This document shows positions 1 to 64,000 of a stretch of 64,000 bases of DNA, one piece after another (the stretch's first letter is position 1; each line of letters starts with the position of its first letter). The stretch is from Monocercomonoides exilis PA203 (taxonomy: Eukaryota; Protista; Preaxostyla). The notes below the pieces were generated by a model, which worked only from the letters and a program-made list of their open reading frames with translations, did not search any database and had not been told where the DNA came from. The stretch covers positions 2,356,001 to 2,420,000 of the forward strand of contig LSRY02000003.1 of NCBI GenBank assembly GCA_001643675.2, in the 5' to 3' direction. A program made the translations under genes and the position numbers.

Positions 1-29
1 ATTACGAAATTTAAAATAAATGCATTGAA

Positions 30-1625
30 TTATATACGAAACATCACAACTATTCTAATAAAGTTTTTATCTTTATTCAGAAAAATATATCCGAAATAAT
101 TCAATTTCACTCCGTCTTTCGAAATTGATGTTCCAATTCGAGCTTTGATTGTTGATGTTTCCAACACTTCCTTAATCCCACCTCCATTCCCATTCACACA
201 CTCACATTCTTCAATCGTTGTGTTGCTCACCACAAATGTCTCTTTTCCGTTTTCACTTCATGCCATCACGACTCCATCTCCTCCTGTTATCCGATTCACA
301 TTCCGAATTGTCACATTCCCCAGCAAACTCTCTCCTGATGTTGATTCTTCTGTTGATGGCTCTTCGAACAGAGGTTGGCTCATTTTCATATTTTTTATCT
401 CAACATCACTCATCCTCAACTGAGACAGTGCCATCACAAATATCGATGCTGATATTTCTCTCTCTCCATTAACACTTGAAAAGATCAGCACATCTTCCAA
501 TGAAAGAGTCCCACTTCCCACAGACACCACAAACACACTCGGTGAAGAAGGGCTTGCATTTGAGTTACAATCAACCTTCATGTGCAATAAACCAAGATGA
601 CCTGTTGACACACTGAATAGCGCTCCAGTTGATGAAAGTGCACCTGTTCCAATCGAACTCTTATCTTTGCCTCTCCCAATGACTGAAATCTTCTGTGCTC
701 CAATATCAATTGTTGACGTCTCGTTTTGATGATTCCCTTCCATCAGCGTGATTGACAAGCTTATCTGCACCTCACACATCTCAAACGCCTTCTTCACTGT
801 CAGACACGGATTTGATTCATTCATCCCACACAACTCAATATTATCATCTCCACCAACAGAAACATAAATCGTCTTATCCTTCAGCCAATCCCTTTTTGAT
901 GTTTGGTCATATATCCAGGTACCTGATGGATTATACGCATAGCACATTCTCTTATCATCTGTATTTGTCGTGTAGCATTCATAGAACGGGTTAATTGATG
1001 ATAAATACAAATTATATGCATCTACAAAATAGGCATCATGCCCATATGGAGTGGAGGTTGTTCTGCATTTGCATTCATGGAAGAACAAATAATAACAATA
1101 AATTTTATCATTTGGTGCTGTTGCTCCATTTGGATGAAAATATAATCCTCCTCCATACCTCATTGCTGAACATCAGATAAACTGAATGCTCCTCATTTTG
1201 AATTGAGTAATTGGAATGTTAATACAGCGCATTCCTCCACCATCATTTCCAGTAACCGAGCATGAAGTGAAACTGCAGTCAAACACACACGCACTCTCTC
1301 CTCCTCCATTTTCTGTTGGAATGCATCCTGACCCTGAAACCTGAAAATTATCAAGATTAAGCCCTCCTCCATAGCTATTTGCTTCACAATCCTGGAATTC
1401 ACACCCGCTGATCATAACACACGATGAATTTGCATAAATGCGCATTCCTCCTCCTCCATGAGTTTTTGTGGAACATGAGTTGAACGAATTGTTTCAACAG
1501 ATATAATATTTGCACACATAACCCCCCCTCCATCCCAATAAGCATTGCAATCATTGAATGAGCAGTGCTTAATTGAAGCCGATGCGCTTGATTGACCATC
1601 CATGCAGATTGCCTGCCACTTGATT
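30..1625 (-). pseudogene. Decayed gene of a second GGG/GGA-motif beta-helix (Pmp-like) surface-protein family
   Basis: ORFs 1412-1603, 1173-1445, 258-1163 and 30-233 form one colinear protein (CSFxxC...GGG motifs, 'IYVSVGGDD..LCG..ESNPCLTV'). It is broken by a frameshift near 1490 and in-frame TGA codons at 1173-1175 and 258-260. Confidence 0.8.
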
Positions 1626-2069
1626 CACCAACTGTGAATGAATTTTCTGTTCCTGTTGTCTCTGATCCGTTTCATTCACTCCAAAATAAATGAATATGCT
1701 TCGCTTAGAGATTCTCTCTCTTAAAAATTTCTGATTATCAAGTTAGCATCATTCTTCGAACTTTATTTGAGCACAACCTATGCGAAGCAAGATGTTAAAA
1801 ATAAATTTATGAAACATGTAGGTTAGTATAATTTGATAATGGAAATTAAATTGAAAATAGCATAACTGTTGCAATACGTCACAAAACACAAAATGAAAAA
1901 TGAACAAAAATTTTTATGGGTTTGATCAATAATTTTTGTTTTCATTTTGAAGATAAGATTTTTCAAATTTTTTCGATAATACAGTGTTAATAAATTATGA
2001 CAATCAATAATAGAACTGTTATTCATTAGAGAATGTTAAAATCACTACTGGTACAATTTAGACCTATGC

Positions 2070-3060
2070 CGAAAATCATTTGTTGTAATGAATTCCAAAA
2101 AAATGATAATTTTTGTTTTGATTCTGAAAATTCTGGGTTATTATTTTTGAAAACAAAAATCTTTTGTGTTGTTCATTATTTCGAAATACAATGATGCTGA
2201 TTGATGAATTTTCATCAAAATGTCTCAAACTTTGAAAATATTCTTATTTCATTCATCTCCCATTAAAGAAAAACAACGATGAGTGTTTGTTTCATCAACA
2301 AAACCTTTTCAATGAAATTCAAACTCTTCAGATTATTGTTCAATTCGAAAATAATCACAAAAGAAACATGAAATCAAAAATAATCACCCATACCAAGAAT
2401 AAATAACATTTGGCGAACAAAACATTTCACTAAACTGTTTTTGATTCAATTTTGTTTCATTATGAGACATCCGTTGTGGTGTTTTTATTGATTACAGAAA
2501 TATGGAATACTATTTCAATTTGAAAATTGAAGAGTTTTCACCGTTCTTTCAGAATGCTTTTTTTTATTTCACTCTTTCATTGCATTCAAAAAACTTAAAA
2601 GTGATAGCAAATTTGGATAATTTGAAAAAAAAATGATCATATTTAACTTTAAGCAAATACAGAACTTTGTTTTTAATTCGTTTCAAAATGAAAAATAAAA
2701 TATTGCTTTATAAAATCAATTTTTCATTGTCTAGTTGCAAAATAACACTGATAATAATGGAACCTGAGGAGACATAATAAAAGAAGTACATTCTTAACAA
2801 AATAGGCATTTTCGATTGAACTAAAAATAATTCAAAAAACAATTCAAAAGGTATTTTGATGAGTGGGTTAAAAATAAAATAAATGATTTTTCTATTCTTT
2901 GTTTGAATAGAAAGGATTAAATCATCAGAAGATCTGACAAAAAGTGAAATTATAAAAAAATGAATATTTTCCATCAATGATATTTCTTTTTAAATAGTTT
3001 TGAAAAATAATAATTTGCAGCCACAACATAAAAAAACAAATAAATGCTGTTGAAAATATT
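2070..3060 (+). repeat. ~1 kb upstream block shared with 27195-28170 (and inverted at 22760-23740)
   Basis: 'gaaaatcatttgttgtaatgaattccaaaaaaa' and colinear downstream sequence recur upstream of cassettes A, D and E. Confidence 0.85.
2134..2390. mobile_element. MITE family 1 (~258 bp; TIR ~TGGGTGATTATTTTTGAAATCA), diverged copy
   Basis: Ends 'tgggttattatttttgaaa' and 'atcaaaaataatcaccca'. Length 257 bp matches five other copies. Confidence 0.6.
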
Positions 3061-3109
3061 CATATAAAACAAATTCAAAAATTTTAAATAGATTTCTGAA
3101 AATTTTCAG

Positions 3110-4330
3110 TTGTTGTACTCTTTCTCATTTAATATCTCTATTCCCATCCACTCAACCATCTTCCTCCACACCCACAACCCCATTGATGGTGCCATCCTCC
3201 CCAACCTCAACAGCCCCTCCACTTCTCTCTCTGCCTTCAACACTTCTTTTCTTCACCAAACTCGATCTTCATCAAATGATCCCGTTAAATATATTGGATC
3301 TGAATCTCAAAGAAAGGAATTAAGTAGATTGCCATTTACTGATTTGAATAGCTATCTCTTTGAGTGGTGCGAATGGAATTATTCAAATGGTGGTTCTTCA
3401 TCTGGTGGTGCTCTTTATGTTTATTGCACAAATGCAAATCTCACAATCACTTCTTGTTCATTCAATAATTGTTCAAATACAAATCACGGTGGAGCGTTAT
3501 ACAGTTACAGTTTACAGAATGTGAACATCGCTAAATCCAATTTCACAAACTGTTCGGCACTACATGGAGGCGCAATTTGTATTGATGGTCAAAAATCATC
3601 TTCTGTTTATTCATTCTCAGATAATAGAGTTGAAGGTTGTAAAATAACGGGCATTTATGGAACTGGTTGGTATTTCTGGATCTATAACATGACCTCAGCA
3701 AGTCAATTCCTGTTCACCAAATGCAAGTGCATTTCAAATTCTGGTGGTGATTCTGCTGGTTCTCTCACATTCAATTCCCCTCCAACCAATAAGCCAAATC
3801 AATTTTTAGTTAATGATTGTCAGTTCTTAAACAATAAATTGACATCAAATTCAACTTCATGGGGAGGTGCTGCAATGTTTTTCAGAGACACATATTCCTG
3901 GATGAATGGAATGAAATTCATCACTTTTTGTTTCTTCGATGGCAACACTGCCAAAAATGGCAGGGGCAATGATGTGTTTTTCAATGGCAGCAGCATCACC
4001 CAATCCCCATTCAATCAGTGCGGGTCAACAACAGAATCAAATAGAGTGTGGAATGCAGGAACTGCTGATGATGTTGAGTTCAACAAATGGCTTCCTCTCA
4101 TAACAACTTTCAAAATCGTGTCAAATAATGGGATAAACACCGATCTCTGCGGAATCACACAACTCAGTCCATGCAAAACAATAGAACATGCTCTTGTTCG
4201 CATGACAGATCCCCAAGACGCCTCCCTCACCCTCCTCAGTTCAACATTTGTTCCCATTCAAACACTCACTTTCAGCGCAGTTGACACCATAATCACTGAA
4301 ACCAATGAACTTTATCTGATTCTCATATAA
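3110..4330 (+). pseudogene. Cassette A: variable GGA beta-helix domain, 5'- and 3'-truncated
   Basis: 406-codon open frame starting at TTG; first ATG is internal. FEWCEW/GGAL/GTGWYF/FITFCFFDGN framework. Homology ends at 'AVDTIIT'. Confidence 0.75.
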
Positions 4331-4339
4331 ATTCTTTCA

Positions 4340-5800
4340 TTTTCTCATTTTTGACCATTTTCCATATCAGAGAAATATCCTATACCTATCATCTTCTTTT
4401 CATAAGAAGTTTGTTTTTTTTCAAAATCCTCAACGTCAGCTCAAATAAAAGCATTTCTTTGTCATTTTCAATTTGATTTCGCTTCTTCATCAAATACAAA
4501 TTCCGCTTGTTTCCTAAAGGAATCATCTATTTCTTCTCTTCAAATTGCATTTCTTCAATCATATCAGCAAGCTTTTCAAAACTTTCAATTTCTTTTATTA
4601 TTCCCATTTCTCCTTTTTTGAGCGCTGCAGACGCACATATTTCATATAATTTCTCTTCAAATATGCCTTTTCCTCAAAATTGCTTTCTCTCTTTGTTTCA
4701 TTTTCAACTATTTGTTGTGATTTTGATGTTGTGAAATCTCTCAAAGATCATTTACATCATCGTTCGTTCTAAATAACGTCTTCTGCCCTGCTCCTTCTAT
4801 TTTCTGTGAATTCTTTCAGCTTCCAAAATAATAATTCAGATTTAATTTCTATTTTTTATTGTGCACTTTGTGGTCGGCTTTTCTCGATAGGATTTAGAAT
4901 CATTTCCTTTGTAAAATAATTTCCGATGATATTCCGTGATTGAATGAATATTTCTTTTGAATTTCCAAATTGATGCAGAAGGCGAAGACTTCCTTCCAAT
5001 CTGAGAGTTGTTGAATGAAATGAAAAAAACAGTTTAATTTTTGTTGTTCATCGAAGAAAGCGTTGAAGAACATTTGAATGAAAAGACAAATTTTTTTCTC
5101 ATCAGAATAATGAATGAAACAAGAAAAGAAGGCGTATGTGGTGAATGACGTTGAGAGGAAGAAATGTGAATGATAAAATTTTCGTTTCAATTTTGCGTAA
5201 CTGATTGAACAGCTTAAATGTATTATAAGGTCGATGTTCCGATCCAATGCAAAGTTAGTGAATATGGCATTGAAAAAGTTGAAGATAATGGTGAAGATTT
5301 AGCAGTTCGTTGGAAAGAAGAAGAAGAAGAAGAAGAAGAAGTTGAAGAATTTGAAGAAGATGAAGATGTTGAAGAAGATAAGATGAATGAGAGATGAACA
5401 ATCAGTTAAATAATTTTTCTGAAGAAGATGATGAAAATGACTTGTATGATGTTGTCAGTTGGTTAAATGTCACATTTGATAAGTTGACTTCGAAAGGAAT
5501 ATAAAACCCCAATCACAAATTATATTGGCCAATTCGCATTAATCTGTCAATGAAAACTGATATCCTCAGTTCATTTGCAAACTTTGTGTGATTGCCTCTT
5601 CTTTCTCTTCAAAAACAAAAAACAATCATGTTTGTCTGTTGGCTCTGAAAATACAAAAAGCATGAAAAGAAGATATAAGAACGAAGAAGAATAAGACGAA
5701 GATGAAAAGGCAGCAGAAGAAAAAGAAGATAAAGAAAAAATTGGAGGAAGGTGAAGTATACGATGCAGAAGAAGACTGTTTTGTTTGCTTTGAGGTTGAT
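4340..5800 (+). repeat. 3' flank block of short cassettes (partial copies at ~10810, 29460-30190, 53230-53900; inverted at 20740-21470 and 37700-39370)
   Basis: Shared strings such as 'cgtcttctgccctgctccttct', 'gtcacatttgataagttgacttcgaaaggaat' and 'aaacaatcatgtttgtctgttggctctgaaaatac'. Confidence 0.8.
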
Positions 5801-7599
5801 GGTGATGAATGAGTGACAAAGACGAAGACGAAGACGAAGGCGAAGGCGAAGGCGAAGGCGAAGAAGAAGAAGAAGAATATAAAAGAGTCGAAGAAGATGA
5901 AGAAGATAAAACGAAATGAAATCAATTCGTCCAAAAAGCCTTTTTTCATCATGAGAATAATGAATGAAAAATGAAATAAGATGAGCTCAACAATTGATCA
6001 GTCGAGATGAAGGGAAGAAAATGAAGCAATTTTCGGTTCAAATTAGCATCTCTGCTGATTTGGATGAATGGATGCATCAGAAGGTCGATTGCCGACCGAG
6101 AAGGAAGTGAGATGAAATTTGCAAAAACAATGCAGAAGTTGAAGAACACCAAAAAGGAAGAAAAAAAGGCGGAAACGAAGGAGAAAAAGGTTAAGATCAC
6201 AACGAAGAAGAATGAAAAAAAGGCAAAGAAGAAGGCAAAGAAGAGACAGAGGAGTGAATGTCCCAAAGGCAGAGGAAGATTGGATTGTTTGAGAAGATGA
6301 ATTGGATGGGGATGCAGAAAGCAGTGAAGAAGAACATGAAACAGAAGAAGAAGAAGAAGAAAGAAAGAAAGAAGAAAAGAAGGCATTGAAGATAATCTTG
6401 CTTCTTTTGATGTTGAAATTGGTGATAAACTGGACGAGGAAGAAGAAAGAAAGAAGAAGATGAAGATTTCGGAGAAATAGAACCCATCAAAGAAATATAA
6501 TCAATATTTCCGTTTCTGCTTTTCCCTTTCCTCTTTCACAGTCCAATCATCAATCATCAATCCAATTTTCTCCTTCTCCTTCCTCTTCTCTGAATATTCT
6601 TCTTCTCTCTGAATATACCTTCTTCTTCTTTTCCTTCTTCATATTAAAATTGCTCTTCTGCTATTTCTCTGCTCCTTTTTCTTTCTCATTTCCTTTTGAT
6701 CCAGTTTCTTTTTCATTTCTCAACTCTCCCTAAAAACTATCATTGCTCATCAGACAGCAAACATTTGGGTGTGGCTGAGTCAAACGAAGATAATCATCCG
6801 AATGGAGACATGAAACAGACTGTGATTGAAGATGATGTTGATGGAGGAGAAAATGAGGATATTCATGATGGTGATAAAAATGCTGAGGAAAATTAAAGCG
6901 AAGAAGATGAAGAGGAGGAAGAGGAAGAGGAGGAAGAGGCAGTGCATCTGAAGAGTGTGGAGGCGGAGAAGGCATCTGTACACATATGAGCAACCAGAGC
7001 CTTCACAAGTGCTCCAAAAGGGGGATCTTCGACAGCATCTGCGTGTGGTAGACACTCTCAAACTGTGTGTGCTGCCAGATAGAAACAATTGCAATCACAA
7101 TCACAATCACTCGAATTCGAGATCATATATGAAGAGGAATATGAAAAAGAAGAAGAAGAAGAAGATGATGATGTTAAAGGAATTTGTTTGCATTCTTCTT
7201 GTTGCATCGTGACAGAAGCACTGCTGCTTGGAAGCTCAAAACGAGGCTGACTCCTAACATTCAATGCATTTGAAGTAGATGAAGGTGAAGATGGCGAAGA
7301 AGGAGAAGATGGTGAGGAATGAGGAGGAGAAGTGGATGAATGGAGGGAATCTGAAGGAAAATGAGATTGTGGTTGTGATGAGCGAGCATCATCCTTCTTC
7401 TCCTTCTCATTCCCTTTCCCAAAATTTCGAATGCCATTATGCCGACCAAGAAGACGATTATTTGTCGCTCCTCTCTTCCCTTCCCCTCCTTCTTCCCTCT
7501 GTTCTCCCAAAGGTGGCAGAAGAGGCAGAGTTTCTTCCCCACAAAATGATCCAGGCAACTTTTCAGTCTAACCAAATGTGTCACACAATTCATCCCCAG

Positions 7600-9200
7600 T
7601 CATATTCTTTAACTGCTTTTGTATGTTCCTTTGGCTTTTGAGGGTATTGGAATGCTTTGTTGTGTGTGTCTTTTCCCAATCATTTATCATCTCTTTCTTC
7701 CTCTTCCTTCTCAAAATCAATCGAACTACCCTCTCTCCCTGATTCCTCATTCATCTCTAAACCACTTTTCGACATTTCCACCTGTTCCTCATCTTTTCCC
7801 ACTTCCTCTGCACTTCCATCTGAAGCTAAACCCAAAGACCCGTCTGCTGCTTCTTCTTCTGCTGCTCTTCTGTTCTCCTGTTGGATGCCATCAGATGGAG
7901 AAGAACTGCACACTTCTGGTTCCACTGAATGCAACTTGTCCGCCTCAGCCTCTGCCTTCACAAACCTCAGCCCACTCAGCCCAAGCTCCTCCACAATCAA
8001 AGGCGCCATCGCTTCTTACTGCTTCCCCTGGTTATCTTTGATTTTCTCCACAAACTCTCTGTGCGCTGTCGGATACCCGCCTTTCTCCTCATTCCCATCA
8101 CCTCCCTCTGCCTCTTCCCGCTCCTCCAGAACTGCCAGCGCAATCGCTGCTGGAGACAGAACCACATCCTCCATCCTCAGCCCCGCTGCCGACAGCCCCT
8201 TTTCCACAATCTCCCCCACTTTACACACTGCAACCTCTCACCCTATCACTTCATCGTCCAGCTTCACCACCACACGCCTCGACTGCAGCGATCGCGAAGC
8301 CAGAAGCAATGTTATAAACAGATCGCATTCACATCTGCCGCTGCAAAGATCCGCTTGCTCCCCGACTTCGTGCCCACCGACGCTGCAAGCGAAGGAAGCG
8401 GTGCCACCAGCGGAACCGAAAGCATCGCTGAAAGCGCCACACCGTACGCACACACAACACCTCCATACAGCACCGACCTCCGCGCCACAACAAATCATTC
8501 GAAGCGTCTGTTGCTCCTTCAGTAACGACTGTCTGTGATTTTCATACACACCAGCCGCCTCTCGATATTGTCCATCGCTCCTGCCGAAGTGAATGATGCT
8601 GCCACTGCCGAAGCATCCGAAGGGTCAATCACATGTGCTGATGATGGCTGCTCATTCTCTGAAGATTTCTTCTCTTCGCTTCTCCGCCTCCGGAATGGCG
8701 AAATTGATCAGCATGCAGCTCCAGTTGAAGAAGACGAAGAAGACGAAGGCGCTGAGCGAAGAGGCGACTGCTGCTCTGCCCCGGCCACAAGAAGCTGTTT
8801 TAAATAGGCTTTCGTGTCATACAACAGCTCCAATGGAAATACAAACACAACATCCTCATTCGGATCAGAAAGATCAACCAGCCGCAAAATCTCACCGTTC
8901 TCGAGCGATGGGAAAAGATAAAACAAGCTTTCTTAAAAAGTTGAGTTGAAATTTGAAGATGAAGAAGTTATGCTGATGATGAATGAATAATCGTTCTGGT
9001 CTAACATTAGACGAAAAAAAAAGTAGAATATGTGAAAAGATCAATTCAGAAATGGAAAATGCTGCAGTTGTTGTCATCTGCTCATTCTGTTGGATAAAGG
9101 CAAAGATTCCACTGAAGCCATGCGGCTTCAGAAAGATTCCACAAAATGTTTTCCTCTTCATCCTCAAAAGAAGAAGTTTGTGAAGCTGCAATTCCAGATG
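7600..9200 (-). pseudogene. GC-richer decayed gene of unknown function
   Basis: ORFs 8238-8549, 8016-8228 and 7680-8009 are in one frame separated by single stops. 8708-8926 is frameshifted upstream. Composition is coding-like. Confidence 0.5.
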
Positions 9201-9604
9201 AAAGAAATTTTCTTTGGCTTTGTGTGAGTTTTCTTGCCTGCCTTCATTTTCCAATCTATTTTCTTCCAATTTTTATTTGTAATTTTTTTCCTTCAGCTGT
9301 ATAATTTCTTCGTTTCTTCTTTTCTCTCTTTATCTCTCACACTGATGCAATTGATGGAGAATTCAAAACAGATGAAGAATATGTTGAGGAAATTGTTGCG
9401 TGGCATACTGTTGATGATTTGAAGAAGAATTTGAAGAAGATGATAAATGGATAGAATGAGTTGATTGAAGACTGAGAAATGTGAAGATAAATGAAGACAA
9501 ACAAAAATGAAGATGTTCGCAGAAATCGTTTAATTTCAGTTTTTTCAACATTGAGTTCATCTGGCAAATAAGATCCTCCAATTCCTCCCTCTCCATCCAC
9601 TTAA

Positions 9605-10804
9605 TCCCTCTTCCTCCACACCCACAACCCCATTGATGGTGCCATCCTCCCCAACCTCAACAGCCCCTCCACTTCTCTCTCTGCCTTCAACACTTCCTTT
9701 CTCCACCAAACACGCTCTTTATCAAATGATCCTGTTGAATATATTGGATCTGAATCTCAAAGAAAGGAATTAAGTAGATTGCCATTTACTGATTTGAATA
9801 GCTATCTCTTTGAGTGGTGCGAATGGAATTATTCAAATGGTGGTTCTTCATCTGGTGGTGCTCTTTATGTTTATTGCACAAATGCAAATCTCACAATCAC
9901 TTCCTGTTCATTCAATAATTGTTCCTGTAATGGAAATGGTGGAGCTTTGTATTGTGTATATTTGTTGAAAATTGATATTTCAAAATCCAATTTTACAAAC
10001 TGCTCTGCGCTTCATGGAGGAGCAACTGAAATAGCACATCCGCAATCAAATGCAGTTTGGACATTCTCTGAAAATAGAGTAGAAAGTTGTTCAATAACAA
10101 GTTGGTGTGGAACTGGTTGGTATTTTGGTCTCGATAACATGCCATCTGATGCAAAATTCTTGTTCAAAAATTGCACCTGTATTGCAAATACTGGTGGTGA
10201 TGCAGCTGGTGCAGTCACGTTTCATTACCCTCCACCAGTAATACCTCTTCAATATTTACTCCAAGAGTGCCAGTTCATCAACAACAAAGTCGAAAATCCA
10301 ACTTCCTATGGTGGTGCTGCGCTGTGTTGCACAAGAACATATGATTGGATGAGCGGGTTCAAATTCATCACATTCTGCTTTTTCGATGGCAATTCCGCAA
10401 CCAATGGCAGAGGAAATGATGTGTTCTTCAATGGAAGCAGCATCACTCAATCTCCATTTGAAAATTGTGGCTCAACAACCCCAACAAAAAGAGTGTATAA
10501 TAATGGACAAGCTGACAATGAAACTTTCAATGGCTGGCTTCCAATCATCGCCCAGAACAAAATCGTTGCAAATGGTGGAACTGATGCTGATGCCTGTGGC
10601 AGACCCCAACAGACCCCATGTGCCACCATCGAGTATGCCCTCACTGGCTTCATTTCCCTCCTCCAAGACGCCTCTCTCACCCTCCTCACTTCAACATTTG
10701 TTCCAACTCAAACACTCACTTTCAGCGCAGTTGACACCATAATCACTGGAAATGATGAAATTTGTCTGATTCTCATGTTAATTCTTTCATTTTCTCATTT
10801 TTGA
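9605..10804 (+). pseudogene. Cassette B: variable GGA beta-helix domain
   Basis: Frame open from an in-frame TAA at 9602 (LFLHTHNPIDGAILPN...). Tail type 'DADACGRPQQTPCATIE'. Ends 'DTIITGNDEICLILM'. Confidence 0.75.
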
Positions 10805-12899
10805 CCATTTTTTCATATCAGAGAAATGTCCTAAACCTATCATCTTCTTTTCACCAGAAGTTTAATTTTTTCAAAACACTTATCGTCAGCTCAAATAAAA
10901 ATACTTCTTCAATATTTCTTCATCTATTTTCTCCTTTTCATCAAATGCAAATTCCTCTTTTTGCTTTAAGAAATGTTTTCCACAATTCGTCTCTTCAAAA
11001 TGTATTTCTTCGTTTAAATCATCTTCATTTTCAACAATAACCATTTTCTCCTTTTTCACCTGCTCTCTTTTGCTCATTTTTATCATTTCTCTTCATCATT
11101 TCAAAGAAATTCTTCCAATAAATGCAACCCCAATGAATTTTTTTCTACAAGAAAGGTTTTGTTCCGAATACTGTTTTTTTTTTGTTCTCCATCGTTTTCA
11201 CAGAGACATTTCATGTATTTCGAGAGTTTCAAAACGCTGAAGAAACAACTGGTTTTTCCTCCACAATATTCAACAAAATGATATTTTTCACACTTTCCCG
11301 TTCATCATCTGTCCATTTCTGCCTTTGTTTGTTTGTTTGTTAGCTTCATTGTTCACAAATTCTGCCTGCTTTTTTTTTCCCGAAATTTTATTTGGCATCA
11401 ATACACGAGAAGAAGAAGACAATGATGAAGATGAAGAACGAAATGAATTTTCTTGAGAAGGATTCAGCAGCAATGGTGATGATAGCCTTAATTAAGAATT
11501 CAATGTTCAGCTTTGTGAGCACCAAAGACAACAACAGCAAACATGGCTGAAAAAGAAACTAATCCAATGCTCCAACTCAGAATGAGAATGTCAGAACAAG
11601 TCAATCAGAATTTATTGCTCTTCACATTCTTCTCATTTTTGTTCAGTTTATCATATCTCTTTATTCTTTTCTTCTCCATTGTCTTCCTTCGCTCTTCTCT
11701 TCATTCCTTTCATCTCTTCTTCTTGAATAAGGACACTTGTCTCATTCATTTCATCTCAAAATGGAATTCTTCAAAACATCTCTTTAATTCCATCTCTTTC
11801 TCTTTCTCTTCCTTTTTCTTTCATCATTCTGCTTTCATCTGCTTTTTCTTATTGATGGAGAAAGAGAAGATACCTCACTCACATTCTTTTCTCACAATAT
11901 AATCCAAAAGTTCTGCTCCAATTGTATTTTCCCTTCATCTGCTTTGTTTCCACATAAATAAATATTTCTTCATTCATCAATCATTTTCTATCCTTATTCT
12001 CTTTCCTTGACTGATCTCTCTCAATCTTCGCTCAAAATTATTCTTTTCCTTTCTCTCTTCTTTTCCTCTCTATTTTTCTTCAATTCATGAAATAGTCCAA
12101 AAATCCACTCTTCCAAATCCGCTTTTTTCTCATGCCCGATACAAATGCAATGCATTCATGAAAATATTAAACCTTTCATTTTGGCTTGCTGAGAATGAAT
12201 TGAAAAGACGCAGCGAATGAACTCACAGCTTTGATGCAAATGATTGATGTGTTCGATGGAAAAGTCTTCATTTGCCTTTTCTCTTCCATTCTCCAATATT
12301 TCTGTTTAAAAAGACATTCAAAATGAAGAAGAAGAAAAAGAAGAAAATCTGTGTGAAACTCTCATGATTTCTTTGATGATGATGATAATAGAAGAACAAG
12401 AAGAGCGAAGAAATATCATTTGTGGAGTGTTTAATGTATGATGATGGTTTGTCGAGAAGAATTTGAAACAAAATGTGTTTTTGGAAAATGGTGATGGAGA
12501 AAACGAACAATGATGATTTTGTTCGAAAGAGATGAGCTTCAAGAGAGATGAACAATGAACGAAAAATCAGCAGCAACGTTGACAGAAGGATGAAATGTTG
12601 AAGAATAAATCAGTGAGTGGGAGAGTTGATTGAATTGCCGAAGAAGATGAAGAAGAAGATTTTGAAGATACAAATGCCATTTGATATTCAATGTCTGCCT
12701 TCTGCTTCAAATGTCCCACAAAATGAATTCCGAATCAAATAGTTGTTCTGTCAGAATATCACAATAATTCTCCAAAAATACACTCAATGAAAAGAAAGTG
12801 CCAAATCCATTTCTGTGAAAGAGACTTGTCTCTCTTTTCGGTTTAGCTGATTTCCTAGTCTTCTCTGTGTAACTTTTTTATTCTTAAGCCATCTTCTCC

Positions 12900-14550
12900 T
12901 TGTTTCATTCATCGACGTTGAGTAAAAGGCTATTAACATTTTCCAAAAAAAACATTCTCCAAAAGCAATATCTTTTCGAGCAATGCTCAAAAAGAATTAA
13001 TTTTTATCAGATTCACTCAATTTTCGCTCATTCCATATACCGAAGAAGGAAGAAGATGAAGACGATGCAGAATAAGATAATCAAATAAGGATGTTAGCAA
13101 TAAAATATGATGAAGAAGATGAGCAGATATTGTGAATAAAATTCCTCTCTCTGTCGGAGTGGCTTGTGGTGAAGTTGAGCCAAATGAGAAGAAGTCTGCA
13201 GCATTTCCAGCAGAATATTCTGCAAAACGAGAATCACCAAAATTAACAGCGCTATCAGTAAAAACATTTTGTGTGTTGAATGAAACAGTCATTGGCCATT
13301 GAAACATTTCTGTTGCGACTGGAGCGTTATCAGATGAAATGATGCTGATGCATGTAAAATCTTCGACTGATGAATTTTCACAACGTTTTCCTGTCAATTC
13401 AGCTGAACATGCACTTTTTTTTCGCTTTTTTCATCCCTTCGACTTCTCACCCGCTTTGGTGCTCCTTAGCATCAGCTGAAATTGTTGTGTTTCCTTTCTT
13501 TCTCCCTTCAACAACAATGCCGACTCTATCTTATTCTCCTTAAAATATCTCCATTTGCACCATTGCCGTGGACAATGACAGATGATATTCTCCAATCTGT
13601 TGCTTCACCTGGTAAAATCGATGCTGCATCCCATTCGGATGAAGGCAGAGTGCACCAGCCATCCAACAAAGAGCGTCTCATTCCTTCTTCTCTTTTGTTC
13701 CCTTTCAGTTATCCTTCTCCAACTGCAAGTCTTCTTTCTTTCTTTCTTTCCAAAATATTAATAAAAAAGAAGTGATGTTTCCTTTTGGACTTTATCCATG
13801 TTCAAAAAAAAGACTCTTCTGCTACGTCTGCCTGATAGAGACCAAACAATGACTTGTCCTTGCTGAAATTGAAGCTGCCCTTCGTCCAACGAACAAACCA
13901 AATGGCTTCTTTCCCTCCAACAGCCTTCCTTCTCATCATCATCATCATCTTCTTCTTCCTCGATGTCGAGCATCTCATCAATCGCATGGCTCACAAAACT
14001 CAATGAGTGCTGATTTTTTTTCCCTGTTATTCATCAGCGCCATCTTCAAAACTCTCAATGGCTCCAATTTCTCTTTCGCCCTCTGCTCACACATCTTCAT
14101 TCAGCAGCTCAACAGAATTCACCTCAAACACATCGTTATTCATGGCTCGCACAAAATGAGTGCCCCAATTCCTTCCAAAACGCGCAAATTTCCAGTCATA
14201 GTCGAGGAAGAAAAAGGCTGTTCCTCTTTTAACAATGTCTAATACCAACAAAGAAGACACACAAACTTCGCTTCCATTTGCCTCGATCGGCACAACAGCC
14301 AGCTGCTGTCCTTCTGCTCTGTCTTCAACCATTTGCATTCTCTGCTCTTTTGATGATGATGCTCCCTTTTTGGCATCCAAATGTTCCTCGCAAATTCTTC
14401 GCAGCTCCGTCAATGCCTTCCAAAAACGAGTACAAAACGAGCACAATGCAAACAATGCAAACGATGCATGTGGCTGTTGGCGACGAAGAGACAACAAAAG
14501 AGCAATTACACGATTCGCATTGCCTCTAATATCGGTGAGACAACAGAAAA
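12900..14550 (-). pseudogene. Fragmented gene remnant, unknown function
   Basis: Adjacent minus-strand ORFs 14087-14497, 13758-14003 and 13017-13397 with coding-like composition, interrupted by stops. Confidence 0.4.
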
Positions 14551-14929
14551 AAATAGAAGACGGTGGAGATTGAAGAAGAAGGATTCAACAGAAAGTATAA
14601 CGAAGAAAAGGAGAACTTGTAAAGAAAAAAAAGGATAAGGAGGAGGGAAAAAATGATAATTATTAAGAGAAAGATAATGAAGAAAAAGATATTATAAAGA
14701 AGAAGAAGAAGTTGAAGAAAAAGATGAAGATAAAGAAGAAGAATTTGAAGAAAAAGAAGGAGATGTCATTTAAGCAGAAAAGGAAAAAGAAGGTGAAGAA
14801 GAAGAAGAAGAAGAAGAAGAAGAAGAAGAAGAAGGAGAAGGAGAAGGAGAAGAAGTTAATGAAGAAGGAGAGGAAGAGGAAGAAGGAGAAATAGGAGAAG
14901 AAGGAGAAAAAGGAGAAGAAGGAGAAGCT

Positions 14930-17835
14930 GTGCGAAATGTTGACGATGTGTTTGAAGAAGAGGAAGAAGAAGATGATGGTAATGATGATGATGAAAGAAT
15001 CGAATAAGACGATTGATTGTTGAAAACTGTGAAGTTGAGTGTCAATTAATACCAACGGAGAAATTCATTGAAATTCTCGTCTTCTATCCCTTTTTCTTCT
15101 GCAGAGGAGAAACCTTTGAATACTTTTTCACTTTCAGCTCAATCTCTTTCTCTCTTTCCATCTAAAAATAGGAAATATTGAGCAATTCCTTTTTCATTCC
15201 ATCTTTTCTTCTTTCACAAAAAATCATCTTTCCTCAAAAATAATTCTTCGCCAAAGCACAATGCAAGCCATCTTCGAAATATCTCGCATTTCATCTGTCC
15301 GTCTTTATTCTTCCTTCCCCACTTTTCTCTTTCTTCTTCAAAGCGATCTAATCCCTCATCCTTTCAGCATTCTTAAAAATAATAATAATAATTACTTCAA
15401 ATAAATAACAATATCAAACCTTCAGAACCAACGCTCAAGTCAATAACTATATTTTATTCTGTTGGCACCTGTTTCCCTCCAATAAAAATTCATAATTCCT
15501 TCCTTTTTCAAGTGTTTCATCATCTGATTCGCAAATAATCCTTTCCATCAGTTGTTTCTCCATCAAATGCATCGATTTCTTGCTCTTCTAAAAAATGTGA
15601 AATTCATGTATTCTGCTCAAATTCCATTTTCATCATTGAAAAATACCCTTGTTTTTCATCTGAAAATATCATCTCCAATTCCCTTCCCAATCCCTTCATC
15701 CTGGGCACTTTCCATATGAATTCGCTCACCCAACTCCATAGTCACCCTGCACAACGAGATATAAACATTTCATTCATTTTCATTCATTTCCGCTTCCTGC
15801 CCTGAAAACAACACAAAAAACATCAACAGATAAATATTCATATAAAGAAAATAAATAAAGACCAAACTGCGCTTCGACTGTATTTTGCCAGAATGCATAT
15901 CTCCACAGTTATCATCATTCAAAAAATAAATCAATCTCTTCATTTCAGCCTCAGAATGGTCAAAATGCAACAAAGAATGCATCTCCACAAAATACATTGT
16001 GTATCTCACTGGAGGGTCTTTTCAGCCCGTACACATTGTGTTGCCTGTCAGGATGTGTTTTTTTTGTTTTTCTCATGATCATCTCCTTTAATAATATTCT
16101 TAACCACCAAAAGAAATATATCTCGTTTATTTCATCAACACTATGCATAGGAGGGATATGGGGCGGAGAAGAGATGGAAGTTTAATTTTTGTGGCAGGGG
16201 ATGGGAGTTGAGTATATTTTTGAATGTTAATATTTCGAGAGGGGCTTTTGAATGGAAGAAATTCTGAGACAAAGGGGTGGGGAAGAGTGGGTGGAGATTT
16301 GGAGGGGAAAATGTAGAAAATATGTAGAGAAGTGGTTGGAGATGATAAAGAAGGTGTTTAATGTTGATGGGAGAAATGGATTTTGAAAAAAAGGAAAAGA
16401 GGGCAAAAGCGGGAAAGAAGAGGAAAATTGCGAAATGTTCATATGAAAAGGGGTATTTTTTTGAGAGGAGTAGATATTTTGGAAGAGACTGCGAAAGATG
16501 AAGAAAAGGAGGGGATTGATATTTTCTGAGAATATTGTGAGATGAATGGAAGAGGGGAATGGAAAGGAAAGGAAATTAAGAAATATTTTCATTTTTGGTT
16601 TCTCAGTGAAGCGCTAAACAATTTCAAAAAGGCAGAAACGAACTGAGGATGTCATCTTTCATCAATTAATTTTCTTCGGCCTTCAACAAATATTTCGATA
16701 ACGATTGTTTGCTCTTTGTCAAATCAACTTATTGAATTCGATATTTGGTCCAATCAACGACTTCACCCAAATTAATCTCAACGTCTTCTTTAGGAATGTC
16801 AATTGACTGATTGCGCATTTCCCTATTACCACATATATTCACATTTTTTCGGCTTGAACTTCATCTTCGTGGTCATCGTGGGATCATCATCTTCTTCTTC
16901 AGATAATCCTCCTTCATTCAATCAACCATCTTCCTCATTTCTTGATTTACAAACACAAAATTCGCCTTCTCACAATTCACTTGCTTATTCAGCGACAAGC
17001 ACGCCTGCTATGAATCGCATAGCCAAAAACACCAAAATCTTATTCATTCAAATTTTGCTTCTTCTGCTGCTTCTATTTCATATTCTTCTTCAACTTCAAC
17101 TTCATTCTTCCTCATTCATGCACACATTCACACAGCATCAATCTATATTTCAACAATTGTGACCCTCCTTTTCTTCTTCAAGGCCTTCTTCGATGAACGA
17201 ATTAAAAATATTACTATTTCCATTTCATTCAACTCCCGTTAAATCCAGGGCCAGGCCTTGTCTTTCATTTCTACTCAGAAAGACGAAAGAAATATTTATA
17301 AAAATAATGAATATCAGCAGAAATTATGAGACAACGAAATGGAAGTTACTTTTAGCAGAGAATAGACTATCATCGGGCATGCAACAGACAATAGAGATTA
17401 CCTCTGCTTTTCATTTGGAAGTTGAAAGAATTCACCGAAAACAGAAAGAACATAGCAAAAATGATATTTGGAATGAACGAGTTCCAAAATTAACCTTCGA
17501 TTGATTTTGCAAGGCCACATGCCTTCAAAAAGTCGCAGAAGATGAAACGATGAGGGAAACATATTTATTTGAAAAGGCATATTTAACAGAAAATTCTATG
17601 AAAGAAGAGAATAAATGCCCGACAAGCAATGTTGATTTCATCAAATGCACATGTGAGATGTTTTCTTCTGTTTTGTGTGCCATCTCCCCAACTTTCTTCG
17701 ACCTTGTCGTCACTTGCACATATTTTCACCGACAAGTCAGCTGATGAAATGATTTCTGCCTTATGATCTGCACCTTCTTCAGAAGACGCGTCGCTTTGCG
17801 TGTGCTTTTGAAGGGCATCTTTGATAGCCAGCAAT
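14930..17835. repeat. 3' flank block of long cassettes; direct copy ~55690-58490, inverted copy ~32935-35900
   Basis: Homologous short ORFs in the track (15960-16148 vs 56723-56911; 16803 vs 57567; 15770-16009 vs 34795-35025; 17525-17719 vs 33121-33315). Confidence 0.9.
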
Positions 17836-19990
17836 TCATTGCTTTGACACCAAACATGTTTTCCACGTATTCATTGTCAGCTGTATTCTCTTCGAGAAAT
17901 ATAAACAAATCGAAATTCCAAATGCTTCTGTTCTGTCATGTCCAGCAACCGAGTTGTCTTTCTGAGCGATGCTTGTCATGAAAGTGAACAAGGGTTCCTT
18001 CACAGAAGCGACAAATGATTTACACACAAAATACACATCTCTTCCGACACAGGCCTTGTTGGCTGAAAACACGATATTGGTGATGGAAAAGGTTGTGGAT
18101 GACACTTGTGAGCCTTCATTGAACTCGATCATGAGAGCACCGCCTCTTCCTCCAGAACTTGTATCCTCGCTCACAGAGCAGCTGGAGAAGGTGGTGTCAC
18201 TCACCGAAAATGTGTTGGCAGGAGCAGATGAGGCGAATGAGATGCACCCGCCATTGGTGGCAGTCTGTTGGTTTTGCGGAGCTGAGTTGATGTTGGTGAT
18301 GGTGCAGTTGGCGAGGGAGAGGGAGAGGGCAGGGGAGGTGGCAGAGGAGAGAACACAGCTGGTGGGGGTGGCAGTGGAGGTGATGTCGGTGATGTTGGAG
18401 GAGTTGAGAGCGAGGGGAGCTGTGAGGGAGGTGAGGTGGAAGATGCTTTGGCTGTTGAGGGGGAGACTGGTGATTGCTGTGTGGTTGAGGGCGAGGGAGC
18501 CAGCAGTGAGGAAGAAGAGGGGGGTTGTGATTGTTATGGAGGTTGTTCCGGTGATGGTGGTTGTGTTGAGGTTGAGGGACGGGGAGTTACCGGAGAGGTG
18601 GAAGAGGATGGGGGTGATTTGGTTTGAGGAGTTGTGGGCGATGGCGAGGGCAGAGACTGTGAGGGAGCCCTGGGTCTGTTGGAAGAGAGCAGAAGTGGTA
18701 GATGGATCTGGTGAAGAAGATGCAGATGAAAATGATGAAAATGATGACGTTGATTGTGATGACTGTGAATATGAGATTGGTGGTTGGGGAATGCCACTGG
18801 AGGCGATGGTGGTGGCAGTTGTGCCATTTCCAGTGATTTTAGTGTCAACCGCGCTGAAGGTTAGTGTTTGAGTTGGAGCAAATATTGAGGTGAGGAGGGT
18901 GAGAGAGGCGTCTTGGGGATCTGTCATGCGAACAAGAGCGAATTCGATTGTTTTGCATGGACTGAGTTGTGTGATTCCGCAGAGATCGGTGTTTGTCCCA
19001 TTATTTGACACGATTTTGAATGTTGTGACGAGAGGGAGCCATCTGTTGAACTCAACATTGTCAGCTGTTCCTGCATTCCACACTCTTTTTGCTTGGGTTG
19101 TTGAACCGCATTGCTGGAATGGAGATTGGGTGATGCTGCTGCCATTGAAGAACACATCGTTTCCTCTGCCATTTTTGGCAGTGTTGCCATCGAAAAAACA
19201 AAAAGTTATGAATCTTAATTCATTCATCCAAGTGAAGGTTGCATCCAAATAGATGGCAGCTCCGCCGCGTGTAGATGAAGTTGACGTCAATTCATTATTT
19301 ACAAATTGGCAGTCATTGATCGAAAACTGACTTGGTTTTATCTGAGGAGGCCAGTTAAATGTTACAGCACCTGCAGCATCACCACCAGAATTTGCGATGC
19401 ACTTGCATTTGGAAAACACGAAATGAAAATTTGTATAATCATTTCCAAGAGCAAAATACCAACCAGTTCCAATGCTGCTTGTTATTGAACAACTTTCCAC
19501 ACTGTTCTCTGAGAATGAATAAACAGAATTGGATTGTGGATATGCTATGCAAGCAGCTCCTCCATAAGCAGCCGAACATCTTGTGAAATTGGATTTTATG
19601 AGATCTATTTTTAACAAACTGTGACAATTCAACGCTCCACCATGATCATTGGTTGAACAATTGAAAAATGAACAGGAAGTGATTGTGAGATTGGCATTAA
19701 TACAAGTAACACAAAGTGCACCTCCTGGCGATGACCCACCATTTGAACCATTCCATTCGCACCATTCAAATTTATGGCTGTTCTCATCAAACGAAGTCAA
19801 TCTACCTGGTCTCTTTCTGTCGGTTTCAGTTCCCACATGCACCTCTGCAGCATTTGATAAAGAACGTGTTTGATGGAGGAAAGAGGTGTTGAAGGCAGAG
19901 AGGGATGTGGATGGGCTGTTGAGGTTTGGGAGGATAGCACCATCGATGGGGTTGTGGGTGTGGAGGAAGATGGTTGAGTGGACATAGAAA
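17836..19990 (-). pseudogene. Cassette C (long form): variable domain plus Ser/Thr-rich constant beta-helix region
   Basis: 668-codon ORF, extended upstream without ATG. A short deletion near 17915 shifts the frame after 'RTEAFG'. Confidence 0.75.
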
Positions 19991-20261
19991 GATAAGGTGG
20001 AGGATCTTATTTGTCAGAAGAGCACGCAAAAATAAAAGAGGAAAAAAAAAAACAGAAATTTCATCGAAAATCTCTGTTTTTATTTGTTATCATTCTCCTC
20101 AGCAAATCTCGACCTTCAATCAACGTATTTGATTCGTTCGTCGTCGTCGTCGTCTTCTTTTTCTTCTTCTTCTTCTTCTTCTTCAACTCCTTCAACTCCA
20201 ATAGCAACTTCGTCTTCACCTTCTTCTGCACCTTCTTCATCTTCTTCATCTTCTCCTATCA

Positions 20262-20265
20262 CAAC

Positions 20266-20324
<59 letters not shown>

Positions 20325-20495
20325 TATCATTATCATCATCATCTTCTTCTTCTTCTTCTTTTTCTTCTTCTTCTTCTTCTTCTTCTTCTTCTTCTTCTTC
20401 TTCTTCTTCTTCTTCTTCTTCTTCTTCTTCTTCTTCTTCTTCTTCTTCTTCTTCTTCTTCTTCTTCTTCTTCTTCTTCTTCTTCTTCTTCTTCTA
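20262..20495. repeat. (TCA)n/(TCT)n microsatellite; mirror (GAA)n/(GAT)n at ~30438-30600 is shorter
   Basis: Seen directly. The arm coordinate offset changes by ~108 bp across it. Confidence 0.95.
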
Positions 20496-21540
20496 TTTCT
20501 TCGTCTCCTTCTTCTTCTTTTCCTTCCTCTTCACCTTCCTCTTCACATTCTTTTTCACCATCTTCTTCCTCTCAATATTTTCTGCTTCAAATTTGTTGAT
20601 CCTATCACTTCCTGCTGGGTCAGAGCATCAACCTTCTGATTCATTCATGCAATTCAATTAGGCAGAGCCTCCATGTGATCCAAAAAACGTTTCATTCACA
20701 ATTCTTCCTCTCAGCATCCATTCACCGAATACACCTTCATTTCATGTTTCATTCATTATTCTGATGAGAAAAAAGCCGTCTTTTCATTCAAATGTTCTTC
20801 AACGCCTTCTTTGATGAATGTCAAAAATAATGTTGAGTTTTTTCATTTCATTCAATTCTCCTCGAATTCTGCGTCAAATATTTTCTTTCCTTTTTATTTA
20901 AAAGCATAAAAAGTTATATTCATTCTATCATTGAATGACAGCAGAAATTATATTACGACGGAAGCGATTCTGCACAAAGCAAAGAAAAGTTTGCACGTTA
21001 TCAACAACTGAATCAATTCTGGCCTTTTCGTTTTTTGATTGAAAGAATTCACAGAAAACAGAAGGAGCAGGGTAGAAGACGTATTTTGGAACAAATTATA
21101 ATATGGTTTATCTTCCAGAGATTTCACAACATCAAAACCACAGCGAATTTTTGCAAATGAAACGATGAAGAAAAGCAATTTTGAGGAAAAGGCTTAAGTG
21201 AAGAGAAATTATATGAGCTTCTAGCGCTAATTGGATACAAGCATGTTGGAATAAGAATTATAAGAGAAACAGATATTTTTGAAAAATCATCAGATACTAT
21301 TGAAGAAATCCTTTTTGAAGAGAAGAAATAGATGATTCTTTAAAGCAGAGAGTTTTATTTTCATTTGATGAAGAAGCGAAATCAAATTTAAAATGACAAA
21401 GAAATACTTTTATCTGAGATGATATTTAGGATTTTGAAAAAAATTAAACTACTGGTGAAAAGAAGATGACAGCTTAAGAAATTTTCAATGATATGGAAAA
21501 TGGAAGAAATTCTGATGAGAACATGAAAAAATACATCTTT

Positions 21541-22685
21541 TCAAGTGATTCTTGTATTTGGGGCACGAAATGTGAGAGTGTTTGTGGGAGTGAAAGTGGA
21601 GACGAGAAGAGAGAGAGAGGCATCGCTGAAGGGAGCAACGCATCCGAGAGCATACTCCACCGTGGCACATGGGCTTTGCTGTGTTTTGCCACAGGCATCA
21701 GCATCAGTTCCACCATTTGAGACTATTTTGTTCTGGTTGATGATCGGAAGCCAGCCATTATACACTGCATTGTCAGCTGTATTGTTATTCCACACTCTTT
21801 TTGTTGGGGTTGTTGAGCCACAATTCTCGAATGGGGATTGAGTGATGTTGCTTCCGTAAAAGAACACATCATTCCCCCTGCCATTCGTCGCAGTGTTGCC
21901 ATCGAAGAAACAGAATGCGATGAATTTTACTCCACTCATCCAAGTGAAGGTGTTTGTGCAACACAGTCCAGCTCCTCCATATGTGGAAGAAGCAGTCAGA
22001 TTGTTATTTATAAACTGGCAGTCGTTAACCAAAAATTGGCTTGGTTTATTTTGTGGAGGCCAATGAAACGTGAGAGAGCCGGTTGAGTCGTTGCCAGAAT
22101 TTGCGATGCACTTGCATTTAGAAAACAAAAATTGGCAAGTTGAAGTCATATTTTCGAGCCAGAAATACCAGCCAGTTCCGCACCAATCAGTTATTGAACA
22201 ACTTTCCACTTTGTTTTCCGAAATATGATAGATGGAATAAGATTGTGGATGATAAGTGTGCACTGCTCCTCCATGTCTGGCCGAGCAGCCTGTGAAATTG
22301 GATTTTGCAATGTTGATATTTAACAAATTTCCACAACATAACGCACCACCTTGACCATCTCCAGTGCAGTAACATTCGTTGAATGAGCAAGAAGTGATTT
22401 TGAGATTTGCATTCAAGCAATTAACATAAAGCGCACCACCATGACTACTTCCGCTATTTGAATTTTCCCATTCGCACCATTCGAAGCGATGGTTATTCAC
22501 ATCAAACGAAGTCAATCTTCCAGGTTTCGCTCTTTGAGATTCAGTTCCAATATGAACCACAGCAGCATTTGATGAAGAACGTGTTTGGTGAAAAAAGAGG
22601 TGTTGAAGGCAGAGAGAGGTGGATGGACTGTTGAGGGAAGGGAAGAAAGAGAGTTGAGCGGATGGAGAGGGAAGGGTGAGGAGAG
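21541..22685 (-). pseudogene. Cassette D: variable GGA beta-helix domain
   Basis: 339-aa ORF from GTG. Tail type 'DADACGKTQQSPCATVE'. Ends 'APNTRIT*'. Confidence 0.75.
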
Positions 22686-23414
22686 ATTAAATATTTCTAA
22701 AGATAAATATCGAAAATATACTAAGAAATATGAAAATTGCTCAAGATGAATATATTCAACAACAATAATTTGTATTTAATGTTAAAGTTACAAATTATTT
22801 TTTCACAAACAATATTCAAAGAAATATCATTGATGGAAAATATTCATTTTTTAAAATTTCACTTTTTGTCAAATCAGTTTAGAATTATCATCCTTTCTAT
22901 TCCAACAAAGAAATAAAAAATTTTTAATTTTAACCGCATTTATTGTCAAGCTATCGTCTGTTTTGTTTTCCGAAAGATCATTTTTTAAAATGGAAAAAAA
23001 CCTATAATATTGGTGAATGTCCTTCTTTTGTTATGTTCTTCAAATTCCTTAATTATCATTATTTTTTAAAAACCAGAAAATTAATAATTGATTGTTTTAA
23101 ACATTTATTAATTTCTTATTTTGAAACGAATTAAAAACAAAGTTCTGTATTTGCTTGAAGTTAAATATAATCAATTTTTTTTTTCAAATTATCCAATTTC
23201 TCTATTTCTCTTAAGTTTTTCGAATGAAATGAAATTGAAAAAAAAAAGCATTCTGAAAGAATGGCGAAAACTCTTCAATATTCAAATTGATAATGAATTC
23301 ATTCATCAGAAAATCAATGATAGCAACTCAAAAGATGAAGAATAGTGAAACAAAATTGAATCAAAAACAGTCTAGTGAAATGTTTGGTTCACCAAATGTT
23401 ATTCATTCTTGGAA

Positions 23415-23672
23415 TGGGTGATGATTTTTGATTTCATGTTTCTTTTGTGCCAATTTTCGAATTGAACAATTATCTGAATAGTTTCAATTTCGTTAAAAAA
23501 TGAATTGTCGATGAAACAAACATTCTTCGTTGTTTTTCTTTAATGGAAGATGAATGAAATAAGAATAATTTCAAAGTTTGAGACATTCCGATGAAAATTC
23601 ATCAATCAACAACTTGAAACTTTGAAATAATGAACAACACAAAAGATTTTTGATTTCAAAAATAATAACCCA
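23415..23672. mobile_element. MITE family 1 copy (mirror at 27258-27515)
   Basis: TIRs 'tgggtgatgatttttgatttca' and 'tgatttcaaaaataataaccca'; 258 bp. Confidence 0.6.
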
Positions 23673-24094
23673 GAAATTTCAAAATATAAACAGAACAAAA
23701 CGTTTTTTTGGAATTCATTACAACAAATGATTTTCTGACTCATTGAAAGAAACAATGGAAAAATATTCAATGATATTTTGGATTTCCAATTTCTTTGTTG
23801 AGAAGATCCAGTTGCACAGTTTTGATTTAAGTTCGTTCAAAAAAATATCCACAACATCATTTTTTCCAACTAATTCTTGGAACAAAATTGATTCAGTGAT
23901 TGCATGTTATTCCATTGCGTGATGTTATCTGTATCTTTCATAATTTTATTTCTCTTGGAACAAACATTGTGTGTTTTTTTCATCTTTTTTTCAGTGAATT
24001 GAATAACAAAATTTGATATTCTTTATCGAATCAAACATGTTGTATGTGAGAGTTTTCTTTGAACAATCGATTTTCTGATCAAAACTTTCAAAAT

Positions 24095-24372
24095 ACATGG
24101 GGGAAAATATGGACTTTCAAGCTTTTTATGCACAGAGTTTGAAAAAATTGTTTCTCTTATAACATTTTTTAACTTAACCAGATTTCAAAATAAATCTGAT
24201 TTTCATATCTGAAAACAAACATCATCGAAAAAATTACAAAATGTTTTGTGACCTCACATGTATTTCAAAAAATAAACCCATTTTCTTCAAATCATTTGAT
24301 CACAAAAAGATCATCCAAGATGCATAATTTTTTAATGAAAATGCCTGAAGTCAAATATTTTGTCCCACATGT
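24095..24372. mobile_element. MITE family 2 (~275 bp; mirror ~26563-26839; diverged copy ~42498-42774)
   Basis: Imperfect TIRs 'acatgggggaaaatatggactttca' and 'tgaagtcaaatattttgtcccacatgt'. Internal homology to 42500-42775 ('ggactttcaagcttttt', 'atgaaaatgcctgaagt'). Confidence 0.55.
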
Positions 24373-24586
24373 GTTTCAAAAATGTGGGGAAAAAAGTCAA
24401 AACGTTATTTCTTTTCAATCAGATTTGTTCTGACAATTGAAAATCGAGCACTTATTCTATTTATAAATTTATTCATCTTTCCATTTTTTTCTTTGTGAAA
24501 CACCATCGAATGAAATCACAATCGGACATCGTCACAAAAATTACACACAACTCAATGCAATTGTGAACAGTTATGATTCAATTATA

Positions 24587-25126
24587 CCTCTGTGACCTGA
24601 CAAAATAACTTGAAGCCTCGTCTGTCACAAAAAAATAAAAAATGAAAAAAAAAATGAAAAAAAATGAAAAAAAAATGAAAAAAAATGAAAAAAAATGAAA
24701 AAAAAATGAAAAAAAAATGAAAAAAAAATAAAAAAATTTTTTGAATTAATATAAAATATTCAATTGCTAAAACTTCTAAAGACTTTTCAAAGCACTATTG
24801 AAAAGATTTGTTGATAGCATCTGTAATATCTTGTTGTTTTTTCTCTTTTGTCAGTGACCGTCAGTGACAGTCAATGACAAATTATGACAAAAATATTCCT
24901 CAACTGACATTTCGTGTCAAATAAAATAAATACTGGGAACTTGATCATTTTTTTTTAATTTTTATTTTTTCAAAATAATAAGAATTATTTCATGAAGATT
25001 TTCAAATTTATTATTATTGTAATTAAGAATTATGAAATCGTTATAAATAACCCTTTTTGACAAGTACTAAATATCTTGTCAGTCATTTTGTCATTTTTTC
25101 AATTTTCTCTTGTCATGTTACAGAGG
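24587..25126. mobile_element. MITE family 3 (~540 bp, TA-flanked; mirror 25821-26348)
   Basis: ta|cctctgtgacctgacaa ... ttgtcatgttacagagg|ta. Many internal TGACA motifs and an (A7TG)n tract. Confidence 0.6.
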
Positions 25127-25226
25127 TATGCTTTAAATGAATTCTATTATTAAAAAAGATCATCCATGTAATTTGCAGTGCTTGTTGAATTTGGATAAAG
25201 ATTCAACAATGACAAAAAAAAAAAAA

Positions 25227-25269
25227 GAAAAAAAAAGAAAGAAAGAAAAAAGAAAGAAATTTGAAAAAT

Positions 25270-25308
<39 letters not shown>

Positions 25309-25720
25309 CAAAATAGAAAAGAAAAGAAAAGAAAAGTGAAAGAAAAACGGAACGAAATGGAATAAAATAAAATTATATATAATAAATGATATAAAAATAA
25401 AGTTTTTAATCAAAATATGTGAAGTCACTATGTAAATCTTTATTTTAATTTATTTCATTTCATGAAAAAATGTATAAGCAAAGAATCAATTTGACAGAAT
25501 TAATCATCAGGTGAAAACGTTCTTTTCTTTGCAGTTGTTGCATGAGTTGGTTCCAAAGATATTTTCAAAGGCAATATTCACTTCAAATAATGGAAATGAT
25601 AACAACTGTCTTTTTTCCGTTATCTTTCATTTTTACCCCAGGAATTTTTGACAGCACAAATTTGATTGAATGAATAATCATCAGTATGAAAGTTTATTTT
25701 TATTTTTATTTAATTTTATT
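25227..25720. other. Unique ~494 bp spacer of the giant palindrome, containing (GATA)n at ~25279-25308
   Basis: Arm symmetry stops at the poly-A run (25226) and resumes at the poly-T run (25721). Confidence 0.9.
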
Positions 25721-28700
25721 TTTTTTTTTTTTTGTCATTGTTGAATCTTTATCCAAATTCAACAAGCACTGCAAATTACATGGATGATCTTTTTTAATAA
25801 TAGAATTCATTTAAAGCATACCTCTGTAACATGACAAGAGAAAATTGAAAAAATGACAAAATGACTGACAAGATATTTAGTACTTGTCAAAAAGGGTTAT
25901 TTATAACGATTTCATAATTCTTAATTACAATAATAATAAATTTGAAAATCTTCATGAAATAATTCTTATTATTTTGAAAAAATAAAAATTAAAAAAAAAT
26001 GATCAAGTTCCCAGTATTTATTTTATTTGACACGAAATGTCAGTTGAGGAATATTTTTGTCATAATTTGTCATTGACTGTCACTGACGGTCACTGACAAA
26101 AGAGAAAAAACAACAAGATATTACAGATGCTATCAACAAATCTTTTCAATAGTGCTTTGAAAAGTCTTTAGAAGTTTTAGCAATTGAATATTTTATATTA
26201 ATTCAAAAAATTTTTTTATTTTTTTTCATTTTTTTTCATTTTTTTTCATTTTTTTTCATTTTTTTCATTTTTTTTTCATTTTTTTTTTTTCATTTTTTAT
26301 TTTTTTGTGACAGACGAGGCTTCAAGTTATTTTGTCAGGTCACAGAGGTATAATTGAATCATAACTGTTCACAATTGCATTGAGTTGTGTGTAATTTTTG
26401 TGACGATGTCCGATTGTGATTTCATTCGATGGTGTTTCACAAAGAAAAAAATGGAAAGATGAATAAATTTATAAATAGAATAAGTGCTCGATTTTCAATT
26501 GTCAGAACAAATCTGATTGAAAAGAAATAACGTTTTGACTTTTTTCCCCACATTTTTGAAACACATGTGGGACAAAATATTTGACTTCAGGCATTTTCAT
26601 TAAAAAATTATGCATCTTGGATGATCTTTTTGTGATCAAATGATTTGAAGAAAATGGGTTTATTTTTGAAATACATGTGAGGTCACAAAACATTTTGTAA
26701 TTTTTTCGATGATGTTTGTTTTCAGATATGAAAATCAGATTTATTTTGAAATCTGGTTAAGTTAAAAAATGTTATAAGAGAAACAATTTTTCAAACTCTG
26801 TGCATAAAAAGCTTGAAAGTCCATATTTTCCCCATGTATTTTGAAAGTTTTGATCAGAAAATCGATTGTTCAAAGAAAACTCTCACATACAACATGTTTG
26901 ATTCGATAAAGAATATCAAATTTTGTTATTCAATTCACTGAAAAAAGATGAAAAAACACACAATGTTTGTTCCAAGAGAAATAAAATTATGAAAGATACA
27001 GATAACATCACGCAATGGAATAACATGCAATCACTGAATCAATTTTGTTCCAAGAATTAGTTGGAAAAAATGATGTTGTGGATATTTTTTTGAACGAACT
27101 TAAATCAAAACTGTGCAACTGGATCTTCTCAACAAAGAAATTGGAAATCCAAAATATCATTGAATATTTTTCCATTGTTTCTTTCAATGAGTCAGAAAAT
27201 CATTTGTTGTAATGAATTCCAAAAAAACGTTTTGTTCTGTTTATATTTTGAAATTTCTGGGTTATTATTTTTGAAATCAAAAATCTTTTGTGTTGTTCAT
27301 TATTTCAAAGTTTCAAGTTGTTGATTGATGAATTTTCATCGGAATGTCTCAAACTTTGAAATTATTCTTATTTCATTCATCTTCCATTAAAGAAAAACAA
27401 CGAAGAATGTTTGTTTCATCGACAATTCATTTTTTAACGAAATTGAAACTATTCAGATAATTGTTCAATTCGAAAATTGGCACAAAAGAAACATGAAATC
27501 AAAAATCATCACCCATTCCAAGAATGAATAACATTTGGTGAACCAAACATTTCACTAGACTGTTTTTGATTCAATTTTGTTTCACTATTCTTCATCTTTT
27601 GAGTTGCTATCATTGATTTTCTGATGAATGAATTCATTATCAATTTGAATATTGAAGAGTTTTCGCCATTCTTTCAGAATGCTTTTTTTTTTCAATTTCA
27701 TTTCATTCGAAAAACTTAAGAGAAATAGAGAAATTGGATAATTTGAAAAAAAAAATTGATTATATTTAACTTCAAGCAAATACAGAACTTTGTTTTTAAT
27801 TCGTTTCAAAATAAGAAATTAATAAATGTTTAAAACAATCAATTATTAATTTTCTGGTTTTTAAAAAATAATGATAATTAAGGAATTTGAAGAACATAAC
27901 AAAAGAAGGACATTCACCAATATTATAGGTTTTTTTCCATTTTAAAAAATGATCTTTCGGAAAACAAAACAGACGATAGCTTGACAATAAATGCGGTTAA
28001 AATTAAAAATTTTTTATTTCTTTGTTGGAATAGAAAGGATGATAATTCTAAACTGATTTGACAAAAAGTGAAATTTTAAAAAAATGAATATTTTCCATCA
28101 ATGATATTTCTTTGAATATTGTTTGTGAAAAAATAATTTGTAACTTTAACATTAAATACAAATTATTGTTGTTGAATATATTCATCTTGAGCAATTTTCA
28201 TATTTCTTAGTATATTTTCGATATTTATCTTTAGAAATATTTAATCTCTCCTCACCCTTCCCTCTCCATCCGCTCAACTCTCTTTCTTCCCTTCCCTCAA
28301 CAGTCCATCCACCTCTCTCTGCCTTCAACACCTCTTTTTTTCACCAAACACGTTCTTCATCAAATGCTGCTGTGGTTCATATTGGAACTGAATCTCAAAG
28401 AGCGAAACCTGGAAGATTGACTTCGTTTGATGTGAATAACCATCGCTTCGAATGGTGCGAATGGGAAAATTCAAATAGCGGAAGTAGTCATGGTGGTGCG
28501 CTTTATGTTAATTGCTTGAATGCAAATCTCAAAATCACTTCTTGCTCATTCAACGAATGTTACTGCACTGGAGATGGTCAAGGTGGTGCGTTATGTTGTG
28601 GAAATTTGTTAAATATCAACATTGCAAAATCCAATTTCACAGGCTGCTCGGCCAGACATGGAGGAGCAGTGCACACTTATCATCCACAATCTTATTCCAT

Positions 28701-30541
28701 CTATCATATTTCGGAAAACAAAGTGGAAAGTTGTTCAATAACTGATTGGTGCGGAACTGGCTGGTATTTCTGGCTCGAAAATATGACTTCAACTTGCCAA
28801 TTTTTGTTTTCTAAATGCAAGTGCATCGCAAATTCTGGCAACGACTCAACCGGCTCTCTCACGTTTCATTGGCCTCCACAAAATAAACCAAGCCAATTTT
28901 TGGTTAACGACTGCCAGTTTATAAATAACAATCTGACTGCTTCTTCCACATATGGAGGAGCTGGACTGTGTTGCACAAACACCTTCACTTGGATGAGTGG
29001 AGTAAAATTCATCGCATTCTGTTTCTTCGATGGCAACACTGCGACGAATGGCAGGGGGAATGATGTGTTCTTTTACGGAAGCAACATCACTCAATCCCCA
29101 TTCGAGAATTGTGGCTCAACAACCCCAACAAAAAGAGTGTGGAATAACAATACAGCTGACAATGCAGTGTATAATGGCTGGCTTCCGATCATCAACCAGA
29201 ACAAAATAGTCTCAAATGGTGGAACTGATGCTGATGCCTGTGGCAAAACACAGCAAAGCCCATGTGCCACGGTGGAGTATGCTCTCGGATGCGTTGCTCC
29301 CTTCAGCGATGCCTCTCTCTCTCTTCTCGTCTCCACTTTCACTCCCACAAACACTCTCACATTTCGTGCCCCAAATACAAGAATCACTTGAAAAGATGTA
29401 TTTTTTCATGTTCTCATCAGAATTTCTTCCATTTTCCATATCATTGAAAATTTCTTAAGCTGTCATCTTCTTTTCACCAGTAGTTTAATTTTTTTCAAAA
29501 TCCTAAATATCATCTCAGATAAAAGTATTTCTTTGTCATTTTAAATTTGATTTCGCTTCTTCATCAAATGAAAATAAAACTCTCTGCTTTAAAGAATCAT
29601 CTATTTCTTCTCTTCAAAAAGGATTTCTTCAATAGTATCTGATGATTTTTCAAAAATATCTGTTTCTCTTATAATTCTTATTCCAACATGCTTGTATCCA
29701 ATTAGCGCTAGAAGCTCATATAATTTCTCTTCACTTAAGCCTTTTCCTCAAAATTGCTTTTCTTCATCGTTTCATTTGCAAAAATTCGCTGTGGTTTTGA
29801 TGTTGTGAAATCTCTGGAAGATAAACCATATTATAATTTGTTCCAAAATACGTCTTCTACCCTGCTCCTTCTGTTTTCTGTGAATTCTTTCAATCAAAAA
29901 ACGAAAAGGCCAGAATTGATTCAGTTGTTGATAACGTGCAAACTTTTCTTTGCTTTGTGCAGAATCGCTTCCGTCGTAATATAATTTCTGCTGTCATTCA
30001 ATGATAGAATGAATATAACTTTTTATGCTTTTAAATAAAAAGGAAAGAAAATATTTGACGCAGAATTCGAGGAGAATTGAATGAAATGAAAAAACTCAAC
30101 ATTATTTTTGACATTCATCAAAGAAGGCGTTGAAGAACATTTGAATGAAAAGACGGCTTTTTTCTCATCAGAATAATGAATGAAACATGAAATGAAGGTG
30201 TATTCGGTGAATGGATGCTGAGAGGAAGAATTGTGAATGAAACGTTTTTTGGATCACATGGAGGCTCTGCCTAATTGAATTGCATGAATGAATCAGAAGG
30301 TTGATGCTCTGACCCAGCAGGAAGTGATAGGATCAACAAATTTGAAGCAGAAAATATTGAGAGGAAGAAGATGGTGAAAAAGAATGTGAAGAGGAAGGTG
30401 AAGAGGAAGGAAAAGAAGAAGAAGGAGACGAAGAAATAGAAGAAGAAGAAGAAGAAGAAGAAGAAGAAGAAGAAGAAGAAGAAGAAGAAGAAGAAGAAGA
30501 AGAAGAAGAAGAAGAAGAAGAAGAAGAAGAAGATGATGATG

Positions 30542-30573
<32 letters not shown>

Positions 30574-32070
30574 GATGAATAAGAATAAGAATAAGAAGAA
30601 GAAGGTGAAGACGAAGTTGCTATTGGAGTTGAAGGAGTTGAAGAAGAAGAAAAAGAAGAAGAAAAAGAAGACGACGACGACGACGAACGAATCAAATACG
30701 TTGATTGAAGGTCGAGATTTGCTGAGGAGAATGATAACAAATAAAAACAGAGATTTTCGATGAAATTTCTGTTTTTTTTTTTCCTCTTTTATTTTTGCGT
30801 GCTCTTCTGACAAATAAGATCCTCCACCTTATCTTTCTATGTCCACTCAACCATCTTCCTCCACACCCACAACCCCATCGATGGTGCTATCCTCCCAAAC
30901 CTCAACAGCCCATCCACATCCCTCTCTGCCTTCAACACCTCTTTCCTCCATCAAACACGTTCTTTATCAAATGCTGCAGAGGTGCATGTGGGAACTGAAA
31001 CCGACAGAAAGAGACCAGGTAGATTGACTTCGTTTGATGAGAACAGCCATAAATTTGAATGGTGCGAATGGAATGGTTCAAATGGTGGGTCATCGCCAGG
31101 AGGTGCACTTTGTGTTACTTGTATTAATGCCAATCTCACAATCACTTCCTGTTCATTTTTCAATTGTTCAACCAATGATCATGGTGGAGCGTTGAATTGT
31201 CACAGTTTGTTAAAAATAGATCTCATAAAATCCAATTTCACAAGATGTTCGGCTGCTTATGGAGGAGCTGCTTGCATAGCATATCCACAATCCAATTCTG
31301 TTTATTCATTCTCAGAGAACAGTGTGGAAAGTTGTTCAATAACAAGCAGCATTGGAACTGGTTGGTATTTTGCTCTTGGAAATGATTATACAAATTTTCA
31401 TTTCGTGTTTTCCAAATGCAAGTGCATCGCAAATTCTGGTGGTGATGCTGCAGGTGCTGTAACATTTAACTGGCCTCCTCAGATAAAACCAAGTCAGTTT
31501 TCGATCAATGACTGCCAATTTGTAAATAATGAATTGACGTCAACTTCATCTACACGCGGCGGAGCTGCCATCTATTTGGATGCAACCTTCACTTGGATGA
31601 ATGAAATAAGATTCATAACTTTCTGCTTTTTCAATGGCAACACTGCCAAAAATGGCAGAGGAAACGATGTGTTCTTCAATGGCAGCAGCATCACCCAATC
31701 TCCATTCCAGCAATGCGGTTCAACAACCCAAGCAAAAAGAGTGTGGAATGCAGGAACAGCTGACAATGTTGAGTTCAACAGATGGCTCCCTCTCGTCACA
31801 ACATTCAAAATCGTGTCAAATAATGGGACAAACACCGATCTCTGCGGAATCACACAACTCAGTCCATGCAAAACAATCGAATTCGCTCTTGTTCGCATGA
31901 CAGATCCCCAAGACGCCTCTCTCACCCTCCTCACCTCAATATTTGCTCCAACTCAAACACTAACCTTCAGCGCGGTTGACACTAAAATCACTGGAAATGG
32001 CACAACTGCCACCACCATCGCCTCCAGTGGCATTCCCCAACCACCAATCTCATATTCACAGTCATCACAA
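25721..32070. repeat. Right arm of giant palindrome (near-identical part)
   Basis: Reverse complement of ~18755-25226. Confidence 0.95.
28247..29391 (+). pseudogene. Cassette E (identical protein to D)
   Basis: ORF 28372-29391 translation is identical to 21541-22560. Confidence 0.75.
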
Positions 32071-32934
32071 TCAACATCATCAAATTCATCATATTCATCA
32101 TTTTCATCTGCATCTTCTTCACCAGATCCATCTGCCTCGTCTGCCCTCTTCCAACAGACCCAGGGCTCCCTCACAGTCTCTGCCCTCGCCATTGCCCACA
32201 ACTCCTCAAACCAAATCACCCCCATCCTCTTCCACCTCTCCCAAAACTCCCCTTCCCTCAACCTCAACACAACCACCATCACCGGAACAACCTCCATAAC
32301 AATAAAAACTCCCCTCTTCTTCCTCACTGCTGGCTCCCTCGCCCTCAACCACACAGCAATCACCAGTCTCACCCTCAACAGCCAGAGCATCTTCCACCTC
32401 ACCTCCCTCACCGCTCCCCTCACCCTCAACTCCTCCAACATCACTCACATCACCTCCACTACCACCTCCACCAGCTGTGTCCTCTCCTCTGCCACCTCCC
32501 CTGCCCTCTCCCTCTCCCTCGCCAACTGCACCATCACCAGTATCAACTCAGAACAGTTGAGCCAACAGACTGCCACCAATGGCGGATGCATCTCATTCGC
32601 CTCATCTGCCTCTGCCAACTCGTTTTCTGTGAGTGACACAGCCTTCTCCACCTGCTCTGTGAGCGAGGATACAAGTTCTGGAGGAAGAGGCGGCGCTCTC
32701 ATGATCGAGTACAACGATGATTCAGAAGTGTCATCCACAACCTTTTCCATCACCAATATCATGTTTTCTGCCAACAAGGCCTGTGTCGGAAGAGATGTGT
32801 ATTTTGTGTGTGAATCATTTGTCGCTTCTGTGAACGAGTCTTCCTTCGCCTTCATGATAAGCATCACTGAAAATGACAACTCGATTGTTGGACATAACAG
32901 AACAGAAGCATTCGGTGATTGGAATGTCGATTAA
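30835..32934 (+). pseudogene. Cassette F (long form; palindromic partner of C)
   Basis: 650-aa ORF, upstream frame closed by TGA with no ATG. Premature TAA after 'GDWNVD'. Confidence 0.75.
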
Positions 32935-35900
32935 TAAATCTTTATCAACTGGCATACAGCTAACAATGAATGCGTGGATGGTCATCTTGGCATCAAAGCA
33001 ATGAATTGCTGGCTATCAAAGATGTCCTGCAAGAGCACACACAATGCGATGTGTCTTCCGAAGAAGGTGCAGATCATAAGGCGGAAATCATTTCATCAGC
33101 TGACTTGTCGGTGAAAATATGTGCAAAAGAAGGCAAAGTCGAAGAAAGTTGGGGAGATGGCACACAAAATTGAAGAAAACATCTCACATGTGCATTTGAT
33201 AAAATCAACATTGCTTGTCGGGCATTTATTCTCTTCTTTCATAGAATTTTCTGTTAAATATGCCTTTTCAAATAAATATGTTTCCCTCATCGTTTCATCT
33301 TCTGCGACTTTTTGAAGGCATGTGGCCTTGCGAAATCTCTCGAAAACCATCCTTGCAACTGTTTGTTCAAAGAAATCTTTTCCAATCTTGTTCCTTCTTC
33401 TTCCTGTAATTCTTTCAATCTCAAAATAAATAATGCAGAGGCAACCTTCATGGATTGTGTGCCCGATGATCTGCTATTCTTGATTTGACATTGAACCATT
33501 TCCGTTGACATATAATTTATACAGATATTCCGTTATAAAATGAATATTTCTTTCGTCTTTCTGAGTAAGAATGAAAGATGACACTTGGCCCTGAATTTGA
33601 CAGGAGCTGAATGAAATGGAAATGACAATTTTTTGTTGTTCACTGAAGAAGGCGTTGAAGAAGAAAAGAAGGATCACAAATTTTGAAATGAAGATAGATG
33701 CTGTGTGAATGTGCGAACGAATGAGGAAGAATGAAATTGAAGTTGAAGAAGGAGATGAAAGAGAAGCAGCAGAAGAAGCAATATTTGACTGAAGAAGATT
33801 TTGTGTGTTTTTGGCTATGCTGTTCATAACAGGTGTGCTTGTCGCTGAATGAGCAAGTGAATTGCGAGAAGGCGAATTTTGTGTTTGTAAACCGAAAAAT
33901 GAGGAAAATGGTTGATTGAATGAAAGGGGATTATCAGAAGAAGAAGAAGAAGACGAAGACGAAGAAGAAGATGCAGTTGAGAAATGCGAAATCAGTTGAA
34001 CAACATTTATGATGTTGAGAATAATTTGTATGAAATTGTTGATTGGCCAAAACGGCTCGCTTGCTGTATAAGCTTCAGATTGGTTAGAAAAACTCAATCA
34101 CAAAATTTGTGAAGAACAGATTGTGGAAGTCAATAAAACTGAATATTTCCAAAGTCATTTTCCCTCTTTTTGCAATTTCCCCTCCATTCCCCTCAAAAAT
34201 AGAAAATGTTGATTTTTCTCAATTTCCTTTCCTTTCTATTTTTCCTCTTCCATTCAACCCCCAAAATCATCAGAAAATATCAATCCCCTCCTTTTCTTCA
34301 TATTTCGCAGTCTCTTCCAAAAAATCTTCTCCTCTCATTAAAAAAACACCCCTCTTCCACTTGAACACTTCTCATTTTCCCTCTTCTTTCAAGCTTTTAC
34401 CCTCTTTTCCTTCTCTTCCAAATTCCATTTCTCCAATTTGTCTCAAATATCTTCCTCACCATCCTCAGCCACTTCTCTACATATTTACTATATTATCTTC
34501 TCCAAATCTCCACCCACTCTTCCCCACCCCTCTGTCTCCAAATTTCAATCAATCAAAAACCCCTCTCAAAATATAAACATTCCGTAAAACACTCAACTCC
34601 CACCCCCTGCCGCAAAAATTAAACTTCCATCTCTTCTCTGCACCATATCCCTCATGTGCAGGGCGTTGATGAGATAAACCTCAAATATTGATTTGGGAAT
34701 TTGAGAATATTATTAAAGGAGATGATCATGCCAAAAACAGAAAAAACACCTCTGGACATCCACCACACAACAGATGGGCTGAGAAGACCCTCCAGTGAGA
34801 TACACGATATATTTTGTGGAGACGCGTTCCGTGCTGCAATTTGACCATTCTGAGACTGAAATAAAGAGATTGATTTATTTTGTGAATGATGATGGCTGTG
34901 GAAATGAAGCTGTTTGGCGAAAAACAGTCGAAGTTCAGTTTGGTCTTTATTTATTTTTCTATATAAAAAATTTATTTGTTGAATGTTTTTGTGTTTCTTT
35001 CAGGGCAGGAAGCGGAAATGAATGAAAATGAATGAAATGTTTATATCTCGTTGTGCAGGGTGACTATGGAGTTGGGTGAGCGAATTCATATGGAAAGTGC
35101 CCAGGGCGAAGGGATTGGGAAGGGAATTGGAGATGATATTTTCAGACGAAAAACGGGATATTTTTCAATGATGAGGATGGAATTTGAGCAGAATGCATAA
35201 ATCTCACATTTTTCAGCAGAGCAATAAATCGATGCATTTGATGGAGAAATGACTGATGAAAAGGATGATTTGCGAATCAGATGATGAAACACTTGATAAA
35301 GGAAGGAATAATGAATTTTTATTGGAGGGAAACAGTTGCCTAGGGGGAAAAGGTTGGAAAATACTTATAGAAATGGTAAGAAGGTTTGTTGTCGTAATAT
35401 TTTTGAAGTAATTATTAATTTTTTCATTCAGGATGTTGAAACAGCGAGGGATTAGCTGGCTTTGAAGAATAAAAAGAAAAGTTGGGGAAAAAAAATAAAG
35501 ACGGACAGATGAAATTCAAGATATTTTGAAGAAGCCTGGCGTTAGGCATTGGCAAAGAATTATTTTTGAGGAAAGAAGATTTTTTTGTGAAAAAAGGGAA
35601 GTGAAAGAAGAAGGCATGGAATGAAAAAGGGATCGCTCAATATTTCATATTTTTTGTTGGAGAGAGAGAAAGAATCAAATTGAAATTGTTATGAATTCAA
35701 AGGATATTATTTGCCAGAAGAAGACAAAATCCTGAAGAAGAGAATTTAAATGAATTTCTACGTTGATATTTATTGGCTCTCATCTTCTCAATTTTCAACA
35801 ATTAATAATCTCTTTCAATCCATTCATCATCATCATCTTCTTCTTCTTCTTCTTCAGATACATCATCGACATTTCGCACAACTTCTTCTTCTTTATCGTC

Positions 35901-36355
35901 TTTCACTTCATTTGATTGGATTTCTTCGAATTCTGCGTTTGCATCAGAAATACAGATAAAAATGAAAAGGAAACAAGGAAATGTATTGATGAAGGAAAAA
36001 ATAACAAATAAAAATAAGAAAAAGAAAGAGAAAGAAATTCTTGATCTCGGATACATGCTTGATGGAAATGAGATTGAGAGGGTTGAAGAGATTTTTGGAA
36101 GAAAGGAAGAATAATAGGAAGAAGATGAGAGAAGAAATGGCAACTTACACAAAGAAAAGTGAATGGATAAACAGAGGATAAATTTGAATGAAGAAATAGC
36201 AAATAGGGGTAAATGACTAAATGCAGAAGAAATCAAAAGTTTTGAATAAATGAGTCAAAGAAGGAATGAGAGAAGAGGAGAAAATAGAGAAAGCAAAAAT
36301 ACTTGGAAGAGAGAAGAAATATGAAGAGGCATTTTATTGGAAAAGCTAGAATTGG

Positions 36356-37300
36356 TCATTTTTTCTCAGCGTTATCAGCTTTATTTTTATTCCACACTCT
36401 TTTTGTTGGGGTTGTTGATCCACAATTTCTAAATGGGGATTGAGTGATGTTGCTTCCGTAAAAGAACACATCGTTTCCTCTTCCGTTTTTGGCAGTGTTG
36501 CCATCGAAGAAACAGAAAGTGATGAATTTATTTCCACTCATCCAGGAATAAGTGACATCCAAATAGATGGCAGCGCCCCCATAAGAAGAAGAAGCAGTCA
36601 GATTGTTATTGATGAACTTACAATCATTTATTAAAAATTGGTTTGGTTTGTTAGCTGGTGGATCATTAAATGTGAGAGAGCCGGTTGAATCACCACCAGA
36701 ATTTGAGATGCACTTGCATTTTGTGAACAGGAATTGAGCATTTGATGGCATATTATATACATGAAAATACCAACCAGTTCCGCACCAGTTTGTTATTGAA
36801 CAGCTTTCCGCTCGGTTTTCTGAGAATGTCCAAACAGAATTTGATTGTGGATTCCATGAAGTGACCGCTCCTCCATATTTAGCTGAACAACTTGTGAAAT
36901 TGGACTGCATGATGGTTAACTTCAACGAACGATTGCAAAACAATGCTCCGCCATCCCAATTGCATGAGCAATTGTTGAATGAACACGATATGATTGCAAG
37001 ATTAGCATTTGCACAATCCACATAAAGTGCTCCTCCTCGATCTGGTCCACCAGTTGTGTTTTCCCATTCACACCATTCGAAGCGATGGCTGTTTAAATCG
37101 AATGAAATCAATCTTCCAAGTTTCACTCTTTGAGATTCAGATCCGACATGTACAACAGCAGCATTTTGTGAAGAGCGTGTTTGGTGGAGAAAAGAGGTGT
37201 TGAAGGCAGAGAGAGAGGTGGCAGGGCTGTTGAGGTTGGGGAGGATGGCGCCATCAATGGGGTTGTGAATGAGGAGGAAGATGGTTGAGTGGATGGAGAG
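36356..37300 (-). pseudogene. Cassette G (variable domain only)
   Basis: 256-aa ORF plus conserved 5' block. Ends 'RVWNKNKADNAEKK*'. Confidence 0.75.
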
Positions 37301-39389
37301 GGAGGAATTGGAGGATTTTGTTCATAAGAACATACGAAAATGGAAGAAGAAAAAATGATTTCAACGAAACACTCAGTTTTTGTTTGTCTTCATTTATCTT
37401 CACATTTCTCAGTCTTCAATCAACTCATCAATTCATTCATTTTCATACTCGTCATCTTCTTGTTTTTTTATACTCTTCCTCTTCGTATTTTTCGAATTAT
37501 TCTTCACCTTCTTCTTCTTCCTCTTCCTCTTCTTCTTCTTCTTCTTCTTCTTCTTCTTCTTCTTCTTCTTCTTCTTCTTCTTCTTCAAAATGATAATCTT
37601 CTTTCAACTCCACCTCATCCATATCAAAATCAACTCCATTTCAATTCTTCTTATCTTCATCTTTTTATGAATTCCAAAATAAGCCAATGAGAACATTCAC
37701 ATTCAGAGAAATGCAATCTGAAAGCTTCTATAACTCCGACAGACACATTCTGCACACAACACTCCTTCTCCTTCTTTTTCATTTTCTTCATTTTCTTCGT
37801 CTTTATCATCTGATTTATCACCATCAACCTCAAAACATGCAATACAATCTTCTTCTGCATCATATTCTGACCCTTCCTCCAATTTTTTTCTTCTCCGCCT
37901 TCTTCTTCGACTTCGCCTTTATCGTCATTATCATCATCATCTTCTTCTTCTGCATGGTATACTTCCCCTTCCTCCAATTTTTTCTTTATCTTCTTTTTCT
38001 TCTGCTGCTGCTTCATCTTCGCATTCATCTTCACTTCCATCTTCTTTTGATGCTTTTTGTATTTTCAGAGCCAACAGACAAACATGATTGTTTTTTGTTT
38101 TTGAAGAGAAAGGCAATGAAACCACACAAAGTTTGCAAATGAAGTGAGGATGTCAGTTTTCATTGACGAATAAATGCTAATTGGCCAATATAATTTGTGA
38201 TTGGGGTTTAACATTCCTTTCGAAGTCAACTTATCAAATGTGACATTAAACCAACTGACAACATCAAACAAGTTATTTTCATCATCTTCTTCAGAAATGT
38301 TATTTGACTGATTATTCGTCTTTCAATAATTTCTTCTCATGTTCTTTGTATTCTTCAAATTCTTCAACTTCTTCTACATTTTATTCTTTCCCACAAACTG
38401 TGCCATCTTCAACTTCACCATTTTCTTCTTCTTCAGATCCTTCAATGCCGTTTTCACTCATTTAACATTGGATCGGAATATCAGCCTTCTGATGCATTTA
38501 AGCTGTACAATCGGAATCGCAGACAATTTGTACATAGCATGTCTTCATTCACATTTCTTCCTCTCAACGTCCATTCACCAAATATGCTTTCATTTCATTT
38601 TTCATTCACAATTTTGATGATGAAAAAAAAGATTTCTTCACAAATTCATTCATTTCATTCAAATCAACTTCTTCTTCGATTTCTTCAACGATCAACAAAA
38701 ATGATACTGTTTTTTTCATTTCATTCAAATTCTCCTCGAATTCTGCGTCGAATGTTTTCTTTCCTTTTTATTGAAAAGCATAAAAAGTTATATTCATTCT
38801 GTCATAGAATAGCAGCAGAAATTGTATTACGACGGAGGTGATTCTCCACAAAGCAAAGAAAAGTCTGCGCGTTATCAACAACTGAATCAATTCTGGCTTT
38901 TTCATTTGGAAGCTGAAGCATTTGAAGAGAAAAGAAAAAGTATTCAAGCTATTTTTGTTTGGAATGGCTGGGTTCCTAAATAGCCTTCGGCAGATTTCGT
39001 AGGCAAGAAGCAATAGCGAATTGCGGAAAGTGAAATGAAGAGGAAAAGGAATTTAGAGGGAAAGGCATATTTGAAGAGAAATTATATGAGACAGTTGAGT
39101 GAATCGGACACGAACAAGTCGAAATATGAAAGCTGATGAAAATATTATAATTGAGAAACCTTCGAATATGATTGAAGAAATGCTATTTGAGGGATGAAAT
39201 AGATGATTCTTTAAAGCAGAGAGTTTTATTTTCATTTGATGGAGAAGAAAAATAAAATGGAAAATGTCGAAGAAATGATATAATATGTGCAGATTTTGGG
39301 CTCCATGAAAGACAAGTGATTATATGTACTCCAGTTGAAAAGAAGATGACAGCTTAAGAAATTTTCAATGATATGGAAAATGAAAAAAT

Positions 39390-40560
39390 TTATATGAGAA
39401 CCTGAAAAAATACATCTTTTCCATTAATTTTTGTATTTGGGGCACGAAATGTGAGAGTGTTTGTGGGAGTGAAAGTGGAGACGAGAAGAGAGAGAGAGGC
39501 ATCGCTGAAGGGAGCAACGCATCCGAGAGCATACTCCACCGTGGCACATGGGCTTTGCTGTGTTTTGCCACAGGCATCAGCATCAGTTCCACCATTTGAG
39601 ACTATTTTGTTCTGGTTGATGATCGGAAGCCAGCCATTATACACTGCATTGTCAGCTGTATTGTTATTCCACACTCTTTTTGTTGGGGTTGTTGAGCCAC
39701 AATTCTCGAATGGGGATTGAGTGATGTTGCTTCCGTAAAAGAACACATCATTCCCCCTGCCATTCGTCGCAGTATTTCCATCGAAGAAACAGAATGTGAT
39801 GAATTTCATTCCATTCATCCAAGAGTAAGTTCCATCAAAGTATATTCCGGCTCCGCCCCATTTGGAAGAAGAAGTTAATTTGTTATTGATGAACTGACAC
39901 TCAACGATTGAAAACAGGTTGGGCTTGTTATTCGGAGGCCAATGAAACGTGAGAGAGCCAGTTGAATCGTTGCCAGAATTTGCGATGCACTTGCAGTTTG
40001 TGAACAAGAATTGAGCATTTGATGGCATATCATTGAGCCAGAAATACCAGCCAGTTCCACACCAATATGTTATTGAACAACTTTCCACTATATTTTCTGA
40101 AAATGTCCAAACAGTATTTGTTAGCGGAAACATGATGCAATTCGCTCCTCCATGAGTAGCCGAGCAATATGTGAAATTGGATTTTGACATTCTGATTAGT
40201 AATAAATATTGGCAGAGTAACGCTCCTCCATGACCTTCACCTGAGCAAGAACATTGGTTGAAAGAACACGAAGTGATTGAGAGATTTGCATTTGTACAAG
40301 TAACTGAAAGCGCTCCTCCGTTATTTGACCCACCATTTGAATCATTCCATTCACACCATTCGAAGCAATGACTGTTCACATCAAAGGAATCCAATCTTCC
40401 AGGTTTCGCTCTTTGAGATTCAGTTCCAATATGAACTTCAGCAACATTTGATAAAGATCGAGTTTGGTGGAGGAAAGAGGTGTTGAAGGCAGAGAGAGAA
40501 GTGGAAGGACTGTTGATGTTGGGGAGGATGGCTCCATCGATGGAGTTATGAGAGCATTGG
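39390..40560 (-). pseudogene. Cassette H
   Basis: 334-aa ORF plus conserved 5' block. Middle matches L, tail matches D/E. Confidence 0.75.
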
Positions 40561-42065
40561 AAGAGAGAGAGAAAAAACGTTGCAAAAAGGATGGAGAAAA
40601 GGATATAGAAAAAGAAGAAAAGGAATGCAGGTTAATATCTGCTGCGCTTCGTGAAGTGCACTTTTGCAGCTATTTGTATATTAGACAATGAAATTTTTCA
40701 GAGCTTTTCAATTTCCATTTGTGGAGTTATTTAACCAAATAATTATCGCACCATCTGTGTCTTCTTCAAAATAAACACAAAAATATTTGCGAAACAATCG
40801 TTCAACTCACAAATTCAGTTTTTGATTTTTATCTTTTAAGCTCAATTTGATGATGTTTTGTTGCAATTCCAATGAAATTCAAAAAGATTAGAACCGTTAA
40901 AAATTAATATTTTTTTAATCATTAAAAAATCCAATGTCAAAAGCTTCAATGATGGATATTTTTCAGAGAATTATTTTCATCATATGTTTTTCAGGACAAA
41001 TTTCAGTCTGAATTTGAAAAAAGCCCACCATTTTTGAATAAAATGAGTTTATTTGAATTCAAGAGTTTTATCAAAAATAATCATCATCTCAAACTGCTTC
41101 TCAGCTTTCAAATCAGTCATTTGTGTTCTTTGCAACAAAAAAAGAAAAGTCTGTTGGAAATTTTAAACTGAAAATTACACAAACACTCGTTTTGTTTCAG
41201 AAAATGGAGAATATTTCAAAATCATATTTTTTATCCTTCTTGTGTTCCCATGTCAAAAACATTCAATGAAAGAAAATCTTCATTTCAAGAATGAAGCTGT
41301 ATTTCGCAAGTATCTTGACAACAAAAATCGTCATTTTGTTTCAAATATGATGTTAATTTTTATGAACGAAACATATTTATGCTTATTATTATTGTTTCTA
41401 TCCAAAAAAATCTGAAACTTTCTATTGAAGAATCCACAACTATAAGATTGAAAATCCTCATCGAAGAAAGTGACAAATAAAGATTTTGAAGTTTCTTTGA
41501 AGAGATTTCTAACATATGAAAGTCAATTGATTGTTCATATGTTTCCTATTTATTAATTTAATAACTGGTCCTCTCTCTTTTTCCCTGTTTTTCAATTGTC
41601 TCATTTCTTTCACCAATCAATATTCAATTTTCAAAAATAGAAGAATTTCTTTATTGAAAATTCGAAACATTTCATGATGATGGAATTCAGCAAATTTCAA
41701 GTTGTAATTGAACCTACTGCTTATCCTTCCAAATAAAATAATGTTTTTTTTGATCGAATTCAAAATAAATCAATTTTTTGAAGGTTTCTCAAATTTCATG
41801 AATCTTCACACTGATATCAAATATAAAAATCATGCAGCATTCTTTTGAAAAACATTATAGAAAACGCTTTATATTCAATTTCATGAACAGAATAAAAAAT
41901 GGAAAAAAGTTCACAATTTTTACAGATTAAATATTTTTGTTGTTTCTTTTGTGAAAATCAGAAAACCATCATTTATTGTTAAAATTAGTTTCACTATTTT
42001 CTTTGAATAAAAAAACGTTTTTCGAAAGTTTTATCAATTGGATTGATTAATCTGATATCATTATA

Positions 42066-42463
42066 CAGATATCGCATAAAATACCGGACATCGCACAAAA
42101 TACCGGACAAGATCGATTTCACAACAACCGCAAAAGGAAAAATTCTGACAATTTTCCTAAAGATATACCTCATCAATACAAACTCACGTGACGTATAAGA
42201 CTTTCATTACTTCCTCGTTTATGCTCGGAAAAAAAGCTTTTTTTAAAACTCGGAGAAATAGGATTTTGAATTTCTACGAGTTTTAAAAAAAGCTTTTTTT
42301 CCGAGCATAAACGAGGAAGTAATGAAAGTCTTATACGTCACGTGAGTTTGTATTGATGAGGTATATCTTTAGGAAAATTGTCAGAATTTTTCCTTTTGCG
42401 GTTGTTGTGAAATCGATCTTGTCCGGTATTTTGTGCGATGTCCGGTATTTTGTGCGATATCTG
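42066..42463. mobile_element. 398-bp fold-back element / MITE, TA-flanked with CAG...CTG ends
   Basis: ~195-bp stem with two mismatches seen and a 10-nt loop (42260-42269). Two tandem 19-bp subterminal repeats 'atcgcaYaaaataccggac' at each end. Confidence 0.8.
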
Positions 42464-43209
42464 TATCAAAATTTTCTAGAAAAAATTTTTGATTTGACAT
42501 AAGGGGTAAAATACGGACTTTCAAGCTTTTTTTGCAGAAAGCAAGAAAAAATTGCTTCACTCATAACTTTGTTTCTCTTTCTCAGATTTCGAAACAAATT
42601 TGATTTGCATATCCGTAAGAAGGCAAAGTTGAAATCAAAACGAAAAGTTTTTCAACTTTTCACAAATGTCAAAAAATGGACTCATTTTTATTGTGTTTTT
42701 TGATCAAAAAAGTCAATGAAAAGTGCAAAATTTTTTTATGAAAATGCCTGAAGTGAAACGCTTTGCCCCATACGCAAAGAGTATGTGAAGAAAATTACAC
42801 AAGTTTTTCATTCCACAAATCAAAAGATATCTTTTTTTTGTAAATGATCTTTTTCGAATTTATTTATTTATTTTTTTTTTTTTCGTGGAAACTTTGCAAA
42901 AAAGAAAAAAAAATACTGAAATTTGGATTGTTTTGAAGAAAGTCATCAAACATTTTTTATTTTGGTGATGAGATAAATAGACTGTTTTTGGTATTCAAAT
43001 GGAGCATGCAAAAAACATTAGCATAATCAAAATCTTATTAACTTTTTTTTTAATATTTTTTTTTATTCAAATTCTCATATGAAAAAGAATATTTCATTTT
43101 GAATTCACTCCCTACCAACATTTGAATAATAATTTGCATTTCAGTGGAATCAACAAAAAAATATTTTTCTTTCTATCAAAAATTTTTTTAAAAGATCAGA
43201 AATTTATCC

Positions 43210-44140
43210 GCACCCAAAAAATTAATCGGGACCTGAAATTTTTGGCTCTCCAGAGCACTTTTATTAAAAGCAAAGAATAGAAAAATTTTTAATATATAAT
43301 AACAAGCTATTCCTGAAAATATTTTTTTATTTTTTTGATATTTTGTGAAAAGATCTGGAGTTTTTTGTTTTATTTTTTTAGATCAAAGAATTACTCATAT
43401 TTTAACGAGTTTTTTGTTTTGAGTGTTCTGAGTATTGTTATTGTTAATAAATTTAACTTCTTTATAATTTTGGTTATATTTCGTTGTTTAACACTTCGTT
43501 TTTTTATTATTTTTTGCGTTTCACTTAATTTCGATAAAAATATTCTAAAAGAAAATTTTCGTTGTCTTGTTTTTATAAGTTGAATAATAGTTATAAAACT
43601 GATTGAAATGTGTATCATCAAAATTTTGAAATGAAAGAATGCGATTTGAAGAAAATGAAACAAAAATACACAATTGCAAGAATTTTGTGTAATAATCACG
43701 ATTATTAGGAATTCAAGTTTTTCCTCATATTTGATTCATTTGTGAATTGATAATTTTCATGTTTCTGCTATTTAATTAACGAAAGATCTAATATCTTCAA
43801 ATGTTATCTTCAATTTATCGTAATTTAGTGAAATGAAAAAAGTATTAAAAAAATGAAGAGTTAAACAATGAAAAATAACCAAAATTATAAGGAAGTTATG
43901 TTCAATAACAATAGCAACACTTAAAAATCTCAGAACAAAAAACTCATTGAAATATGTGCAAATCTTTGATCAAAAAATTATAACGAAAAAATTCCAGATC
44001 TTTTCACTAAATTTCAAAAAAAAATATTTTCAGGAATAGCATGCATTAACATTTTGAAGGTTTCCTGTCATTTCAATTTTAACAGAAATGCTCCTATGAG
44101 CTGGAATATTTAGGTCCCGATCAATTATTTGGGTGAATGA
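43210..44140. repeat. Degenerate inverted repeat (arms ~43210-43500 and ~43860-44140)
   Basis: Complementary anchors: 'atcgggacct'/'aggtcccgat', 'tattcctgaaaatat'/'atattttcaggaata', 'ataattttggttat'/'ataaccaaaattat'. Confidence 0.75.
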
Positions 44141-44161
44141 AAATTTCTGTCTTTTTCGGGT

Positions 44162-45403
44162 TATTCTTTTGCTCTGACCTTTTTTAACCCACACTTTATT
44201 TTGTGGAGCTGGCTACGGCTTAATACAAGCTTGTAGCCAACAAAAAATAACTAGAAATGTTTATTTTTCTATATTTAACTTTTACAGAAAATTTTTTTTC
44301 TCACAATTTTTTTTTACTAAGAGATCTCGGTATTTTTTAATTTTATTTTTTGATCATTAAATTGATGGTCTTTCCATGAATATAACATTTTGGAAGTTTT
44401 ATGCAACATCATCATAATACAGAATATTCTTTTTTTTGTGTTTTATTTTATTTTAATTTTTAAATTTTTTTATTTTTATTTTTATTTTTATTTTTATTTT
44501 TATTTTTATTTTTATTTTTATTTTTATTTTTATTTTTATTTTTATTTTTATTTTTATTTTTATTTTTTATTTTTATTTTTATTTTTATTTTTGGCTTTTC
44601 ACATTTCACAAGTTTCTTTTTCACTTGTTTTCTCATTTCATCGACTTTTCGAAAAAATGAAATTTCATGAAGAATGATGAATTTTAATAAAAATTATAAA
44701 GCAGTATCTCATTTTTAACTCAACATATAATTGGACGCTCACATAATTTTTTGTTGAATAAATATGATTGGTTTAAAAATCAAAACTACCGAAATTGATG
44801 TTGCAAATTCAACTATTTAAAATCTAATTTTCTAAACTTTTTGGAACATCTGTGTTATTTCCATTTAAACATATATAAAGGATAATCAATATTATTTTTT
44901 CAAAAATTCATCATTCTTCATGAAATTTCATTTTTTCGAAAAGTCGATGAAATGAGAAAACAAGTGAAAAAGAAACTTGTGAAATGTGAAAAGCCAAAAA
45001 TAAAAATAAAAATAAAAATAAAAAATAAAAATAAAAATAAAAAATAAAAATAAAAATAAAAATAAAAATAAAAATAAAAATAAAAATAAAAATAAAAAAA
45101 TTTAAAAATTAAAATAAAATAAAACACAAAAAAAAGAATATTCTGTATTATGATGATGTTGCATAAAACTTCCAAAATGTTATATTCATGGAAAGACCAT
45201 CAATTTAATGATCAAAAAATAAAATTAAAAAATACCGAGATCTCTTAGTAAAAAAAAATTGTGAGAAAAAAAATTTTCTGTAAAAGTTAAATATAGAAAA
45301 ATAAACATTTCTAGTTATTTTTCGTTAGCTATGAACTTGTATTAAGCCGTAGCCAGCTCCACAAAATAAAGTGTGGGTTAAAAAAGGTCAGAGCAAAAGA
45401 ATA
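44162..45403. repeat. Near-perfect inverted repeat: arms 44162-44685 and 44903-45403, 217-bp spacer, internal (TTTTTA)n
   Basis: Direct reverse-complement match; mirrored ORFs 44390-44677 (+) and 44918-45175 (-). Confidence 0.95.
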
Positions 45404-45878
45404 TCCTTGCAATATTGCTAATTATTGGTTTTTTTGTTATGAAACAGAATTTTGAACCTTAGGCAGATAATGGCTTTGCTTCAAATTGAATATTTTCCAT
45501 GTTCATAAAATAAGAAAAGCGTGTAGGAAAACCTTTGAGGCTTGTTAACTATTACAGAAAAATTGCGATGACTGAAAGAATTGACAAAAAATTCTTCTTT
45601 CCATTGAAATTTTTCTTTCTTTCTTTCACAAAAACAAAAAGAAATTAAAAATATCTTCAATATTTTAATAAACGAAATAATATATGACAGTATTTTTGAG
45701 TTAAAAGAATTCGAACTTTTTCTCCTGTTTTTATTTTTTCATGATGAAAAAGTCAAAAACGTATGTTCGATACTTCAAAAATTTATGTGAAGTGCCAAAT
45801 TTCACTTCAACTCTATGAAGTATTTGTGCACTTTTAAGAAATAGAACAAAAAAATTAATCTAGTTGGTGAAATAAATA

Positions 45879-46136
45879 TGAGTGGTTATTTTTGAAATCA
45901 TAAAGTTTTTTCGGGGAATTGCTTTTTCAAAGATTGTTTGTTATTGGCAAGAGGTTTTGTATTCAAACGCTTTAATTATCACAATAGTTTCAAAAACAAA
46001 TGCATGATCTGAAATAAAAATAAAGAGGTCTTGAATATGCCTGTTCACTTTTCAGTGTTGATTTGATGATGTTCAAATAAAATTTTCGAACCGAAAATTA
46101 TGAAAGAATGAATAAGATTTCAAAAATAATCTCCCA
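45879..46136. mobile_element. MITE family 1 copy
   Basis: TIRs 'tgagtggttatttttgaaatca' and 'gatttcaaaaataatctccca'. Strong internal identity to 61443-61701. Confidence 0.7.
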
Positions 46137-46509
46137 GATAAGTCATCATTTAATGCAAATATATCAAAAGGAAAAAGAAAAAAAATGAAAAAAAAAAAAA
46201 AAAATAACACTTCATTTTATAATGTCTCTTCATATTTATATAAAAAACTCTTTTTATTATATTTGAAACGAGGTTTTTTGCTTCGAAAGTTTTGTTCCAC
46301 TCAACAATTTAAAAATCAAAAATTCATAAAACATATTGCAATTGTTGTTTGCAGCATAAAAACGAAAGATTCATTTTTATTTAAAAAAAGAAAAAGTTTG
46401 GATCATTTTTTATTTTATAAAAAATAAAGCAAAAGGAATGTCAATTAACAAAAATCAAAAGTTAATTTGTATGGGTTAGATCAAAGAAACTTTTTTTGAT
46501 TTCATTTCA

Positions 46510-48011
46510 ATGGGAGGAGAACCAAAACAACGAGTTGGTGATGGACCTTGTGCAATATGTGATGTTTATAAGATAGATTGATATTATTTCCCAAGTTTAT
46601 TTTAACTTTATAAAATACAAAATTGGTATTTTTAGTTACGTCAACTTCAAGTAATTTTGGATGAAATAAAAACCATTCCTTCGCAAAGGTGTAATTCTAT
46701 TCAACAATTATTAGCATTTTATGCAGCAAGTGTGCATGATTAATGTATTTTTGGTAAAAATAATTTTTTTAAAGATCCTTCGAATGCCTCGGAGATGAAC
46801 AAATTAGCCTTTATATCGACAATTGTAAGTACATTAACCGAGGAATCTAGCTCGCTTTATAAAGAGTTAGCAGAAGCGCTCATTTCAATTTTGTCTCTTC
46901 ATGAATTAAACGAGAAAGGCGACTCAATGGGAACTGGAATTGTTCTTGTGAATAGCCTGTTAGCGTTGACTCAATGTTCTCATGAAAATGTATCTTCTTG
47001 TGGAATGATGGCTCTTTCTAATCTCATTTCAACCAATCCAACATACAATCTTATTATTTCACAATCAAGCTTTTTCTATTTATTACCTGATATTTTGCAG
47101 GAGAAGCAATCTTCATCGATTAAATCGAATTCATCTTTTAATTTGTCTTTGACTGCTTCGACTGCAGCAACCCCTCAATCTTCAGCCTCTCCTTCACTTT
47201 CAGATTCAGCACAAAGTTTTCAAAAATCATCTTCTTTTCCACTTTCAAACAAAGCAAGGCTTATGGGATTAGCGTCTGCATTGCTAAAGAGAGGAGTTGT
47301 TATTCCTCGTTGCGTAGAGCTGCTTAGGGCCGCGACTGAGCTTATGGATTCTGAAGACGACGAGTTGGCCGGAAAGGCTGCGGAGCTGGTTGTTTTGCTC
47401 AAAAGGAGAGTTGTCATCGGCCCATCTGGAAGTGAGATGATGATGACACAGGCCAAGCTGGGTGCGACCTCAGTGCGTCCTGAAGGCTCATCACTGGAAG
47501 CAAGTGCCTCCTCAGCCACGCCTGCGCTGCCGACGCTTGCATCCATTGAAAAGGAGCTTCGGATAAAAGATGAGGAGATCAATCGCATGAGGAGGGAAAA
47601 CGAGCGACTTATGGGCGAACTGAAGAAGAAGATGAAAGAGGAAGAAATGCCGGCGCAATCGTCCTCGACGCCTTCCCAGTCGAGTTCGGGCTGTTCGAGC
47701 TGCCCGAGCCCTCCGCCTCTGAATCCGTTCGGAGTGAATGAGCTGCCAGAGGCAGTACTCAACCCAATGTGGGGAATCCCTCCGCATTCGTCAGCCGAGG
47801 CGAGGGGAGACATTGTGACGCTGACGAACGCCAACACGGCGGTGTTTACGGTGGGGCCGGAGATCAGAAGAGGAATATGGCGTCTGGAGATGGAGATGAC
47901 ATCGCAGCACAAGGACGGGGGATACAGATGTGTGTATATGCAAGTGGGGATTATGAGTGAGTGGGAAATGATGTTGAAAAGGAAAGAAATAAAAAATGAA
48001 TTTGAAAGTTA

Positions 48012-48042
<31 letters not shown>

Positions 48043-49081
48043 TTTTTGATAAATAAGAGAAAGAGATGCTTGTTTGATTGGATATTTTTTTAAATCTATT
48101 TTTTTAATCTTTTATTTCTGGATATTTTTTGAGAAATTTAGTGATATTCATTTTTTTCTTATCATTTTTTTAAACTTCATTTTTCATTTATATTCTTTTC
48201 ATTTAACAGTTATTGGAATAACACCTTCGAATCACATTACTCCTGTTGGAAAGTTCTTGACTGATGATATCTGTTTGCGTTTCTATTGATATTTAGTGTA
48301 ATTCGATAATAACATTTATTTTTATTGATAATTCCATGACTGCTGTAAATCATATGGAAAATACTCTTTTTTCAAAAGACACTGCATGTTTCAGTGTATT
48401 TGCGTATGTCAATATGTCTTCATTTTTTCAACTGAGTTTTCTTTATTTCTTCATATTTCATCCACGTTTCTTTTATTCTTTTTATGTTATTTGGGCTTTG
48501 AACATAAAAAATGAAAATATGAATTTTTCATTTATGAACCTTTGAATTATTATTATTATTGTAATATTCAATTTTTATATTCAATTTTTAATAATTTTTT
48601 ATTTATTTTCATTGAAAATTCATTCAAAACTTCATTTTCTCGACCTTCTTCTTCTTCTTCCTCCTCCTCCTCTCCACAACACTTCCATTCCAGAGGGAAA
48701 GTGTGGTGCAACGGAAACCGGACAACAGGCAACCACCCTGCCGAGAACGGGAGGGCGCTGGCCGTCGAGCTGGACATGGACTCTCCTTCGCGCTCGTGCC
48801 ATCTGTTTGTGAACGGGCGCCAGCAGCCCATTTTCATTGGCGACCTGCCAGCCTCTGTGAAATTTATCGTATGAGGAAATTTTTCACTTTTCTTTCTTTT
48901 ATTTTATTATTTATAATCGTTATTATAATTTATCTGCCATTTGTTAATTTTTTTTTTGATTGAAAAGGTTTCTTTGTCGTGTGTCGGTTCAAACTGCCGG
49001 TTCATGTCTCTGAAGCGCTTGCCCGTAAGGCACATAGCAGATCTTCCGAAAGCAAAAGTGTTCAAGTACAAATTGATGTAG
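46510..49081 (+). CDS. Spliced gene: ARM-like N-terminus, coiled coil, C-terminal SPRY/B30.2-like domain
   Basis: ATG at 46510 and plausible GT-AG introns (46564-46635, ~46691-46774, further introns after ~47930, ~48272, ~48395, ~48870). Main exon is ORF 46795-47930. 'AVELDMDSPSRSCHLFVNGRQQP' is SPRY-like. Stop TAG at 49079-49081. Exon boundaries are approximate. Confidence 0.65.
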
Positions 49082-50359
49082 ACATTCACAATGATGCTGT
49101 ATTTGCTAGAACGCTCAGTAATTGTATGAACTGTTGCTTTTTTTTAACAATTGTTTTGTTGTTTAACAACCCTGTTTTCTCTTTCTTTTTTGAATTAATT
49201 GCATTTCTTCAATTTTATATAAATTTAGTGAGATCAAGTTAATTTTGAAGTCTTTGTGATAGTATCATTCATATTGATAAACTCAAATGTTTGATGGTGC
49301 TCTTTTTGATTTCAAAGAAGGCGTTATGATATTTATCTTGAAACGTACATATAAACTAATTCAAAAATTTGAAGCATTTGATTAAATGAAACACTTCGAT
49401 TTTTGATAATATTTATTGTTTTTTTTTTTAATTTTTGAACCTTTTTTTATTTTTATGAAGTGTAATTCGAATGGTTTTATTTTTCAGAATTGTGATTGAA
49501 AACGTGGAGAATAAAACATGAATGACTTCAAACTATTTAATTTTGAAATGGGTTTTTAAACATTAAAATAAAGGAGAATTTTGTTAAAAGTTGTTCATTG
49601 AAATTTCTTATATTCTTATTTATCATTTTTTCAATCAGATTTGTAATTTTCCAAACTTCAATAAAATACTGAAAATGAAGTGAAAAATTCGAAAAAATAA
49701 AGTTTAGAAAAGAATTTACGTGATAACTTTACCCCCCTAAATCATCAAATGATGATCCACAGCAGGATTAGTTTAACCAAGCTCAGAGCTTGAAGTTTCT
49801 TTATTTATTAAAAATTTTCAACCCTCTTCATAAATCATAAAAGTTTTCAATGTGTTTTTTTCCCTTTTCTTCTCAAATCCAAGTTCCAACTCAAATTCCA
49901 TCTTCCTTCTATCACTCTTCCTTTCAACTGAAATCTCTTCCATCTTCTCAATTCCATTTTCTTTTCAATTCTCCCCTCAAAGAATGCTCTTTATTCTCAT
50001 TCACTTTCTTTTTCTTTTTCAAATTTTGATTTGTTATTATTTCCTTCATCAATTTATTTCCTTGTTTCTTTTTCATTTTAATCTTTATCTCTCTTGTGCA
50101 TATTTTCAAATGTGAAGAAATTCAATCAGATGAAGCGAATGAAGATAATGAAGAAGACGAAAATGAAGAGGAAGAAGAAGCTAAGTGATATGATGCATAA
50201 GAAGATGACGAAGAAGATAAATGGATAGAATGAGTTGATTGAAAATTGAGAATTGTGAAGATAAATGAAAACAAACAAAAATGAAGATGTTCGCAAAAGT
50301 TGTTCTTATCTTGTTTTCCATCTTTTAATAAACTTTCTTTTTGTAAATAAAATCCTCCA

Positions 50360-51300
50360 ACTCATCCTTCTCCATCCACTCAATCATCTTCCTCCACGCT
50401 CACAACCCCATCGATAGCGCCATCCTCCCCAACCTCAACAGTCCTTCCACTTCTCTCTCTGCCTTCAACACCTCTTTTCTCCACCAAATACGATCTTCGA
50501 CAAATGCTGCTGTTGAGTATATTGGAACTGAATCTCAAAGAGTGAAACCTGGAAGACTGGATTCCTTTGATGTTAACAGCCACAAATTTGAATGGTGCGA
50601 ATGGAATAATTCAAACAGTGGAAGCAGTCGTGGTGGTGCACTTTATGTTGTTTGCACAAATGCAAATCTCGCAATTACATCTTGTTCATTTTTCAATTGT
50701 TCAAGTGGTGATCATGGTGGAGCGTTATTCGTTCAAACTTTGTCAAATGTTAATATCACAACATCTAATTTTTCAAATTGTTCGGCGTTGCACGCAGGAG
50801 CTGCTTATGTAGGCTGGCCTCAATCAAATTCTGATTGGTCATTCTCGAAAAACAGAGTTGAGAATTGTTCAATAACTGGCTGTTGCGGAACTGGTTGGTA
50901 TTTTGCACTCGAAGGAACTCCAACAAGTGCTCAATTCCTGTTCACAAAATGTAAGTGCATTTCAAATACTGGCGGAGACTCCACTGGTTCTCTAACATTT
51001 AATTATCCTCCAGAAAACAAGCCAAATCAATTTTCAGTCAATGATTGTCAGTTTAGAAACAACGAATTGACTGCTTCTGCAAATTATGGAGGAGCTGGGT
51101 TGTGTTGCACAAACACCTTCACTTGGATGAGTGGAATGAAATTCATCACATTCTGTTTCTTCGATGGAAACACAGCAACTAATGGCAGAGGAAACGATGT
51201 GTTCTTCAATGGCAGCAGCATCACTCAATCTCCGTTTGAAAATTGCGGTTCAACAACTCCAACACTATGAGTGTGGAATAAAAATACAGCTGATAACTCT
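50360..51300 (+). pseudogene. Cassette I (variable domain only)
   Basis: ORF 50542-51270 plus conserved 5' block. TGA replaces the R of 'RVW'; homology ends at 'TADN'. Confidence 0.75.
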
Positions 51301-51987
51301 GAATAAAACATCTGGCTTCCTCATCTTTTCTCTCATAATTCTTCCAATTAAATGCTTTTCCCGCTTTCTTCATTTTTCCAAGCATTTTTGCTTTCTTTAT
51401 TTTCTTCCTTCATCATGCTTCAAATTTTCTATCTTTTTTTTCAAAACTTTTGATTTCTCCTGCATTTCGTCTTTTGTCTCTGCTTGTTGTTTCGCTTCTC
51501 GAACACTTTCCTCTGTTTATTCAATTATTCTTCTTCTCAAATCCAACTTCCAACTCAAACTTTGAATTCAATCTTCTTCTTCCTTTCATTCAAAAAAACC
51601 TCTTCCATTTTCTCAATTTCATTTCCATTTAGCATGCACCCTAAATCAAGAATTTCTTTTCCTATCCTCTTCCAATTTTCATTTGAAATCTTTTCCTTCA
51701 TCAATGTATTTGCTTGTTTCCATTTCTTTTTTCTCTTTATTTCTAATGCTGACACAATTGATGGAGAATTCAAAATGGATGAAGTGGATTTTGAGGAAAC
51801 TGTTGTGCGACATGTTGGAGTTTTGCAAGAACACGACGAAGACGACGAAGACGAAGACGACGAAGACGAAGACGAGGATGATGAATGAATAGTACAAGCT
51901 GATTGATGATCGATATTTGCGGAAATGAATGATAGCAAATTGAACAAAGAGTTTCGCTGAAATCATTTTTTCTTCTTCCATTTTTGT

Positions 51988-53226
51988 TTGTTTTTCTTAC
52001 TAACAAAATCCTCCAATTCAACCATCTTCAAACACATCCACAACCCCATTGATGGTGCCATCCTCCCTAACCTAAACAGCCCATCCACTTCCCTCTCTGC
52101 CTTCAATGCTTCTTTCCTCCACCAAACTCGATCTTTATCAAATGATCTTGTAAGATATAACGGTTCTGAATCTCAAAGAAAGGAATTAAGTCGATTGTCC
52201 TTTACTGATTTGAACAGCTATCTCTTTGAATGGTGTGAATGGAATGATTCAAAAAGTGAATCAAGTCGTGGAGGTGCACTTTGTATCGATTGTGCAAATG
52301 CAAATCTCACAGTCACTTCTTGTTCGTTCAACAATTGTTCGGCAAAAGGACACAATGGTGGAGCATTAGATTGCTTTTATCTGTTAAACGTTAACATCAC
52401 AACATCTAATATCACAGATTGTTCCGCTTTACATGGAGGAGCTGTTGAAATAGCATATCCACAATCCACTTCCGATTGGTCCTTCTCAGAAAACAGAGTG
52501 GAAAATTGTTCAATAACTGATTGGTGTGGAACGGGTTGGTATTTCTGGCTCAATAATATGACTTCAACTTGCCAATTTCTGTTTTCTGAATGCAAATGTA
52601 TTGCAAATTCTGGTGGTGATTCTGCTGGTTCTCTCACATTCAATTCTCCTCCAACCAATAAGCCAAATCAATTTTTAGTTAATGATTGTCAGTTCTTAAA
52701 TAATAAATTGACATCAAATTCAACTTCATGGGGAGGTGCTGCGCTGTGTTGCACAGCAACTTATTCCTGGATGAGCGGAAATAAATTCATCACATTCTGC
52801 TTTTTCAATGGCAACACAGCAACAAATGGCAGAGGGAATGATGTATTCTTTAATGGTAATTCCATAGCTCAATCTCCGTTTGAGAATTGTGGATCAACAA
52901 CCCCATCAAAAAGAGTGTGGAATGCAGGAACTGCAGATAGCGGTGTGTATAATGGCTGGCTTCCTTTTATCACTCAGAATAAAATCGTTGCCAACAATGG
53001 AACTGATGCTGATGCCTGTGGCAGACCCCAACAGACCCCATGTGCCACCATCGAGTATGCCCTCACCGGCTTCATTCCCCTCCTCCAAGACGCCTCTCTC
53101 ACCCTCCTTTCCTCAACATTTGTTCCTCTTCAAACACTCACCTTCGGAGCAGTCGACACAAAAATCACTGGAAATGATAAACTTTATCTGATTCTCATAT
53201 TAATTCTTTCGTTTTCTCATTTTTGA
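51988..53226 (+). pseudogene. Cassette J
   Basis: 412-codon frame from TTG. Tail type as in B. Confidence 0.75.
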
Positions 53227-54279
53227 CCATTTTCCATTTCACAGAAATATCCTATACCTATCATCTTCTTTTCATCAGAAGTTTATTTTTTTCAATCTAT
53301 CTTTAATCTCCGCTCATATAAAACCATTTCTTCAAAATTTCTTCCTCTATTTTCTCCTTTTCATCAAATATGAATTGAGCTCAAGAAAAAAGATTCATCG
53401 CTTTCATCTCTTCAAATAGGATTTCTTCAGGCATATCAACATGCTCTTCTAAATTTTCCTTTTCTTTTCATTTTCAACAATTTGCTCCAGTTTCGTATCT
53501 GTGTAATCTGCAGAAGGCTATTTAGGAACACATCCATTTCATAAATGAATTGCTTCAATGCCCATTCCTTTTCACTTCAGATGCTTGATCTTCAAAATCA
53601 AAAAAGTCAGATTCAATCTCCGTTTTCTGTTGAATGCCTGATGATCAGCTTCTCTTGGTTAAACATTGAACAATTTCCTTTGTAAAATAACATTAGCTGT
53701 TATTCTGTGAAAGAATGAAAGATGAGGCTTGGCCCTGAATTTGACGGGAGTTGAATGAAATGAAAAAAACAGTATCATTTTTGTTGATCATCAAAGAAAT
53801 CGAAGAAGAATGCAACGGAAATGAAATGAGCTGAATTTGAGCAGATAGTTTATTTTCTTCGTCGGAATCGTGATTGAAAAATGAAAAGAAAGCTCTTTTA
53901 TCGATTGACTGCAGAGACGAAGGAAAGGAAATGAAACAATTTTCGGCTTAATTTGGTAGCTCTGCAGAATTGAATAGCATAAATGCATTTGAAGATCGAT
54001 GCTCTGACCCAGAAGGGAGTGAGAAAAAATATTAATGAAGAAGACTAAAAATGTGAAGAAAAAGAAGAAGAAGAAAAGAAGAAGAAAAGAAGAAGAAGGA
54101 GGAGGAGGAGAAGACGACGAAGACGACGAAGACGAAGACGAGGATGATGAACGAATAGAACAAGTTGATTGATGGTCGAGATTTGCGGAAATGAACGATA
54201 ACAAATTGAACAGAGAGTTTCGCTGAAATCGTTATTTCTTGTTTTTCAACTTTGTTTCCGTGCTCTTCTGACAAGAAGA

Positions 54280-55378
54280 ATCCTCCAATCCCTCCTTCTC
54301 CATCTACTCAACCATCTTTGTCTTCACCCACAACCCTATCGATGGCGCCATCCTCCCCAACCTCAACAGCCCATCAACTTCCCTCTCTGCCTTCAATGCC
54401 TCTTTCCTCCACCAAACACGCTCTTCACCAAATGCTGCTGTTGTATATGTAGGAAATGAAACTCACAGAAAATCACCTGGAAGACTGACTTCATTTGATG
54501 AGAACAGCCATCGCTTTGAATGGTGCGAGTGGAATGATTCTAATAGCGGAAGTGCCTGGGGAGGTGCGCTGATAGTTAACTGCACAAACGCAAATCTCAC
54601 AATAGAATCTTGTTCTTTTCGCAATTGTTCAACTACTGGGGAAGCAGGAGCATTATACTGTGGGCAACTATTGAAATTAAACATTGAAAAATCCAACTTC
54701 ACCAGCTGTTCAGCTGCTCATGGTGGAGCAGTCACTTCTTGGGCTCCTCAATCAAATTCTGATTGGTCATTCTCGGAAAACAGAGTGGAAAATTGTTCAA
54801 TAACTGATTGGTGTGGAACTGGCTGGTATTTTAATATGTATTATTTCCCAGAAAACGGTCAATTCTTGTTTTCCAAATGCAAGTGCATTTCAAACTCTGG
54901 TGGAGATGCAGCTGGTTCTCTCACATTTTATCATCCTCCAAGCAACAAACCAAGTCAGTATTCAATCAATGATTGCCACTTCATAAACAACAATCTGACT
55001 GCCTCTTCCACATATGGAGGTGCCGCAATGTGTTTTTATCCTCCTTTTTCCTGGATGAGTGGAGTAAAATTCATCACATTCTGTTTCTTCGATGGCAACG
55101 CAGCCACAAATGGCAGGGGAAACGATGTGTTCTTCAGTGGTAATGCCATCACCCAATCTCCGTTTGAGAATTGTGATTCAACAACCCCAACAAAAAGAGT
55201 GTGGAAAGCTGGTACTGCTGATAACGTTGAGAAAAATGACAGGTTTTGGCTTTTCTTTTCATATTCTTCCAATGGAATTCCTTTCTCACTATCTTCTCTT
55301 TTCCATCCATTTTTGCCTTTTCTATTTTCTTCTCTTAACATGTTTTTGATTTCTTCTACGTCTCATCATCTTGCTTGA
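54280..55378 (+). pseudogene. Cassette K (variable domain only)
   Basis: Frame open from ~54270 (SIYSTIFVFTHNPIDGAILPN...) into ORF 54671-55378. Homology ends at 'TADNVEKND'. Confidence 0.75.
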
Positions 55379-58300
55379 TGTTGTTCCACTTTTCAAATTT
55401 ATCCTCTATTTATCCAAATACTTTTCTTTGTTTTGACAGTTCTTTCTTCTCCTTTCAAATTCAACTCCCAACTCAAATTTCAAATCAAAAATATCTTCTT
55501 CCTTTCATTCAAAAGCCCTCTTTCTCTTTCTCCTCTTCTTTCTCTTTCTTTTTCTCATTTTAATTTGAGAGTATTTCCTTCAGCTGCAAATTTTCTTCTT
55601 TTTCTTCATTTCATTCATGATCTCTGATGATGAAACAGATCATGAAGAAAATCAATCAGATGATGTGAATGATGATAATGAAGAAGAAGCTGTGTGAAAT
55701 GTTGTTGATATATTTGAAGAAGAAGAAGAAGAAGAAGATGGTAATGATGATGAATGGATTGAATGAGACGATTAATTGTTGAAAATTGAGAAGATGGGAG
55801 TCAATAAATATCAACGTAGAAATTCATTGAAATTCTCTTCTTCTGTTTCTTTTTCTTCTGCAGAGGAGAAACATCTGAATCCTTTTCACTTTCAGCTCAA
55901 TCTCTTTCTCTCTCTCCAACAATAAATACTAAGCACGCGTCAATCTCTTTTTCATTCCATTTCTTTCAATTTTTCGTTTCCCTTTTTTCACTCAAAACAT
56001 CTTCCCTCAAAAATAATTCTTTGCCAAAGGTTAATGCCAGGCATCTTCGAAATATCTTGAATTTCATATGTCTGTCTGTATTTTTCCTTCCCTGCTTTTC
56101 TCTTTCTTCTTCAAAGCCACCTAATCCCTCATTCTTTCAGCATTCTTAAAAACAAAATAACAATCACTTCAAAAAATATATCAGCAAACCTTCAGAACCA
56201 ATGCTCAAGTCAATAACTATATTTTATCCCGTTGGCACCTGTTTTCTTTATCAATTTCATTATTCCTTTCGTTTTCGAATGTTTCATCATCTGATTCGCA
56301 AACCATCCTTTCCATAAGTCATTTATCCATCAAATGCATCGATTTCTGGTCCTTCTGAAAAATGTGAGATTTATGCATTTTGCTCAAATTCCATTCTCAT
56401 CATTGAAAATAATCCTATTTCTCATCTGAAAATATCATCTCCAATTCCCTTCCCAATCCCTTCACCCTGGGCACTTTCCATATGAATTCGCTCTCCCAAC
56501 TCTGTGGTCACCCTGCACAACAAGATATCCCGCTTTCATTCATTTTCATTCATTTCCACCTCCTGCCCTGAAAGAAACACAAAAACAATCAACAGATAAA
56601 TATTCATATATAGAAAATAAATAAAGACCAAACTGCGCTTCGACTGTTTTTTGCCAAACAGCCTCATTTCCACAGCCAACATCATTCAAAAAACCAATCT
56701 CTTTATTTCAGTCTCAGAATGGTCAAATTTCAGCACTGAATGCACCTCCACAAAATACATCGTGTATCCTACTGGAGGGTCTTTTCAGCCCGTACACATT
56801 GTGTTGCCTGTCAGGATGTGTTTTTTTTGTTTTTCTCATGATCCTCTCCTTTAATAATATTCTCAACCACCCAAAGAAGTATATCACGTTTATTTCATCA
56901 ACACCAGGCACATGAGGGATAAGGCGTATACAAGTGATGGAAGAGGATTATTTGTGAGAGAAGGTGGGGGTTGAGTATATTTTTGAGAATGTTAATGCTT
57001 CAAGAATGATTTTTGAATGAAAGAAATTCTGAGACAAAGGGGGTGGGGAAGGATAGGGAGAGATTTGTAGAGGAAAATGTAGAAAATATGTAGAGAAAAA
57101 GTTGGGGACGATAAAGAAGGTGATTATTGTTGATTGGAGATATGGAATTTGAAAAAAAGGAAAAGAGGGCAAAAGCTTGAAAGAAGAAGAATATTCTGAA
57201 GTGTTCAAATGGAAAAGGGTGTTTTTTTAAAAGAAAAGATTTTATGGAAGAGAATGGGAAAGATAAAGAAAAGGAAGGGATGATATTTTCTGATGATTTT
57301 GGGGGTTGAATGGAAGAGGGGAATGGAAAGGAAAGGAAATTAAGAAATATTTTCATTTTTGGTTTCTCAGTGAAGCGCAGAACAATTTCAAAAAGGCAGA
57401 AACGAACTGAGGATGTCATCTTTCATCAATTAATTTTCTTCGGCCTTCAACAAATATTTCGATAACGATTGTTTGCTCTTTGTCAAATCAACTTATTGAA
57501 TTCGATATTTGGCCCAATCAACGACTTCACCCAAATTAATCTCAACGTCTTCTTTAGGAATGTCAATTGACTGATTGCGCATTTCCCTATTACCACATAT
57601 ATTCACATTTTTTCGACTTGAACTTCATCTTCGTGGTCATCGTGGGATCATCATCTTCTTCTTCAGATAATCCTCCTTCATTCAATCAACCATCTTCCTC
57701 ATTTCTTGATTTTACAAACACAAAATTCGCCTTCTCACAATTCACCTGTTTATTCAGCGACAAGCACGCCTGTTATGAATCGCATAGCCAAAAACACACA
57801 AAATCTTCTTCACTCAACCATTTCTTCCTCTTCTTCGTCTCTTTCGTCCCCTTCTTCAACTTCAACTTCATTCTTCCTCATTCGTTCACACATTCGCACA
57901 GCATCTATCTTCATTTCAACAATTGTGACCCTCCTTTTCTTCTTCAACGCCTTCTTCGATGAACGAATTAAAAATATTCCTATTTCTATTTCATTCAACT
58001 CCCGTTAAATCCAGGGCCGAGCATCATCTTTCATTCTTACTCAGAAAGATAAAAGGCATATTTGTTGTTTTACGGAATATCTTTAAAAATTATTTTACAA
58101 ATGAAATGGTTCAATGTCAAATCAAGAATAGCCGATCATCGGGCACACAATCCATGAAGGTTGCCTCTGCATTATTTATTTTGAGATTGAAAGAATTACA
58201 GGAAGAAGAAGGAACAAGATTGGAAAAGATTTCTTTGAACAAACAGTTGCAAGGATGGTTTTCGAGAGATTTCGCAAGGCCACATGCCTTCAAAAAGTCT

Positions 58301-58490
58301 CAGAAGATGAAACGATGAGGGAAACTTATTTATTTGAAAAGGCAAATTTAATGGATAATTCTATGAAAGAAGAGAATAAATGCCCGACAGGCAATGTTGA
58401 TTTCATCAAATGCAAAAATGAGATGTTTTCTTCAATTTTGTGTGCCATCTCCCCAACTTTCTTCGATTTTACCGTCACTTGCACATAAAT

Positions 58491-60730
58491 TCACCGACAA
58501 GTCAGCTGATGAAATGATTTCTGCCTTATGATCTGCACCTTCTTCAGAAGACCCATCGCATTGCGTGTGCTCTTGCAGGACATCTTTGATAGCCAGCAAT
58601 ACATTTCTTTGATGCCAAGTATTCTATCCACACATGCATTGTCAGCTGTATACCCGTTGAGAAATATGAATGAGTCGACATCCCAATCGCCAAGTGCTTC
58701 TGTTCTGTCATGTCCAACAGCCGAGTTGTCTTTCTGAGTGATGCTTCTCATGAAGGCGAACAAGGGCTCTTTCACAGAAGCGACAAATGATTTACACACA
58801 AAATACATATCTCTTCCGACACAGGCCTTGTTGGCTGAAAACACGATATTGGCGACGGAAAAGGAGGATTCTGACACTTGTGAATCATCCTTGTACTCGA
58901 TCATGAGAGCACCGCCTCTTCCTCCAGAACTTGTATCCTCGCTCACAGAGCAGCTGGAGAAGGTGGAATCACTCACAGAAAATGAGTTGGCAGAGGCAGA
59001 TGAGGCGAATGAGATGCATCCGCCATTGGTGGCAGTCTGTTGGTTTTGCGGAGCTGAGTTGATGTTGGTGATGGTGCAGTTGGCGAGGGAGAGGGAGAGG
59101 GCAGGGGAGGTGGCAGAGGAGAGGACACAGCTGGTGGGGGCGGCAGTGGAGATGATGTGGGTGATGTTGGAGGAGTTGAGGGTGAGGGGAGCGGTGAGGG
59201 AGGTGAGGTGGAAGATGCTTTGGCTGCTGAGGGTGAGACTGGTGATTGCTGTGTGGTTGAGGGCGAGGGAGCCAGCAGTGAGGAAGAAGAGGGGAGTTTT
59301 TATTGTTATGGAGGTTGTTCCTGTGATGGTGGTTGTGTTGAGGTTGAGGGAAGGGGAGTTACCGGAGAGGTGGAAGAGGATGGGGGTGATTTGATTTGTG
59401 GAGTTGTGTGCGATGGCGAGGGCAGAGACTGTGAGGGAGCCCTGGGTCTGTTGGAAGAGGGCAGACGAGGCAGATGGATCTGGTGAAGAAGATGTTGATG
59501 ATGATGACAAGGATGAAAGAGATGATGTTGATTGTGATGAGTGTGAATGTGAGTTTGATGGCTGGAGAATGCCACTGGAGGCGATGGTGGTGGCAGTTGT
59601 GCCATTTCCAGTGATTTTTGTATTTGGAGCACGAAATGTGAGAGTCTTTGTGGGAGTGAAAGTGGAGAAGAGAAGGGAGAGGGAGGCATCGCTGAAGGGA
59701 GCAACGCATCCGAGGGCATACTCCACTGTGGCACAGGAGCTTTGCTGTGTTTTGCCACAGGCATCAGCATCAGTTCCACCATTTGAGACTATTTTGTTCT
59801 GGCTGATGATTGGAAGCCATCCATTGTACACACTGCTATCTGCAGTTCCTGCATTCCACACTCTTTTTGTTGTGGTTGTTGAACCGCATTGCTGGAAAGG
59901 AGATTGAGTGATGCTGCTGCCATTGAAGAACACATCATTTCCTCTGCCATTCGTCGCAGTGTTGCCATCGAAGAAACAGAATGTGATGAATTTTATTCCA
60001 TTCATCCAAGAGTAAGTTCCATCAAAGTATATTCCGGCTCCGCCCCATGTGGAAGAAGAAGTTAATTTGTTATTGATGAACTGACACTCAACGATTGAAA
60101 ACAGGTTGGGCTTGTTATTCGGAGGCCAATGAAACGTGAGAGAGCCAGTTGAATCGTTGCCAGAATTTGCGATGCACTTGCAGTTTGTGAACAAGAATTG
60201 AGCATTTGATGGCATATCATTGAGCCAGAAATACCAGCCAGTTCCACACCAATATGTTATTGAACAACTTTCCACTATATTTTCTGAAAATTTCCAAACA
60301 GAATTGGATTGAGGATAGTACAAGTGTGCTGCACCTCCATGTAATGCCGAACAACTTGTGAAATTGGATTTTGTGACATTTATTTTCAGCAAATTTCCGC
60401 AATATAACGCTCCAGCATGATCATTGGATGAGCATTTATTGAATGAACACGAAATGATTGTGAGGTTTGCATTAACGCAATTAACATAAAGTGCGCCTCC
60501 ATGGCTAGTTCCACCATTTGAATTATTCCATTCACACCACTCGAAGCGATGACTTTCAACATCAAACGAAGTCAGTCTACCAGGTTTCTCTCTTTGAGAT
60601 TCAGTTCCAATGTGTTCAACAGCAGCATTTGGTGAAGAGCGTGTTTGGTGGAGGAAAGAGGCATTGAAGGCAGAGAGGGATGTGGATGGGCTGTTGAGAG
60701 AGGGGATGATGATACTGTTAACGGGACTAT
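58491..60730 (-). pseudogene. Cassette L (long form)
   Basis: 633-aa ORF plus open upstream variable domain. Longest retained constant region. No signal peptide or TM anchor seen. Confidence 0.75.
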
Positions 60731-61442
60731 GCTGGATGAGTGTAAGCGATGGACATGAAGGAAAGAGAAAGAATACTGAAACAGAAAAATAACAGAAATT
60801 TGTATGAATTGAACAAAATTTTTGATATTCATTTTTTTAAATATGATTGATAATCAAAAACAAAGAATATACAACTCCAATGAGTAATTTTTCTTGAGAA
60901 TTTGTTTGTGAATGGATTAGCGATGCAATATGAAAAGAAAGAGACCGGGAACATAAAATATGCAATGTCTTTTAAAAGGGCAAGTTATTTGTGGAATTAT
61001 TTTTCATTTAATAAGAACCTCTAAATTTTCATCTTGAATATCCTTTGGAGCAAATCCGTTAAATATCATATAGCAAACTTTAAAGAAAGATAAAGCATTG
61101 ATATTGCGGACTTATTTATTGTTTTTCTTTTAAAAAAACTTCAGTTATGAAAGGAACTGAAAAATACATAATTAACTTGTCTTTCAAAGAATGTTTTGAG
61201 CTAATGACTTTGAATATGTTTGCTGATATAAAACTTCAGACTTTCATATTTTTTAAATCAATTTTTAACTTTCAAAACTTCATTTCTCTGTTTTTCTTTT
61301 TTAACATTTCAAAAGCAAAATAAAAAATAATTTTTTTTTGAAAAAAATGTAGTTTGTTGAATAGCTTGTTTCATTATCACGCAAAAACGCATCTCCATTT
61401 TTAATTCGTGTTTTATCTGCTTGAACTATTTCTTTCACAAAA

Positions 61443-61701
61443 TGGGTCATTATTTTTGAAATCATAATTATTTTCGGGGTATTGATTTTTCAAAGGTTTT
61501 TCTTTCCTTTGGGAAGAGATTTTGTATTCAAATGCTAAAATTATCACAACTGTTTCAAAAACAAATGAATGATCTGAAATAAAAATCAAGAAGTCTTGAA
61601 TATGTCTGTTCACTTTTCAGTGTTCATTTGTTGACATTCAAAAGAAATTTTCAAACCGAAAATTATTAAAGAATAAATATGATTTCAAAAATAATCACCC
61701 A
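61443..61701. mobile_element. MITE family 1 copy
   Basis: TIRs 'tgggtcattatttttgaaatcata' and 'tatgatttcaaaaataatcaccca'; 259 bp. Confidence 0.7.
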
Positions 61702-62039
61702 AATACATAAAAATTGAAATAGCGTATTTTATAAACCCGAAAAGGATTTTCTTTTTAATGGAAATTTTTTCTTAATTGGCACTTTTTTCTGTTTTCGTTA
61801 GCCAACTTCTGAAAAGCTCCGAATGGCTTTCAGCACTTTAACGAACCGCTTTCACCATCTCAATACAATTCTTTAACTGTTTGTTTTCCTTATTTTGTTT
61901 ATTATTCTCAGAAATATTTCGGTTTTTGTTTTTGAAATTTCATTTTTCTAAGCTTTCCAGTCATAGTTAATGCACAAGATACGTCCGGGACCTAAGTTAA
62001 CATATGTCGCAGCTATGATGATAACGTGCTGCGCACATA

Positions 62040-62297
62040 TGAGTGATAATTTTTGAAATCATATTTTTTCAATCAAAAATTTCTGTTTGAGAATTCACTT
62101 TGAATATTGATAAATGAACACTGAAAAGTTGTAACAACATTCAAACATTAAATTTTCTTGAAAATATTCTCAAATATCGTCATTAGAAGCAACTATCTCA
62201 CATTTTTCTTTTTAAAGAATAATTCCTCTCTAAAAAAATTAATCCTTTGAAGAATCAACGCTCTGAAAAAAGTTATGATTTCAAAAAGAATTACCCA
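62040..62297. mobile_element. MITE family 1 copy, opposite orientation
   Basis: TIRs 'tgagtgataatttttgaaatcata' and 'tatgatttcaaaaagaattaccca'. Internal 'aatgaacactgaaaagt' is the reverse complement of the 61.6 kb copy. Confidence 0.65.
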
Positions 62298-62336
62298 TAT
62301 GTTTTTATCTTCCGATTGTTTGAGGAAACTGTGGGA

Positions 62337-64000
62337 AAAATTGTTTTCAATTTTTGCACATTTCAAGAATCCTGGTCTATTTTGATTGAAACCAATAGAA
62401 TTTTTTAGGATTTTTATTTATTCGCTTTATTTTAGGGTTTAACGTATTAATAACTTGCTAGTGTTGAATTCTGTTATTCAAATTTCCAGAATTTTCTTTT
62501 TTAATGAATACTTAAACAATTATCAAAAAAGCTCTATTGATATTTGGGAACAGAAAAATGAAATCTATCCAAAGATTATTCGTGTACCCAATAATTAATT
62601 TTCAATTATTGAACTGAATATTGTGCATGGTTTTCGATCATGGAATCTATTTTGATCGATCCCAAAAAATAATAATAAATAATTATATCCTAATTGAGTT
62701 GTGAAAATATTTTTGCATTTAAGAAAATAATAATACAGTCAAAATCGGATATCATTACATCTGTTTTTTCACAACTTTTTGTGACTATTTCTGATTGTGA
62801 TTATATGTGATGTGATATTACACAGAAAAAATTTTTAAATTTTTATTTATTTTATTTATTTTGGACCAGTTTTTTCTTTTCAGAAATTCTTCACAATAAC
62901 TCGTTTTTTATCATCAAAAATAGACCTCTGCGACATGACAAGAGAATTTTAAAACAGAGACAAAATAACTGAAAAGATAATGACGATTTGTTAAAAATTG
63001 TAATTTTTAACTTTATTACTATTTTTGATAATGCAAAAATATTATTAATAAATCAACATATGTCAAACTTTTTTGAAAATGTTTATTTTCTTGTTTAATT
63101 TTCAAATATTATTTTAAATATAAATATTAATCATATTTCTGTTCACACTCATGCAAATTTTCAAAAATAGCAAATATAACATTGTTTTGATTTTGTTTTC
63201 ATAACATCGAAATATGAATTTTATATTATGTTTGAAAATTAAACAAGAAAATAAACATTTTCAAAAAAGTTTGACATATGTTGATTTATTAATAATATTT
63301 TTGCATTATCAAAAATAGTAATAAAGTTAAAAATTACAATTTTTAACAAATCGTCATTATCTTTTCAGTTATTTTGTCTCTGTTTTAAAATTCTCTTGTC
63401 ATGTCGCAGAGGTCTATTTTTGATGATAAAAAACGAGTTATTGTGAAGAATTTCTGAAAAGAAAAAACTGGTCCAAAATAAATAAAATAAATAAAAATTT
63501 AAAAATTTTTTCTGTGTAATATCACATCACATATAATCACAATCAGAAATAGTCACAAAAAGTTGTGAAAAAACAGATGTAATGATATCCGATTTTGACT
63601 GTATTATTATTTTCTTAAATGCAAAAATATTTTCACAACTCAATTAGGATATAATTATTTATTATTATTTTTTGGGATCGATCAAAATAGATTCCATGAT
63701 CGAAAACCATGCACAATATTCAGTTCAATAATTGAAAATTAATTATTGGGTACACGAATAATCTTTGGATAGATTTCATTTTTCTGTTCCCAAATATCAA
63801 TAGAGCTTTTTTGATAATTGTTTAAGTATTCATTAAAAAAGAAAATTCTGGAAATTTGAATAACAGAATTCAACACTAGCAAGTTATTAATACGTTAAAC
63901 CCTAAAATAAAGCGAATAAATAAAAATCCTAAAAAATTCTATTGGTTTCAATCAAAATAGACCAGGATTCTTGAAATGTGCAAAAATTGAAAACAATTTT
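62337..64000. repeat. Second large palindrome: arms 62337-63106 and 63231-64000 (continues beyond window), 124-bp spacer
   Basis: Paired coordinates sum to 126337 from the spacer to the last base of the window. Confidence 0.95.

Follow-up and report, generated by a model that had tools for sequence, protein, structure and literature searches.

Partial beta-helix head copies on a chromosome arm of Monocercomonoides exilis: a candidate cassette reservoir for a family of giant receptors

Described cassette systems and the M. exilis array

In the MgPar elements of Mycoplasma genitalium and the pseudo-V genes of chicken Ig, in-frame partial silent copies swap segments with the genes of adhesins or receptors as well as among themselves; one or two recipient genes are served, and the Ig system has dedicated somatic machinery. 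The array that we describe here resembles both in its partial in-frame copies, but differs from them in having at least 45 complete genes. The functional pseudogenes of Anaplasma msp2/p44 (PMC2789410) and the vls cassettes of Borrelia (PMC11499132), the latter with about 90% identity, act on one expression site by fast one-way conversion. Their non-expressed copies are, like those of M. exilis, partial, in frame and mosaic by segments, and extend across the variable region between conserved anchors; by contrast, the identity to the many complete genes is here 68-81%, and exchange between cassettes predominates. The VSG archive of Trypanosoma brucei and Pneumocystis msg (PMC7289013, PMC10622565) show monoallelic telomeric expression of a GPI-anchored coat protein. 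These are also eukaryotic, chromosome-end-proximal archives with mosaics among paralogues, whereas in the present case the products are single-pass receptors with pseudokinase-like tails, encoded at internal loci. We found no paper describing head-cassette arrays of M. exilis, and literature searches on oxymonads returned nothing relevant about surface variation, gene conversion or receptors of the beta-helix type.

M. exilis is a gut protist without a mitochondrion. It is an oxymonad, in agreement with the preliminary description, which had pointed to an oxymonad-like gut organism. The window, that is, the whole stretch of 64,000 nucleotides that was analysed, is located at 2.356-2.420 Mb of chromosome LSRY02000003.1, in a gene-poor, palindrome-rich region of the right arm. 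It harbors twelve copies of the beta-helix head, the membrane-distal part of the complete receptors, of 0.9-2.3 kb each and on both strands (Table 1). The presence of twelve paralogous segments, as first described, was confirmed, with the correction that ten of them are distinct: D equals E and C nearly equals F, as twin pairs within a large palindrome. Amino acid identity among the distinct copies is 62-84% (median 67%), far above chance. The palindrome diverges by 0-1% in most 400-nt bins of its inner 6.4 kb and by 5-23% farther out, and this graded outer divergence makes an assembly artefact unlikely. The cassettes are surrounded by other decayed families and palindromes.

Table 1. Cassettes and other features of the window
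Feature	Position	Strand	Remarks
Cassette A	3118..4303	+	Head-only, terminates at ITG point; mosaic: 5' part B-like, middle J-like, end C/L005-like
Cassette B	9583..10753	+	Annotated as 221-aa hypothetical protein from internal Met; middle like complete genes MONOS_5057 and MONOS_4080
Cassette C	17892..20003	-	Long type (head + first stalk module); frameshift close to 3' end; palindrome twin of F
Cassette D	21544..22690	-	Part of 5' block deleted; same as E across 349 codons
Variable tract of D, 333 nt	22105..22437	-	97% to complete gene MONOS_5008 (locus L007 9713-10045, different chromosome)
Cassette E	28243..29388	+	Palindrome twin of D; shared tract 28495-28827
Cassette F	30821..33087	+	Long type; open frame until 32931
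Cassette G	36368..37306	-	Short type; 97% over 305 nt to copy 250 kb away (locus L009)
Cassette H	39420..40568	-	5' part own; middle L-identical (242+54 nt); tail D/E-identical (343 nt)
Cassette I	50360..51321	+	Short type; stop codon about ten codons ahead of homology end
Cassette J	52008..53175	+	
Cassette K	54291..55252	+	Short type; 31 residues identical to complete gene MONOS_1523
Cassette L	58494..60749	-	Long type; head single-copy among DNA contigs; RNA only at flank-level depth
Palindrome	14916..35893	.	Centre near 25,470; arms of about 10 kb carry C/D and E/F
Flank common to A, D, E, H (example)	4330..5775	.	Decayed pseudogene of unrelated family, opposite strand; many stops and indels

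Truncated heads and complete receptor genes

Homology to the complete genes starts 112-136 nt before the HQTRS codons in A, B, C, F, G, I, J and K, 95 nt before them in H, and 56-61 nt before them in D, E and L, in which the 5' block is deleted or decayed. The proposed common internal start is thereby borne out, and the claimed lack of an in-frame ATG, signal peptide and anchor held for every copy: none of the 12 presented an in-frame Met between the upstream stop and HQTRS, the first Met being found 137-262 codons into the stop-to-stop frame, and none reaches the TM segment, located about 1,900 residues farther on in the complete genes. The 3' ends fall into three shared classes, at about codon 272 (G, I, K), 350 (A, B, D, E, H, J) and 700 (C, F, L). 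These breakpoints are not confined to the window, as five additional open copies at a distance of 250 kb and around ten further annotated fragments share them. Lesions concentrate at the cassette edges (5' ends of B, D/E, H and L; 3' ends of I, C and D/E), and the copies at locus L009 show graded truncation, one of them with an ATG and a signal peptide. As to the suggested variable domain between conserved flanks, the variation and the conserved anchors stood, but a single variable block was ruled out: hypervariable positions recur throughout a fixed framework, with a mean amino acid identity of 53-76% per 25 columns and of 89% at the GRGNDVFF block.

The full-length copies that had been sought are present: they have an ATG and a signal peptide, share the 5' block of the cassettes and continue into the stalk and the TM. 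They are single-exon genes in the standard code, dispersed across many chromosomes, and encode a protein of about 2,700 aa with a signal peptide, a single TM and usually a degenerate kinase tail. A single expression site was not supported, with at least 45 long paralogues present (9 of which were compared as DNA), and neither was a vls-like identity of about 90% to one cognate gene, the identity to complete genes being the lower one given above. All nine long loci of the close subfamily that were examined carry an ATG and a signal-peptide-like N-terminus in one long ORF, and this true start is missed by most gene models of the complete genes. The Pfam kinase match in the tail covers positions 162-258 of the profile only, RWxAPE is kept in 41 of 46 long proteins, and a pattern scan of the long proteins revealed no canonical HRD or DFG. 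By these motif criteria the tail appears to be pseudokinase-like and not an active receptor kinase.

The complete genes probably belong to the tyrosine-kinase-like set of M. exilis, reported as its largest family (332 members), which overlaps the "unclassified repeats" and is dense on scaffold3 (PMC6759080, PMC8767320). In the passages of these two papers that were searched, neither a beta-helix ectodomain nor truncated head copies nor conversion is mentioned for this family. The array accounts for some of the "unclassified repeat" content of the genome, and this family probably counts among its members giant receptors with a beta-helix, their N-terminus being mostly missed by the models.

The AF2 model of the head (pLDDT 81, pTM 0.79) is a coiled three-sheet solenoid, and the matches listed by VIA-align (Z 18.8, rmsd 3.6, 237 aligned) are mostly tailspikes and polysaccharide lyases/epimerases. 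According to this model the head is a right-handed parallel beta-helix of the pectin lyase-like type, which agrees with the beta-helix protein originally proposed. Foldseek gave no match at E<=0.001 and weak beta-helix rows only, Pfam gave none on the three heads scanned, and the Atlas feature neighbours of the head were DUF1565, Chlam_PMP and Beta_helix. GGA(I/L/V) and FxxN motifs on a right-handed beta-helix are known from the Pmp-like surface proteins of Chlamydia and trichomonads (PMC6701047). Each head carries 1-3 and 3-8 of these motifs, respectively, and the likeness extends to the expansion of the family in a metamonad and to the single TM with a cytoplasmic tail. Unlike the Pmps, the heads scanned have no Chlam_PMP match, the coils are Cys-rich, and the complete proteins, of much the length given above, show no autotransporter barrel and end in a TM and a kinase-like tail. 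A literature search found no cassette archive for trichomonad Pmps.

Constraint and exchange of segments

The cassette cores keep open frames and a constrained framework; the sequences that flank them have decayed into pseudogenes. At invariant columns the private changes of the cassettes were 9 N : 15 S against a neutral ratio of about 9.7:1 (p 2e-10), and those of the complete genes 14 N : 10 S, so that the cassettes are no worse; some private changes may derive from unsampled paralogues. Frameshifting indels reach 5-15 per kb in the syntenic flanks, and none were observed in the cassette cores (P(0) 5e-3 and 1e-7). The cassette dS (1.3 between A and D) is larger than the divergence of the flanks (19-25%); therefore, the contents were replaced in place.

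The copies are mosaic, with identical tracts of up to 343 nt. The D/E tract related to MONOS_5008 has its next best match at 77%, and MONOS_5057, the sister of MONOS_5008, presents 62-77% within this tract and 86-96% downstream of it. Two further tracts shared by cassettes and genes reach 95-96%, and among the 9 complete genes compared as DNA there was no long tract of 100% identity to a cassette, the longest being of 109 nt. In the tree of codons 53-165, five complete genes each cluster with cassettes (support 100/98+); segment trees interleave cassettes and complete genes, partners switch in the next segment, and distances in different segments are nearly uncorrelated. On sequence grounds, these results demonstrate that cassettes exchange tracts of 100-500 nt with one another and with complete genes, and the mosaic exchange with complete genes put forward in the preliminary description was thus corroborated. 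The complete genes are slightly nearer to the cassettes than to one another (p 0.027), a difference that gives no direction. D has a zero branch in the tree, but this was discarded as a sign of direction, because the per-site differences between the D tract and the complete gene polarise 4:6.

Explanations of the array

We lean, by a small degree, towards a reservoir of cassettes from which ectopic gene conversion slowly brings diversity into many receptors at dispersed loci. The head-only cassettes would serve a numerous family of very large beta-helix receptors that cross the membrane once and mostly end in a degenerate kinase tail. Transfer would be ordinary homologous-recombination gene conversion, for which the stalk, the GRGNDVFF block and the conserved 5' block presumably provide the anchors. 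Conversion would run at least partly from cassette to gene, which would be the reason why the cassettes stay intact. By exchanging residues in the ligand groove of the beta-helix it would alter receptor binding (bacterial or host glycans, virus, antibody epitopes), and the stalk, the anchor and the signalling tail would be left unchanged. The process would take place on a population or evolutionary timescale in dozens of recipient genes, with no fast switch at one site. A prey- or virus-recognition role and a host-immune, "antigenic" one are equally plausible.

We counted against this reservoir that near-identical tracts occur much more often in pairs of two cassettes (13 of 105) than in pairs of a cassette and a gene (3 of 135), as well as the 4:6 polarisation. 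In theory, second-order selection on donors is weak unless conversion is frequent, and this was also counted against it. If the reservoir is true, cassette conversion would have a novel layout, in which the donor archive serves dozens of receptor-pseudokinases instead of a single coat gene, and prey recognition and the evasion of host or virus by a bacterivorous commensal would become testable. Such a receptor system may bear on the failure of M. exilis to grow axenically.

A rather doubtful alternative, although the best of the remaining ones, is that the copies are functionless birth-and-death fragments, a passive graveyard spread by segmental or palindromic duplication and kept open only through overwriting from functional genes. 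The lesions at the edges, the decayed neighbours and palindromes, the graded truncation at L009 and the 4:6 polarisation of the D tract count in its favor. However, if overwriting were fast enough to leave no more than about 0.3% neutral change, the cassettes should be nearly identical to living genes, and only 0.9% of their windows come within one mismatch of any complete gene in the sample (about 1/5 of the genes); therefore, the cassettes are not fresh copies of the sampled complete genes. At codons 160-350, for which 31-46 genes could be compared, exact 25-residue matches likewise make up a small minority of the windows, and the adjacent many-paralogue families do decay.

Less probable, we consider, is an anticipatory variable-receptor system, in which the head archive of the chromosome arm would rewrite the ligand groove, with few receptors expressed per cell, for clone-specific prey recognition or escape from virus or host antibody; its logic would be analogous to lamprey VLR assembly and avian Ig conversion.

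True antigenic variation, with one or few complete genes expressed at once and rapidly rewritten from the cassettes under host immunity as in vls, msp2 or VSG, seems very unlikely. The cassette layout and the mosaicism would suit it, and so would the RNA, which consists of contigs that give neither strand nor gene ranking: a minority stalk allele at 59192 accounts for 3.8% of the DNA depth and 58-71% of the RNA depth in contigs. This skew was rejected as proof of one expression site, because about ten complete genes, MONOS_5008 among them, carry the allele. The number of complete genes, the short length of the longest identical cassette-gene tract and the signalling-type cytoplasmic tails, unlike those of coat antigens, also speak against it. 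In addition, an old and a new annotation, made years apart, give the same sequence for 39 of 46 long proteins, a comparison of consensus sequences from host-free culture covering mostly the second half of the head; this stability shows no sign of fast switching.

Equally improbable is that the segments are conserved because they are expressed themselves, as exons joined by alternative or trans-splicing, as short proteins that begin at an internal Met, or by way of a non-AUG start: the strong constraint, the annotation of several cassettes as short hypothetical genes, a pyrimidine tract with a branch-point-like word before the 5' junction of B, C/F and K, and an L-specific 208-nt piece in one RNA run would favor it, but AG is absent at the 5' junction of G, I and J, the 3' junctions have no conserved GT, the copies lie on both strands, and the first Met varies over 125 codons with the sequence upstream equally conserved. 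An alternative genetic code or an upstream spliced exon was likewise rejected, as the parents are single-exon genes in the standard code and splice signals are unconserved. No RNA joint was found in the RNA contigs at the ends of cassette L, whose RNA depth of 5.6, compared with 4.4-4.9 for the flank pieces, suggests that this cassette is silent.

Cassettes and their parent receptors

The twelve truncated copies of the preliminary description (A-L) are present and distributed over both strands, but only ten are distinct, since D/E and C/F are twins in the arms of a palindrome centred at about 25,470, near-identical across its inner 6.4 kb and diverging 5-23% outward. As had been stated, no in-frame Met precedes the shared 5' block in any of the twelve. 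Among distinct copies the median protein identity is 67% (dN 0.23, dS 1.0, ratio 0.22). Their 3' ends lie at about codon 272, 350 or 700, and the downstream junction sequence is common to the members of one class.

The full-length copies that had been proposed for search exist. Parent ORFs were found by extending annotated long relatives upstream in nine close loci on six contigs, and all nine presented a single ORF of 2,050-2,900 codons, with an ATG and a signal-peptide-like segment followed by a Ser-rich linker, the head, stalk modules and one strong TM segment. Relative to these parents, the window copies start about 270-390 residues in and span exactly the head, or the head plus the first stalk module. 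In 41 of 46 long proteins the tail is a kinase C-lobe that lacks canonical catalytic motifs; the other five (seen at loci L002 and L007) carry low-complexity charged tails instead. The receptor tails appear interchangeable.

The AlphaFold model of the head is an all-beta solenoid (pLDDT 81). Its structural matches, with Z reaching at most 18.8, are beta-helices of the pectin-lyase fold, for example those of tailspikes, alginate epimerases and polysaccharide lyases. Hypervariable columns, located just before and just after each GGA-type motif, are enriched in aromatic residues (23% vs 13%) and, by analogy with solved beta-helices, would form the groove face.

The array extends beyond the window. 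Five further open copies, which share these breakpoints and have homologous sequence on either side, were found in a 20-kb locus at 2.09-2.11 Mb (L009), and about ten additional annotated fragments, chiefly on the same chromosome, LSRY02000003.1 (2,548,433 nt, with the window at 2,356,001-2,420,000 according to its own annotated fragment and the right end about 128 kb beyond it), end at or near the codon-350 point. Of the complete genes retrieved, the two that come from this chromosome are on its left arm. One L009 copy with its own start (see table) could encode a secreted head acting as a decoy, or it could be an intermediate stage on the way to a cassette. Protein relatives of the window segments were without exception M. 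exilis hypothetical proteins. Passages of PMC8767320 describe scaffold3 as dense in unclassified repeats overlapping protein tyrosine kinase genes, and passages of PMC6759080 give these kinases as the biggest M. exilis family (332 members); truncated copies or conversion are not mentioned in the passages searched of either paper.

Features of the window and of fetched M. exilis loci (L numbers)
Feature	Location	Strand	Remarks
Head copy with ATG and signal peptide	L009 15555-17603	-	ORF; ends at codon-272 point
Receptor 5' parts overlain by small antisense annotated models	L001 8621-10000; L002 8339-10000; L005-L007; L012		NCBI models begin 450-550 codons too late, without signal peptide
Open fragment from another subfamily of beta-helix receptors	window 261-1172	-	304 codons, head region only; 51-57% to protein relatives P0101, P0135
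GC-rich segment	window 8113-8909		72% identity to L002 1158-1975; open frames on both strands
MITE-like hairpin element	window 42063-42466		197-nt arms at 99%; relative at L002 4666-5037 (77-78%)
Nested inverted repeats with (TATTTT)n/(AAAAAT)n tracts	window 43190-45406		Probably non-autonomous DNA transposons
ORF, ARM-like N-part and coiled coil	window 46744-48090	+	449 codons; no Pfam match above cut-off
Second large palindrome	window 62337-64000		Centre about 63,170; 99% complementarity between the arms for 800 nt or more; continues past window edge

Segment exchange and maintenance

Between cassettes, the longest identical runs measured 343 nt (D-H), 242 nt (H-L), 180 nt (L and an L009 copy) and 166 nt (A-B); the shuffled control gave no run above 85 nt. 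The best cassette-gene tract, in the most variable coils, joins D/E to MONOS_5008 of LSRY02000010.1 (323/333 nt; next best match, 75-77%). Its sister MONOS_5057 is 81% identical at the N-terminus and 86-96% downstream, but only 62-77% across this tract, beyond which it is B-like. Therefore, heads of complete genes have been replaced segment-wise. Other tracts link A with MONOS_15922 (185 nt, 96%) and L with MONOS_7931 (125 nt, 95%); none comparable was found among 36 gene-gene pairs. In trees built without the twins E and F, five complete genes each cluster with cassettes over codons 53-165 with full support, and their partners differ in codons 176-242. Distance matrices of different segments showed near-zero correlation.

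The cassettes are maintained. On either side of them lie pseudogenes of unrelated families, decayed and carrying numerous stops; in syntenic units, frameshifting indels number 5-15 per kb in flanks and zero in cassette cores, where 5.3 (H/L009 pair) and 15.7 (A/D pair) were expected. Cassette damage is restricted to the edges. Private changes in otherwise invariant columns of 15 cassettes were 9 nonsynonymous to 15 synonymous, compared with about 9.7:1 under neutrality and 14:10 in complete genes. Between A and D, cassette dS (1.3) exceeds the flank difference (19-25%), so that content was replaced after unit duplication.

Donors or passive recipients

The best explanation, which we hold to be somewhat favoured, is a cassette reservoir slowly diversifying many dispersed receptors by ectopic gene conversion. 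That the cassettes are passive fragments seems unlikely: such a model needs refreshment fast enough for them to be near-copies of living genes, and only 4 of 459 cassette windows lay within one mismatch of any of the nine sampled complete genes, with 59 of 459 matching another cassette. A pool converting solely among its own members would continue to decay. Together, with only nine complete genes sampled, this favours selection on the cassettes as putative donors.

Expression and classification

Direct expression of the cassettes is quite improbable. Among DNA and RNA contigs placed on window 55300-61250, the head of cassette L had single-copy DNA depth; one exact 208-nt L piece occurred in RNA at depth 5.6, similar to non-coding flank pieces (4.4-4.9), and no splice-like joint was found at the L ends in these RNA contigs. 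A minority stalk allele represented 3.8% of DNA depth but 58-71% of RNA. It is carried by about ten complete genes, MONOS_5008 among them, and therefore expression is skewed, though not necessarily exclusive.

The reservoir proposed here resembles the vls, msp2 and VSG systems invoked previously in working as a cassette-conversion archive; however, those have a single expression site, and at least 45 complete long genes of this type exist here. The parallel fails at this point, and the system is therefore not classed as antigenic variation. Fast switching is very doubtful. The sequences of 39 of 46 long proteins did not change from the older EukProt set (which splits one gene joined in the newer annotation) to the newer one of NCBI, and this speaks against any fast, fixed switching in culture.
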